Shown: positions 1-52,354 of the stretch, one piece after another | Layout: every line of letters starts with the position of its first letter | Numbering within the stretch: position 1 is the first letter of the stretch | Origin: a virus | Lineage: Duplodnaviria; Caudoviricetes | Virus record (IMG/VR): IMGVR_UViG_3300036785_000717 | Span: 1 to 52,354 of that record | Reading direction: 5' to 3' (one strand) | DNA: 52,354 nucleotides | Made by a program: the position numbers and the translations under genes | Notes under the pieces: model-generated | Seen by the model: the letters and a program-made list of their open reading frames with translations, nothing else | Databases searched by the model: none | Told to the model about the DNA's origin: nothing

Positions 1-14
1 GGGAGGATGCACTG

Positions 15-614
15 ATGCCCCGCGTCAACGGCCCAGGAGGCCGCTTCGTCCAGGCGGACGCCGAGGCGAGCGATGTCGAGGCCCTGGCCTCTGAATTTCA
101 GCGGTCGGAGGAGTTGCGCCCGGACGGCGCGCGTGAGGAATCGTCCCGCGACCGCGCAGCCAGGCGCGCCGCCGAGATCATGGGCCACCTTGAGGGCGCG
201 CTGGACGAGGGTCAGGACGAACTGTCGCTCGACAACATCAAGATCCCCGATGGCTGGAGCTACGAGTGGAAGCGCCAGACTTGCCTCGGCAAGGGGGATC
301 CAGCCTACGACAGCCGGCTCGCCAGGACCGGCTGGGAATTCGTGCCCGCCGAGCGGCATGCGCACATGATGCCCAAGGGCCACCGGGGCGAGATCGTCCG
401 CGACGGCCTCGCCCTCATGGAGCGCCCGAAGGTGATCACCGAGCGCGTCCAGAAGATCATGTACGACCGCGCCCTCGGCGCCGTGCGGCTGAAGGAGCGG
501 CAGCTGAACGAGGCCCCGGACGGCACCTTCCAGCGGGTGGACGAGCGCGGGCGTCCCACGGCGCGGGTTCACACCAGCCATAGCCCGGTCGAGATCCCGG
601 TCCCAACCGAGTGA
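15..614 (+). CDS. Conserved phage head-module protein
   Basis: RBS GGGAGG upstream; motif IPDGWSYEWKR...LARTGWEFVP resembles a protein I recall lying just upstream of the capsid genes in HTVC010P/uvMED-like podoviruses. Confidence 0.65.
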   Translation: MPRVNGPGGRFVQADAEASDVEALASEFQRSEELRPDGAREESSRDRAARRAAEIMGHLEGALDEGQDELSLDNIKIPDGWSYEWKRQTCLGKGDPAYDSRLARTGWEFVPAERHAHMMPKGHRGEIVRDGLALMERPKVITERVQKIMYDRALGAVRLKERQLNEAPDGTFQRVDERGRPTARVHTSHSPVEIPVPTE

Positions 615-736
615 TCCGGCTGCTGGCCGCGCTGCTGGCGCTCTCCCTGGGGGCCTGCACCATCATGCTCGACCAGAACGTGACGCGGCCGGCGTGCCCG
701 AACACGGATCATCGCGGCGACTTGACATCGAAGTAA
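611..736 (+). CDS. Small putative lipoprotein (41 aa, not in ORF track)
   Basis: GTG overlaps the upstream TGA (GTGA); reads MIRLLAALLALSLGA-C-TIMLDQ..., a signal peptide with lipobox LGAC; stop TAA at 734-736. Confidence 0.6.
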   Translation: MIRLLAALLALSLGACTIMLDQNVTRPACPNTDHRGDLTSK

Positions 737-761
737 AGTCTCACTTGACAGTCTAGGAAAG
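721..761 (+). promoter_or_regulatory. Two tandem 18-bp CTTGAC...AAG operator/promoter sites
   Basis: CTTGACATCGAAGTAAAG (721-738) and CTTGACAGTCTAGGAAAG (744-761), both containing TTGACA, just before the gene at 780. Confidence 0.65.
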
Positions 762-779
762 TGGCCGCCAACTGGCCAC

Positions 780-1736
780 ATGACGCACGATCCTTTCAGG
801 GTCGAACCTCCGGCGCTCATCTCGTTCTCGGGCGGGCGCACGTCCGCCTACATGCTCCGCCGCATCCTCCAGGCCTACGACGGCGAACTGCCGGACGGCG
901 TCGTCGTGCAGTTCTCCAACACCGGCAAGGAACGCGCCGAGACCCTGCGCTTCGTGCATGAGTGCGGCGCGCGCTGGGGCGTCGAGATCCACTGGCTGGA
1001 GTGGCGCCCGAGGCCGGCGGACGTCGGCAAGCGCGAGACCTTCAAGGCCTGGCTCGCCGCCGATCCGGCCCGCGCCGCCCTGGTCTGCGACGAGGGGTTC
1101 GCCGAAGTCGGCCTCAACAGCGCCTCGCGGCGCGGCGAGCCGTTCCTGGCGCTGATCGCCATGCGCCAGTACGCGCCCAACGCCGTCACCCGGTTCTGTT
1201 CAGTCACCTTGAAAGTCAAAACGGCGCAGCGCTTCGCCCAGCGGGCGCTCGGCTGGAAGCACTGGAACAACGTCGTCGGCCTGCGCCACGACGAGGGCCA
1301 CCGCATCTTCAAGATGCTGGCGCGCAACGACGCCAACAAGGAGCCGTTCAAGGCGACCGCGCCACTCGGCGCGGCGAAGATCACCAAGCGCGACGTGCTG
1401 GCGTTCTGGTGGGGCGAGGGTCGCCACTTCGACACCCGGCAGGCGCCGCAGGGCTTCGATCTGGATCTGCGCGACTACGAGGGCAACTGCGACCTCTGCT
1501 TCCTGAAGAGCCGCGCCAAGAAGACCACCATCATCCGCGAGCACCCGGAGACGGCGGGCTGGTGGATCGACGCCGAGGTGCTGGCGCGCCAGAAGGCGAC
1601 CGGCCGGGGCGGGCGGTTCGTGACCGAGTACGGCTACGCCGAGCTCCAGGCCGACGCCCGCAGCCAGGCGGTCTTCGACTTCGGCGAGGACGATGACCAC
1701 GACGTCGAGTGCGGCCTGCACTGCGAGCCGGCGTGA
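780..1736 (+). CDS. PAPS reductase-like (adenine nucleotide alpha-hydrolase superfamily) phage protein
   Basis: PP-loop SFSGGRTS, FSNTGKE, RFCSVTLK, VGLRHDE and C-terminal GNCDLCFLK. Confidence 0.8.
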   Translation: MTHDPFRVEPPALISFSGGRTSAYMLRRILQAYDGELPDGVVVQFSNTGKERAETLRFVHECGARWGVEIHWLEWRPRPADVGKRETFKAWLAADPARAALVCDEGFAEVGLNSASRRGEPFLALIAMRQYAPNAVTRFCSVTLKVKTAQRFAQRALGWKHWNNVVGLRHDEGHRIFKMLARNDANKEPFKATAPLGAAKITKRDVLAFWWGEGRHFDTRQAPQGFDLDLRDYEGNCDLCFLKSRAKKTTIIREHPETAGWWIDAEVLARQKATGRGGRFVTEYGYAELQADARSQAVFDFGEDDDHDVECGLHCEPA

Positions 1737-3613
1737 TGATCACCTACGGCAGCGTTTGCAGCGGGATCGAGGCAGCGTCGAAGAGCCGCCCTGGCCTATC
1801 TAGCGGTGGCGGGCTGATGCGCTACCTCTCCATGTTCAGCGGCATCGAGGGCGCCAGCCAGGCCTGGGTTCCACTTGGGTGGACGCCAGTCGGTGTCTGC
1901 GAGATCGAGGCGTTCCCGCGAGCGGTCCTCGCCCATCACTACCCCGAGGTTCCCAACCTAGGGGACGTGTCCAAGATCACCGAGGGAGACATCCGTAGAC
2001 TTGGCCGGGTCGATCTGATCGTCGGCGGCTTTCCCTGCCAGGATGTGTCTATCGCCGGGAAGCGAAAGGGTCTGAAGAACGATGACGACACCCTCACGCG
2101 AAGCGGACTGTTCTTTGAGGCAATGCGACTTGTTCGCATCGCCCGAGAACATTGTGGCCTTCGATGGCTCGTCATCGAAAACGTCCCTGGGTTATACTCA
2201 AGCAACCAGGGACGAGACTTTGCTGCGGTGGTTAGTGAGGTCGTTGGATGCGGCTTTGACGTTCCACGAGGTGGCTGGGAAAACAGCGGTTGTGCAGCCG
2301 GCCCGGACGGGTTCGTCGAATGGGCTACTCTGGATGCGCAATTCTGGGGACTGGCGCAACGGCGCAAGCGTGTGTTCTTTGTCGTCGACTTTGGAGACTG
2401 GGCCAGTCGATCCCCGGTACTTCTTGAGCGCGACAGCCTGCAAGGGGATCCTGCGCCGCGCCGCCAAGCGCAACAAAGAGCTACCCCCGCAGCTGGCGCA
2501 GGCGCTGCGGCAGGCGGCGGGGAGCCTGAACTCTTCAAGGCCCTGATGACGCCCTCGGGGGGGATCGACCGCGAGGACCGGCACACCCTCATCGTCGGCG
2601 ACGACGCCGCCCCGGCCCTGACCGCTGCAGGGGGCACGGAGCGCAAGCACGGCCAGGGGTGGGGGCAGCGGGAGTACGAGCAGCCCGGCTTCCTGCAGGT
2701 CGCCTACGGCGGCAACCGCACCGGGGGCCCCATCGACGTCGCGACTGCGATGCGCGCCAAGGGCGGCACGGGCCACGGCGACTTCGAGAGCGAGACGTTC
2801 ATCGCCCACAGCCTGACCGCCGACGGGTTCGACGCCAGCGAGGACGGCAGCGGGCGCGGCACGCCGCTGATCGCCTGGCCCCTCGTCGCCGACCCGGTGA
2901 CCGCCGTCGAGGGCAAGACCTACACCCACGAGGGCAAGAACAACTTCCGCCTGCACAACGTGGTCGAACACCCCGTGTTCACCCTCGCCGCGAGGGGGCG
3001 CGACGGTAGCCCGCAGCTGGAGTTCCGCGATGATGAACTCGCCAACGCCATCCTGACGCCCAGCGGCGGGCGCGCCGGCATCGGCGTCGGCGCCGTGGCC
3101 ATCGGCATCACCCTGCACGGCAGCGATGGAACGAGGAGCACCGCGACCGAAACGGAGACCGCGAGTTCGCTCCGCGCCCGCCCGCCAGGCGGGATCGACA
3201 ACTGCACCACGACGGCGGTGCTGGCCTTCACCGCCAAAGACCACGGCGCGGACGCGGACGAGGAGGTGGCGCCGACGCTGCGGGCGGGCGGCCACGACAA
3301 GAGCCATGCGAACGCAGGCGTGATGCCGGCGGTGGCGACAAGCCAGACGGGAGAAGGCGCAGGCCTCCTGAGAAAGGAGGTTGGGGTCAGTGCGGTTCGT
3401 CGTCTGACCCCACGAATACGGGAATGTTGCAGATTGCAGGGCTACCCCGACGACTATCTGGACATCGAGTTCCGCGGCAAGCCGGCGGCGGACGGGCCGA
3501 AGTACAAGGCGCTGGGGAATGCCTTCGCGACCCCCGTTGTTCGTTATATCGGCGAGCGGATCGCGGCCTGCTGCGGCAATGCGCGCCTTGCCGAACCGAC
3601 GGCCGAACGGTAA
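1733..3613 (+). CDS. DNA (cytosine-5) methyltransferase (alternative start at 1817)
   Basis: Motif I FSGIEG, IV GGFPCQ, VI ENVPG, VIII QRRKRVF, IX RRLTP..EC.RLQGYPD, X YKALGNA. Confidence 0.92.
   Translation: MMITYGSVCSGIEAASKSRPGLSSGGGLMRYLSMFSGIEGASQAWVPLGWTPVGVCEIEAFPRAVLAHHYPEVPNLGDVSKITEGDIRRLGRVDLIVGGFPCQDVSIAGKRKGLKNDDDTLTRSGLFFEAMRLVRIAREHCGLRWLVIENVPGLYSSNQGRDFAAVVSEVVGCGFDVPRGGWENSGCAAGPDGFVEWATLDAQFWGLAQRRKRVFFVVDFGDWASRSPVLLERDSLQGDPAPRRQAQQRATPAAGAGAAAGGGEPELFKALMTPSGGIDREDRHTLIVGDDAAPALTAAGGTERKHGQGWGQREYEQPGFLQVAYGGNRTGGPIDVATAMRAKGGTGHGDFESETFIAHSLTADGFDASEDGSGRGTPLIAWPLVADPVTAVEGKTYTHEGKNNFRLHNVVEHPVFTLAARGRDGSPQLEFRDDELANAILTPSGGRAGIGVGAVAIGITLHGSDGTRSTATETETASSLRARPPGGIDNCTTTAVLAFTAKDHGADADEEVAPTLRAGGHDKSHANAGVMPAVATSQTGEGAGLLRKEVGVSAVRRLTPRIRECCRLQGYPDDYLDIEFRGKPAADGPKYKALGNAFATPVVRYIGERIAACCGNARLAEPTAER
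2082..2546 (+). CDS. Nested out-of-frame gene resembling the M.EcoHK31I beta polypeptide
   Basis: 154-aa ORF in the +1 frame inside the methyltransferase; CSLSSTLETGPVDPRYFLSATACKGILRRAAKRNKELP signature; atypical codon use across the overlap. Confidence 0.7.
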   Translation: MTTPSREADCSLRQCDLFASPENIVAFDGSSSKTSLGYTQATRDETLLRWLVRSLDAALTFHEVAGKTAVVQPARTGSSNGLLWMRNSGDWRNGASVCSLSSTLETGPVDPRYFLSATACKGILRRAAKRNKELPPQLAQALRQAAGSLNSSRP

Positions 3614-3668
3614 TGGTCTGAGGGTCAAGGAAGCGGCACGGGCCGCGACCCTCAAAGGGAAAGAACCC

Positions 3669-5567
3669 ATGAAAACCAAGCCTGAAACCCGCGCTTTCAA
3701 GATCCACCCGCAGCTGCTGTTCGACGTCATCCAGCGGCAGGCCGGGACGCTGACCAAGGCGCTCTGCGAAGGCGTGATGAACTCCATCGACGCCGGGGCG
3801 ACCAAGGTCGAGGTCGAACTCTACGCCAACGCCGCCCGCATCCGCGACGACGGCAAAGGCTTCCCCACCCGCGAGAGCATCGAACTGTTCTTCGAAACCT
3901 TCGGCCAGCCGCACACGGCGGGCGACGCCGTCTACGGCACGTTCCGCATGGGGCGCGGCCAAATGTTCAGCTTCGGCGTCAACGAGTGGTGCTCTGGCCG
4001 CTTTGAGATGAAGGTCGATATCAAGGGGCGCGGCCTCGACTACGAACTGACGGAGAAAAAGGGCGATGAGCAGGCTGGCTGCGACATCGCCATCGATCTC
4101 TACAAGCCGCTGTCCTTGCTGGAGCAGCGCGGCATCGCCGACGATCTGCGCCGCATGGTGCGCTACGTCGATGTCCCCGTGCTGCTGAACGGCGAGCAGA
4201 TCAACAAGATCGCCGCCCGCGAGACGTGGGACTTCGAAGACGAGTATGCCTACTACAGGTTGGGCCAAGGGCGCCTCGCCATCTACAACTTGGGCGTCTT
4301 CGTCAACGACAGCCGCGCCTACAACCTTGGCATCGGCGGCACTGTGGTCGCCAAGAAGCAGCTTCGCCTGAACTTCGCGCGCAACGACGTGCTGAACGAC
4401 TGCACCGTCTGGCAGAAGATCGCCAAGGTGCTGCGCGCCCGCGCCGACAACAATATCAAGGCCAAGCGCGGCGCCCTCTCCGCTGAGGAGCGCGCTCTGC
4501 TCGCGCAGCGCCTGCGCTCTGGCGACCTGACCAGAACGGAGCGCGCTCACGCAGCGGTGTTTCAGGACGTCTCAGGCCGCTGGCTGACCCTCGACAAACT
4601 GCTAAGCGCCCTCATCGGCTGCAACCACACGCTCAGCGTCGGCCCCAAGTCTCCGCGCGCGGAGAAGGTGCAGCGGGCGAAGCTGGCGGTCGTCCTCAAC
4701 GAGGCGCTGCTGGACGAGTTCTTCCGCGTCGATACGCTGGATGCGCTGGTGGCCAAGGTCATCAAGCCCAACGTGCGTTTCTGGCCCGCCGACATCAAGA
4801 CGGCGCCGCTGTCGGCGTTCGCGCCCGACGAGGGCGAACGCTACGAGATCATCCCGCCGCAGGCCTACACACCTGCCGAGGCGATCATCCTTGAGGTCTG
4901 CAACACCCTGTCCGCGCCCGACTTCGCGCGGGAGCGCAGGATCGTGTTGGGCGACGCCGACAATGCCGATGGCTGGACCGACGGCGCCTCCTACATCGCC
5001 ATCGGACGGTCTTTCCTGAAGGGCCGCGACATCGCCTCGCCCGCGACGTGGACCGCCATCGCGCTGCTGCTCTGCCATGAGTACAGCCACGGCGGCGGGT
5101 CCAACGGCTCGACGCACGTCCACTCGCCTGAATTCCACGAGCAGTACCACGACGGCAGCGTCACGGCGGTTCCCCAGTGGATCGGCGAGGCGCTGAAGGC
5201 GGTGCGCGAGGCGGTCGAAAAGACCACGGCGCGCGTCAACAGGGACGCCCTGCGGTGGCTGGACAGGATCGACGCGGCGGCCAAGGCGCCAGCGGCGCTG
5301 GAGGGGGCGCTGATGGCCGCGCGCGCCAAGCACGGGCGCGCCGCGCCCAAGACGGCACCCAAGGCGACAGGCGGCAGCTACGCCACCATCCTGACCGCGC
5401 AAGGCTACAGCCGCGATCAGAAGGCGCCTGCGGGCCACCAACTGTGGGTCAAGGCGAACGCGTGCTGCCTGATCGACACCAAGAACGGCAAGTGGACGCT
5501 CACCCGCGCGGGTCAGGAGAAGACGGGCCGTCTGACGCCGTCGCTGGCCAAGGTCTTTGAAGGATGA
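3669..5567 (+). CDS. GHKL (Hsp90/MORC-like) ATPase fused to an HExxH zincin-like domain
   Basis: EGVMNSIDAGA, IRDDGKGF, YGTFRMGRG and GCDI boxes; C-terminal LLCHEYSH...HSPEF; ATG at 3669 after AAAGGGA. Confidence 0.8.
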   Translation: MKTKPETRAFKIHPQLLFDVIQRQAGTLTKALCEGVMNSIDAGATKVEVELYANAARIRDDGKGFPTRESIELFFETFGQPHTAGDAVYGTFRMGRGQMFSFGVNEWCSGRFEMKVDIKGRGLDYELTEKKGDEQAGCDIAIDLYKPLSLLEQRGIADDLRRMVRYVDVPVLLNGEQINKIAARETWDFEDEYAYYRLGQGRLAIYNLGVFVNDSRAYNLGIGGTVVAKKQLRLNFARNDVLNDCTVWQKIAKVLRARADNNIKAKRGALSAEERALLAQRLRSGDLTRTERAHAAVFQDVSGRWLTLDKLLSALIGCNHTLSVGPKSPRAEKVQRAKLAVVLNEALLDEFFRVDTLDALVAKVIKPNVRFWPADIKTAPLSAFAPDEGERYEIIPPQAYTPAEAIILEVCNTLSAPDFARERRIVLGDADNADGWTDGASYIAIGRSFLKGRDIASPATWTAIALLLCHEYSHGGGSNGSTHVHSPEFHEQYHDGSVTAVPQWIGEALKAVREAVEKTTARVNRDALRWLDRIDAAAKAPAALEGALMAARAKHGRAAPKTAPKATGGSYATILTAQGYSRDQKAPAGHQLWVKANACCLIDTKNGKWTLTRAGQEKTGRLTPSLAKVFEG

Positions 5568-5755
5568 ACGAGCGCGCCTGCCTCGACATCCCCGGTGACG
5601 CCGAGGGCGGTCGCCTCGTGGTGGTCGCCGACTACCTGAAGTCCGTGGACAGGAGCCTCTGGAGCGCCGTCCTGACCACGCTGGCGCAGGGGCGCCCGTA
5701 CCGCAGCATCAACGGCGCATGGTCGCTGACCCCGCTGAAGGAGAGTGCTGAATAA
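5564..5755 (+). CDS. Hypothetical protein
   Basis: ATGA-coupled to the upstream gene; phage-like codon use. Confidence 0.55.
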   Translation: MNERACLDIPGDAEGGRLVVVADYLKSVDRSLWSAVLTTLAQGRPYRSINGAWSLTPLKESAE

Positions 5756-6132
5756 TGCATAACATATCACCGATAATAATCTTGCTGGCCATTCCCGTCG
5801 TCTGGTGGCTGGTCAAGAAACTTTGGGCGATCTTAGTGGTTATTGGCGTTGGTGTGGTTGGTCTGATGCTCATCGGCCCATTGGGTCTGTCATTGAGCCC
5901 GTTCGCGCTGTTCCTCATCTACATGGCGATGAAGAACGAAGGCGCCCGCCAGCAGCGGTACATAGACCAAACTGAGACTTACCAGCGCCATCAGGAGGTG
6001 CTGACGGCGACGGCTAACCTCCAGCGGAACATAGACGAGGCGCGCCAACAGGAGATGCTGAGGGCGTCGATGGCGTCGTGGCGCGATCTCCATGGCGCCC
6101 CCGGCGACAGGATCGGCCCATGGGGAATCTGA
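5755..6132 (+). CDS. Membrane protein with coiled-coil tail
   Basis: Hydrophobic N-terminal ~57 aa; TAATG coupling. Confidence 0.6.
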   Translation: MHNISPIIILLAIPVVWWLVKKLWAILVVIGVGVVGLMLIGPLGLSLSPFALFLIYMAMKNEGARQQRYIDQTETYQRHQEVLTATANLQRNIDEARQQEMLRASMASWRDLHGAPGDRIGPWGI

Positions 6133-6368
6133 CCAACGCTGAGGCCGTCGCTGACGTCGGCCAACGCCTCTGGGGCGTCAACTGGGCCTACGGCATGAGC
6201 CAGTTCGCCGACATCAACCCGCGCACCCTCACGCGCATCCAGGCGGCGGCGCTGGTGGGGCAGGACTATCCTGCCGCGCGCGGCGTCATCGCCGCCCTGC
6301 ATGAGCGGCTGGTCGCCACGCTGCACGATCTGGAACCGGCGCGCCGTCGCGCGGACACCGCCCCGTGA
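6120..6368 (+). CDS. Small hypothetical, possibly HTH protein
   Basis: MSQFADINPRTLTRI is HTH-like; lies in the operon chain. Confidence 0.5.
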   Translation: MGNLTNAEAVADVGQRLWGVNWAYGMSQFADINPRTLTRIQAAALVGQDYPAARGVIAALHERLVATLHDLEPARRRADTAP

Positions 6369-6574
6369 CAGCCCTGGAGGTGCGCGCGGCGATGAAGGCG
6401 CTGCGGCTCAACACACCCGATCTGGCGCAGGAGGCCGGGGTGACGACGCGCACGGTGAACCGCTGGCAGGAGGACGGCGTAGACGGCTCCGCTGACACGC
6501 TGCTGCGGCTGTGGCTGCGGCTGGACGCGCGCGGCGTGGAGTGGCGTCGACACCTCGGGACGCTGTACATCTGA
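6365..6574 (+). CDS. XRE-like HTH protein
   Basis: DLAQEAGVTTRTVNRW. Confidence 0.7.
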   Translation: MTALEVRAAMKALRLNTPDLAQEAGVTTRTVNRWQEDGVDGSADTLLRLWLRLDARGVEWRRHLGTLYI

Positions 6575-7173
6575 TGAAGCCGCTTCCGCCCATTCCTGAG
6601 CGGATGCGCCACCTCGACCGCGACCGACGCGGCCTGCCGATCCCGTTCGTCGTCTACCGCGACACGACGGGCAGGCCGCACTTCACGATCAACGACCACT
6701 TCAAGGTGGATCGCGCCGCTGAGTTCCGTCTGTGCGCCATCTGCGGCGACCGCCTGGGCGCCCACAAATGGTTCGTCGGCGGCCCGGCGTCGGCCTTCCA
6801 CCCGAACGGTCGCTATCTCGACGGGCCGATCCACCGCGACTGCGGGCGCTTCGCGCTGCAGGCCTGCCCATTCCTCATGGCGACGAGCTACGCGCACAGG
6901 ATCGACGCCGCGACGCTGCGGGTCGAGGACGCGCACCCCGGCATGGGCCTGATCGACTACACCCAGCACCCGGTCCAGCCGGTGGTCTTCGTGTTCGCCG
7001 ACACGAACGCCTACACACGCTCGGCCACCGGCATTTTCGACCCGGTGCGCCCCTGGAGGGCGGTCGAGTTCTGGCGCAGGGGGGTCAGGATCGACCCGGT
7101 CGAGGCGCGCGCGCTGGTCGAGGCCGCCGCCGATCCGGCGCGCCCGTTTGATGAACTGCGTTGGCCCTCATGA
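6574..7173 (+). CDS. Cys/His-motif (putative Zn-binding) phage protein
   Basis: RGLPIPFV, CAICG, HRDC, ACPFL; paralogous to 42828-43496. Confidence 0.7.
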   Translation: MKPLPPIPERMRHLDRDRRGLPIPFVVYRDTTGRPHFTINDHFKVDRAAEFRLCAICGDRLGAHKWFVGGPASAFHPNGRYLDGPIHRDCGRFALQACPFLMATSYAHRIDAATLRVEDAHPGMGLIDYTQHPVQPVVFVFADTNAYTRSATGIFDPVRPWRAVEFWRRGVRIDPVEARALVEAAADPARPFDELRWPS

Positions 7174-7554
7174 CCCCGCTCCGTCCAGCAGATTATCCAC
7201 GGTGCGCCTGAGCTTGATCAGCACCTCATCGTCTACCCGACTCCAAGTGTCCGTTCCTGCGTGCGCCGATAAGGTCGTGTAGGCTGTTTTCAGCGTCTCG
7301 ATGAGGGCGGATCCGTTCAGCAGATCGACCACCCGACGCCCCAACAGCGCCTCCTCGCCCTGACGCATCGCCTCCAGATCCAGTCGCACCGTCGCCGCCA
7401 GATCCACCGACACCGCACCTTCCGCGCAGCCTTCATCCAGCGCCATCTCCATCGCCAGGCGCACGCCCGCTATCCGCTTGGCCGCTTCGTTTTCCAACAT
7501 GATCGTTCTCCGGGCCCCCGGTTTCGATGCGTCGCCGTAGCGACGCGCGTTCAT
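7168..7554 (-). CDS. Hypothetical protein
   Basis: Last gene of the coupled leftward chain; ATG at 7554. Confidence 0.5.
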   Translation of the reverse strand: MNARRYGDASKPGARRTIMLENEAAKRIAGVRLAMEMALDEGCAEGAVSVDLAATVRLDLEAMRQGEEALLGRRVVDLLNGSALIETLKTAYTTLSAHAGTDTWSRVDDEVLIKLRRTVDNLLDGAGS

Positions 7555-7958
7555 GGCGCCGCCACCTGCATCGCGACGACCATCCCTTCGCCGCGCCCGA
7601 CGCGCACATGGCCCTGCACGATCACGGCCAGACACGCGCCCAGGTGCTCGTCGTCGCTCTTGAACAGCACCCTCGGCCGCAGCGCCCGCAGCAGGTGCGC
7701 CAGCGCCTCGCTCTCCTCTGGCGACACCTCGCCGAGCGGCGCCAGATAGTCCACAGGCGCGACCTTGGCCTCCAGCTTGGCGACCTTCGCCTCAGCCGCC
7801 TCAGCCCGCGCCGTCGCGCCCTCGGCGTGCCCCAGCCAGAACGCCAGCAGTTCGCCGAGGTGCTTGATCCGCACAGGATCATCATCGGCCACCTCGGCCA
7901 GCGCCTCGTCGGCGATCTTAGCCAGCATCTTGCGGGTGGGTTCGCTCATCGGGTTCAT
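7551..7958 (-). CDS. Hypothetical protein
   Basis: Coupled ORF with coiled-coil segment AEAAEAKVAKLEAK. Confidence 0.6.
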   Translation of the reverse strand: MNPMSEPTRKMLAKIADEALAEVADDDPVRIKHLGELLAFWLGHAEGATARAEAAEAKVAKLEAKVAPVDYLAPLGEVSPEESEALAHLLRALRPRVLFKSDDEHLGACLAVIVQGHVRVGRGEGMVVAMQVAAP

Positions 7959-7997
7959 CGGGCAGTCCCTCTTTCGTGGCCCCCGGAAGTGATCCCC

Positions 7998-8351
7998 TCA
8001 ATGCACGCTCGGGCGCTTCTCCTCGGGCTCATCGGCGAACGACGCCTGGATCGCCACCACGACGCCCTGGTGCACAGCCTCCATGAGCATCTGGAACTTC
8101 TGCTCGTGCAGTTCAGCGATCCGCCGCCAGCGGCCTGCCATCCAGTACGCGCCGCGCCGCGCCGCAATCTGAACCACCAGCGCGAACACCCAGACCAGCC
8201 GCGACAGCAGCGTCGCGGGGTCATGCGGATGAAGACCGATCCCCGCGCCAGCCCAGCTGCAGGCGGCCACCACCGTGGCGCCGTCGAGAAACCACAGCAG
8301 GCGTCGCTGCAGGGGACTCATGATCGGGGGGAGGCCGGGCTGATCGGTCAT
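7998..8351 (-). CDS. Hypothetical membrane protein
   Basis: Two hydrophobic segments; 4-bp overlap with the upstream gene. Confidence 0.5.
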   Translation of the reverse strand: MTDQPGLPPIMSPLQRRLLWFLDGATVVAACSWAGAGIGLHPHDPATLLSRLVWVFALVVQIAARRGAYWMAGRWRRIAELHEQKFQMLMEAVHQGVVVAIQASFADEPEEKRPSVH

Positions 8352-8596
8352 GGTTGCAGATCCGGGTTGGCGTGGGTCTCCAGCACCCGCCGGCCGCTGA
8401 ACTCCACCAGTTCGATCTTCAGGCAGACGCCCATCGCTCGCATTGCCATCGGCCGCAGGCTCTCGATCCTGTCGTGATCGGCGCCGATCAGCGGTAGCGC
8501 CATGTCGTCGACCCGCATCGCCGGGATGCCTTGTCCGCCGTCCGCCTCGGTCGCGACCCAGGCGTAGAGGCGGTCGATTCTCTTGGGGCCGCTCAT
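8348..8596 (-). CDS. Hypothetical phage protein
   Basis: Coupled ORF with normal composition. Confidence 0.6.
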   Translation of the reverse strand: MSGPKRIDRLYAWVATEADGGQGIPAMRVDDMALPLIGADHDRIESLRPMAMRAMGVCLKIELVEFSGRRVLETHANPDLQP

Positions 8597-9168
8597 GCCG
8601 GCGCGTACCCCAGCAACGCTTCGCTGATCTCCGCGAGGCTCCGGCGCACGTTCGGGCGGAAGTCGAAGTCCGGCGCGCCGATCTGGAGGCCGCCGCCGAT
8701 GAAAAAGTCGGGATAGTCGGCCTTGGCGTAGACCGCGCCCAGCGGCGTGAAGATGTGGCTGGCCAGCACGCCCTGGCCGATCGCCACCAGGGCGTTCAGT
8801 TCGAAGGCGAGTTCAGTGAACCTGGCGCGCGCCCAGGGCGTGTCCCAAGCGTCGGGGCGGGCTGGATCCACGCCCACCGTGATCACCAGCGGCCACTGGA
8901 AGGGATCGCCGATCCACAGCGCGAAGCCGCTCTCGGCTGGGCGGAATTCGTCGGCGAGCGCGGTGTCAGACAAGCGCCATACGCACAGGAACGAGCGGCA
9001 GTCGGCCGGCCGGCGTTCGTAGATCAGGCAGTTGCGGCCCGCCGGGGCCAGCGCCGTCAGATGCCGGCAGCGCCGGCCCGCAGGCTTGCTGAGAGCCGCG
9101 ACGCTGGCCACCGTGCAGCAGAGGTCGCACCCCTCGCAGGTCCGTCTGGGCGCCAGTTTCCGCATCAT
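8593..9168 (-). CDS. YkgJ-like cysteine-cluster (Fe-S/Zn) protein
   Basis: CEGCDLCC...C.HL...CLIYERRP..CRSF.C pattern. Confidence 0.75.
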   Translation of the reverse strand: MMRKLAPRRTCEGCDLCCTVASVAALSKPAGRRCRHLTALAPAGRNCLIYERRPADCRSFLCVWRLSDTALADEFRPAESGFALWIGDPFQWPLVITVGVDPARPDAWDTPWARARFTELAFELNALVAIGQGVLASHIFTPLGAVYAKADYPDFFIGGGLQIGAPDFDFRPNVRRSLAEISEALLGYAPA

Positions 9169-9177
9169 GTCGTGCGC

Positions 9178-10032
9178 TCATGCCTCTCCGCCGACCCGCG
9201 CACGAGCGCCGAGGCCGACGATGGACCGGGCGTAGTCCGCCGCCGCTTGGGTCGCCGTGTAGCCGCACTGGGTCAGCACGCCGTAGACTTGGTGCTCAGA
9301 GATCTGGAGGTCCCGCGCGACCTGACTTGGCGCTACCCCGCTCTTGACGCGCTGAACGATGTCGTACCGCTGAGCGACGTACTGGCGCAGCGTCATGCCG
9401 TGCCGGTTGGCCGCAGCCTGCAACACCTTGAAGTTCATTGAGGACATCGGGCCTGCGAACGCGATGGTGCGCGTGCTGTTGTCCACCACGGTCGGCAGCA
9501 GCGACGGGTTGTCCCAAACCGGGCTCGCCGGGTCCTCCCACCACCACGGGCCGCTCTTAGGCACCTTCATCTTGCCGTTGACGCGCCGCATGAACTTCGA
9601 GGCCTTCGAGATGTTCGCGCCCCGCTCGTCGCCGGGGAACACGATCTGACCCTCGGCGCGCGCCTTGGCCTGGAGCCGGTAGACGACCTCGACGTGGATG
9701 CCGAGGCTGTCGGCGATGCGCTTGGGCGTCTCGCCGCGCAGGGCGCGTTCGATGATCTGACCCTCGGTGCTGGTGGCGCTCAGGCGGTCGCCCAACAGCG
9801 GCGTCTGCGGCTCGGGCTTTTCGCCCCGCCACTGGATCATCGGCTCAGGCGGCGGCGCTGGAGCGGCCCACGCCTGAATCGGTGGCGCCGAGGCGTGGGC
9901 GAGCGCCTGAGCGTGCGCCACGATGCTCGCGCGCACCGGGCCGGGAGGGATCGCGGAGAACGCCTCCACAAGCTCGACAGCGCCAGGCATGACGAAGAAT
10001 TGCGCGATCCGCGCCGGGTCCAGCATGTTCAT
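9178..10032 (-). CDS. Double-HTH putative regulator
   Basis: PKRIADSLGIHVEVVY and PSQVARDLQISEHQVY. Confidence 0.65.
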   Translation of the reverse strand: MNMLDPARIAQFFVMPGAVELVEAFSAIPPGPVRASIVAHAQALAHASAPPIQAWAAPAPPPEPMIQWRGEKPEPQTPLLGDRLSATSTEGQIIERALRGETPKRIADSLGIHVEVVYRLQAKARAEGQIVFPGDERGANISKASKFMRRVNGKMKVPKSGPWWWEDPASPVWDNPSLLPTVVDNSTRTIAFAGPMSSMNFKVLQAAANRHGMTLRQYVAQRYDIVQRVKSGVAPSQVARDLQISEHQVYGVLTQCGYTATQAAADYARSIVGLGARARVGGEA

Positions 10033-10406
10033 CGACGAGCAACACCTTTGCGGTTTCCATTGGCTGAGGCCAGCGGCCCCCAGGTTTTCGAATAGCCGAG
10101 CGCGAGGGCGACGATCGTCATGGTGTAGTTTTGAGGTCGTCGCACCGACTTATAGAGCCAGCCCATGATCGTGTAGCGCGAGACCTTGTGACCCAAACTC
10201 TCGGTCTCTTGCTCGATGTCTTCAGGACTTAGGCCGCTCTCACCAATAAGGCCGACAATGAAGTCCATGTCTGGATCTTTATCTATCCAGTTGTAGGACA
10301 GATAATTAGGTGTCGAAGGGATAAAATTCGGCCTTTTGGGCGCTGGCCTCCGCGCCTGCGACAGATAATGGGTGTCTGACAACCGCATTCCTCCTCTTCC
10401 GCTCAC
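10029..10406 (-). CDS. Putative HTH DNA-binding protein (lower GC)
   Basis: GLSPEDI...VSRYTIMGW...RRPQNYTM...ALGY. Confidence 0.55.
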   Translation of the reverse strand: MSGRGGMRLSDTHYLSQARRPAPKRPNFIPSTPNYLSYNWIDKDPDMDFIVGLIGESGLSPEDIEQETESLGHKVSRYTIMGWLYKSVRRPQNYTMTIVALALGYSKTWGPLASANGNRKGVARR

Positions 10407-10433
10407 TTACCTAGCGGGCTCTGACAAGTGTGG

Positions 10434-10451
10434 ATTGACGCGATAAGTAAG
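10434..10451 (+). promoter_or_regulatory. 18-bp operator-like site
   Basis: ATTGACGCGATAAGTAAG in the intergenic gap. Confidence 0.55.
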
Positions 10452-10508
10452 CGCGCGAACGCCGGTACGTCAATGAAAAGGGGACGTTTGGCCTCGTCCT
10501 GGGCGAAA

Positions 10509-10847
10509 CTAGCCCCTTTTGGGCTTGTCGTGCCGCGACTTGGCATGTCGGGCGCCGCTAGTTGGGGCGTCATCATACGCTTCGACCTCGGCGCTCTCTT
10601 TCTCGACCTCGGGCTCCTTCTCGGGCTCAGGTTCGGGCTTCGCAGCCTTCGGCTCATGTGGCGCATCGACCCCGTAGGTTTTGGCGACCTCGGCCGCCTC
10701 GTCCTGCGTCAGCCGGGGCGGGTTGGCGCTGACGTCGTCGGCCAGCGCCTGTTCGAGGTTGTGCGTCCACTGCTCAAGGTCGGCCTTCGCGCGCACCAGA
10801 CCTTGCACGCTGGCTTGGGTCGCGGGGCTCAAGGTGGGTTCGGTCAT
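10509..10847 (-). CDS. Acidic hypothetical protein
   Basis: First gene of the leftward chain; E/P/K-rich. Confidence 0.6.
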   Translation of the reverse strand: MTEPTLSPATQASVQGLVRAKADLEQWTHNLEQALADDVSANPPRLTQDEAAEVAKTYGVDAPHEPKAAKPEPEPEKEPEVEKESAEVEAYDDAPTSGARHAKSRHDKPKRG

Positions 10848-10865
10848 GTTCCATTGTCCAAAGGG

Positions 10866-10883
10866 CTTGACATCGGACGTAAG
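10866..10883 (+). promoter_or_regulatory. 18-bp operator-like site in the divergent promoter region
   Basis: CTTGACATCGGACGTAAG, followed by a second TTGACA. Confidence 0.65.
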
Positions 10884-10920
10884 TTGACAGGTTCGCGCGC
10901 CTGGGCATAGGTTTCGCGCC

Positions 10921-11018
10921 CAGACCGGCCTCTCTCGGGAGGGGCCACGCAGCCATCCAGTCTGACCGGCCCGGCGCTGGCAACGGACTTCCCACCTTCA
11001 GGTGAGAACCCGTTGCCA
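10921..11018 (+). promoter_or_regulatory. Structured 5' leader of the head operon
   Basis: TGGCAACGG (10978-86) pairs with CCGTTGCCA (11010-18), which contains the TTG start; inner CACCT/AGGTG stem; upstream GGCCTCTC/GAGGGGCC hairpin. Confidence 0.5.
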
Positions 11019-11621
11019 AACGTCAACGCGCCTTTTGGCTTCCAAGATTCCGGTGGGCTCGGCTCGCCCCCCACCTTCGAACAGCAGCAGGAACAGATCG
11101 CGTCGACCACGGCGCCGATCTTCACGGGTGATCCCGTGTTCCGCCTCGCAGATGGCACGATCGCGGGCGCGACCACCGGGCCGGGGCCTGGAGCGGGGGT
11201 GCTCGCCGGCATCTTCCAGGGCTGCGAATACATGTCCGTCGCCAACAAGCGCCCGACCTGGGCGAACTACTGGCCGGCGGGGGATGTGGCGGCCGGGAGC
11301 CTGTCGCGCTGCTGGATCAACAACGCTCCGGGCGCCCGTTTTCGGGTGCAGGCCGGCAACTCGACCACGGTCGGGTTCGTCCAGGCCGACGTCGGGATGA
11401 ACGCGCAGTTCGGCTACGGGACCGGCAATACCGCCAACGGGCTCTCGGGCGCGTACATCGACATGGCCGTCGCGCGCGCCGTCACCGCCACGCTGCCGTT
11501 CAGGATCATCGCCCTCATTGTGGATCCGCCAGGCGGCCCAGGCACCCAGGCCGGCGCCTACAACTGGGCGATCGTCGGCTTCAACAACGTCGAGACCAAG
11601 TCTCTGACGGCGCAGGCATAG
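11013..11621 (+). CDS. Capsid-associated (decoration/cement-like) protein
   Basis: N-terminal NVNAPFGF and IFTGDPV motifs; directly precedes the major capsid gene. Confidence 0.7.
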   Translation: MPNVNAPFGFQDSGGLGSPPTFEQQQEQIASTTAPIFTGDPVFRLADGTIAGATTGPGPGAGVLAGIFQGCEYMSVANKRPTWANYWPAGDVAAGSLSRCWINNAPGARFRVQAGNSTTVGFVQADVGMNAQFGYGTGNTANGLSGAYIDMAVARAVTATLPFRIIALIVDPPGGPGTQAGAYNWAIVGFNNVETKSLTAQA

Positions 11622-11630
11622 GGGAGCGAG

Positions 11631-12545
11631 ATGGCTGTCAACATTGCGGCTATCAAGGATCTCCTCTTCCCCGGCCTGCGAGGCGTCGAAGGTCGTTACG
11701 AGCAGATCCCCAGCCAGTGGGACAAGGTCTACACCCGGCACACCTCGAAGATGGCGCTGGAGCGCACCGTCGAGATGCGCTTCCTGGGCCTGGCCCAGCT
11801 GAAGACCGAGGGTGGCCAAACCCAGTTCGACAACGCTGCGGGCGAGCGCTTCATCTTCAACCAAGAACACCGCGAGATCGGCCTCGGCTACGCGATGACG
11901 CGCAAGTCGATCGACGACAACCTCTACAAGAGCCAGTTCCACCCCTCGAACATGGGCCTGGTGGAGAGCTACCAGCAAACCAAGGAACTCTACGGCGCCA
12001 ACGTCTTCAACGTCGGCCAGGTCTACGATCCGTCCATCGGCGGCGATGGGGTGGCGCTGTTCGCGCCGAACCACCCGATCGACGGCGGCGTATACTCGAA
12101 CATCGCCTCCGCGCCGGTCGATCTCAACGAAGCGTCACTATTGAACGGCATGGTCCAGGTCCGCACCCAGTTCCGCGACCAGGCCGGGCTGCGGATGTTC
12201 AGCCGCGCCAGGAAACTGATCGGGCCGCCGCAACTTGAGCCGGTGATGATCAGACTGACCAAGACCGAGGCGCGTCCTGGGACAGCAGACAACGACGTCA
12301 ACGCCATTCACTCCACCGCCGGTGGCCTGACTGAAGGCTATATGGTGATGGACTTCTTGACGTCACCCTATGCGTGGTTTTTGCTAACCAATATAGATGG
12401 CCTCAGTTACATGACCCGCATAGCATTCGAGACAGATATGCAAGTCGACTTCATCACAGATAACCTATTGGTGAAGGCATACGAGAGGTATTCGTTCGCG
12501 TATTACAACCCGCGGGCCGGTTGGGCGAGCTATCCGACGTCTTAA
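11631..12545 (+). CDS. Major capsid protein
   Basis: IKDLLFPGL, GDGVALF...HP, AWFLLT, VKAYERYSF...PR motifs of HK97-fold capsids of this group; RBS GGGGAG. Confidence 0.9.
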   Translation: MAVNIAAIKDLLFPGLRGVEGRYEQIPSQWDKVYTRHTSKMALERTVEMRFLGLAQLKTEGGQTQFDNAAGERFIFNQEHREIGLGYAMTRKSIDDNLYKSQFHPSNMGLVESYQQTKELYGANVFNVGQVYDPSIGGDGVALFAPNHPIDGGVYSNIASAPVDLNEASLLNGMVQVRTQFRDQAGLRMFSRARKLIGPPQLEPVMIRLTKTEARPGTADNDVNAIHSTAGGLTEGYMVMDFLTSPYAWFLLTNIDGLSYMTRIAFETDMQVDFITDNLLVKAYERYSFAYYNPRAGWASYPTS

Positions 12546-12563
12546 TGCTGGGGAGAACGGCTG

Positions 12564-13106
12564 ATGAACGTCCGAGGCGGCCAACTGAACCAAACAACTC
12601 TAAACCCCGTGTTTCCGGGGACGCGGTTCACTGGCCCGATCCTGGCCGGCAACATCCTGCGCTCGGGCGGCCCGAACCTGGCGGGCCTCGGCTCACAGGA
12701 CCAGAACACGCTCGCCAACGTCGGCTACGCCAAGATGGTTCAGGTCGGCCGCGTCACCCAGGCGGCCTCGCCAGGGCAGCCGGCGGGCGTCTTCGTGAGC
12801 CCCGACCTGATCATCCCGGCCCAGTCGATGATCCTCTCGATCACGTCCCTCGTGCTCGTCGCCTTCACGGGGACGGCCTCGACGTTCGGGGTCGGCAATA
12901 CGACGAACCCCACCGCCTTCACGGCGGCGGGCGCGCTCACCGCGCCGCAGACGGCGCTCATCAGCGCCGCCGGAGCCGCGCAGGCCAACTGGACGAACAC
13001 CGGCAACATCGACGAGCAGCTGGTCTTCACGTCGACCAACACGGGCGCGGGCGTGATGCTCGCCATCGTCGAGTACCTCCAGGGGATCAACGCCCCGCTT
13101 TCCTGA
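12564..13106 (+). CDS. Virion structural protein
   Basis: Follows the capsid gene; TRFTGPI and IPAQSMI motifs; beta-rich. Confidence 0.65.
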   Translation: MNVRGGQLNQTTLNPVFPGTRFTGPILAGNILRSGGPNLAGLGSQDQNTLANVGYAKMVQVGRVTQAASPGQPAGVFVSPDLIIPAQSMILSITSLVLVAFTGTASTFGVGNTTNPTAFTAAGALTAPQTALISAAGAAQANWTNTGNIDEQLVFTSTNTGAGVMLAIVEYLQGINAPLS

Positions 13107-13134
13107 CCACAACCAGAACCAAGGGTCTTAAGCG

Positions 13135-13392
13135 ATGAAGACGAAGATGCGCCGTCGTGGCGGCGAGGCCGCCGATGAAAAGGGCCGTGAGCGGCCCGCC
13201 AAGCACCACGAGCAGATGGAAGACCTCGACTACGCCAAGGAGGTTGGTCCGGTGCGCGGCGAGCATGGCAAGGCCACCGCCGGCAGGTCGCCGCGCAAGG
13301 CCGGCGGCGGCGTCGGCGCCGATACCAAGCCGTTCTCCTCGGCGAAGGGCGGCGAGAAGCCAGCCGGTCGCCACACGATGACGAGCGACTGA
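13135..13392 (+). CDS. Small basic protein with three xxxGG motifs
   Basis: RRRGG, RKAGG, SAKGG; K/R-rich. Confidence 0.65.
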   Translation: MKTKMRRRGGEAADEKGRERPAKHHEQMEDLDYAKEVGPVRGEHGKATAGRSPRKAGGGVGADTKPFSSAKGGEKPAGRHTMTSD

Positions 13393-13407
13393 CGCGAGTA
13401 GGACGCC

Positions 13408-14049
13408 ATGCGGCCGGTCACCTTCACGATGGGGCCCTACGCGGCGGCCTCCCAGACGGCGATCTGCCTCGCCCAGACGCCAGCTGCAGCCGGGCCGCTC
13501 ATCCTCAACGGCCCCACCGTGGCAGGCGGCGTCGCCACCCTCGATATCGCCCGCAATGTCGTGATCAACACGACCGCCGACGAGCGGCCCCGCACCCTCA
13601 CCATCGAGGGGACCGACTGGCGCGGCGATCCGATCGGCGAGGTGCTGCAGGGCGTCAACGTCGGGACCGTGGTGAGCGTCAACAACTACCTCACCATCAC
13701 CGCCGTGCGGATCAGCGGCCCGGCCGCAGGCGCCATCACGGTCGGCACCGCCTTGCCCGTCTACTCGCCCTGGGTGCGGCTGGACGACTACGGCGGCGCG
13801 TTCCTGAACTACTCGCTCGCAGTGTCGGGCGCGGCGACCTACACCGTGCAGCAGAGCTTCGATGACCCGAACTCGCCGACCAACCCGGTGGCGCCTGCGG
13901 CGGTGAACTGGCAGCCGTCGTCGATCGCCGCGCTCGTCGGCGCCTCGACCACGCAGCAGGGCGCCTACGGCTCCGTCCCGCCGTGGCTGCGAGTGATGTT
14001 CAGTGCAGGGACGGGATCGCTCACGGCGACGTTCCTGCAGCCCGGCTAG
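13408..14049 (+). CDS. Virion structural protein
   Basis: Beta-rich (TIEGTD..G.PI.E); structural operon position. Confidence 0.65.
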   Translation: MRPVTFTMGPYAAASQTAICLAQTPAAAGPLILNGPTVAGGVATLDIARNVVINTTADERPRTLTIEGTDWRGDPIGEVLQGVNVGTVVSVNNYLTITAVRISGPAAGAITVGTALPVYSPWVRLDDYGGAFLNYSLAVSGAATYTVQQSFDDPNSPTNPVAPAAVNWQPSSIAALVGASTTQQGAYGSVPPWLRVMFSAGTGSLTATFLQPG

Positions 14050-14054
14050 GGTCA

Positions 14055-15128
14055 ATGGGCGACCCCTTTCCCTACCCGACCCAGACCATCCCCGGTCTGC
14101 CGCCGGCAGGCGCCCTGCTGGGCGATGAAGAGGTCTGGGTGAACCAGGCGGGCGTCGATGCGCGCACCACGCTCAGCGACATCGTGGAGATCTCCTTCCT
14201 GGCGGGCGCCTCGACCACCGTTCCGCTGATCGATGTGGCCTGGGGCGCCGTCGGCGTGGGTTTGACCTGGGCGCGGGCCGATCACGCCCACCCGATGCCT
14301 CGGCTCGACCAGATCCTGCCGCCCGCCAACATCGTTTCGATGAACGGCTACAGCCTCATCGGCGTGGCCACCCCGGTGAGCCCCACTGACGCGGCCACCA
14401 AAGCCTATGTCGATGCGCTCATCCAGGGCATGGTGCTCAAGCCCAATGCGAACCTGGCCACCACCGCCGGCCTGCCCGCCAACACCTACAACAACGGCTC
14501 CGCAGGCTCCGGCGCGACGCTGACCGCCACGGCCAACGGCCTGCTCTCCGTCGACGGCTTCGCGACGGCGTCCGGCCAGATCATCCTCGTCAAGAACGAG
14601 GCCAACGCCGCCAACAACGGCCTCTACGACGTGACCCAGCCTGGATCCGCGTCCACCCCCTATATCCTCACGCGCAACGCCAGCATGAACCAGGCCGCCG
14701 AGATATCGGGCGCCCTGGTGTCGATCCTGCAAGGAACCGCCAACGCCAATGGGCTCTGGCTGGCCAACCCGACGGCCCCGGTGACGATCGGCACCACGCT
14801 GATCCCCTGGACACAGCTGAACGCCCAGACGGCGCTCCAGGCGGGCCTGGGCATCAGCATCGCCGCGAACACCGTCTCGGCGGTCGCCTACAACGGCATC
14901 TCCGTCACCGCCTCGGGCATCGGCGCGGTGGGCGTCGCGGGTCAGATCAGGGTCACGGCGGCGGGGATCGGCATCGACCCGGCCTACGTCGGCCAGGCCT
15001 CGATCACGACGGTGGGGGCCATCGCCACAGGAACGTGGACTGCGGGGGCCGTCACCGCGCCGTCGGTGACCGGGGCCACGCCGACGGCGGTGCTGGACTC
15101 GTTCGTCATCGATGCGGGGACGTTTTGA
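14055..15128 (+). CDS. Fibre/head-fibre protein
   Basis: DAATKAYVD, ILVKNE.NAANNGLY, C-terminal IDAGTF. Confidence 0.75.
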   Translation: MGDPFPYPTQTIPGLPPAGALLGDEEVWVNQAGVDARTTLSDIVEISFLAGASTTVPLIDVAWGAVGVGLTWARADHAHPMPRLDQILPPANIVSMNGYSLIGVATPVSPTDAATKAYVDALIQGMVLKPNANLATTAGLPANTYNNGSAGSGATLTATANGLLSVDGFATASGQIILVKNEANAANNGLYDVTQPGSASTPYILTRNASMNQAAEISGALVSILQGTANANGLWLANPTAPVTIGTTLIPWTQLNAQTALQAGLGISIAANTVSAVAYNGISVTASGIGAVGVAGQIRVTAAGIGIDPAYVGQASITTVGAIATGTWTAGAVTAPSVTGATPTAVLDSFVIDAGTF

Positions 15129-15170
15129 GTGGCTGGAATATTCCAGTGACGGAGTTCTCCTAAATAGGAG

Positions 15171-17156
15171 GTGGTCATGGTCAATAAGGTTCTCACGCTC
15201 CGGTCTACCGTCACCGGCAACCGTCCGCCAGCGGGGCATCTGCCTGGCGAACTGTACGTGAACCTTGCCGACAACCAACTCGGCATCGTCAATACATCAA
15301 GCGCCAACCAAGACCTCCTGGCCGTGCGCTACTTTTCCACCACCGCCAACTATGCAGTGGGCGACTTTGTGCTGCAGGGCGGCAACCTCTACCGCGCCAC
15401 GACGGCGAGCGCGCCGGGGGCGTTCAACGCCGCCAACTGGTCCATGGTGGCCACGGCGGCGACCCTCTCGGCGGGGTATCTGCCCCTCACGGGGGGAACA
15501 CTCACTGGCCCGCTTCAGGTCGGTGGCAACGTCACCCTAAACGCCCCGGCTGGCGCTGGCGCCCTCGTGGCTGTCAACGCCGGCCCTGGTTGGGGCAAGA
15601 ACCTTGCCTTCCAGACTGCAGGCGTTAACCGTTGGGTCGTCTACTCCAACAACACCGCCGAGAACCCCCCGAACAACACCGGGTCGGACTTCAGCATCAG
15701 TCGCTACACCGACGCAGGTGCCCTGGTCGACAACCCGCTCGCCATCACCCGCAGCAGCGGCGCGGTGGCCATCGGCGCGGGCGGGCTCACGGTGGCGGGC
15801 CCAGCGACGGTCTCCGGTCCCAACCCCACTATAACTCTGAGCGGCGCGAGTACAGTCAACCGCATGATCTACATGGAGAGCAACGGCTCCCTGCGCTGGA
15901 TCATGGGGGCGGATGCCGAGAACGAGACCGGGTCCAACGCCGGATCTAATTTGCTCATCCAACGGTTCAACGACAGCGGCGCGATGATCGACAACCCGGT
16001 TGTCATCTACCGCAACGACGGCTCAGTGCGCATCTCGAACCCCCTCTGGACGCCCCAAGCCAACCTCAACGCTGCCGCAGGAGTCTCTAAAGCCCTCTAC
16101 TTCATGACCGGCGGCAGCCCTCGCTGGGTTCTCTACAGCGACGGCTCAGCGGAGTCCGGCGGTAATGCTGGGTCAACTCTACAACTCACCAGCTACACCG
16201 ACGCCGGGGCTGGCCTATGCAACGTGATGAGCATCACGCGCGCCGGGGTTGTCACGTTCAACGCCACGCAACCCATCATCCACAGCGGCCCGGCCGCGAC
16301 CAACAGGGGGATGGCGATCTATACCGGCGCGACTTGCCGCTGGCAGGTGCTGGGCGACGCTACGGCCGAGAGCGGCGGCAACGCCGGGACCAACTTCGCC
16401 ATCGCCCGCTACAACGACGCCGGGGCCTACCTCGACGAGCCGATCACCATTCAGCGCAGCACCGGCGTGGTCGGTTTGAACATTGGCGCTGCCGCTCCCA
16501 CCAAGGGCTTGCAGGACAACTCCACCAACGTCGCTACCACCGCCTACGTCTTCAACAACGGCATACAAAGCGGTCTAAACACCGAGATCAACAGCCCGGC
16601 GACCCTGACGCTGGGCCAAGCCAACGCCGGCCATTTGGTGGGGCTGAACCGGACCTCGGGGACCATCACCACCGTCGTCTTTCCTTCGACGGGAGGCGCG
16701 GGCGCTTACGGGACTTTCCTTCTCAACAACCAGGGCGGCACCGCGATCGCCCTCAGCTTCCCCCTCGGCTGCGACTACGGGGGCACCCTCGCCGCCGGCA
16801 AACAGGTGATGGTGTCGGGCGACGGCAACGGCTTCTACCGCACCATCGCGACGGGCGGTTCCGGGACGCTCCTGATCGCGCCCGCCCAATTCGAGGCCGA
16901 CCACACCCTCACCGAGGCCGACTGGGACGACGGCAGCCTCCACTTCACCGAGGACGCCACGGTGACCATCCCGGCCGACTTCCCGCCCCGCGCGAAGGTC
17001 GAGGTCTCGTGCGCCAGGGGGGCGACGGTCACCTTCGCCTATGAGGGCGTGATGCTTGCCATCCCCGGCGGCGATGAGGGTCCCCACGACCTGGTCGGCC
17101 CGGCGATCACCATGATCCGGCGCCGGGGCGACGAGATCTGGCTGGGGTGCTGCTAG
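15171..17156 (+). CDS. Tail fibre / receptor-binding protein
   Basis: N-terminal LRS...P...PGELYVNLAD, YLPLTGGTLTG, four internal RW...AE..N.GS repeats, DNSTNVATTAYV. Confidence 0.8.
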   Translation: MVMVNKVLTLRSTVTGNRPPAGHLPGELYVNLADNQLGIVNTSSANQDLLAVRYFSTTANYAVGDFVLQGGNLYRATTASAPGAFNAANWSMVATAATLSAGYLPLTGGTLTGPLQVGGNVTLNAPAGAGALVAVNAGPGWGKNLAFQTAGVNRWVVYSNNTAENPPNNTGSDFSISRYTDAGALVDNPLAITRSSGAVAIGAGGLTVAGPATVSGPNPTITLSGASTVNRMIYMESNGSLRWIMGADAENETGSNAGSNLLIQRFNDSGAMIDNPVVIYRNDGSVRISNPLWTPQANLNAAAGVSKALYFMTGGSPRWVLYSDGSAESGGNAGSTLQLTSYTDAGAGLCNVMSITRAGVVTFNATQPIIHSGPAATNRGMAIYTGATCRWQVLGDATAESGGNAGTNFAIARYNDAGAYLDEPITIQRSTGVVGLNIGAAAPTKGLQDNSTNVATTAYVFNNGIQSGLNTEINSPATLTLGQANAGHLVGLNRTSGTITTVVFPSTGGAGAYGTFLLNNQGGTAIALSFPLGCDYGGTLAAGKQVMVSGDGNGFYRTIATGGSGTLLIAPAQFEADHTLTEADWDDGSLHFTEDATVTIPADFPPRAKVEVSCARGATVTFAYEGVMLAIPGGDEGPHDLVGPAITMIRRRGDEIWLGCC

Positions 17157-17849
17157 ATGAACGCGACGTCGGGAACCTACGGCTTTGAGCCGTCGCTGGG
17201 CGAGTTGACGCTGTACAGCTTCAACCTGGCCGGCGTGCGCCAGACCGCGCTCACCCAGAGCCACATGGAATCGGCGCGGATGGCGGCCAATATGGTCAAC
17301 GCCAGGTGGTCGGCGATGGGGGTGAACCTCTGGTCCGTCGATCTGCAGACGATCCAGCTGGTCCCTGGAAACGCGACCTATTCGGTCCCCAGGAACACCG
17401 TGGCCATCCTCGACGCCTATGCGACGCGCGGCCAGGGCGCCGGCCTGCGCAACCGCCCCCTCGTGCCGATCTCGCGCACGGAATTCGCCTCGTACTCCAA
17501 CCCCAACCAGCCCGGCGCCGTGAACGTCTACTGGTACGACCAGCTGCTCGCGCCGACGCTCACCCTGTATCTCTGCCCCGACGGGACCGATGACAGCATC
17601 TCCTACTACCGCCTGCGGCAGATGCAGGACGCCCAGCTGGCCAACGCCGCATCGCCGGAGATGCCGTTCTATTTCCTCGAAGCCTACGCCTATGGGCTCG
17701 CCCAGCGCCTGGCGACGATCTGGAACCCCGCACTGGCGACTGGCCTCAAGGCGTTGGCGGACGAGAGCTACGAGATCGCCGCCAACCGGAACACGGAGCA
17801 GGCGGCGTTCTATATATCACCGCAGATAGCGGGCTATTTCAGGACCTGA
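17157..17849 (+). CDS. Head-tail adaptor / tail tubular A-like protein
   Basis: W...GVNLW, ISR.EF...N....G...Y, F.EA...GLA.RLA motifs; position. Confidence 0.65.
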   Translation: MNATSGTYGFEPSLGELTLYSFNLAGVRQTALTQSHMESARMAANMVNARWSAMGVNLWSVDLQTIQLVPGNATYSVPRNTVAILDAYATRGQGAGLRNRPLVPISRTEFASYSNPNQPGAVNVYWYDQLLAPTLTLYLCPDGTDDSISYYRLRQMQDAQLANAASPEMPFYFLEAYAYGLAQRLATIWNPALATGLKALADESYEIAANRNTEQAAFYISPQIAGYFRT

Positions 17850-17854
17850 CGCAG

Positions 17855-18763
17855 ATGGCGTACGCCAGCAGAGCCGGTCGAGCGAGGGTAAGCGCCAGCA
17901 AGCCGCGCGCCTTCGCCGTCTGTCAGCGGTGCGGCTTCTGGTACAACCGCGACCAGCTGCAGAACCAGCGGGCGTGGCGCGGCGCGGCCCTGCTGCAGAC
18001 CTGGCTGTTCGTGTGCCCCCGCTGCCTGGACGTGCCGCAGGAGAACGACAGGGTGGTGGCTTTGCCGGCCGATCCCGTGCCGGTGCAGCTGCCCTTCCCT
18101 GAGGACTTCAGCGTCGCCCAGTCGGTGATGGGGCTCGCCGCGGCCGCGGAGATCGACCCGCACACGGGGCTCGCCAAGCCGCTCGCCACGACGGCGATGC
18201 AGACCACGGGTCTGACGCAGCTGCCGCTTCAGGCCGCCACCCTGGCGAGCGAAGCGGGCGGCGGTGTCGCCATGGTCACCACCAACGCGGCGTCGATGAT
18301 CATGGGCCCGGCTTCGCCCTGGGGTGCGCCCCAGAACACGGGTGCTATCATCATGGCGCCGACGCCGAGCGGACGGCCGCCCGGCTACGCCCTGGAGGCA
18401 GTGATGCCGACCGCCCAGACCAATGGCCAGACCGTGGAGTACGGCGTGCCGCTCCCCATCACCTCGATCATCGCCGATGGCACGCCGCTGGTGCGGGTCA
18501 CCTGCAACGCCCCGCACGGGCTTACCCTGAACAAGCAGATTGTGGTGCGCGGCACGCTCAACCCGCTCGCCGACGGCGCCTTCAGCGCGACGCCGATGAC
18601 CGCCACCGTATTCAGCTACGGCTGCTATTCCCCCGTGGAACGCGGCTCGCTGCTGGGCCCCGAGACGGTGATCGTCACCGCCCAGGTCGGCCTGCCGAGG
18701 GACTTCCCCGCGCTGCCGCAGACGGGCCTGCCGCAGTCCCGCAAGACCAAGCAGGCGCAGTGA
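17855..18763 (+). CDS. Structural protein with N-terminal CxxC-CxxC finger
   Basis: CQRCGF...VCPRCLD.PQ. Confidence 0.6.
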   Translation: MAYASRAGRARVSASKPRAFAVCQRCGFWYNRDQLQNQRAWRGAALLQTWLFVCPRCLDVPQENDRVVALPADPVPVQLPFPEDFSVAQSVMGLAAAAEIDPHTGLAKPLATTAMQTTGLTQLPLQAATLASEAGGGVAMVTTNAASMIMGPASPWGAPQNTGAIIMAPTPSGRPPGYALEAVMPTAQTNGQTVEYGVPLPITSIIADGTPLVRVTCNAPHGLTLNKQIVVRGTLNPLADGAFSATPMTATVFSYGCYSPVERGSLLGPETVIVTAQVGLPRDFPALPQTGLPQSRKTKQAQ

Positions 18764-19368
18764 TGGCCGACGGCGGCTCCCCGATCCAGACCATCCCCAA
18801 CCTGCCGCCCGCGATCAGCCTCGCGGGCCCTGAGCAGCTGTGGATCAACCAGGCGGGCGTCGACCGGCGCGCCGGCATCGATGACATCGCCAATTTCGTG
18901 GAACTCCAACTCGGCTTTGCGGGATCCGTGGTCACCTCGTTCAACGGTCGCCACGGCGACATCCTCCTCACCGCCGCCGACGTCACGGCGACGGGCTTCG
19001 GGGCGGGCTCGTTCGTGCCCGTGACGGGCTACGCGACGGTCACGGGTCCGCTCACCTTCACGCCCGCAGCCGGGCGCGATGCCTACATCGTGTTGAACAA
19101 GAGCGCCTCCGGCCCCGCCGACTACATCCTGGGTCAGACCGCCGGTCTCGCACGCTGGCAGGTGACGCTCGGCGACACCGCCCCTGAGAGCGGCTCGAAC
19201 ACGGGCTCCAACTTCGCGATCTCGGCCACCGCCGATGACGGTGTCACGTCGCTCGGCGCCTGGCTGAGCATCGCCCGCGCCACGGGCGTCGTCACCATCA
19301 CCTCCCTCCTGGGCGCCGGATCCGGGGGGACGATCAACAACTTCACCCTGGACGCCGGCACGTTCTGA
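18760..19368 (+). CDS. Short fibre protein
   Basis: VTSFNGRHGDI, one copy of the fibre repeat, C-terminal LDAGTF. Confidence 0.7.
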   Translation: MMADGGSPIQTIPNLPPAISLAGPEQLWINQAGVDRRAGIDDIANFVELQLGFAGSVVTSFNGRHGDILLTAADVTATGFGAGSFVPVTGYATVTGPLTFTPAAGRDAYIVLNKSASGPADYILGQTAGLARWQVTLGDTAPESGSNTGSNFAISATADDGVTSLGAWLSIARATGVVTITSLLGAGSGGTINNFTLDAGTF

Positions 19369-20129
19369 TGGCGAGCCCCAACGCCCTCACCTACAACGGC
19401 CTCGTCCAACAGGTGGCGCTGCTCGCCGCCTACAAGACCCAGACGGTGAACGGCGTCCTTCAGGGCATGGAGCCGGACTTCACCAGCCTCATCCCGCAGA
19501 TGCTGAACTACGCCGAGGACCGCGTGCAGCGCGACCTCGAACTCCTGGCGCTGCAGACGCTCAGCCCCGCCTACACCTTGACCGCCGGCAACCCGATCCT
19601 CGCCGTCCCCACCGCCGACTTCACCGTCGTGCAGGACGTACTGGTCAGCGGCGAGCCCTTGAACCCCGTGGCGCGCAGCTACATCCAGACCCTGTGGCCG
19701 CCGACCTCGACGCCCGGCCTGCCCAGGGTGTTCGCCATGCTGGGCGGCGACCTCGCCACGGCGGGCGTCACCTCGACCCTGATCCTCGTCGGCCCGACGC
19801 CCGACCAGCCCTACCCGACGACGCTGATCGGCGAGGTGCGCTCACCATCACTCGCGACCTACGCCAACCCCTCGCAGGCGGCCCTGACGACCACATGGAT
19901 CTCGACCTGGCTGCCTGAACTCCTGGTCATGGCGGCGATGGTCTACGTCAGCGCCTACCAGCGCGACTTCGGCCGCCAGGCCGACGATCCGCAGATGGCG
20001 CAGTCCTACGAGAACCAATACGGGACGCTGCTGCAGGCGGCGAAGGGGGAGGACTTCCGACGCCGCCTGGAGGCCGATGCATGGACCGCCAGGGAGGCCT
20101 CGCCGGTCGCCACGCCGACCCGCACATAG
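19368..20129 (+). CDS. Head-tail adaptor-like protein
   Basis: AEDRVQRDL, GPTPDQ.Y, TTWIS...PELL, QSYENQY. Confidence 0.65.
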   Translation: MASPNALTYNGLVQQVALLAAYKTQTVNGVLQGMEPDFTSLIPQMLNYAEDRVQRDLELLALQTLSPAYTLTAGNPILAVPTADFTVVQDVLVSGEPLNPVARSYIQTLWPPTSTPGLPRVFAMLGGDLATAGVTSTLILVGPTPDQPYPTTLIGEVRSPSLATYANPSQAALTTTWISTWLPELLVMAAMVYVSAYQRDFGRQADDPQMAQSYENQYGTLLQAAKGEDFRRRLEADAWTAREASPVATPTRT

Positions 20130-20139
20130 GAGACGTGCG

Positions 20140-20304
20140 ATGACCCTCGACCTGATGACCTTCGTCCTGTTCGTGCTGCTGATCTTCAGCGGCGTCGGGT
20201 GGTGGGGGCCGCCGGGTCCGTGGACCGGCCAGCGCGTGGGCTACGGGATCCTGGGGCTGTGCTGCCTCATCGCCTTCCTCGGCCACCTGTTCGGGAAGTT
20301 CTGA
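20140..20304 (+). CDS. Small two-TM membrane protein (holin candidate)
   Basis: RBS AGGAG; 54 aa with two hydrophobic helices. Confidence 0.55.
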   Translation: MTLDLMTFVLFVLLIFSGVGWWGPPGPWTGQRVGYGILGLCCLIAFLGHLFGKF

Positions 20305-20308
20305 GGTC

Positions 20309-20324
20309 GCCCCCTCAGGGGGGC
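20309..20324 (+). terminator. GC hairpin, possible weak terminator
   Basis: GCCCCC-TCAG-GGGGGC right after the stop codon; poor U-tract. Confidence 0.35.
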
Positions 20325-20328
20325 CTTA

Positions 20329-20346
20329 CTTGACGCAAAAAGAAAG
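20329..20346 (+). promoter_or_regulatory. 18-bp operator-like site
   Basis: CTTGACGCAAAAAGAAAG, one mismatch from the cI/cro site at 46764. Confidence 0.7.
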
Positions 20347-20387
20347 TCGGCACAGGTTGGCCGAGGGGGCCGATCAGAGCCGTAGCC

Positions 20388-22475
20388 ATGCCGCATCAGG
20401 CCGTGCAGCTTGCCGATGGGGTGAACGTCAACCGCACGCCTGCGCTCAACCAGTTCGGCATCTCGGCCTCGCAGCTGATCCGCTACCAGCACGACGACAC
20501 GGGTGCGCCGATGGTTCAGAAACTCGGCGGCTGGGCCAAGTATCTGACCACGACCACGCCCGCGCCCGTCAGGGCGCTCTGGGGCTGGGAGGACACCAAC
20601 GCGGTCAAGCGCCTGGCCTATGGCACCCAGGCCTTCAGCGGGCGCTCGCAGCTGGCGGTGGTCACCGCTGGCGTCGTGCAGGACATCACGCCGAGTTCGC
20701 TCACAACCAACTCGCCGCCGGCAGCTTCGACGACCGCCGGCTCGCCCGTCGTCACCATCACCGACCCCAACGCGCCGACGCTGACCGCCTTCAACACGGT
20801 CTACATCCAGACCTACGTCGCCGTTGGCGGCCTGGTCCTGTTCGGCGCCTATCCGGTGACCCCGGTCGACGCCACGCACTACCAGATCACCGCCCGCGAC
20901 GTGCTCGGCAATCCGCAGAACGCCGTCACCACCGACACCGCCCCGGCCGTCTCGACCCGCCAGACCACGGCGGGGTCAGCCTTCGTCACCGTCGCGCTGA
21001 ACAACCACGGCTATACGGTCGGCGCCAACTACGCCGTCCTCGTGCCGCAGACCATCGGCGGTCTCACCATCTCGGGCAACTACACGGTCCAGCAGGTGAT
21101 CTCGGCAAGTCAGTTCACCATCCTCGCCAACACCGTCGCCACCTCCAGCGCAGGACCCACGGCGGCCAACAATGGCAATGCGCAGTATCTCTACTCATTC
21201 GGCGCCGGGCCCGCGCAGGCGGGGACAGGCTTCGGGATGGGTGGGTTCGGGATGGGGCCGTTCGGCGGCACGGGCCAACCCGCCAACCCCCCGGCCGGCG
21301 CGCCGATCACCGCCGACGACTGGGTGATCGATAATTTTGGCCAGATCCTGCTCGCGTGCCCGATCAACAACACCCAGTTCCAGCCGATCTACGCCTGGGA
21401 TCCGCTGGCGGGCGCGCCCCAGGCCTCGGTGATCCCCAACGCGCCGGTCGTGAACGACGGCTTTTTCGTCGCCATGCCGCAACGCCAGGTCGTCTGCTGG
21501 GGATCGACCGATACCGGCGTGCAGGATCCGCTTTTGGTGCGCTGGTGTGACGTTTCGAACTACAGTTCCTGGGTCGGCCTCCCGACCAACCAGGCCGGCA
21601 AATACCGCCTGCCGCGCGGCTCGAAGATCATCGGCGGCATCCAGGGTCCGCAGCAGGGGCTCCTCTGGACCGACCTCTCGGTCTGGTCCATGCAGTTCAT
21701 CGGCCTGCCCTACGTCTACGGGTTCAACGAGGTCGGCACGGGCTGCGGCCTGATCGGGCGCAAGGCGGCGGCGAGCGCCAACGGCGTCGTGTACTGGATG
21801 GGGGTCTCGCAGTTCTTCAGCTTGACCAGCGAGGGCGTGCAGCCGCTCGCGTGCCCCGTATGGGACGTGGCCTTCCAAGATACCGACCCCACACAGGTCA
21901 GCAAGATCCGCGTCGCCGTCAACGCCCGGTTCAACGAGATCAGCTGGTTCATCCCGACGCTCAACAGCGGCGGCGAGGTGGGTACGTTCCTGAAATTTAA
22001 TTACTCGCTCGGCTGGTGGGACTACGGCCAGCTGGCGCGCTCGGCCTGGATCGACCAGTCGGTGCTGGGCGCGCCGATCGGCGCCGACCCCAACCGCCTG
22101 CTGATCTATCAGCACGAGACCAGCCTCGACGCCGATGACCAGCCGCTGATCTCGTCGTTCCAGACGGGCTACTTCACGATGAGCGAGGGCGACTTCAAAA
22201 CCTTCATCGACGAGGTCTGGCCGGACGCGCGGTATGGTGAATACGGCTCGCCCCAGAGCGCCACGCTGCAGATTACCCTCCTGCTCGCCGACTTCCCTGA
22301 GGAGGCGCCGGTCATCATCGGACCCTTCACGGTCAACCAGGCCTCGACGTGGTTCAACCTGCGGGCCCGCGCGCGGCTCTTCGCCATGCAGATCCTCTCC
22401 AACGACTACGGGTCGTTCTGGCGCCTGGGCCGCTTCCGCTACCGCGCGCAGCCCGCCGGGCGGTACGGGCCATGA
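20388..22475 (+). CDS. Tail nozzle / tail tubular B-like protein
   Basis: 695 aa, beta-propeller-like: QKLGGW, DPLLVRWCD, TNQAG.YRL, CGLIG, FNEISWF.P, WRLG..R. Confidence 0.8.
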   Translation: MPHQAVQLADGVNVNRTPALNQFGISASQLIRYQHDDTGAPMVQKLGGWAKYLTTTTPAPVRALWGWEDTNAVKRLAYGTQAFSGRSQLAVVTAGVVQDITPSSLTTNSPPAASTTAGSPVVTITDPNAPTLTAFNTVYIQTYVAVGGLVLFGAYPVTPVDATHYQITARDVLGNPQNAVTTDTAPAVSTRQTTAGSAFVTVALNNHGYTVGANYAVLVPQTIGGLTISGNYTVQQVISASQFTILANTVATSSAGPTAANNGNAQYLYSFGAGPAQAGTGFGMGGFGMGPFGGTGQPANPPAGAPITADDWVIDNFGQILLACPINNTQFQPIYAWDPLAGAPQASVIPNAPVVNDGFFVAMPQRQVVCWGSTDTGVQDPLLVRWCDVSNYSSWVGLPTNQAGKYRLPRGSKIIGGIQGPQQGLLWTDLSVWSMQFIGLPYVYGFNEVGTGCGLIGRKAAASANGVVYWMGVSQFFSLTSEGVQPLACPVWDVAFQDTDPTQVSKIRVAVNARFNEISWFIPTLNSGGEVGTFLKFNYSLGWWDYGQLARSAWIDQSVLGAPIGADPNRLLIYQHETSLDADDQPLISSFQTGYFTMSEGDFKTFIDEVWPDARYGEYGSPQSATLQITLLLADFPEEAPVIIGPFTVNQASTWFNLRARARLFAMQILSNDYGSFWRLGRFRYRAQPAGRYGP

Positions 22476-22876
22476 GCGACGTCAACTCCAACATCCCGCG
22501 CCCACACCCAGGCCACGGCGCTGGCCCCTCGGGCGCGTCGCTGTCCGACATCCTGACCGCCGTCCAGCACGTCGCCTCGAACATCGCCACCGCCGCTGAT
22601 CGCTACATGCGCGCCCAGGGACAGGGGATCGGCGCGGCGCTGACGGCGCCCACGGTGCTCAAGCAGGGGACCGGACGCGTCGTCATGGTGAGCGTCACGA
22701 CGGCCGGCACGACGACCGGCCAGATCATCGACGCAGCGCTCGCCACCGCGACCCACCCCGTCATCGCCATCATCCCTACTGCGGCCGGCGCCCCCGTCAC
22801 CGTCAACCTGCCGTTCCAACTCGGCCTGCTGGTCGTGCCTGGCGCGGGCATGACGGTCTCTGTGAGCTACAGTTAG
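22472..22876 (+). CDS. Virion structural protein
   Basis: ATGA-coupled; beta-rich C-terminus GLLVVPG.G.TVSVSYS. Confidence 0.6.
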   Translation: MSDVNSNIPRPHPGHGAGPSGASLSDILTAVQHVASNIATAADRYMRAQGQGIGAALTAPTVLKQGTGRVVMVSVTTAGTTTGQIIDAALATATHPVIAIIPTAAGAPVTVNLPFQLGLLVVPGAGMTVSVSYS

Positions 22877-25759
22877 ATGCCCCTCGCGCACGGATCCTCG
22901 CAGAAGGTCGTGAGCCGGAACATTGCAGAAATGCGTCACTCAGGCTTCCCGCAGGACCAGGCGGTCGCCGCCGCCATGCAGGCCGCGCGTCAGGGCCGGG
23001 CTGTCAGGGCGACCGGCGGTCGGACCTATCCTCTGGCCCCGCGCTCAGAGTGGTACGGCAACGCCAACTACCAGCAGACCGGCGGCAAGCTACAGCACAT
23101 GGCCCCGCAGGAATTCCTCTCTCAGGCGCGGCCCCTGACGATCGATGAGACGTCCCGCGACAACATCGATGACCTGAAGAACCACATCCAGTCAGGCCGC
23201 ACGCTGGACCCACTGACCATCGACCAGAACGGCAAGGAGGATGGTCGCCACCGCGCCCACGCCGCCCAGGAACTGGGGATCAGCAAGGTGCCGGTGATCA
23301 CATGGCCGAGGGCCGCCAAGGCGAAGGGCGGCGAGAACGCTCCAGGCGGCAAAAGTTTCTTCGAGGTGGCGCCAGGGCACACCTGGGACGCCAAGCAGCA
23401 GCAGCAGTGGGAGCGCCTGCATCCGCGAGCGAAGGCGGAGATCTCCGGGCGGATGATCGATGAGTTCATGCCCCGCTGGATGCGCGACACGGGGATCACG
23501 GGCAAGCTGAAGCCTGGCCTGGGCGGGTTCGAGGGCTCGACCAACCCCAATTTCGCTTTCGAGCCGGACGACCCCACCCGCCTGGCCGAGGCGTCGAACG
23601 GCCTGGGGAACCTGTACCGCCAGGACAGCATGATGGCGGCGCATGAGCACCCCTTCGCCGGCAGTTCACCCTCCGGCCTCGTGCGGGTGCATCTGCCGCA
23701 GGGCATGGCGCCTGAGCAGATCCACGCGCTCTACAGTCGCCTGCATGGTCAGGGCCTCGCCGAGGGCCACAGCACCGACCCTGGCGCGGGGACGATGGAT
23801 ATTCTGGCCGGAGCGAACGGCGACGAGGCGAAAGAGCACGCGAAGAAGGTGGATCAGGCGCTGGGCGGCAAGTATGACGTCTCGTCCGCCGACACGCACA
23901 TCGCGTTCCCGCAGCATGGAGAAGACTATGGCGTACCGGGGACACATCCCGCCGGGGCCGGATCACCCGCATCACAAGCCGACAGTGCTGTCCAGCAGCA
24001 AGCCCGCACCCGCCTCCAAACCCTCATCCAGCAAGCGACCCGCCAAGGGGGCGGCCACAAAGAAGGACCGCTGAACCTCGCGCCGAGGGCTCGCGGGCAG
24101 ACCGTCGACGAGCCCGTCGGCAACCGCTACCCCGGCATCTACGGAGACCCTAGAGCCCTGGCGGCTGAGGCGGCCTCGCGGGTCGCACCAGAAAGCCCCG
24201 CCCTGAAGCGCCTGTTCGGCGTGACACGCGCCGAGATGTACGAGCGCGGCGCGTTCAGGCAGGGCAACATCGAGCCCAATTTGCCGTTCGGCCCCAGCGC
24301 GAAAGTGAACCCCGCTGCGGCGAGGGTGATGACCCGGCGCAACGCGCAGCGGCTGCAGGACATCCTGCACGAGGGGACGCAGCACGAGGGCCTGCGCCAC
24401 GGCATGATGGCTTGGTACTACATGGACCCGGTCTTCGACCGGCTGCACGACATCGTCGGCCAGCACGAGGCCGTGCGCCACTACAACCGGGTGAACACCC
24501 TGATGGGCATGGCCAGCCCGGCCTCGGAGGTGGAGACGGAGATCAACCGGGGGCTCGCGGCCAACTACGCCGCGCAGCAGGGCCGCTTCGGTGAGTTCGT
24601 CAAGCACGCCGGCACCGCCGAGGCGCAGCGCGGCGCGGACTTCCCAGCCGATCTGCGGACGGTGATGGCGCACCCCTACCACCGCACGTCGCATTCCGGG
24701 CCGATGCAGCGTTACCTTGAGCGCGGCGACATCTCCGACATGCAGACGGTGAAGGTGCCGACCTACATCCCGGCCAGCGGGACGGCGGCGACGGGCTTCC
24801 AGACGCGCTGGCCGGTGCCGGACGCGCACTTCACCCGCCTGCTGGGCATGGCCGACACACGCGACACCAGCGAGCCTGGCGTGTCGATGAAGCCGGGCGA
24901 GTACAAGCCGATCGCGCCGTGGTGGCGAGAGAAGGTCGCGGGTCCGATGGGCATGCAAGCGGTGCCTGGGCAGGCCTTGGCGTGGGGGACAGGCAGCGGC
25001 GCGACCGGCGTCACCTCGCCGATCGGCGCGCCGAAGCTGGAACTCCTGGCCAACCACATCATGGGCGTGGCGCAGCGACATGGGATCGCCCCGGAGGCCG
25101 CCAGGGACGCGGTGATCAAGGGAGACATCTACGCGAAAGGCGGTCGCGTACCCCTAGCCGAAGGCTTCGCCCGTGGTGGCCGCGCCGAGGGCGGCCCGCT
25201 GCTCTTCCACTCCAACCTGCACGGCGGCGAGCACCACGGCGTCGCCGCGCATGCGCCTGGCGTCCACCGGATGCACGTCGGCCCCATTCACTCCCCGGTG
25301 GCCGGGCGCACCGACCATCTCCCCATGCATGTGCCGTCGGGCTCCTATGTGTTGCCCGCCGATGTTGTGTCCAGCTACGGGGAAGGAAACACGAGCGCCG
25401 GCTTCAAGGTCATGAAACGCCTGTTCGGCGGCGCGCCGTACGGCCACCAGGGCGGCCCCTATGGGCAGTCTGGCGCGCCCTACAACCAGACGGGCGGCCC
25501 CTACGGCCAGGGCTCAGGCCCCTACGGCGAGGCCCTGCAGAACCAGTCGCGCGGCGGCCGGGCGACCGACGGCGCCCGCGACAAGGGCGTGCCGATCGTC
25601 GCGGCCGGCGGCGAATACGTCCTCTCGCCTGACCAAGTCCGGGCGCAGGGGAAGGGCGATCCTGAACTGGGCTGCCGCGTGCTCGACCAGTTCGTTAGAC
25701 GCAGCCGCGACAAGCACATAAAAACGCTGAAGGGCCTGCCAGGGCCCGCAAAAGACTGA
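22877..25759 (+). CDS. Polyvalent virion-internal protein (ParB-like, unknown and glycosylase-like domains)
   Basis: DGRHRAHAA..LG...VPV; WY...SP...K...Y...DAH..R...QA.AW; C-terminal GRTDHLP/GEYVL module. Confidence 0.7.
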   Translation: MPLAHGSSQKVVSRNIAEMRHSGFPQDQAVAAAMQAARQGRAVRATGGRTYPLAPRSEWYGNANYQQTGGKLQHMAPQEFLSQARPLTIDETSRDNIDDLKNHIQSGRTLDPLTIDQNGKEDGRHRAHAAQELGISKVPVITWPRAAKAKGGENAPGGKSFFEVAPGHTWDAKQQQQWERLHPRAKAEISGRMIDEFMPRWMRDTGITGKLKPGLGGFEGSTNPNFAFEPDDPTRLAEASNGLGNLYRQDSMMAAHEHPFAGSSPSGLVRVHLPQGMAPEQIHALYSRLHGQGLAEGHSTDPGAGTMDILAGANGDEAKEHAKKVDQALGGKYDVSSADTHIAFPQHGEDYGVPGTHPAGAGSPASQADSAVQQQARTRLQTLIQQATRQGGGHKEGPLNLAPRARGQTVDEPVGNRYPGIYGDPRALAAEAASRVAPESPALKRLFGVTRAEMYERGAFRQGNIEPNLPFGPSAKVNPAAARVMTRRNAQRLQDILHEGTQHEGLRHGMMAWYYMDPVFDRLHDIVGQHEAVRHYNRVNTLMGMASPASEVETEINRGLAANYAAQQGRFGEFVKHAGTAEAQRGADFPADLRTVMAHPYHRTSHSGPMQRYLERGDISDMQTVKVPTYIPASGTAATGFQTRWPVPDAHFTRLLGMADTRDTSEPGVSMKPGEYKPIAPWWREKVAGPMGMQAVPGQALAWGTGSGATGVTSPIGAPKLELLANHIMGVAQRHGIAPEAARDAVIKGDIYAKGGRVPLAEGFARGGRAEGGPLLFHSNLHGGEHHGVAAHAPGVHRMHVGPIHSPVAGRTDHLPMHVPSGSYVLPADVVSSYGEGNTSAGFKVMKRLFGGAPYGHQGGPYGQSGAPYNQTGGPYGQGSGPYGEALQNQSRGGRATDGARDKGVPIVAAGGEYVLSPDQVRAQGKGDPELGCRVLDQFVRRSRDKHIKTLKGLPGPAKD

Positions 25760-25762
25760 CCA

Positions 25763-26293
25763 ATGACCGACGCCATCGACATGGTGCGCGACGTGAAGCC
25801 CGAGGCGACCGACCGGCCGCATGTCCGGGTGGCGACGCCCGACGAGGTCGATGCGGTGATGGAATTGGCCCTGATGGGCTGCGCCGAGAACGAGTTTCTT
25901 CCGCATGACCCGGTTCTCGTCCTGAACGACGTGTGGGCGGCGCTCAACCATGACCACGGCATCGTCGGCGTCATCGGCGCGCCCGGCAGCCAGCCGCTTG
26001 AGGCTGCGGTGCTGCTGCGCATCGGCAATATCTGGTACTCGCGGGCGCCGCATGTGGAGGAACGGGCGATCTTCGTCCACCCGCAGTTCCGACAGGCGCG
26101 CGGCGGGCGGGCGGCGCGCCTCGCCGAGTTTTCGAAGGACGTCGCCGACGGCCTCGGTCTGCCGCTGACGATCGGGGTGCTCTCGGCGTCGCGCGTCGAA
26201 GCCAAGATGCGGCTTTACCAACGCGTGCTCGGTAAACCCAGTGGCTGCTACTGGATCTACTGGCCGAATTCGCGCAAGGCTGAGGAGTCGTAG
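25763..26293 (+). CDS. GNAT-family acetyltransferase-like protein
   Basis: VRVATPDE, IFVHPQFR; typical podovirus position before the ejection genes. Confidence 0.7.
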   Translation: MTDAIDMVRDVKPEATDRPHVRVATPDEVDAVMELALMGCAENEFLPHDPVLVLNDVWAALNHDHGIVGVIGAPGSQPLEAAVLLRIGNIWYSRAPHVEERAIFVHPQFRQARGGRAARLAEFSKDVADGLGLPLTIGVLSASRVEAKMRLYQRVLGKPSGCYWIYWPNSRKAEES

Positions 26294-26295
26294 CG

Positions 26296-29200
26296 GTGGG
26301 CGGCAAGACCTCCCAGTCGAGTTCGCAAGTCTCCATACCACCTGAAGTATTGGCTCGATATAATAGCGTCAACACTCAGGCTCAGCAAGTCGCAGCGACG
26401 CCCTTCCAGCAGTACTCGACGGACCCCAACGCCTTCGTCGCGCCAGTCACGCCTGAGCAGAACACCGGGATCGGCACGATCAACCAGGCCGGCGCGAACG
26501 TGAACCCGATGTTCAACACCGCCGCCAACACGGCGGTGAACGCCTATCAGGGCGCCGTGCCGGGCCTACAGGCGGCGGGCCAGACGGGCGCGGCGGGCTT
26601 CGGGGGCGCGCAGAACTACCTCAACGCGGCGACCGGCTACACGGCGGCGGGAGGGCAGGCGGTCGATCCCTCGCAGATCACGCCAGGCGCCATCGGCCAG
26701 TACATGAACCCCTACCTGGGGACCGTGCTGGGCTCGACCGAGGCGCTGATCAACCAACAAAACCAGCAGCAGCAAGCCGGGCAGATGGGCACCGCGATCT
26801 CGTCCGGCGCCTTCGGCGGCGATCGCTCTGGCATCGCCGCTGCGGTGCTGGCGGGCCAGCAGCAGCTGGCGGCCGGGCAGACCTACTCGGGCATCACCTC
26901 GGACGCCTACAACCAGGCGCTGGCGACCGCGCAGCAGCAGCAGGGCGTCGGCCTCGCCGCCGGCCAAGCCAACCGCGCCGCGCTCCAGCAGACCGGCCAG
27001 AGCCTGGCGGGCCTCGGCGCGCAGGGGTTCGGGCAGGCGCAGACCGAGGCGCAGCTGCAGGCCGCGCTCGCGGGGCAGGGCTTCGGTATGGGGCAGACCG
27101 AGGCGCAGACCCTGGCCGGTCTGGCGCAAGGCCAGCAGCAGGCCGGACTGGCGCAAGGACAGGCGGAACTCGGCGCCGGGCAGGTTCAGCAACAGACCGA
27201 ACAGGCCGGAAAGACGGCCCTCTACAACCAGTTCCTGCAGCAGCAGTCCTACCCGTTCCAGACCGCGCAGTTCCTGGCCAACATCGCCGAGGGCACTGGA
27301 GCACTGTCGGGCTCGACCACAACTGCCATACAGCCGCAGTCGATCTTCTCCGACGAGCGCCTGAAGGAGGACATGACGCCAGTCGGCAAGGGCTTCGACG
27401 GCGCCAACATCTATCGGTTCCGCTACAAGGGCGATCCGACTTGGCGCATGGGCCTCTCCGCCCAGGAGACCGAGCGCCGGCACCCCGAGGCGGTCGCCGA
27501 GGCCCCGTCCGGCTTCAAGGCGGTGGACTATGGCCGCGCCACCCAGGAGGCCGCACACCTCGGCGGCTTCGCCAGGGCGGTCAACGACAACGACATCTAC
27601 GCAGAGCCGCAGCGCGTCGCGCGCCAGGCTGGCGGCTACCAGGGCTTCGGCGGCGTCGCCTATCCATCTGGCGTGAACCAGTTCGACCTCGCCGGGATGC
27701 TGCAGGCGCAGGAGGGGATGTACGGACCCTACGCGGAAAGCGGCCTCTACGGCGGCAAGGCCGGTGGCGCGCCGCACGGCGGTTCGAGCTACGTGCCGGC
27801 GGGCAATATGCCGATCTCGCACCTGTCCCCGGCGGCGGCGCCGAAGATGTCAAATACAAGCGCGCTGCATCAGGCCGCCCAGGCCGCCGATGATGTGAAG
27901 ACCGCTCGGGAGGGCGCCGCCACGATCAGCAAGGGCTTCAACACGATCAAGGACAAGCTGTCGGGCGAAGACACCATGGACAGCAACACCCCTGGCCATC
28001 AAGGCGAGGGGACGGTGGCTCAGGCCTCCACCGACCTCAACCAAGGCCTGAGCCAGATCGGCGGCACTACGCCGGCCGCCGACAGCAGCACCCCGCCGCC
28101 GTCCGACGACAGCACCACCCCGGCGCCGACCGACGGCGGCGAACCGCTCGGTGACTATGCCCGTGGCGGCTTCGCCCGCGCCCGGCGCCGCCAGGATGGC
28201 GGCGGCACGGACGATTTCAACTCCAACCCGCAGCCCGACGATCCCTACGACCCGCAGGGGCCCAGCCTCCACATCCCCGACACCGCGTCGAAGGTCACGC
28301 CGCTGGAGCCCGCCAAGCCGCCCAGTTCGGGAGATGGCAGCAGCAGCACGATGGGCGACCTGAAGGACATCGCCACCATCGCGAAGATGTTCATGAGGAG
28401 CGGCGGCCGGGTCGGTCGCCAGGGATACGGCGTCGGCGGATGGCTGAAGGATGTCGCCGACACCGTCGGTGGCTTTGAGGGCGGGCTCTTCAAGGACGTC
28501 ACGGGAGAGACGCCTCAACTCGCTCACGGCGGTCGCGCCGGGTTCAGGGCGGCGGCGGGCGGACGGCAGGGGTTTCAAGATGGGGGCAGCCCGGATAACC
28601 CCGATCTTGCCGGGGGGTTCTGGAACGCGGCTGGTCAGTTCGTCAGTGGCATCCCAACCGGCTTCGCGCGGGCGGCGTCCAACACCGCGAACTACGCGCC
28701 TGATCTCCCTACTGCGCCAGCGAAGGGAGCGGGCGAGATGGCTGGCTCGATTCCGGGGGTCATCGTTGGAGCGGGCGAGCAGGCGTTGAACGATGTCGGG
28801 ACGGGTCTTGCTCATGCTGGAGCCAGCTTCGGGCGTGGCCTGTTCAACCAGCCCAATCCTACTCCCGTGGCTCCCGCCAACCCGGCGGATGTGCCGGTCT
28901 CGACATTCGGACCCCCGCCGCAGCAGACAGCCGCCACCGCCGCCGCCGCTCATGCCCAAGCGGCGCAGCACCACGCGACCGTCGCGCGTCAGGCGGCGCA
29001 TCAGGCGGCAGCGGCGCCCGCTGCACCTCCTGCTGGGTTTGCAGGCGCCTCACCGTCCGCCGCCACGCCTGGCGCCGGGTTTTCGCCAGCCGCCGCCACT
29101 GCCCCGCCGCAGACTCCCGACGCCGCGATGGCCAACGCTCAAGCCGGGCAGGGGCCGGTGGACGTGGGCGCCCTCGACGCCGCCTACGGGGCCTCCGGGT

Positions 29201-30531
29201 TTGGGGCCGCCGGCAGTGGCGCGCCAGGTGCGCCCGCAGCAGCCACTGCGCCCCCCAGCGCGCCAACCGGAGGCGGCGCAGCCACGCCCAGCGGGCAGGC
29301 GCCGCAACACCACGGCGGCATCGGCAGCGCGCTCGCGGGCGCGGCCGAGGGCCTCGTCGGCTACGACCCGAAGAGCGGCAAGTTCAACACCGACCAACTG
29401 ATGCGTCTGTTCTCGGGCATCGCGGCGATGGGCGCCACGCCCACCGTGCATCCGCTGTTCGCGCTCTCCCAGGGCCTCGGCGGCTACGCCAACGCCTACT
29501 ACGGACAGCAGCAGGAGAGGGCCGAGATCGCGCGGACGGAGGCCCAGACCGGCCAGATACAGGCCGCTGGACGCGACACCGACGCCAACATCGTGGCGCG
29601 TGTCGCAGCCGCCAACGGTATCCCTGCAGGGTGGACGTTGGATAAGGGTCCCGCAACGGGAGGCGGGAGGACCATCCAGGGAGAACCGACGTCCTACAAC
29701 CCCAGCGGCATCTGGCATGCGGTGCCAGCGGCGAGCGCTCTGGGTCCGGGTTCACCGGGGTCCGCCACCTGGGCCGGCGCCACGCCTCTGACACCGGACA
29801 TCGCCTTCGACCGCTACAACCGGAACCAGGCGACCATGTCGCCGCAACAACGGCAGGACAACAGCCAGGCCATCCAGCGGACGCTCAGCGCCGGACCCCA
29901 GGCGGCCGGCAGTCTCGTCAACGATCTCGAAACGGCCGACACCGTCAGCGCCCTCAAGGACAGTCACGTCAGCGGCGACATGCTCGCCCCCATCAAGCAA
30001 CGCTACGTCAGCACCATCAACGGCATCGCCCGCATGCTCGGGGCGCCTGAACTCGCCTCCGGCGACGTTACCAATGCTCAGTTGCTGACCAAATTGCAGA
30101 CCATGGGCGCGATGGCTGATCCGGCGACGAAGGCCAGCATCGAGCATTTGCAGGCCGGCCTGATCTCCCGCCCCGGCGTCCAGCTGGACAAGGCGGCGCA
30201 GGCGGCGCTCGCCGCCCGCATTCTGGTCAACGACCGTTCCGTGATCGACTCGTCCAACACCTACCGGGACATCGGCAACAGCACGACGGTGCCCAACTCC
30301 TTCATGGCCAGCGACGCGCAGCAGGAAAACGTCCGGCGCCATGCGCCGCAGACCTACGAAACCAACGTCAACGACCTCGGCCACCTGATGCTCGACAAGC
30401 GTTGGAACACATGGCGAAGCATCATGGGCCGTGATCCGAGCGATGAAGCCAGGCAGGGCCTCGTGCAGCGTCTGGACGGCAAGTACGGCCAAGGCTTCTC
30501 GGAAAGCTATCTGAGCGGGCGGGGCATGTGA
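26296..30531 (+). CDS. Ejection/pilot protein with internal peptidase S74 domain
   Basis: MGGKTSQSS start, QYMNPY, GAFGGDR.GI, Q-rich helices; FSDERLKED...IYRFRY...GLSAQE...PEAV...VDY at 27346-27540. Confidence 0.8.
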   Translation: MGGKTSQSSSQVSIPPEVLARYNSVNTQAQQVAATPFQQYSTDPNAFVAPVTPEQNTGIGTINQAGANVNPMFNTAANTAVNAYQGAVPGLQAAGQTGAAGFGGAQNYLNAATGYTAAGGQAVDPSQITPGAIGQYMNPYLGTVLGSTEALINQQNQQQQAGQMGTAISSGAFGGDRSGIAAAVLAGQQQLAAGQTYSGITSDAYNQALATAQQQQGVGLAAGQANRAALQQTGQSLAGLGAQGFGQAQTEAQLQAALAGQGFGMGQTEAQTLAGLAQGQQQAGLAQGQAELGAGQVQQQTEQAGKTALYNQFLQQQSYPFQTAQFLANIAEGTGALSGSTTTAIQPQSIFSDERLKEDMTPVGKGFDGANIYRFRYKGDPTWRMGLSAQETERRHPEAVAEAPSGFKAVDYGRATQEAAHLGGFARAVNDNDIYAEPQRVARQAGGYQGFGGVAYPSGVNQFDLAGMLQAQEGMYGPYAESGLYGGKAGGAPHGGSSYVPAGNMPISHLSPAAAPKMSNTSALHQAAQAADDVKTAREGAATISKGFNTIKDKLSGEDTMDSNTPGHQGEGTVAQASTDLNQGLSQIGGTTPAADSSTPPPSDDSTTPAPTDGGEPLGDYARGGFARARRRQDGGGTDDFNSNPQPDDPYDPQGPSLHIPDTASKVTPLEPAKPPSSGDGSSSTMGDLKDIATIAKMFMRSGGRVGRQGYGVGGWLKDVADTVGGFEGGLFKDVTGETPQLAHGGRAGFRAAAGGRQGFQDGGSPDNPDLAGGFWNAAGQFVSGIPTGFARAASNTANYAPDLPTAPAKGAGEMAGSIPGVIVGAGEQALNDVGTGLAHAGASFGRGLFNQPNPTPVAPANPADVPVSTFGPPPQQTAATAAAAHAQAAQHHATVARQAAHQAAAAPAAPPAGFAGASPSAATPGAGFSPAAATAPPQTPDAAMANAQAGQGPVDVGALDAAYGASGFGAAGSGAPGAPAAATAPPSAPTGGGAATPSGQAPQHHGGIGSALAGAAEGLVGYDPKSGKFNTDQLMRLFSGIAAMGATPTVHPLFALSQGLGGYANAYYGQQQERAEIARTEAQTGQIQAAGRDTDANIVARVAAANGIPAGWTLDKGPATGGGRTIQGEPTSYNPSGIWHAVPAASALGPGSPGSATWAGATPLTPDIAFDRYNRNQATMSPQQRQDNSQAIQRTLSAGPQAAGSLVNDLETADTVSALKDSHVSGDMLAPIKQRYVSTINGIARMLGAPELASGDVTNAQLLTKLQTMGAMADPATKASIEHLQAGLISRPGVQLDKAAQAALAARILVNDRSVIDSSNTYRDIGNSTTVPNSFMASDAQQENVRRHAPQTYETNVNDLGHLMLDKRWNTWRSIMGRDPSDEARQGLVQRLDGKYGQGFSESYLSGRGM

Positions 30532-33398
30532 TGGCCGTCAGCCCGGAAGATCAGGCCGCTCTCGACGCCGCCGATACTCTGCCGGCGAGCCAAGGGGCGA
30601 CGCCGAATAAGCCAGGCGGTATCAGCCCGGAAGATCAAGCGGCGATCGCCGCCGTCGATGATCTGCCCCCTTCCGGCACGATGCCCGGATCGACACCGGA
30701 TGAACCAGCCCCGACACGCTCCCTGGGACCAGCGCGCCTGCACATGCAGGCTCACCAGCCGCGACAGACGCCGCCCAGCGCTCCGCCTGCGGCGCAACCC
30801 CCGCCCGCGCCCAGCTGGAGCCAGGTGCCGGGCCTCTTTGCGCAGAACATCCTGCCCAACACCGGCCAGGTGATCGGCCAGACGCTTGAGGCGCTCAAGC
30901 CGGCGAACTGGGGCCACGATGTCGGCGCCGTAAACGATCTCGCGGTCGGCGCGCTCTCGAAAGCGGGCATCTATGGCGGCTCAGCGGCTCAGAAGAAGCA
31001 GGATCAGGCGCTGCTGGACGCCGTGATCGCCGCCAAGAAGCAGCAGTGGTGGGGTCAGAACGGCGAAGGCCTGCGCCGCTCGCTCGCCTACACCCCCGCT
31101 GAGGATCTGATGGATGTCGCCACTGCGGCCAGCCTCGTTGGCGCTCCAGCTGAACTCGCGGCCAGGGCGCCGGGGATCGTTGGCGACGCCACGGCGGCCG
31201 GCGCCGACGCCATCGCGCGCGCGGCCAGAGGGGTCGAGGGGGTCACCAACCCGCTCAGCTATCCGCTGAAAGCTGCGAACCTCGCCGCTCGCGCGCCAGG
31301 CGCCGTGGTGCGCGGCGTGACCGGCGGCGCTCGCGCTGCGACGGGCGCGGCCGGCGCGGCGACGACCGCCGAAGACGCGCTACGGGCCGTCCATCCTACG
31401 GAGCCGATCCCGACCGAGATGCTCACAGGCGAGGCCGCCCCGCCTGAGGCCGCCACCCAGGTGGCGAACTCGCGCGCGACGTGGCGCGGCCACGCAGCCG
31501 ACGCGGCCACCGCCCTCACGGGCGCCGATGCGCCAGATCCCGCCGCGCTCGGTGCCGCCCTTGAGAAGCAGCAGATCGCCGCCCACAACGGCGCGATCGA
31601 CGGCTACGACACGGTCAGGCAAAACACGGGCCAGTTCGCGCCCGGTTTCGCGCCGATGCTGCACGCCGCCGTCGATGATGCGTTCAAGAAAACTGGACTG
31701 CCGCCGATCAACGGGCCGGGCGCGCTCAGCACGTTGCCGGGGACCTACGGCAAGACGCTGGACGCGATGAAGGCGATGCACGCCCAGGTCGATGACCTGG
31801 CGGCGAACAACGCCCTGACCCCGAACAACCTGATGAACGTGCGCCAGGAGATCGGCGCGGCCTACAGGGGCGCGAGCGGCTCCGACGTGAAGGGTCTGCG
31901 CACGCTGCAGGACGCGCTCGACACCCACATCACCAACATGGCCAACGCGGGCGCCTACAGCGGGGGCGACGGCGCTGCGGTCGCCGCCAGCATGCGCAAC
32001 GCCATCGACGGCATGCGCAACTACCACGAGACCTTCAACGAGGGCCCCGCCTCCACGGCGGTCGGACTGCTGAGGCGCGGCCAGGTCACAGATCCCACCG
32101 GGCGGCTGACGCCATCGGTCGCGGGAACGCAGGAGGCGGTCACCGCGAACCTGGGCAAGGGCCTGATCAACTCGAACCTGTCGACGCCCGGCACGGCTCC
32201 GCTTCTCTACAACCACCTCCAGAAGATCATGGGTGGCCCCGGCTCAGAGGGCGCGAAGACCCTCGACAATTTCGTCCGCCAGAGCGCCACCCGGACGAAC
32301 ACCGTCGGCGACCAGACCACGCTCGCCGCCAAGCCGGCGCAGATGCAGAACTTCCTGACGTCGCCGACGAGCCTGAGCGGCAAGGTCTTCACCCCCGAAG
32401 AGCACGCGCATCTCAGCAACATCGCCGCGACGGATCGACTGGCGCAGCAGGCGCCGGCACGCAGCACGCGCGGCAAAAGTTTCCTGAAGAGCCTCGTCTA
32501 TGCGGGCAGCCGCCACGCGGCCGGGGCTATCCTCGGATCGCATTTCGGGCCACCCGGCGCGTTCGCTGGCGAGCAGTTCGTCAGCCATGTCGTCGATCCG
32601 ATGATCGCGGCGCGAACCGCCGCCAAGGCGTTCAAGGGGGCGAAGCGCGCGCGCGCGTCCTTCGTCAACCCGCGTACGGTCGCCACGATGGCCAATCTGG
32701 GCTACGGCGCGACGCCGCAGTCCCCTCAGGAGCGGCAGCAGGAAGCCCAGCAGAACGACCAAGCCATCACCGCCGCCGCGCCACCCGTCGCGGACGTCGC
32801 CAAGGGCGCCGACATGGGCAAGGCGCCGCCCGCGACGCCGACCGATATCGACGCCGTCGTACGCATGGCCGCCGCCGAGGGCGACCAGACGCCGCAAGGG
32901 TGGCAGGCCGTCGCGGCGGTGATGCGCAACCGCGCCTTGCAGAGCGGCCAGGCGTTGACGGATGTCGCCGCCGAACCCCGACAGTTCGAGGCCTACGGCA
33001 ACCGGAACTACACGGCCCTGACCCCTAGCACGCCGCAGTACGCGCGGATCCTGGCGGCCATCGCCCCCGTCCTCGCCGGCAAAGTCGATCCCACCGGGGG
33101 CGCCGACAGCTACTACGCGCCGAAGCTACAGGCGCAAAAGAACCGCCCGAAGCCGGGCTGGGATGACGGCAGCGGGCAGCCGATCGGCTCGCAACTGTTC
33201 TTCCATGGGAAGTACCGCCGCCCGGAAGAGCAGGTCGCGGCCCGCGCCGCAGGCGGCCAGGTCGTCGATATGACGGAGCAGCTGATGCGACGCGCGGAAC
33301 GGGCCCAGAAGGTCGCCCAGGCGTCCACCAAGCCATTGCTTGGACTCTCGGACGATACGGTGGCTCGCGCGCTCCAAGTGGCTCAGCGAGGTTTTTGA
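30528..33398 (+). CDS. Ejection protein with C-terminal SleB-like cell wall hydrolase
   Basis: AAAE...G..AVAAVMRNR...QF...DPTGGA..YY...P.W...IG...F at about 32840-33210. Confidence 0.8.
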   Translation: MMAVSPEDQAALDAADTLPASQGATPNKPGGISPEDQAAIAAVDDLPPSGTMPGSTPDEPAPTRSLGPARLHMQAHQPRQTPPSAPPAAQPPPAPSWSQVPGLFAQNILPNTGQVIGQTLEALKPANWGHDVGAVNDLAVGALSKAGIYGGSAAQKKQDQALLDAVIAAKKQQWWGQNGEGLRRSLAYTPAEDLMDVATAASLVGAPAELAARAPGIVGDATAAGADAIARAARGVEGVTNPLSYPLKAANLAARAPGAVVRGVTGGARAATGAAGAATTAEDALRAVHPTEPIPTEMLTGEAAPPEAATQVANSRATWRGHAADAATALTGADAPDPAALGAALEKQQIAAHNGAIDGYDTVRQNTGQFAPGFAPMLHAAVDDAFKKTGLPPINGPGALSTLPGTYGKTLDAMKAMHAQVDDLAANNALTPNNLMNVRQEIGAAYRGASGSDVKGLRTLQDALDTHITNMANAGAYSGGDGAAVAASMRNAIDGMRNYHETFNEGPASTAVGLLRRGQVTDPTGRLTPSVAGTQEAVTANLGKGLINSNLSTPGTAPLLYNHLQKIMGGPGSEGAKTLDNFVRQSATRTNTVGDQTTLAAKPAQMQNFLTSPTSLSGKVFTPEEHAHLSNIAATDRLAQQAPARSTRGKSFLKSLVYAGSRHAAGAILGSHFGPPGAFAGEQFVSHVVDPMIAARTAAKAFKGAKRARASFVNPRTVATMANLGYGATPQSPQERQQEAQQNDQAITAAAPPVADVAKGADMGKAPPATPTDIDAVVRMAAAEGDQTPQGWQAVAAVMRNRALQSGQALTDVAAEPRQFEAYGNRNYTALTPSTPQYARILAAIAPVLAGKVDPTGGADSYYAPKLQAQKNRPKPGWDDGSGQPIGSQLFFHGKYRRPEEQVAARAAGGQVVDMTEQLMRRAERAQKVAQASTKPLLGLSDDTVARALQVAQRGF

Positions 33399-33409
33399 TG
33401 GGTTTCCGT

Positions 33410-33874
33410 CTAGACGTGCGCCCAACGGAACCGTCGTCGAATCTGGCTAATCGTCTCCCGGCTGACTCCGTACATCGCGCCCATCACACGGTGTGGCACA
33501 TCGAGCGGGATCGCTCGAATTTCGAGGACTTCGACCTCAGTCAGCTTCGCTTTCCCGTGATTCTCGCCGCTGAGTTGCCGTCCCTTGGCGACCTTGTCGG
33601 CCATGTTGTCTGCGTTCGTCCCCAGGAAAAGATGGTCGATGTTGCGGCATGGCGGGTTGTCGCAAGAGTGCAGCACTTGCAGTCCAGCCGGAATCGGCCC
33701 ACGCTCGCACTCCCATGTCGCGCGGTGAGCCAGCATTTCCTGGCCCCGCCACCACACTCGCCCGTAACCCCGGGTTGTGCCGCCCAACCACAATTGACAG
33801 CGGCCGGGAACGCGGGGCTCGGAGTGAAATGCGAGCGCCTCTTCAAGCGATACCTTACGAGGTCGTCTCGCCAT
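33410..33874 (-). CDS. HNH homing endonuclease
   Basis: C..W.G...GYG...AHR..W...GPIP...VLHSCDNPPC.N..HL..GT..DN..D, AKLTE plus HTH tail. Confidence 0.9.
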   Translation of the reverse strand: MARRPRKVSLEEALAFHSEPRVPGRCQLWLGGTTRGYGRVWWRGQEMLAHRATWECERGPIPAGLQVLHSCDNPPCRNIDHLFLGTNADNMADKVAKGRQLSGENHGKAKLTEVEVLEIRAIPLDVPHRVMGAMYGVSRETISQIRRRFRWAHV

Positions 33875-33919
33875 CGACCGCCTCAGAGAAGGGCTGCTGG
33901 GCTATCGATCCGACCGAGA

Positions 33920-33937
33920 CTTGACATATTTGTCAAG
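33920..33937. promoter_or_regulatory. Symmetric 18-bp operator-like site
   Basis: CTTGACA-TATT-TGTCAAG, perfect 7-bp inverted repeat between divergent genes. Confidence 0.7.
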
Positions 33938-33969
33938 TGCCACTTTACGCGGGGAGGCTGACGACCGAC

Positions 33970-34869
33970 ATGACCACCCAGAATCTCGCGCTCCAAGAAC
34001 CGGCCAACAACACCCTGAACGGAACGTGGGACACAGTAATCAACGCCAACTCCACGGTGATCGACAGCGCCCTCGGCAGCGTCGCCACGCTGAACGCGAC
34101 CGGCCTGACCGGCGTGCAGACGCTGACGCTGGCCCAGTACAGCTGCGCGAGCCTGGTGGTCACGGGCGCGCCCACGGGCAATGTCACCTACCAGCTGCCG
34201 GCGGGCGTCGGACGTTTCTTCTTCGTCAACAACACCACCACGGGCGCGTTCAGCGTCTCATTCGCCTCGGCCAGCGGCGGCGCCGTCATCGCCGTGCCGC
34301 AGGGGGCTGCGGCGGCTGTCGTGATCAACGCCAACGGCGCCCGGCTCGGCAACACGATCGCCACGGGCGCTGGCGGTGCGGCGAACCAAGTGCAGGTCAA
34401 CGCGGGCGGGGCGCTCGCAGGCGCTCCAGGCCTCGTCTACGCCCCGGCGACCAGCGGCCTGACCGTCGGAGGCCCGCTCAGCGTCAGCGGCCCTGTGGCC
34501 CTGTCTGGGGCCGTCACGACGCCATTGGACGTGCAGGCCAGCGCCGCCACCCTCACCCAGGTGCTCGCCTTCCAGACCGCCGCCATGCCGATCGACTGCA
34601 GCCGCTCGAACGTCTTCCGCGTCACGCTCACCACCAACATGAGTTCGCCCCCCGTGCTGTCGAACATGGCCGACGGTCAGTCGGTCAACATCCTCCTGCA
34701 GCAGGACGCGACCGGCAACCGCACGGCGCTCTGGCCCAGCAGCTTCAAGTGGGTGAACGGAACGCCAGGGGTGCTGTCGACGGCCCCGAACGCCCTTGAT
34801 CTGCTGGTCGCGACCTACATCGGCGGCCTGAGCGCGTGGCTGGCCGCGCTCCTGAGGGGGTTTGCGTGA
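33970..34869 (+). CDS. Tail fibre-type protein
   Basis: GTWDTVINAN...ID N-terminus; QQDATGNRT..WP...KW..G.P..LST..NA.D C-terminus. Confidence 0.75.
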   Translation: MTTQNLALQEPANNTLNGTWDTVINANSTVIDSALGSVATLNATGLTGVQTLTLAQYSCASLVVTGAPTGNVTYQLPAGVGRFFFVNNTTTGAFSVSFASASGGAVIAVPQGAAAAVVINANGARLGNTIATGAGGAANQVQVNAGGALAGAPGLVYAPATSGLTVGGPLSVSGPVALSGAVTTPLDVQASAATLTQVLAFQTAAMPIDCSRSNVFRVTLTTNMSSPPVLSNMADGQSVNILLQQDATGNRTALWPSSFKWVNGTPGVLSTAPNALDLLVATYIGGLSAWLAALLRGFA

Positions 34870-35381
34870 CGTTTGCGGCGCGCGAGGCGTTCAGCGCCGC
34901 CGTCGGCCCCGGCCCCGGCTTCGCGCCCGTCACGCACCTCTACCAGACGCCTGGGATCTACACCGAGACCGCGCCATCGGGCGCGACGAGCCTGACGCTG
35001 CAGGTCGGCGGCCCTGGCGGCGGCGGCGGTGTCGGCGGCGGCGGATCCGGCGGCTGGTGCGAGCAGACCATCCCGGTGGGCAGTGTGGGGCTGTCCTTCA
35101 CCGTCGTGGTCATGGCCGGCGGCGCGCCGGGCCAGACCGGGGCGGCCTCAAGCGTGGTCGGCGCCGGCCTCAACCTGATCGCAGGCGGCGGCGGTGGTGA
35201 CGCCAATGGCAGCGGCGGCGCAGGCGGCGTCGCCTCGGCCGGCGGCGGCATCGTCGTCTCAGGCAACCAGGGCTCTCCCACCGCAGGCGGGGCGCCCGTC
35301 ATCGGGATCATCTCAAGCGGCGCGGGGGGCGCTCCTGGCGCGGCTGGGCAGGCCGGCGCGGCGGCGTTCGCCTACAGCTGA
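34866..35381 (+). CDS. Glycine-rich fibre tip protein
   Basis: GTGA-coupled; PSG.TSL...GPGGGGG glycine-rich domain. Confidence 0.7.
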   Translation: MTFAAREAFSAAVGPGPGFAPVTHLYQTPGIYTETAPSGATSLTLQVGGPGGGGGVGGGGSGGWCEQTIPVGSVGLSFTVVVMAGGAPGQTGAASSVVGAGLNLIAGGGGGDANGSGGAGGVASAGGGIVVSGNQGSPTAGGAPVIGIISSGAGGAPGAAGQAGAAAFAYS

Positions 35382-35651
35382 TCATTCGGCGGCGCTCTGC
35401 CTCAGGTAGCGCTGGAGTTCCTCGTCCATGATCAGCACCCGCGATCTGACGCGGATCTTGTGCAGCCGGCCGGCGCGGACCTCGCGGGCGATCGTACTGA
35501 CGCCCAGACCCGTCACCTTCGCGGCTTCCTTGAACGTGTAGGCCAGCGGGCGCGGGTCAGGCTCTCGTCGTGGGTCTGGCTCCGGGGGCGGCGGGGGTTT
35601 CTCAGCCTCGATCAGGGCGGCGATGCGTTCAGCGAGGGTTTGGTCAGGCAT
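35382..35651 (-). CDS. Excisionase-like HTH protein
   Basis: AYTFKEAAKVTGLGVSTIAREVRAGRL...RVLI; divergent from the integrase. Confidence 0.8.
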   Translation of the reverse strand: MPDQTLAERIAALIEAEKPPPPPEPDPRREPDPRPLAYTFKEAAKVTGLGVSTIAREVRAGRLHKIRVRSRVLIMDEELQRYLRQSAAE

Positions 35652-35772
35652 GGTCTCGAGCCTTCCATGGCGCCCCCACATTCGGTCCCAAACTATCTAT
35701 TCATGTCAAGTGAAATTGGACCCTGTCGCCCGTCCGGCCATAGCGGTAGCATGGCGGACAGAAAAAAATTGA

Positions 35773-35989
35773 CCAGCGCGGTTTCCAGCGCATTTCCAGC
35801 GCAGAGCCTGCCAAGGAGTTGAAATTATTCAATGTTTGAGGTCATTTCCCCTCCCCCAGAGTGAAGGGAACGGGGGTTTTGGACCGCATGTGACCATGTT
35901 TTCCTCCTGTTTTCTCTTGTAAAAACAACGTCGGTGTGGTCCTTGGCGGTCAGGGGATGTCCCCCTGTTTCCAGCGCATTTCCAGCGCA
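35773..35989. repeat. Putative attP with arm-type direct repeats
   Basis: GTTTCCAGCGCATTTCCAGCGCA identical at 35781-35803 and 35967-35989, flanking an AT-richer core. Confidence 0.75.
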
Positions 35990-36006
35990 CCAAGTGAGCA
36001 TGAAAG

Positions 36007-37140
36007 ATGGCCAAGGCCAAGATCGATCTCAGCACCGTCAAAGCGCGCGACGCGCTGCGCCCCAAACCCAACCGGCACCCCCACTGGCAGCGGCTGCGGC
36101 CCGGCTGCTTCGTCGGCTACCGCCCCTCGACAGATGGCAGCGCGGGCTCTTGGTCCGCCCAGGCCTATGTCAACAGCAAGACGCGGGAGCAGGTGCTTGG
36201 CTCATTCGGCCAGTTCCCCCCGAACGAGCGCTTCGCCAAGGCCAAGGCTGCGGCTGAGGCGTTCATGGCATTCGAGGAGTCGGGCGGGCGGTTGCAGAAA
36301 GCGCTCGTCACCGTGGCGGATGCGGCCCGCAGCTACCAGCAGGACCACCCCGCCGCAGAGCAGTACTTCCGGCTCAGCGTCTATAACGACCCCATCGGCG
36401 CGATCCCGCTGGCGAAACTGCGCCCCCAAGACCTTGCTGAGTGGCGCAAGGGCGTCACGACGCGGCCTGTGAAGGGTACCACGCGCGAGCGCGCGCCAGC
36501 CTCCGTCAACCGCGAGATCTCGCCGTTGCGGGCCGCGCTGCGCAAGGCGCTGGCGCCGGGAAAGTGGCAGGAAGAACTCAAGCCGATCTCCCGCGCCATC
36601 GCGGTGCGGCGCAGGACGCTCTATCTGGAGCGCCAAGAGCGCCAAGCCCTGCTCGACAACATCAGCACTGAGGCTGAACCGTTCGTGCGCGCCCTCTGCC
36701 TGCTCCCGGTGCGTGTTGGGGCTATCGCCAATCTCACCGTGGGTGACTTCGACCGCAAGACGGGCAGTCTCACGGTACGCGAGGACAAGGGCCACCCTGA
36801 GCGCTTCATCCACGTCGGGACCGCCGCCGCTGCGCTGCTGACCGCACAGAGCCGCGACAAAACGCCATCGACGCTGCTGTTCATGCGGGACAACCGCGAA
36901 AAGTGGACGCGCGCCACTTGGAAGACACCGATCAAGGCCGCCGCCGCCGCCGCTGGACTTGATCGCAGGACCGTCGCCTACACGCTGCGCCACAGCGTCA
37001 TCACCGACCTCGTCAACGCGGGCATCCCGATCCTGACCATCGCACAGATCTCGGGAACCAGCGTCGAGATGATCGAAAAGCACTACGGGCAGTATCGCCA
37101 AGACGCGGCGCGCAAGGCGCTCGACGCCATCGCCCTGTAG
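36007..37140 (+). CDS. int: Tyrosine integrase
   Basis: PVRVG, EDKG, YTLRHS, SGTSVEMIEKHYG; N-terminal arm-binding region. Confidence 0.92.
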   Translation: MAKAKIDLSTVKARDALRPKPNRHPHWQRLRPGCFVGYRPSTDGSAGSWSAQAYVNSKTREQVLGSFGQFPPNERFAKAKAAAEAFMAFEESGGRLQKALVTVADAARSYQQDHPAAEQYFRLSVYNDPIGAIPLAKLRPQDLAEWRKGVTTRPVKGTTRERAPASVNREISPLRAALRKALAPGKWQEELKPISRAIAVRRRTLYLERQERQALLDNISTEAEPFVRALCLLPVRVGAIANLTVGDFDRKTGSLTVREDKGHPERFIHVGTAAAALLTAQSRDKTPSTLLFMRDNREKWTRATWKTPIKAAAAAAGLDRRTVAYTLRHSVITDLVNAGIPILTIAQISGTSVEMIEKHYGQYRQDAARKALDAIAL

Positions 37141-37334
37141 GGTTTCCAAGCCGGGGTCGCTTCGACGCGTCTCACATTCGGAGATCGTCTTGCGACCCCA
37201 AGTCTTCGCAGGCTTTTAAGAACGGCCGCCTCATTAACACCCTGCGCTTCGCTGATCTCGCGCACTGTCCATCCATGAAGGTACAAAAACGCCGCCGCCA
37301 AATGTTCAGCTTTTGACCTATGCGAGGGGTGCAT
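37083..37334 (-). CDS. Small HTH protein
   Basis: GWTVREISEAQGVNEAAVLKSLRR; lower GC; overlaps the 3' end of int. Confidence 0.5.
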   Translation of the reverse strand: MHPSHRSKAEHLAAAFLYLHGWTVREISEAQGVNEAAVLKSLRRLGVARRSPNVRRVEATPAWKPYRAMASSALRAASWRYCP

Positions 37335-37343
37335 CGTTGACGA

Positions 37344-37811
37344 TCAGGGCGGCGTGAGCGGGGGCGGCCACGCCTCAGGGACCTTCGCCGCCAGCCACGC
37401 CTTCACCTCCTCGGTCACGGCCGGCAGCGGGGTGAGCCTATCTGTGAAGCGGTAGGCGATGGTGGCGACGTCCGCCACCGGCACCTTGCGGGTCGGACGC
37501 AGCGCACGCCTGGGCGCGTCCTCCGGCCCCGGCGACGGCTTGCGGGCCTCGGGCGGCTGCTCGACCGTCAGGTAGGAAACGTCCCGCAGGAAGGCGTAGG
37601 CCAGCTGCGTGGCCCGCGCGTCTCGCCGCAGGATCGCCGTGCGGTGGTGATGCATGCTGTCATACTCGGCGTGCAGCGCCGCCCGCGCGTCCAGGGCGAT
37701 CTGCTTCTCGGCGAGCCTGCGCCAGGTCTTCCGGGCGCGCTGTTCCTCGTGGCGGATGATCCTGCTCTCGGCCACCAGGGTCTTCAGCTTCACTCTCAGT
37801 GTGGCGTGCAT
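37344..37811 (-). CDS. Hypothetical phage protein
   Basis: LRVKLKTLVAESRIIR...ARATQLAYAFLR; RBS GGGAGAG. Confidence 0.65.
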   Translation of the reverse strand: MHATLRVKLKTLVAESRIIRHEEQRARKTWRRLAEKQIALDARAALHAEYDSMHHHRTAILRRDARATQLAYAFLRDVSYLTVEQPPEARKPSPGPEDAPRRALRPTRKVPVADVATIAYRFTDRLTPLPAVTEEVKAWLAAKVPEAWPPPLTPP

Positions 37812-37833
37812 CTCTACTCTCCCTTCGCCTGCG

Positions 37834-38082
37834 TCACGGGTGCGCCTCCCACACCGCTTCCACGCCCTCGCCGTCGCTGGTCTTGCGGTAGCGGACGTAG
37901 CGGATCAGCTGCCCCTGCTTGTCGAACCGCCAGCGCTCCAGATGGCCGTCGACCACCCGCTCCCAGGCGGCGTGTGGGGGCGGCTCAGGCACCTGATCGC
38001 GGGGGATTGCGCGCTCCGCGAAGAGGTCGGCGAGGCCCAGCGTGACGACCGTCTTGCGGCCCTGGTGACTGATCTCGGCCAT
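37834..38082 (-). CDS. Hypothetical protein
   Basis: TGATG-coupled start at 38082. Confidence 0.5.
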   Translation of the reverse strand: MAEISHQGRKTVVTLGLADLFAERAIPRDQVPEPPPHAAWERVVDGHLERWRFDKQGQLIRYVRYRKTSDGEGVEAVWEAHP

Positions 38083-38339
38083 CAGGACACCGGCCTGCAC
38101 GCCATCTTGACGCTGCGCGGATCGTCCGGTCGCCCGGCCGTGGTGATCGCCATCGACAGGCCGCACACGTCGCAGACCACGATGAAGACGCCGCACCGCT
38201 TGGCCGGGTAGGGCAGGGCCACGCTGCAGGCCCGCTCCGCGCCCATCGTGGCGTCGATGTCGATCCCCTCGGGGTAGTTCGGGTTCGGCTTCTCCTGCGG
38301 CTCGCGGCCGAAGTCTTGCCATTCGACCGAGAGCGTCAT
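38082..38339 (-). CDS. Cys-rich hypothetical protein
   Basis: PNPNYPEGIDID...C...LPYPAKRCG...CDVCG...TTAGRPDDP. Confidence 0.6.
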   Translation of the reverse strand: MTLSVEWQDFGREPQEKPNPNYPEGIDIDATMGAERACSVALPYPAKRCGVFIVVCDVCGLSMAITTAGRPDDPRSVKMACRPVS

Positions 38340-38674
38340 CGCACCGACTCCCTTGATGCGTCGCGGTAGTCGGCGGCGGCGGCGCACAGCACCTTGTTGA
38401 TCCACCACAGCTTCCTGACGTTCTCCGTCGCGTCCGTCGTCGCGCGGGCTTCGAGGATCACCTTCCTGACGGCCTCGGCCAGCGCCTCGCCGGCCTCGGC
38501 CGGGACGTAGCGGACGCCTTCCTTGTCGTCCGGGTGCGTCGGTCCGAGGTAGGCCGTCGCTGTCATCGCCGGGCCGTTCCAAGCCGTTCCACCCCACTCG
38601 TGCGGGTACAGGACCACCTCGCGCGGCATGGCGCCGTGCCCGTGGTGAGGGTTGTCGAAGGGCTCGTCGATCAT
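38336..38674 (-). CDS. Hypothetical protein
   Basis: ATGA-coupled chain. Confidence 0.55.
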   Translation of the reverse strand: MIDEPFDNPHHGHGAMPREVVLYPHEWGGTAWNGPAMTATAYLGPTHPDDKEGVRYVPAEAGEALAEAVRKVILEARATTDATENVRKLWWINKVLCAAAADYRDASRESVR

Positions 38675-38910
38675 ATCCACGTCTCCACGATCACCGGGAG
38701 GTCGTTCGGATAGCGGTCCATGCGCACCAGCCCGCGGCGGCGCATTTCCTCGCGGATCGGTTCGAGCGCCGCGCACGCGAACCCCTCGTCGGTCGGGCCT
38801 GCCTGCGGGCCGTAGGCGACGTGCCGGCGCACGGTGAACAGGCCGGGCGCGTCGCTGGGGTTTTCGCAGACCACCCAGATCGACAGGGCGTCGGGGACGG
38901 CGTCACTCAT
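38671..38910 (-). CDS. Hypothetical phage protein
   Basis: P.D.PG.F.VRRH...R.PND.PVIVETWI. Confidence 0.65.
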   Translation of the reverse strand: MSDAVPDALSIWVVCENPSDAPGLFTVRRHVAYGPQAGPTDEGFACAALEPIREEMRRRGLVRMDRYPNDLPVIVETWI

Positions 38911-39178
38911 TGCGGCCCCCGTAGACGTCGCGCCAGGCCCTCAGCATCAGCTTCACGTCCGGATGCTCCAGGGCCTCGGCCAGCAGGGCTTGGTCCGGCT
39001 TGGCCATCTTCATGGCGTCGTCGAACACCAGCAGGAAGCCGCACTTGATGCACATCGTGATGTCGCCAGGCTTGGGCTTGGTGGGGCCGTCGTCCATGGC
39101 CGTGGCCGCATCGAGGGGGTGCCCGCAGTAGGCGCAGGCGTCCGGGGCGAGGCGCGTGGTGACCTTAAGTGTCGGCAC
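38903..39178 (-). CDS. Zn-ribbon protein
   Basis: CAYCG...PKPGD...CIKCG; probable GTG start. Confidence 0.6.
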   Translation of the reverse strand: MPTLKVTTRLAPDACAYCGHPLDAATAMDDGPTKPKPGDITMCIKCGFLLVFDDAMKMAKPDQALLAEALEHPDVKLMLRAWRDVYGGRNE

Positions 39179-39659
39179 TGGAGGAGCCGCTGTCCGACCA
39201 GTCGGCGCTCGCCCCGCCGCCGCCGCCGTCTCCGCCGCCGCCGCTGAAGTCGGGCGCGGGGTCCGGTTCGCTGGGGCTCTCGACCGCCGAGACGATCTCC
39301 TCGGCCGCGAGCGTCGCGCCGAGCGCGGAGGTGGCGTCGTCATCCTCCTCCCGTGGTTCGCCGGACCTGCGGATATCAAGGCCGCCGCCCTCCAGGGGGC
39401 GCATGGCGTGCGACAACGGGTACGAGCCGAACAGTTTGGGGTCCAGGTGCGGCTCCCAGTCCGGGTGGTCGGGCGCGTGCTCGAACTGTTTCACCTCGCC
39501 GGTCGGCTTATGTCGGAACCAGGGCCAGTGCAGCATCGCCGTCTCCTTACGTTTCAGGGTTTCGTAAAGCTCTTCGAAGAGGTCGCCGATGTGCCCGTAC
39601 TCAGGGCCGTAGGCCTCGACCACCGTGACGCCATGCGGGCCATGGTGGGCGATCCTCAT
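39165..39659 (-). CDS. Hypothetical protein with Gly/Ser-rich tail
   Basis: DFSGGGGDGGGGGASADW tail; start uncertain. Confidence 0.55.
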   Translation of the reverse strand: MRIAHHGPHGVTVVEAYGPEYGHIGDLFEELYETLKRKETAMLHWPWFRHKPTGEVKQFEHAPDHPDWEPHLDPKLFGSYPLSHAMRPLEGGGLDIRRSGEPREEDDDATSALGATLAAEEIVSAVESPSEPDPAPDFSGGGGDGGGGGASADWSDSGSSSADT

Positions 39660-39892
39660 GGCCCGCGACGCTCCGTCATCGCCCTCGCCATCCTCACGAT
39701 GGCCGTCAGCCGCTCCAACGCCTCCAGCGCCACCGCAGGGCCCTCCAGCATCGCGACCCGATGCGCCGCCCCCACCATGACCCGAAACGCCGCCTGCGCG
39801 TCGAGCGAGCCCACATACGTCCGCTCCTCGGGCGTCGGCGTCGCCGCCTCATCGTCCCACCGCATCGGCTTTCCCTTGCGCCGGGTCATCAC
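39656..39892 (-). CDS. Hypothetical protein
   Basis: Coupled chain. Confidence 0.5.
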   Translation of the reverse strand: MMTRRKGKPMRWDDEAATPTPEERTYVGSLDAQAAFRVMVGAAHRVAMLEGPAVALEALERLTAIVRMARAMTERRGP

Positions 39893-40065
39893 TCGATCCT
39901 CGTCCGGTAGGCTGTGCCATCGGCATTGTACTGCTGGACCCAGCCCGCGCCGGTCTCATCGATGAACACCGCGCGATCCTTCTCCCTGATCTCCAGGCCC
40001 TCGCAGCCCACGGGCAGGTCCCAGAACCACTGATCAGACTTGGGCGGGGCGGGTGCGTCGCTCAT
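39889..40065 (-). CDS. Hypothetical protein
   Basis: ATGA-coupled start at 40065. Confidence 0.5.
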   Translation of the reverse strand: MSDAPAPPKSDQWFWDLPVGCEGLEIREKDRAVFIDETGAGWVQQYNADGTAYRTRIE

Positions 40066-40310
40066 TCGGTCTCTCCGTTCGAGTAGTTCTGGAGCGACAC
40101 CGACAGGGCCTTCTCGAAAAACTGGGTGCATTCCTCGGCGCCCGCCGGGCTGTCCACGCCGTGCAGGATGGTGGCGGCCGTGAAGGCCAGCGCGTTCAAC
40201 GCCTCGTAGACCCGATCTCGCCCAGCCGGCCCGCGCAGATAATGGTCGCGGATGTCGCCCAGGATCTCGGTGGCGAGCGCTTTCACGCGTTCCTGATCCA
40301 TCATCATCAC
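40062..40310 (-). CDS. Hypothetical protein
   Basis: Coupled chain. Confidence 0.55.
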   Translation of the reverse strand: MMMMDQERVKALATEILGDIRDHYLRGPAGRDRVYEALNALAFTAATILHGVDSPAGAEECTQFFEKALSVSLQNYSNGETE

Positions 40311-40921
40311 GTGCCTGAGCCCGGCCTAGTGGCGGCGTCGGTCATGATCCCTGGGCACGCGCCGATCAGGTTGTCGTCCACCTGCGCGCGGCTGGCGCCG
40401 CAGACGCTGCAGTTGTTGGTGGCGAAGTCCCATGTGTGGGTGAACACCACTTTGCGATGCTCGGCTGAGCGGTGGAATTCGGCCCAGGCCCCGTCGCGAT
40501 GGTTCTGCACCTGCGGATCGATCCACGTCTTACTGGCGGTGACCGCCTCGTGGTACGCCAGCAGGCCCGGCCAGTAGATGCGGTCCATGCCCAGTTCGAC
40601 CACGGCGCGCAGTTCAGCCTCGCTCAGCTTCTCCACGGCCCGCTTGGCGGCCAGGAACACGGCTTCCATCTCCGGCCGGGTGGGGCGCGCCGCCTGGGGT
40701 TCCGTCTGCAGGACAGAGCGTCTGGGCAACCGCGCCAGGACCGCTTCATACTCGGCCTCGGTCTCGTCGATCTTCGCGATCTGCTCAGGGCTCGGGTTCT
40801 CGGAAAACATGCGCTCCAGCAGCTGGCGCAGCGGCGTGCGGGTGTCGCCAGGGCTCGCCGTGGTCAGGCCTGTGCCGCCCCGCAGGGCCTCCGGGTCCAT
40901 CATGATGGTCTCCTTGGTCAT
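40307..40921 (-). CDS. Hypothetical protein with C-terminal Cys motif
   Basis: H.W.....CSVCG...C. Confidence 0.55.
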   Translation of the reverse strand: MTKETIMMDPEALRGGTGLTTASPGDTRTPLRQLLERMFSENPSPEQIAKIDETEAEYEAVLARLPRRSVLQTEPQAARPTRPEMEAVFLAAKRAVEKLSEAELRAVVELGMDRIYWPGLLAYHEAVTASKTWIDPQVQNHRDGAWAEFHRSAEHRKVVFTHTWDFATNNCSVCGASRAQVDDNLIGACPGIMTDAATRPGSGT

Positions 40922-40922
40922 G

Positions 40923-41315
40923 TCATGTCTTCCTCAGGATGCGCCGCAGGGTCTCGGCCTGGACCTGCAGCGCCGCCTCCTGCTTGGGCGTGTACTGGTC
41001 GCGCAGTTCCGTCTTGGCCTCGACGGCGCGCTGGTAGGCCTCGTTGAGGGCCATGCCGGGATCAAACCGGCGGCTGAGCCGCTCATCGAGGAGTTCAGCC
41101 TCTGAGTACTGCACGATCGCCTGGGTGGCGGCCATGCTGTAGAGGCCGTCCAACTCTAGCTGCAGATGCTTTTTGAAGTAGGCCATCTGCGTCGTCGTGA
41201 ACGGCTCGTCCGTGTCGCTGAGGAACGATACGTCATGCTTGGCGCGGTCGGTCAGCGCCCACGTCAGCAGCGCCGCGCCCAAGCGGGCGACCCGGTTCCG
41301 CCACGCTTCTTTCAT
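40923..41315 (-). CDS. Hypothetical protein
   Basis: ATGA-coupled with RBS GGAGGAG. Confidence 0.55.
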   Translation of the reverse strand: MKEAWRNRVARLGAALLTWALTDRAKHDVSFLSDTDEPFTTTQMAYFKKHLQLELDGLYSMAATQAIVQYSEAELLDERLSRRFDPGMALNEAYQRAVEAKTELRDQYTPKQEAALQVQAETLRRILRKT

Positions 41316-41998
41316 GCGATCTCCTCCTGGGCGAGCGTGGCGAGGCCCTCGTCGCGGGCGATGTTGAGCCGCGCTAGGGCGGTATCGCCCAGGCCGTTGG
41401 CCAGGACCGCCTTGGCCTCTTTGCGATAGCAGCCGTTGATCACCAGCCGGGCGACGTCGGCTGGGCCGAGATCGGGCGGATGGTCGGCGGGGGTGATGTT
41501 GAGCACCCGCCACCAGCGGGCCTCGCCGGTCGGCGCCGGGCCGCTCGTCGGCGGCGGCAGGGCGGCGAACGCCTGCAGCGTCTCAGCTGCGGTGGCGACG
41601 CCGTAGCGGGTGATCGCCCTGGTCGCGGCGATGTGCGCGGCCAGAGCAGCGATGTTCTGGGCGACGGATGAATAGGTGTCGCACGCCATGGTGTAGGGCT
41701 CGCCGCCCATCGTGAAATAGAGGGCGACGCCAGGGTCGGACGGCGCGCTACGATCGCTCCGTGGACGTCCATCGATCCGGGTTTCGACATTGGTGGAGAG
41801 CACTGCGTAGCGCCCTCCCAACCGGTCGACCTCTGCCTCAAGGCGTTCGACGGCCATGGCGATCGTCAGTTCGCGCGCCTGGCGCCAGCCCTTGCCGGTG
41901 TCTTCCGATCGCTTGAAATTGCCGCCGCGACGCTTGCCAACCGGCGTGCGTGGGCGACCGATTGGCCAGGCGAGTGGGTAGCGTTGCGGGGCGCTCAC
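41312..41998 (-). CDS. Phage protein with degenerate C-terminal J-domain
   Basis: YPLAWP.GRPRT, DPGVALYF, ACD.Y, WWRVL...YRK.AK...LN.ARDE. Confidence 0.75.
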   Translation of the reverse strand: MSAPQRYPLAWPIGRPRTPVGKRRGGNFKRSEDTGKGWRQARELTIAMAVERLEAEVDRLGGRYAVLSTNVETRIDGRPRSDRSAPSDPGVALYFTMGGEPYTMACDTYSSVAQNIAALAAHIAATRAITRYGVATAAETLQAFAALPPPTSGPAPTGEARWWRVLNITPADHPPDLGPADVARLVINGCYRKEAKAVLANGLGDTALARLNIARDEGLATLAQEEIA

Positions 41999-42237
41999 CC
42001 TGCCGCCTCACCTGGCATGCATTTCTGTTTCCCCTTCGAACGTCGGCTGGCCCGCTCTTCGAGTTCACCCTCCAGCTGCGCGAACCAACCTTCGACCGCC
42101 TCTTGGATGGTTTGGGCCAGGCGGCGCTGAAGACCGATGAGTTCAGCCTCGGTGTAGCCCACTTTGAGCAACCGGGAGCGCTCCGGGGGGTCATCGATGA
42201 ACACCTCGGCGAGTTCTTCACAGGCTGGGTCGTACAT
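41995..42237 (-). CDS. Hypothetical protein
   Basis: YDPACEELA..F...LAQTIQEAVE.W. Confidence 0.55.
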   Translation of the reverse strand: MYDPACEELAEVFIDDPPERSRLLKVGYTEAELIGLQRRLAQTIQEAVEGWFAQLEGELEERASRRSKGKQKCMPGEAAG

Positions 42238-42550
42238 TTCGCGTCCCTTTCTGGCGTTCGACCTGCAACTCGCCGCAGAGCCGGACGATCACTTGCCGCG
42301 CCTGCTCCAGCGACAGCTTGTCGATGCGCTCGACGAAGCCCCCGTCTTCGAGGAAGACGTGCGTCGCGGACGGCTGGGCCACCAGCTGCTCCTCCTCAAG
42401 GCTCGCCACGATCGCCTCCATGCCGGCCAACTCCCGATCGGCCGCGTCGGGTTTCATGCGTCCGCCAGCCACCCACTTCGGGTAGACGTTCCGGCGCATC
42501 GCCAACTCGCGCCTGGCGCACTTGATCTGGTCGGGGAGCGAGACGGTCAT
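42218..42550 (-). CDS. Conserved phage hypothetical protein
   Basis: QIKCARRELAMRRNVYPKWV..GRM. Confidence 0.65.
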   Translation of the reverse strand: MTVSLPDQIKCARRELAMRRNVYPKWVAGGRMKPDAADRELAGMEAIVASLEEEQLVAQPSATHVFLEDGGFVERIDKLSLEQARQVIVRLCGELQVERQKGTRNVRPSL

Positions 42551-42831
42551 GGCGTCGACTCGTCGTCGACGGTGTCGAAGGTGACCGAAAACTCGGTCAG
42601 CGGCCGGTTCGGTCGGCCATCTGCGCGGAGCGGTCGACGGCGGCTCTGCGTCTTCCAAGTCGCCATGGCGTCAGCCAGATCCTTGAAGCGGAGCGCCTCC
42701 TTCGGATCATCGGTGAATTCAGCATCGCCACCGCCATCGAACGCTTCGGCATCGAACGCTTTCAGCCATTGATCCACGACGGCCTCGTGCTCAGGCCGTG
42801 TGGCCATGGCGACGCGCATCAGGATGCTCAT
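42547..42831 (-). CDS. Conserved phage hypothetical protein
   Basis: W...S..RPLR.DGRPNRPLT.F. Confidence 0.6.
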   Translation of the reverse strand: MSILMRVAMATRPEHEAVVDQWLKAFDAEAFDGGGDAEFTDDPKEALRFKDLADAMATWKTQSRRRPLRADGRPNRPLTEFSVTFDTVDDESTP

Positions 42832-43496
42832 GCCGTCTCCGCCGGGAACAGCGCCTCCACCTTCTTCGTGGCCTCCGCCAGGGTGTCGATCGCCTCTTGG
42901 CCCTCCGCCACGGCGATCGCGGCTAGGGCTGGCAGACCCGTAGCAAGCGCCTCCTCCACCTCCTCCCGCGTCGCGGGGCGTCCTTCGCGCCACCATGTCA
43001 CGCGATGCGGCGCGCCCAGATTGAAGAGCACGCCCGAATTGCCGTACTGCGGGTGGAACGGCTTCGAGGGATGCAGGCTCTCCCAGATCACCAGGACGCC
43101 TGGGTTGCGATCGATCGGGAGACCAGCCGCGTCGCGGCGATCCTCAGGCAGATCCTTCTCGTTGCGCCGGGCCCTGGGCTTCGACAGGAACGGGCAGGCT
43201 GCGATGGCGTAGTGCGCGCACAGCGGGTGGGCCGGCGGCTCGCTGGTGATCCGGTTGACGCAGCACATCGGGCCGATGACAGACGCGCTCATCCGCCCCA
43301 GCTTGACGCCGCAGATCCAGCAGCGCTTCTCCTTGACGGCGCGCACCAGCTTGCGGGCGTCGGCCACACGGTGGTCAGGCTTGCCGTTCCGGTAGTCCAC
43401 AAACCAGGGCACCGGAAATCCCCGGTCGTCGATCGGCAGCTGGACGATGCTGGCCGGCCGGGAAATATCGCGGAGGCTCGCGTTCAGGCTGCTCAT
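42828..43496 (-). CDS. Cys/His-motif (putative Zn-binding) phage protein
   Basis: RGFPVPWFV, CWICG, HPLC, ACPFL; paralogous to 6574-7173. Confidence 0.7.
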   Translation of the reverse strand: MSSLNASLRDISRPASIVQLPIDDRGFPVPWFVDYRNGKPDHRVADARKLVRAVKEKRCWICGVKLGRMSASVIGPMCCVNRITSEPPAHPLCAHYAIAACPFLSKPRARRNEKDLPEDRRDAAGLPIDRNPGVLVIWESLHPSKPFHPQYGNSGVLFNLGAPHRVTWWREGRPATREEVEEALATGLPALAAIAVAEGQEAIDTLAEATKKVEALFPAETA

Positions 43497-43867
43497 CGGT
43501 GCCACCATCCTTCGCCATCGACGCCCCAGTCGTAGAATAGTTCGCGCATCGCTCGCGCGCTCTTGTGGCCTATCCACGGTTGTCGCACGAATACGCTGCG
43601 CCCTTGCTGATAGACATCGTAGAGGTCGCGGTACTGCGCCGGCTCACCGTCTGGCATGTCTGTCATCGCTCGCATGAGAGCGGGCGTCAGGCGCCCCTCT
43701 TCACCCATGTGCTCCCTGACCCACTTGCGGTCCCGCTCTGTCAGGAACGCCGCATCCGGCGCTGGAGGGCGCAAGGCGCGCAAGGCGATGTGGCCACCCC
43801 GCGCCGCCCCCAGCGTGTCCGCGATGCGTTCCAGGGCCTCGGCGATGCGCTCTATCGCCTGCGTCAT
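43493..43867 (-). CDS. Hypothetical protein
   Basis: MTQAIERIAEALERIA start; coupled downstream. Confidence 0.5.
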   Translation of the reverse strand: MTQAIERIAEALERIADTLGAARGGHIALRALRPPAPDAAFLTERDRKWVREHMGEEGRLTPALMRAMTDMPDGEPAQYRDLYDVYQQGRSVFVRQPWIGHKSARAMRELFYDWGVDGEGWWHR

Positions 43868-43976
43868 TGCAGCCACCCGCGTAGTGCCGCCCAAAGTCGG
43901 GCCAGCAGGCCGGGAGGGCGCTCCCCCTTGCTGGCGGCTTCGATCGCCTCGACGGCGACGACGCGAACCGGACGCA

Positions 43977-44939
43977 TCAGCCTTCCTCGCCCGGCTCACG
44001 CTCCTCCGTGGGGGAGGAAAGGACGTCGTCTTCCACAGGGCCGAGGCCCGGCGGCGGATCTTTCTTGCTGGAGCCGCGCAGCCGCTGCTTCAGACCCTCG
44101 CTGCCCTTCGCTTCCACCGCAGGCTGGCCCTCGGCGGACTCCGCCGGCTTGGCCGGGAACCAGTCATTGACCACGGACATGCCGTCGTTCAGCGACGCCC
44201 ACACCTTTCTCAACTGCACGATCTGGGCCGGGCGAATGCTATCAATGTGGCGCTGGATGCGGGCCTCGACCATCTCCCGCGAGACGCCGAACTGCTGGAA
44301 GGCCTTGAGCAGTTTCTCGACCGCATCCGGCGAGGTGTCGGCCTTCGCCAGCAGCGTCGCCTCGCACTGCTGCACGGCGGCCTCGACGACGTCGCCGGGG
44401 ATCACCGCCAGGATGCAGGCGCGCAGGCGCCGCGCGGCCTGGTTGGCCGTCGCCTCGTAGATGTCGCGCCCGTCAGTCAACTTGGTGACCCGCTCGCGCG
44501 AGTGGCGCTCGTGCTTGACCTGAAAGACGCGCTCGTCGCGCACGTTGGTCTCCAGATCCCAGCAGAAGGTGTGCATCGTGCTTTCGCCGGCCTTGCCCGC
44601 ATAGGCGCGCTGCTCGACCTCGCGCTGCCCGAAGGACATATTTCCCCAGTTCTGGGCCAGCACCTCGGCGAGCCGGATCGACGGGCCGGTGATCTCCGTG
44701 CCGCCGCGCGAGTAGCTGTAGAGCGCGCTCTCGGCCAGCGACCGGCGGGTGCAGGCCGACAGGATCCGGTCCATCGCCCGGATCTGGTCGCGCGGATAGC
44801 GGCGGGCCATTACAATAGCGCCCTGCACCTCGGCGAGTTCACGCTGGGCGGCGACCTCGATGGCGGCCTCGCGGGCGGCGACCTCGGTGGCAGGGGGCCC
44901 GAACGGGTTGGCGACGACCGCTTGGTATTCATCGGACAT
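43977..44939 (-). CDS. Putative recombination (single-strand annealing) protein
   Basis: Adjacent to YqaJ; ARRYPRD, GPSIRLAE..A..WGN, WDLETN; acidic tail. Confidence 0.6.
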   Translation of the reverse strand: MSDEYQAVVANPFGPPATEVAAREAAIEVAAQRELAEVQGAIVMARRYPRDQIRAMDRILSACTRRSLAESALYSYSRGGTEITGPSIRLAEVLAQNWGNMSFGQREVEQRAYAGKAGESTMHTFCWDLETNVRDERVFQVKHERHSRERVTKLTDGRDIYEATANQAARRLRACILAVIPGDVVEAAVQQCEATLLAKADTSPDAVEKLLKAFQQFGVSREMVEARIQRHIDSIRPAQIVQLRKVWASLNDGMSVVNDWFPAKPAESAEGQPAVEAKGSEGLKQRLRGSSKKDPPPGLGPVEDDVLSSPTEEREPGEEG

Positions 44940-45825
44940 CGGCGTCCTCCGGTTGCTTCACGAGAAAGCGGCGGGCCGGTTCGCGCGCCGCTACGCTGTA
45001 GGCCTTGCGGCCATTGTCCAATGCCCACGTCACCAGCACGTCGCCGCTGCCGTCCACGAGGCGCAGGCCGTCGTCGCCCATCGCCTCCATCAGCAGCTTC
45101 TTCATCTGCTCCTCGGTCGCCGCGAGTTCCTTCTGCTGCCGGTGCAGCCGACGCAGCACTTCGACGGCGGTGATCTCGGGCACGCCGGCCATAACCTCGC
45201 CCTGGGCGTCGTAGCGACCCCAGCGGCGCACCGCATCCTGCATGGTCATCGGCGGCGGCGGCTGGTCACTGGTGACGAACGCCCAGAACGCCGCCTCGCC
45301 CTCGACCAGCTGCGCCTCGATCTCCGGGTCGTGGCGGACCTGATAGAGCCGGAAGTCCTGGCCGCCGATCAGCACGGCGACGTCGCAGATCTCCGACTGC
45401 GTGACCGACAGGGCGTGGTGACATTGGGTCAGGTAGTTGAGCGGGATCTCGTCGGTCTCTTCCTCGCCCCAGCCCTGGCCCGTGCGCGCGGTCTTCACTT
45501 CGAGGATCACGCGGTGGCCCGCCCCGATCACCTGGCCGTCGAGGTGGACAAACATCCACGGGTGCTGCGGGTGGCGGATCATGTCCTTGACCGGCCTCGC
45601 CTCCAGGCCGGTGCGGCGGGCATACTCGCGGCGGACGATGTCCTCCAGCAGCTGGCCCCAGAGCATGGGTTCGTTCTGCTCGACAGGCGGCGCGCGGCCG
45701 GTCTTGAGTTCCCAGAGTTCGTACGGGGTCTGCCAGGGCGACAGGCCCAGCGCGGCGGCGGCCTCGGATCCGCCTATGCCGGTGCGGCGCTCCTCTGGCG
45801 TGCCGGCGTTGCCGAGCGGTTCCAT
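44929..45825 (-). CDS. YqaJ-like lambda-exonuclease family protein
   Basis: RRTGIGGSE, WG..LE, LDG, LEVKT, Y..QC.H.L. Confidence 0.9.
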   Translation of the reverse strand: MEPLGNAGTPEERRTGIGGSEAAAALGLSPWQTPYELWELKTGRAPPVEQNEPMLWGQLLEDIVRREYARRTGLEARPVKDMIRHPQHPWMFVHLDGQVIGAGHRVILEVKTARTGQGWGEEETDEIPLNYLTQCHHALSVTQSEICDVAVLIGGQDFRLYQVRHDPEIEAQLVEGEAAFWAFVTSDQPPPPMTMQDAVRRWGRYDAQGEVMAGVPEITAVEVLRRLHRQQKELAATEEQMKKLLMEAMGDDGLRLVDGSGDVLVTWALDNGRKAYSVAAREPARRFLVKQPEDADVR

Positions 45826-45826
45826 C

Positions 45827-46102
45827 TCATGGTCCCCCGCTCAAACCCTCGGCTGTCTCGAAGCCCTCCACCATCAACGCGAGGGCGCCCTGCGGCCCGC
45901 GCGCCTTCGCGGCGACGGCGATCAGGGTGCACAGGGTGTGGCTCAGGAACTGGTCGCGGGCGGTCTCGCCCCCCAGTTCGTCGATTACCTCGAACGCCCG
46001 CCGCACGCGGTCGTCGGTGCGCAGCTGAATGTTGGTGATAAGCGACGAGGCTTCTGCATCCGGGTCGAGCATGGCAACAACCATCTCCCCTCTGATCTTC
46101 AA
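45827..46102 (-). CDS. Hypothetical protein (start probably 46084)
   Basis: First gene of the leftward early operon; AGGGGAG before the internal ATG. Confidence 0.55.
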   Translation of the reverse strand: MKIRGEMVVAMLDPDAEASSLITNIQLRTDDRVRRAFEVIDELGGETARDQFLSHTLCTLIAVAAKARGPQGALALMVEGFETAEGLSGGP

Positions 46103-46120
46103 CTTGACGCCGAGCGTAAG
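46103..46120 (+). promoter_or_regulatory. 18-bp operator-like site (OL-like)
   Basis: CTTGACGCCGAGCGTAAG at the head of the leftward early operon. Confidence 0.7.
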
Positions 46121-46189
46121 TCCCGGTCGCGGCGAGGGTCAAGTGCTAATTGACGACCCCCGCGCGCCATCCGTTCGATCCCGGACGAT

Positions 46190-46750
46190 TCAGAGGGCGC
46201 GATAAAGACCCACAGCGTAGCCGACGATGCGGGCGTCGCCTCTCAGAGGGGTCTCTTGCAGACGCGCCAATTCCGCGTCGTAGGCGACCAATGCTACGCC
46301 CTTGCCCTTGTGGCGCCGGGTGTTGATCACCACCTTATCGCCCCGCTGAATCGGCCCGGCGTCGTTGGGCGCGACGATCACCACCATGTGATCGTGGACG
46401 GCCAACGGCAGCTTGGCGAACATCCCCATGGGCAGAAACCAGTGGCGACCGTTGGCGAGGTCGCAGGGATCGGCGATCTGCGGCGTCAGGCGCTCCACGT
46501 TGATCTCACGTAGCTTCAGCGGTTTGTCCAGCACGCTGGGCGACTTGCCCCGGCCATATTCGAACCACTCCGGGTCGGAATTGAACAGGTCGGCCAGCAG
46601 GTCGAGGACCTTGGCGCGGGGCCGGATCTTGTCCTGTTCATACTGGCTGATCGCCGCGCGCGTGATGCCCAGATTGGCGGCCAGCTGGGCTTGGTTGAGG
46701 TTGTAGTCCTTTCGCGCCGCGAGGATGCGCTGACCGACACTGTCGCTCAT
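46190..46750 (-). CDS. CI-like repressor
   Basis: LNQAQLAANLGITRAAISQYE...RP HTH; EWFEYGRG; degenerate S24-like C-terminal domain. Confidence 0.85.
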   Translation of the reverse strand: MSDSVGQRILAARKDYNLNQAQLAANLGITRAAISQYEQDKIRPRAKVLDLLADLFNSDPEWFEYGRGKSPSVLDKPLKLREINVERLTPQIADPCDLANGRHWFLPMGMFAKLPLAVHDHMVVIVAPNDAGPIQRGDKVVINTRRHKGKGVALVAYDAELARLQETPLRGDARIVGYAVGLYRAL

Positions 46751-46763
46751 TGGACAGGCTCCA

Positions 46764-46781
46764 CTTGACGCAAAAAGTAAG
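46764..46781 (+). promoter_or_regulatory. 18-bp operator-like site (OR-like)
   Basis: CTTGACGCAAAAAGTAAG between cI and cro. Confidence 0.75.
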
Positions 46782-46828
46782 TGGGACAAGAGTGCCCACG
46801 GGTGGAAGCACCAAAGGCAAAGATCGCC

Positions 46829-47083
46829 ATGGCAAAGCGCATCGGCATCCCTACTGAAGCGGCGGAGCGAGCGGTCGAGGCCTTCCGGTACTCGCAGTAC
46901 GGACGATTCGCGGAGATCGGTCGCGAGCTTGGCATCTCCAAGCAAGCGATCTCTGGCTGGCGGGCGGTCCCTGCCGAATGGGTTCGCCAGCTTTCAGACA
47001 TCACGGGCATTCCTGCGTGGCGCCTCCGACCCGACCTGTACGACGCGCCGCCCCCCGAGACGACCGACGCAACAGGCCGATAG
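46829..47083 (+). CDS. Cro/YdaS-like repressor
   Basis: ELGISKQAISGW..VP...LRPDLY; divergent from cI. Confidence 0.85.
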   Translation: MAKRIGIPTEAAERAVEAFRYSQYGRFAEIGRELGISKQAISGWRAVPAEWVRQLSDITGIPAWRLRPDLYDAPPPETTDATGR

Positions 47084-47086
47084 CGC

Positions 47087-47104
47087 CTTACTTTCCTTGT
47101 CAAG
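47087..47104 (-). promoter_or_regulatory. 18-bp operator-like site (reverse orientation)
   Basis: Reverse complement reads CTTGACAAGGAAAGTAAG. Confidence 0.65.
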
Positions 47105-47146
47105 CGTGGCTTGTCAAGCCGCGCTTCTTCTGAAGGAATGCAAACA

Positions 47147-47641
47147 ATGGTTGCGGTGGTTCTTGGAATTGACATCGGTGCTAATGGAGCCATTGCGATA
47201 CTCACTATCTCTGGTGAGTTGCTTAACGTCGTCGACATGCCTTCGTTGCCTGAGGCGAATGGTCGCCGCGCCACCAACGCCGCCCTGCTCTCGAACATCA
47301 TCGCCGAGTCGAACGCCGACCGGATCTTCTGCGAGTTCGTGGCCGCTAGACCCACGGACGCCAAGGTCGCCGCCTTCGCCTTCGGGCGCGCTCGTGGAGT
47401 CATCGAGGGTATTGCCGGCGCCTTCGACCTTCCCATCGTCTGGATCACGCCGCCCGTCTGGAAGCGGTTCGCCGGAGTGCCGCCTGGCAAGGAGAACAAG
47501 GACGTGGCCCGGAGCCGGGCCATCGCCCGCTGGCCCAAGCACGCGCAGCGGTTCGCCCGCAAGACGGACATCGACCGCGCCGAGGCCTGCCTCATCGGCG
47601 CTGCAGGCCTGGCGCGGGCTGGCCTGGAGGTCGCGGCATGA
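47147..47641 (+). CDS. RuvC-like Holliday junction resolvase
   Basis: LGIDIG..GA.A, E, F.FG...G, P..WK, D.AEA.LI. Confidence 0.8.
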   Translation: MVAVVLGIDIGANGAIAILTISGELLNVVDMPSLPEANGRRATNAALLSNIIAESNADRIFCEFVAARPTDAKVAAFAFGRARGVIEGIAGAFDLPIVWITPPVWKRFAGVPPGKENKDVARSRAIARWPKHAQRFARKTDIDRAEACLIGAAGLARAGLEVAA

Positions 47642-48492
47642 CCCATCACCATCCACTCGCCGATCTGTTCCCGATGATGGCGGACGATGACCTTGCCGAC
47701 TTGGCGGCGGATATCCGCGACCACGGCCAGCTGCATCCGATTCTGGTGGACGAGGAGGACCGCATCGTCGACGGGCGCAACCGAGCCAGGGCGTGCGAGA
47801 TCGCGGGCGTCGAACCCCGCACGGAGGTGTTCACGGGCGACATCGCGGCGCTCGTCGTCTCGGCGAACCTCGCCCGCCGGAACCTGAAGAAAGGCCAGCA
47901 GGCGATGGCGCTGGCGATGATCTACCCGGAGACGCGGCGCGGGCGGGGTGCGCAGGACGGCGCGAGAAAAGGCGCAGAAACTTCGTCTTTTAGCTACCGC
48001 CGGCTTCAGCAGGCCCGGACTGTTCTCAGCCACTCGCGCGCCTTGGCCGAGGACGTGATCGCCGACCGGGTGTCGCTGGATGTGGCGCTGAACCAGGTGC
48101 AAGCCGAGCAGCGGGCGTCGGAGACGGCTACGGAGAAGCGGGCGCGGCTGGGCGCGATAGCCCCTGACTTGGCCGATCTGGTGGATGACGAGCGGCTGGG
48201 GTTGGATGAAGCGCTGGCCGCCGCCGATGAGCGCAAGCGGCAGGCGGACGCCATGGAGACGAACAAGCGCGAGACGTTCTATCGCCTTGCCGAAGGCGCG
48301 TTCCACGGCACGACAGCGTTTGCGAACGAAGGCTTCACGCAAGGGTTCGTGGAACGCCTCGCCGATCCTGAGTTCGCGCGGATGCTGCTGCTGCGTGTGA
48401 GGCCGCAGGGCGGGCGGCTCGCCGACATAGTGGCGGGGGCCGAGGTGTTCATCGAAATTCTGAAACGGGTCACAAAGACGGAGGCCACATGA
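47638..48492 (+). CDS. ParB-like N-terminal domain protein
   Basis: HPLADLFP, GQLHPI, IVDGRNR..AC, SANL.RR.L. Confidence 0.8.
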   Translation: MTHHHPLADLFPMMADDDLADLAADIRDHGQLHPILVDEEDRIVDGRNRARACEIAGVEPRTEVFTGDIAALVVSANLARRNLKKGQQAMALAMIYPETRRGRGAQDGARKGAETSSFSYRRLQQARTVLSHSRALAEDVIADRVSLDVALNQVQAEQRASETATEKRARLGAIAPDLADLVDDERLGLDEALAAADERKRQADAMETNKRETFYRLAEGAFHGTTAFANEGFTQGFVERLADPEFARMLLLRVRPQGGRLADIVAGAEVFIEILKRVTKTEAT

Positions 48493-49028
48493 TGTCGGAG
48501 ATGTCGGCTTATCTCAGCAATGAGAAGCGCAACTATCTAGAGGCCACCAAGCAGACAGGGGGCACCGCGCGCGGGTTTCGCGAACTCATCAAGCGGAAGT
48601 ACGAGGCCGACAAGGACAGCTTCCTGAAGATGGCGCTCGACGCCACGATGGAGGCGACGACGCATGTTTGGCAAAGGGCGCCGCGCCGGGTTGGCCCGGA
48701 TCTGTTCAGTTTGGCGGGTTACACGATCCCCGAGTATCTGACGCGCCCCCGCTATGCGGTGCCGGATGCTGACGACGACGCTGAAGACACTGAAGACACT
48801 GAAGACGAAGAGGACGAGGACAGCTTCGAGAAGGTCGCCCAGGCTTACGCGACGGTTCAAGACCTCGTCGCCGACGCAACGCTGAAACTTCGGAAGGCGG
48901 CGCAGTCAGCGACGGCCGCTGAGCGCGAAATGAAGGCCGCCGACGAGGCGCTGCGCCGTGCGCGCGGCGTGCGCTCAGCGTTGCTTGCCGATATCGCTGA
49001 TCGCGCACTGCCCCGCGCTGCCGAATGA
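48489..49028 (+). CDS. Hypothetical protein with acidic tract
   Basis: Coupled ORF; DDDAEDTEDTEDEEDED. Confidence 0.6.
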   Translation: MMSEMSAYLSNEKRNYLEATKQTGGTARGFRELIKRKYEADKDSFLKMALDATMEATTHVWQRAPRRVGPDLFSLAGYTIPEYLTRPRYAVPDADDDAEDTEDTEDEEDEDSFEKVAQAYATVQDLVADATLKLRKAAQSATAAEREMKAADEALRRARGVRSALLADIADRALPRAAE

Positions 49029-49035
49029 AAGCCTC

Positions 49036-50979
49036 GTGCCCGGTGAGGATCATCTCCGCACCTTCATGGAGCCCGTAGCCCGGTTGCTACTCGGCGATCC
49101 CAACCCACACCTCTCGAACGCCAAGATCCTCCGCTGGGGATCGCGCGGCTCCCTGGCCGTCGACGTCGAGAAGGGCGTGTTCTTCAACAATGAAGCCGGC
49201 GAGGGCGGCGGCGTCCTCGCCTTCATCGAACAGCACGAGATGATCAGCCACGCCGCCGCCCGCGACTGGCTGCACGATCACTTCCCCGAGTCCAAGCCGC
49301 GGCCCAACGGCCACGACCCCGCCGGCATCAAGGAGGCCTACCCCTACCACGACGTCGACGGAACGCTGCTGTCCGAGGTCTGCCGCAAATTCCCAAAGGC
49401 CTTCGTCCAGCGCAAGCCCGACGGCCACGACGGCTGGATATGGTCGACCAAGGGCGTCAAGCCCGTCCCCTACCGCCTGCCTGACCTCATCGCCGCCATC
49501 GCCGCCGGCAAGACCATCTGGATCGTCGAGGGCGAGAAGGACGTCGATCGGCTGCGCTCTCTGGGCCTAGCGGCCACCACCAACCCCGGCGGGGCCGGCA
49601 AGTGGAAGCCGGCGCTCAACGCCTACTTCATCGGCGCCGACGTCGTCGTGGTCAGCGACCACGACCCGCAGTCCAAAAGCCCTCAGGGCGAGCCCCTGTG
49701 GCACGCAGACGGGCGTCCGGTGCTGCCCGGCCAGGATCATGCCCAGGCCGTGGCAAGGGCCCTGACGGGCGTCGCAGCGCGCGTACGGGTGCTCGACCTC
49801 GGCACGGCCTGGCCCAGCTGCCCACCCAAGGGCGACGCCTCCGACTACCTCGACGCCGGCCACACCGCCGCCGACCTCGAAGCCCTCGCCGAGGGCCTGC
49901 AGGTCCCAGCCGTCAAGGCCCCCGCCATCCACCGGAACCTGTTCACGGGCGACCAGCTGGAAGGCGTCCCCGTGCCGCCGCGCCTCTGGCACGTCCGCGA
50001 CCTCATCCCCGCCCGCACCGTCACCCTCCTGGGCGGCGACGGCGGGGTCGGCAAGTCCACCCTCGCCCTGCAGCTGGCGATCGCCACCGCCGCCGAAATG
50101 CGGTGGCTGGGCTATGAGGTGCGCGGCGGACGCGCCCTCTACGTCTCCGCCGAAGACGATCGCGACGAGATCCACCGACGCACCGACTATATCACCCTGC
50201 ACTACGGCATCGCCTACGAACGCCTCGCAGGCCTCATCCTGTGGACCCTCGCCGACGAAGACGCCGTGCTGGTGTCGGGCTCCCCAGGGCAGCGCCTGGA
50301 GGTCATGGCGCGCTGGGAGGAACTGGAGGGCCTGGTGCGGCGTGAGCGACCCACGCTCATCGTCCTCGACAGCCTGGCCGACTTCTACGGCGCCAATGAG
50401 AACGAGCGCGCCCAGGTGCGCCAGTTCGTCCGCATCCTGCGCGGCCTGGCGGCGCCAGACGACGCCGCCGTCGTCCTCCTGAGCCACCCCTCGCTCACCG
50501 GGTTGTCGACTGGCACAGGCCTCTCAGGATCCACCGCCTGGAATAACTCAGTGCGCTCACGCCTCTCCTTCGCCGCCGTCGTCGACGAAGAAGGCAAAAC
50601 CTCCCCGGATCTACGCACGCTCACCGTCAAAAAAGCCAACTACGCCCAGGCCGGCAGCGAGATGCGACTGCACTGGGCCGGCGGCGCCTTCGTCAACGAC
50701 GACGCCGAGCGGATGTCCTTCGACAAACGCATCGACGACGACGAGCGCTTCCTCATGCTGCTCGACGCCTTCGCCGCCGACGGGCGCACCGTCAGCCACA
50801 ACCCAGGACACGCCTACGCCCCCGCCCTGTTCGCACAGGATCCACGCGGCCGCGGCGTCACCTCCAAGGCCTTCGGCGCGGCCATGAACCGCCTGTTTGC
50901 AAATGGTATCGTCCGCGCCGACACCAGAGGCCCGCCCTCTAAACGGGTCAGCTTTATCGCCCGGACGGTGGCCATTTAA
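49036..50979 (+). CDS. Primase-helicase (TOPRIM plus RepA/AAA_25-like)
   Basis: IVEGEKD, D.D, KGDASD; Walker A GDGGVGKS, SAED, Walker B IVLDS, SGSTAW, KANY; start uncertain (49036 or 49066). Confidence 0.9.
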   Translation: MPGEDHLRTFMEPVARLLLGDPNPHLSNAKILRWGSRGSLAVDVEKGVFFNNEAGEGGGVLAFIEQHEMISHAAARDWLHDHFPESKPRPNGHDPAGIKEAYPYHDVDGTLLSEVCRKFPKAFVQRKPDGHDGWIWSTKGVKPVPYRLPDLIAAIAAGKTIWIVEGEKDVDRLRSLGLAATTNPGGAGKWKPALNAYFIGADVVVVSDHDPQSKSPQGEPLWHADGRPVLPGQDHAQAVARALTGVAARVRVLDLGTAWPSCPPKGDASDYLDAGHTAADLEALAEGLQVPAVKAPAIHRNLFTGDQLEGVPVPPRLWHVRDLIPARTVTLLGGDGGVGKSTLALQLAIATAAEMRWLGYEVRGGRALYVSAEDDRDEIHRRTDYITLHYGIAYERLAGLILWTLADEDAVLVSGSPGQRLEVMARWEELEGLVRRERPTLIVLDSLADFYGANENERAQVRQFVRILRGLAAPDDAAVVLLSHPSLTGLSTGTGLSGSTAWNNSVRSRLSFAAVVDEEGKTSPDLRTLTVKKANYAQAGSEMRLHWAGGAFVNDDAERMSFDKRIDDDERFLMLLDAFAADGRTVSHNPGHAYAPALFAQDPRGRGVTSKAFGAAMNRLFANGIVRADTRGPPSKRVSFIARTVAI

Positions 50980-51039
50980 CGGCGCAAAGTGCAAGACGTC
51001 CCCCACTTCACTCGCCTGCGTTCGCTCGCCACGATCCTA

Positions 51040-51254
51040 CACTCACCCCTTCTCACGCCAATTTGCATGAATTCACTCGACCCTTCTCTCGCCAATTTGC
51101 AGGGTACACTCGCTCGAAACCACCATTCGATCGCCATTCACACGACCAGCTAAGGTTGTTCTTCTCTCCCCTATATATACTACGTATATATATACCCCAG
51201 CCCCCGCCTCCGGCGGCGGGGCTCGCTAGGGCTCGCCCGCCGGAGGCGGGGGCT
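51040..51254. other. Putative replication origin
   Basis: Two 28-bp imperfect direct repeats (51040-67, 51074-101), TA-rich tract (51171-95), perfect 18-bp inverted repeat (51199-216/51237-254), immediately after the primase-helicase. Confidence 0.6.
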
Positions 51255-51283
51255 ATAGCCGCTGGATCGTTTATCATCCGGCC

Positions 51284-51364
51284 ATGACCCCCGAGCGCGC
51301 CTTCGCCTGGATCCTGTTCCTCCTCGCCGCAGGCCTGCTCGTCTTCCTGCTCTGGCCGGCGTAG
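51284..51364 (+). CDS. Tiny hydrophobic peptide (26 aa)
   Basis: MTPERAFAWILFLLAAGLLVFLLWPA; weak RBS. Confidence 0.35.
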   Translation: MTPERAFAWILFLLAAGLLVFLLWPA

Positions 51365-51572
51365 CATCAGGCGTTGCGGCGGCGTGGAGAGCAGACACGC
51401 GTCGGAGGTGCAACCGGACCAGCGAGCCAGCCCCCCGCTGAACACCGGGAGCGTCGAGGCCGGAGTTCCGAGCCAGAGCCGGCGTCGCGCCCGGCCCGCA
51501 ACAACCCTGATATCCAAGTGGTTGACACCATGATATCAGGGTCGTAGGGTGAGGTCTCGAAACGGAGACACC

Positions 51573-51752
51573 ATGCGCCACACAGTCACCATCACCGCCG
51601 ACGGCCTCGGCCCTCGCAATTTCCATCTGCTCGACAAAGACCGCGCCGACCGCTTCGCAGCCAAGATCCTCCGCGACGGCGGCGAGGTTCACACCGTCCG
51701 CCCCACGACCCGCGAGGAAATCATCGCGCTCATCCGCAGCATCTCCGCATGA
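51573..51752 (+). CDS. Hypothetical protein
   Basis: RBS GGAG before ATG; TTGACA at 51522. Confidence 0.6.
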   Translation: MRHTVTITADGLGPRNFHLLDKDRADRFAAKILRDGGEVHTVRPTTREEIIALIRSISA

Positions 51753-51937
51753 GCCACAAGCGCCAAACCCCCCGCACGGGCATCCTGCTCAGGCTTGAAC
51801 CCGACGAACTCGCCGCCATCGACGCCGCACGAGGCGACACGCCACGCACCCAGTGGATCGTCGCCAAGGCGATGGCCAACACCGAATGCCCGCGCTGCGG
51901 GCTGATCAACGGGCATCGCTACCCCTGCGTCCAATGA
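51749..51937 (+). CDS. Small ribbon-helix-helix-like protein with Zn knuckle
   Basis: ILLRLEPDELAAIDAARG..PR..WI; CPRCG...H...C. Confidence 0.6.
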   Translation: MSHKRQTPRTGILLRLEPDELAAIDAARGDTPRTQWIVAKAMANTECPRCGLINGHRYPCVQ

Positions 51938-52354
51938 CCCCGTAGGGGTGCTTCACGATCAACATCGCGCCCGTCAGGCCTAGCTTGGCGGGCGCTTTGC
52001 TGTGGCCACGCGGCCATCCGCCCCCCCCCAGAACATCACCGGAACGCCCCGATCACCAAAACCTCCGCGCTTTTCGTCGAGGTTTTGGGGTTGCTTTCCT
52101 CAAGGCGACGCACTGGCTCAGCTTTTTAAGCCGCGCCCTCGAACGCAAGGCGAACCGGGGGCGGAACGAATCGGGGACGTACCGGACAATTCAGGGTGTC
52201 CGGGCCTTGTCCGGGAGGAAAATTCCGGAGGTTTATTCCCCTTGACACAGAGGGGAGGCCTCTTGCGCAGGCCCTCTTGCGCCCATATCGAACCGCCCTC
52301 TCGGCCCCTTCTCGCACGTCGTCAAGCTGTTGTAAGATCGCGCGCGGATGCCTC

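Follow-up and report, generated by a model that had tools for sequence, protein, structure and literature searches.

A conserved A-x-G-G joint borders exchangeable cargo modules in three putative ejection proteins of a podovirus lineage

Three large proteins (A, B, and C; Table 1) encoded by a viral DNA stretch of 52,354 nt, hereafter "the window", share a short motif with the consensus [R/K, less often Y/F/M/H]-A-x-G-G. This motif delimits exchangeable cargo modules. Coming from a podovirus lineage, the three are probably internal virion (ejection) proteins, injected ahead of the DNA. We favor a reading, to which we give an even chance, in which the motif is a conserved joint between the cargo modules of these proteins and probably a maturation cleavage site. 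No paper describing the motif was found in the open-access literature text.

Table 1. Position of the modules, domains, and motif copies in the window
Feature	Coordinates	Strand	Remarks
85-aa basic ORF 13135	13135..13392	+	Listed in the original prediction; membership of the system not supported
Protein A (gene 22877), 960 aa	22877..25759	+	N-anchor, three cargo cassettes, C-anchor, motif copies between
N-terminal anchor, aa 1-43 (MPL..GSS..N..EM..P.DQAVAAA..AR)	22877..23005	+	Alignment A1; predicted helical hairpin
Motif site 1, RATGG	23006..23020	+	Conserved in homologues
Cargo cassette 1, ParB-like, aa 49-147	23021..23317	+	Weak domain call
Motif KAKGG	23318..23332	+	Closes the ParB-like cassette on its right side
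Cargo cassette 2, aa 153-392	23333..24052	+	Ends in TRQGGG
Cargo cassette 3, DUF7178-like, aa 393-751	24053..25129	+	Structure-similarity lead
Motif cluster YAKGG-R...FARGG-RAEGG	25130..25195	+	Immediately upstream of the C-anchor
C-terminal anchor, aa 796-960	25262..25756	+	Two beta-hairpin + helix units
Degenerate motif site 2, QSRGG	25544-25558	+	Between the two C-anchor units
GNAT acetyltransferase (gene 25763)	25763..26293	+	Separates genes A and B; a conserved member of the module
Protein B (gene 26296), 1411 aa	26296..30531	+	"Internal virion protein D" in MW202675
Peptidase_S74 self-cleaving chaperone domain of B, aa 352-400, SDERLK	27349..27495	+	Pfam 25.6 bits, cut-off 22
Motif-rich region of B	27622..28587	+	RQAGG, YARGG, RQDGG, MRSGG, YGVGG, LAHGG, AAAGG, FQDGG
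Protein C (gene 30528), 956 aa	30528..33398	+	Carries the SleB-type cell-wall hydrolase
SleB-type hydrolase of C, aa 788-870	32889-33137	+	Hydrolase_2 31.3 bits, cut-off 27
Motif RAAGG	33243..33257	+	46 aa from the C-terminus of protein C
Conserved helical tail of protein C	33258-33395	+	Directly after RAAGG

Definition and enrichment of the motif

The consensus is narrower than that of the original prediction, which had proposed an x-A-x-G-G motif with a basic, aromatic, or Met first residue, recurring in four genes. All 17 strings that it listed are found where it placed them; seven (RATGG, KAKGG, YAKGG, FARGG, RAEGG, YARGG, and RAAGG) fit its own rule, and ten do not. These strings are a selection from 57 GG positions (4, 17, 29, and 7 in genes 13135, 22877, 26296, and 30528, respectively). 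When residues were permuted within each protein (400 shuffles per protein), enrichment appeared for the strict form [RKFYWM]A.GG in the four genes (8 copies against 1.24 expected, a count that 0/400 shuffles reached), and not for the GG dipeptide itself (57 against a mean of 54.4, reached by 149/400). The eighth strict copy is KAGGG in gene 13135. Gene 22877 is the main source of this enrichment (5 copies against 0.35, 0/400 shuffles), one strict copy being found in each of genes 26296 (0.69 expected, 200/400), 30528 (0.26, 94/400), and 13135 (0.07, 26/400). The 44 other ORFs of the window hold three (1.97 expected, 61/200 shuffles). Since the strict pattern was defined on the same data on which it was tested, the window alone is weak evidence.

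In homologue families drawn from 80 related viral contigs, the strict motif is enriched in families A, B, and C alone. It reaches 6.70 copies per 1000 aa in the family of 22877 (0.58 expected from composition), 2.49 in that of 26296 (0.55 expected), and 1.19 in that of 30528 (0.45 expected), and is at background in other virion genes, with 0.14 in the 20388 family (0.24 expected) and 0.09 in the acetyltransferase family (0.32 expected); the homologues counted are non-independent events. In family A, Ala occupies position -2 for 42% of GG, against 10.8% Ala overall; across 577 sites, it is preceded by R (31%), K (23%), Y, M, or F (7% each), or H (5%). The copy number in this family grows with length (r 0.64), from 1.74 in proteins of 100-250 aa to 4.86 in those of 900-1600 aa, with a median spacing between copies of 103 aa.

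Protein A and its cargo

Protein A is a carrier, in which two anchors enclose zero to several cargo domains. Its homologues are 181-1261 aa long and have the N- and C-modules in common; the short ones (~190 aa) consist of the N-module, the motif, and the C-module, while the long ones have cargo placed between motif copies. Residues 1-42 match phrog_2423. At site 1, 54 of the 57 distinct homologues show GG right after the 45-aa N-terminal module; 41 have the Ala, and 45 have R, K, or H at the position ahead of it, the x position being free. In the AF2 model of a short homologue (L068), the N-anchor forms two helices (residues 9-21 and 27-41), and both motif sites fall in low-pLDDT linkers, the counterpart of site 1 having a pLDDT <50. 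The two C-anchor units carry the sequences H.GPIHS.VAGRTDHLP..V.SGSYV and VPIVAAGGEYV. A search for the fold of this anchor gave no Foldseek match at E≤1e-3 and, with VIA, Z≤5.2 on the N-hairpin only. Family A is almost absent from cultured phages, as 1 of 50,697 records matches the C-module; the C-module family comprises 1956 clusters (50% identity) at E≤1e-3, and the short form 3156 proteins at E≤1e-5. Among 120 listed short-form matches, all those with a source name are "hypothetical protein".

Cassette 1 matches phrog_26377 (E 2e-4) and, under the cut-off, ParB_N (E 0.022). This ParB-like cassette is found in four positions, bounded by the motif each time. It stands elsewhere than in the window in homologues P0010, P0098, and L030, where its right border reads WPR followed by QERAEGGG, MWAHKAGGG, and WPRPARAHGG, respectively. 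Cassette 2 has no Pfam match and belongs to no known family; tblastn matches it to separate phage proteins across aa 158-406, and P0010 possesses a block 81% identical to it. The assignment of cassette 3 as DUF7178-like is a lead, made without a Pfam match from an ESM Atlas feature score of 0.93 to viral DUF7178 clusters and a TM of 0.68/0.89 between aa 489-751 and a 267-aa viral protein. At the junction ahead of the C-anchor, where the window has its YAKGG/FARGG/RAEGG cluster, P0010 carries IYARGGRAARAEGG.

The cargo of the relatives includes ADP-ribosyltransferase (ART-PolyVal), NUDIX, DUF6098, and DUF7178 domains, among others, ART-PolyVal (PF18760) scoring above cut-off in 4 of the 30 long family A members scanned. 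Pfam domains lie between motif copies: ART at 306-442 between copies at 251 and 452 (P0024), at 251-396 between 224 and 406 (P0021), and at 110-293 between 86 and 311 (P0064). In P0033, copies at 127, 309, and 438 enclose DUF6098 (135-246) and NUDIX (315-430). Insertion, loss, and reordering of cargo take place exactly at the joints, in line with the expectation that domains are gained or lost at the motifs. BLAST alignment endpoints fall ≤6 aa from a motif in 26% of cases against 12% at random, a ~2-fold excess that is confounded by the fixed architecture. The bracketing of recognizable domains, also part of the original prediction, is borne out around the ParB-like segment (itself a weak domain call), after the S74 domain, and after the hydrolase; no glycosylase-like domain was found.

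Proteins B and C

Protein B possesses a conserved MGGKTS N-terminus, an internal S74 domain, a motif-rich middle, and a conserved C-part. The Ser...Lys pair of S74 (S-D-x-x-x-K) is present, and most B homologues have SD.R.K. Peptidase_S74 chaperones are normally located at the very C-terminus and released after folding, whereas in B, in the window as well as in relatives, ~1000 residues follow. A further cut in protein B, made by its own S74 domain, is probable. Of the eight motif sites, six are retained or motif-like in the closest relative (L004), and 4/4 relatives retain site 443; B homologues harbor GHFAxGG ~72 aa and [FY]AxGG ~95 aa past the S74 serine. In family C, GG lies 45-56 aa from the end in 35/35 distinct homologous tails, 29 of which show the strict motif, mostly RASGG.

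Precedents among processed phage proteins

The tape-measure protein pb2 of phage T5 matures to pb2* and pb2C by a cut after R1127 (PMC10038345). The 1219-residue pb2 contains a single strict motif, and the R1127 cut falls inside it, between ..P-R and A-E-G-G... Among T5-like tape-measure proteins, R-A-x-G-G is invariant (5/5, at identities as low as 37%), x being E, N, or S. This junction of a structural and a detachable C-terminal part is matched by seven window copies, conserved in relatives. The only mapped precedent with the same string is T5 pb2, by analogy with which we infer a cut ahead of Ala here. pb2 resembles protein A in that an enzymatic C-terminal piece is cut from a protein leaving via the tail before the DNA; it differs as a siphovirus tape measure with one site and no multi-cassette carrier. 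A hhalign comparison of family A with T5 pb2 gave no relevant match.

In phage lambda, gpH is converted to gpH* and gpHC by removal of ~14 kDa at its C-terminus, out of a glycine-rich region; a 2025 paper states that the cut site and catalyst are unknown (PMC12617516). gpH harbors HF-ATGG and GY-ATGG 120 and 75 aa from its C-end, followed by a hairpin-like GEFV segment. A cut predicted between F733 and A734 would release 12.5 kDa, where ~14 kDa has been reported. Between A1 and the C-part of gpH, hhalign gives a weak alignment of 27 columns (P 0.0092, probability 4.4%). FAxGG had been said to precede a GE.V module in tape-measure proteins: this holds for lambda (FATGG...GEFV) and T5, the strict motif being missing from the other four of six looked at (HK97, SPP1, P2, and 80alpha).

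Other processed proteins are more distant. In the Tal of TP901-1 and Tuc2009, a Gly-rich junction before the lytic domain is a proteolytic site that Gly-to-Arg changes block (PMC11409707); its motif, NGGGNSGGGD, has no basic residue or Ala, and belongs to a tail-tip protein of Gram-positive siphoviruses. The 20-aa N-terminal leader of P22 gp7 is removed by the host OpdA (database record note). This podovirus ejection protein is cut next to GG, between ..SYPE and KGGKGG, and is a precedent for a host protease; it differs from A by its register and by having neither Ala nor cargo cassettes. Polyvalent proteins combine several unrelated effector domains in one virion-delivered polypeptide (Iyer et al. 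2017, PMC5512222), a trait found in protein A with its three distinct cassettes (weak family calls); across family A, ParB-like and NUDIX domains are among the cargo. That paper expects zincin-like or assemblin-like peptidase domains to do the processing, and the words "glycine" and "linker" have 0 occurrences in its main text; neither these domains nor another processing peptidase domain was found in protein A, 30 long relatives, or the complete relative G001. The capsid-targeting/internal proteins of T4 and the ejection proteins of phiKZ and SPN3US are packaged and ejected, and possess a cut site besides a short targeting part. Prohead-protease sites of this type end in Glu. Such a system needs a prohead protease, for which 5/5 complete relatives gave no match (S78; the S77 control was silent).

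Nature of the joint

As a cut site, the motif would act as follows. The joint copies, predicted in disordered linkers between the modules of proteins A, B, and C, would be cleaved just ahead of Ala, after its basic or aromatic neighbor, as in T5 (R1127/AEGG). The protease, not recognizably phage-encoded, might come from the host, like the OpdA that processes P22 gp7, or be an unrecognized activity. Cutting would free anchors and cargo as separate polypeptides, able to pass the narrow channel of the tail before the DNA does. Against a cut site, copies standing in tandem at a distance of 8 residues (family C, GGRIGRASGGR; window, YAKGGRV..FARGGRAEGG) resemble a structural repeat more than cut sites, what connects the motif to T5 and lambda is a 5-residue string, and Gly-rich linkers border domains in many proteins that are never cut.

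The joint may instead remain uncut, a less likely reading: it would be a flexible or turn-forming hinge for packing in the virion and threading through portal and tail, might dock a channel component, and would bound the cassettes only as recombinants with intact joints are the viable ones. The location of the motif in low-pLDDT linkers following a helix, the 8-residue repeats in families C and B, the frequent Pro after GG (8% of family A sites; 6 of 54 site-1 copies), and the failure to find a protease all fit such a hinge. A plain linker, however, could do without a basic or aromatic residue and an Ala at -2 from GG, and the string is identical to the mapped T5 cut site. It is unlikely that A-x-G-G, ~5-15 residues, and a beta-hairpin ..G-E-[YF]-V.. 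form one folded unit common to tape-measure C-termini, the extra cargo-side copies being remnants of duplicated units. The motif is indeed followed by VPIVAAGGEYV in family A, a GEFV segment in lambda, and GEHGTEVVTP in T5-like proteins, and an hhalign alignment pairs the lambda hairpin with that of family A; its score, however, is not significant, and most cargo-side copies directly precede unrelated domains, such as RATGG before RTYPLAP.. or the copies before ART or NUDIX.

The original prediction had envisaged a diglycine polyprotein system, cut past GG by a phage adenain-, ASFV-, or Ulp-like cysteine protease. The adenovirus protease recognizes sites of the form (M/L/I)XGG. A-x-G-G resembles the P4-P1 pattern of these (M/L/I)XGG-X sites and of the GG-X sites of ASFV pS273R, and the motifs do delimit domains. 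We nevertheless regard this version as very improbable: the conserved residues (basic, Ala) lie upstream of GG, Pro often follows it, and T5 pb2 is cut ahead of Ala and not past GG, so that the "diglycine protease" register is probably wrong. The analogy also finds no enzyme to lean on. Peptidase_C48 (PF02902) is absent from 5/5 complete relatives, with a positive control matched in one genome; Peptidase_C5 (PF00770) and S77 gave 0/5 as well, results without weight since their positive controls matched nowhere. S49 and S78 had no match in these five genomes, and no protease family other than S74 was found among the 53 window ORFs (of a record ~80% complete) or the 70 ORFs of G001. In a genome of 68% G+C whose proteins are rich in Gly, Ala, and Arg, the strings might arise by chance, to which the background level of GG and the ten rule-breaking strings would point. 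Chance is scarcely credible as a general account, given a strict count that no shuffle reached and a motif kept in homologues of very different composition. It is already refuted for 22877, 26296, and 30528, whose homologues keep the motif, and remains the best reading for 13135, which has only two homologues in related loci, neither with the strict motif, and no family match; the claim of a motif common to four genes is reduced to three.

Implications

Processing of tail-lumen and ejection proteins has so far been known case by case (T5 pb2, lambda gpH, TP901-1 Tal, P22 gp7). Here, the string cut in T5 recurs in a large unnamed family as the border of exchangeable cargo. Were the joint a cut site, it would provide a handle on the protease, a testable prediction for lambda, and a rule to separate anchors from injected effectors (ADP-ribosyltransferases, NUDIX, ParB-like) in huge "hypothetical" virion proteins; were it a hinge only, it would still be a precise map of the recombination points in these proteins. 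It is more doubtful that [R/K/aromatic]-A-x-G-G, cut ahead of Ala, is a general maturation signal for proteins passing the phage tail before DNA, shared by the siphoviruses T5 and lambda with a very large podovirus family. If so, lambda gpH should be cut at the F733-A734 bond, a common and probably host-side protease would be at work, its identity open since the 1970s, and phages would offer a natural "grammar" for plugging cargo enzymes between two virion anchors.

The acetyltransferase between genes A and B

A bolder extension is that this GNAT might acetylate the Ala N-termini that cutting would create, along with the Gly conserved at the N-terminus of B. Its gene has 68 distinct homologues in related loci. 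The QARGG string of gene 25763 was rejected as a joint copy, being the acetyl-CoA loop of the enzyme (conserved R..A.GGRA). The Pfam score of 13.6 bits is under the 20.7 cut-off; the AF2 model (pLDDT 84.4) finds 323 matches in the PDB (E≤1e-3), of which all those listed are GNATs.

Virion Genes of the Window

The window, a whole IMG/VR virus record, is linear and ~80% complete, with 63-71% G+C. Its virion genes lie on the + strand, from ~11.0 to 35.4 kb, and include those of three large proteins, termed here A, B, and C. In the related genome MW202675, which has the same gene order as the window, the protein B homologue is annotated as "internal virion protein D". From this gene context (domains, annotation, and gene order), we infer an ejection role for A, B, and C. 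Neither a terminase nor a portal gene is found within the window, consistent with its level of completeness; both probably reside in the unsequenced gap joining the two ends of the record. A complete relative, G001, possesses both: a small terminase of the Sf6 type and a portal of the SU10 type. A Cpn10/GroES-like gene (L086:4623-5015, E 2.8e-7) is also observed in this relative, a few genes past the portal. The genes upstream of the virion block of the window may form a DNA-modification or anti-defence cluster.

Features of the window, with their positions or gene identifiers
Position or gene	Feature	Strand	Annotation
780-5567	Genes upstream of the virion genes		PAPS-reductase-like (phrog_424); C-5 cytosine DNA methylase (PF00145, E 1.7e-37); 682-aa HATPase_c_3 protein
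	Head protein	+	phrog_371
	Two SU10-type adaptors	+	
20388	Hub-like protein, 695 aa	+	phrog_3287
22877	Protein A, 960 aa	+	
25763-26293	GNAT acetyltransferase, 176 aa, between A and B	+	
26296	Protein B, 1411 aa	+	Internal Peptidase_S74 domain, aa 352-400
26296-26320	Start of protein B	+	MGGK[TS][STG].[ST] in most homologues
27349-27495	Peptidase_S74 domain of B	+	
30528	Protein C, 956 aa	+	SleB-type hydrolase, aa 788-870
	Fibre-like genes	+	
34836-35381	Glycine-rich ORF, 181 aa, after the last fibre-like gene		Gly_rich_2, E 2.9e-4, below cut-off
36007-37140	Tyrosine integrase, after the fibre genes		Followed by repressor, YqaJ/RecE-like exonuclease, primase-helicase
47638-48492	Second ParB-like gene, replication region		ParB_N, E 5e-4; several ParB PHROGs

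Enrichment of the Joint Motif

The original prediction held that an x-A-x-G-G string with a basic, aromatic, or Met first residue recurs in four genes (13135, 22877, 26296, and 30528) at domain borders. All 17 strings that it listed are found at the positions given; they represent 17 of 57 GG positions, and only seven of them fit its rule. Enrichment over shuffled composition holds for the strict motif, [RKFYWM]A.GG, but not for bare GG. In the four genes pooled, the 57 GG compare with a shuffle mean of 54.4, and this count is reached by 149 of 400 shuffles; raw GG counts in the window say little, partly because of the glycine-rich 181-aa ORF. The strict motif is found eight times vs a mean of 1.24, and the variant [FYWML]A[RKH]GG four times vs 0.12, counts that none of the 400 shuffles reach. 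The signal comes mainly from gene 22877 (5 vs 0.35), the 44 remaining ORFs of the window yielding 3 vs 1.97. Noise accounts for gene 13135 and for some ten of the strings listed.

As these patterns were picked post hoc from the same data, the test was extended to relatives, obtained by scanning viral contigs with protein B (227 confirmed, 80 loci retained). The motif is denser than expected from composition in the families of homologues of A, B, and C, and not in the hub-like and acetyltransferase families. The core of the predicted feature is real, and stronger than the evidence first put forward for it implied.

Strict motif density (per 1000 aa) in protein families of the relatives
Family (window gene)	Observed	Expected from composition
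Family A (22877)	6.70	0.58
Family B (26296)	2.49	0.55
Family C (30528)	1.19	0.45
Hub-like (20388)	0.14	0.24
Acetyltransferase (25763)	0.09	0.32

In family B, GHFAxGG is located ~72 aa and [FY]AxGG ~95 aa past the S74 serine, with further copies beyond, and six of the eight window sites are retained or motif-like in the closest relative. Family C tails carry a GG 45-56 aa from the end in 35 of 35 distinct sequences, 29 of which display the strict motif. This motif frequently occurs as two copies with an 8-residue period, ahead of a conserved helical tail. The QARGG of gene 25763 was rejected as a joint, being the GNAT cofactor loop.

Protein A and Its Family

The 57 distinct homologues of protein A, a count not to be equated with independent events, measure 181-1261 aa and have in common two conserved terminal anchors, the N-module and the C-module. 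In 54 of them, a GG is found at residues 41-50, directly after the N-module (motif site 1, RATGG in the window), with R, K, or H three residues before it in 45, Ala next in 41, and a free x position. Across the family, Ala occupies position -2 in 42% of GG, vs 10.8% Ala overall, and is preceded by R (31%), K (23%), Y, M, or F (7% each), or H (5%), as counted over 577 sites. In the short forms, the N-module is followed by the motif, a short variable linker, and the C-module (family alignment A1). Since these forms include the 194-aa protein encoded by MW202675, residues 49 to ~795 of the window protein represent an insertion starting directly after RATGG.

AlphaFold2 modelling of one short form, 193 aa in length (pLDDT 82, pTM 0.60), shows the N-module as a helical hairpin and motif site 1 as a disordered stretch. 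Two similar units follow, each made of a β-hairpin and two helices, with a disordered PYG-rich linker between them; ahead of the second unit lies motif site 2, modelled with low confidence. Foldseek returned no match in the PDB at E<=1e-3, and a wide VIA search returned helical-hairpin matches only (Z<=5.2, residues 6-45); neither search therefore points to a protease fold or assigns any fold to family A.

The family is very large and unnamed. The C-module, used as query in a full HMMER scan, yields 1956 clusters at E<=1e-3 (115-1500 aa among the matches listed), and nearly all of the 150 matches listed out of these 1956 carry several [RKHYFM]A.GG copies. A word-index search with a short form finds 3156 proteins at E<=1e-5; among the 120 matches listed, all source-named entries are "hypothetical protein". 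Among 50,697 cultured-phage records, the sole tblastn match of the C-module is MW202675, itself a metagenomic genome.

Cargo Cassettes and Their Borders

The motif delimits cargo cassettes, the segments held between the two anchors of protein A. Motif copies grow with protein length, from 1.74 to 4.86, with a median spacing of 103 aa, and a Pfam search of 30 long members identified ART-PolyVal, NUDIX, DUF6098, and DUF7178 domains. The first cassette of the window (aa 49-147) is weakly ParB-like (phrog_26377, E 2e-4; ParB_N, E 0.022) and is found in four arrangements among homologous proteins. In one of these, P0010, the two other window cassettes are also present, in a different order. This comparison of relatives, the check called for with the original prediction, supports the role of the motif as a border of swappable cargo. 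BLAST alignment endpoints are ~2-fold enriched near motifs, a figure given no weight here, since motif and C-module occur in a conserved order that confounds it. The second ParB-like gene of the window is distinct from this cassette.

Cassettes of family A proteins and their flanking motifs (residue numbers or border sequences)
Protein	Left border	Cassette	Right border
P0024	251	ART, 306-442	452
P0021	224	ART, 251-396	406
P0064	86	ART, 110-293	311
P0033	127	DUF6098, 135-246	
P0033	309	NUDIX, 315-430	438
Window A	RATGG/RTYPLAP	ParB-like, first cassette	..KAKGG
L030 (276 aa)	RASGG/KAL-SYPIAP	ParB-like, only cassette	..ARAHGG
P0010	RAEGG/P-AYPLAP	ParB-like, last before C-module	WPR/QERAEGGG
P0098	HRADGG/RAYPLAD	ParB-like, inside C-module	..AHKAGGG

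Comparison with Known Systems and the Question of Cleavage

The closest known counterparts of the joint system are the maturation of the T5 and lambda tape measures and the polyvalent-protein concept. One report places the cut of T5 pb2 "after R1127", between its hydrophobic stretch and its muralytic part (PMC10038345). Residue 1127 of the T5 record corresponds to the R in FVP-R-A-E-G-G-M, and the cut leaves 92 residues. Of the five GG sites in this 1219-residue protein, R-A-E-G-G alone forms the strict motif. R-A-x-G-G is invariant in five of five tape measures of the T5 type, with identities as low as 37% (x being E, E, E, N, and S). Lambda gpH (J02459; L089, 1043-3601) carries HF-ATGG and GY-ATGG near its C-end (aa 729-785), at distances of 120 and 75 aa from it, respectively. 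According to a 2025 article, gpH loses a ~14-kDa piece from a glycine-rich region, the exact cut site and catalyst being stated there as unknown (PMC12617516). A predicted cut at F733/A734 would give 12.5 and 79.8 kDa, the former near the reported mass. Another source describes processing of TP901-1 Tal at a Gly-rich junction preceding the lytic domain (PMC11409707). In P22 gp7, 20 residues are removed by host OpdA just before KGGKGG. The polyvalent-protein paper predicts zincin-type processing, its main text containing neither "glycine" nor "linker" (PMC5512222). New here are the joint string held in common and the fact that it borders cargo cassettes, in a very large unnamed family.

Whether the joint is also cut appears evenly balanced on the present analysis, the main rival being that the motif acts as an uncut hinge. 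The T5 cut after R1127 lies before Ala, not after GG, and a cut at this position agrees with the conservation of a basic or aromatic residue and with the Pro that often follows GG. Tandem motif copies look repeat-like. Processing by an adenovirus- or ASFV-like mechanism, invoked in the original prediction, is not borne out: S78, C48, C5, S49, and S77 proteases are absent from five of five complete relatives, the C5 and S77 controls being silent, and S74 is the only protease family among the 53 window ORFs and 70 G001 ORFs. The strict motif is absent from the tape measures of HK97 (gp16), SPP1 (gp18), P2 (gpT), and 80α (TMP), which rules it out as a universal tape-measure feature, and hhalign detects no significant similarity between family A and the C-terminal parts of the lambda and T5 tape measures. 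A GG is observed 36-68 aa from the C-terminus in HK97, SPP1, 80α, and P2 (L090-L093; VGTGGGG, SYSGG, SNLGG, and SLTGG).

The Peptidase_S74 Domain and the N-Terminus of Protein B

Peptidase_S74 is a self-cleaving chaperone domain, usually C-terminal and then discarded. In protein B of the window and its relatives, it is internal, with ~1000 residues beyond it; a cut at SDERLK would divide B into a 351-aa N-terminal and a 1060-aa C-terminal part.

The GNAT gene also separates A and B in related loci (68 distinct homologues), and the start of protein B is conserved in most homologues. Together, they might point to an N-terminal modification of this ejection protein. N-myristoylation of its MGGKTS start was rejected, as the GNAT has a single-lobe general acetyltransferase fold, not that of a two-lobe N-myristoyltransferase. 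N-terminal acetylation by the GNAT is retained as a lead only.
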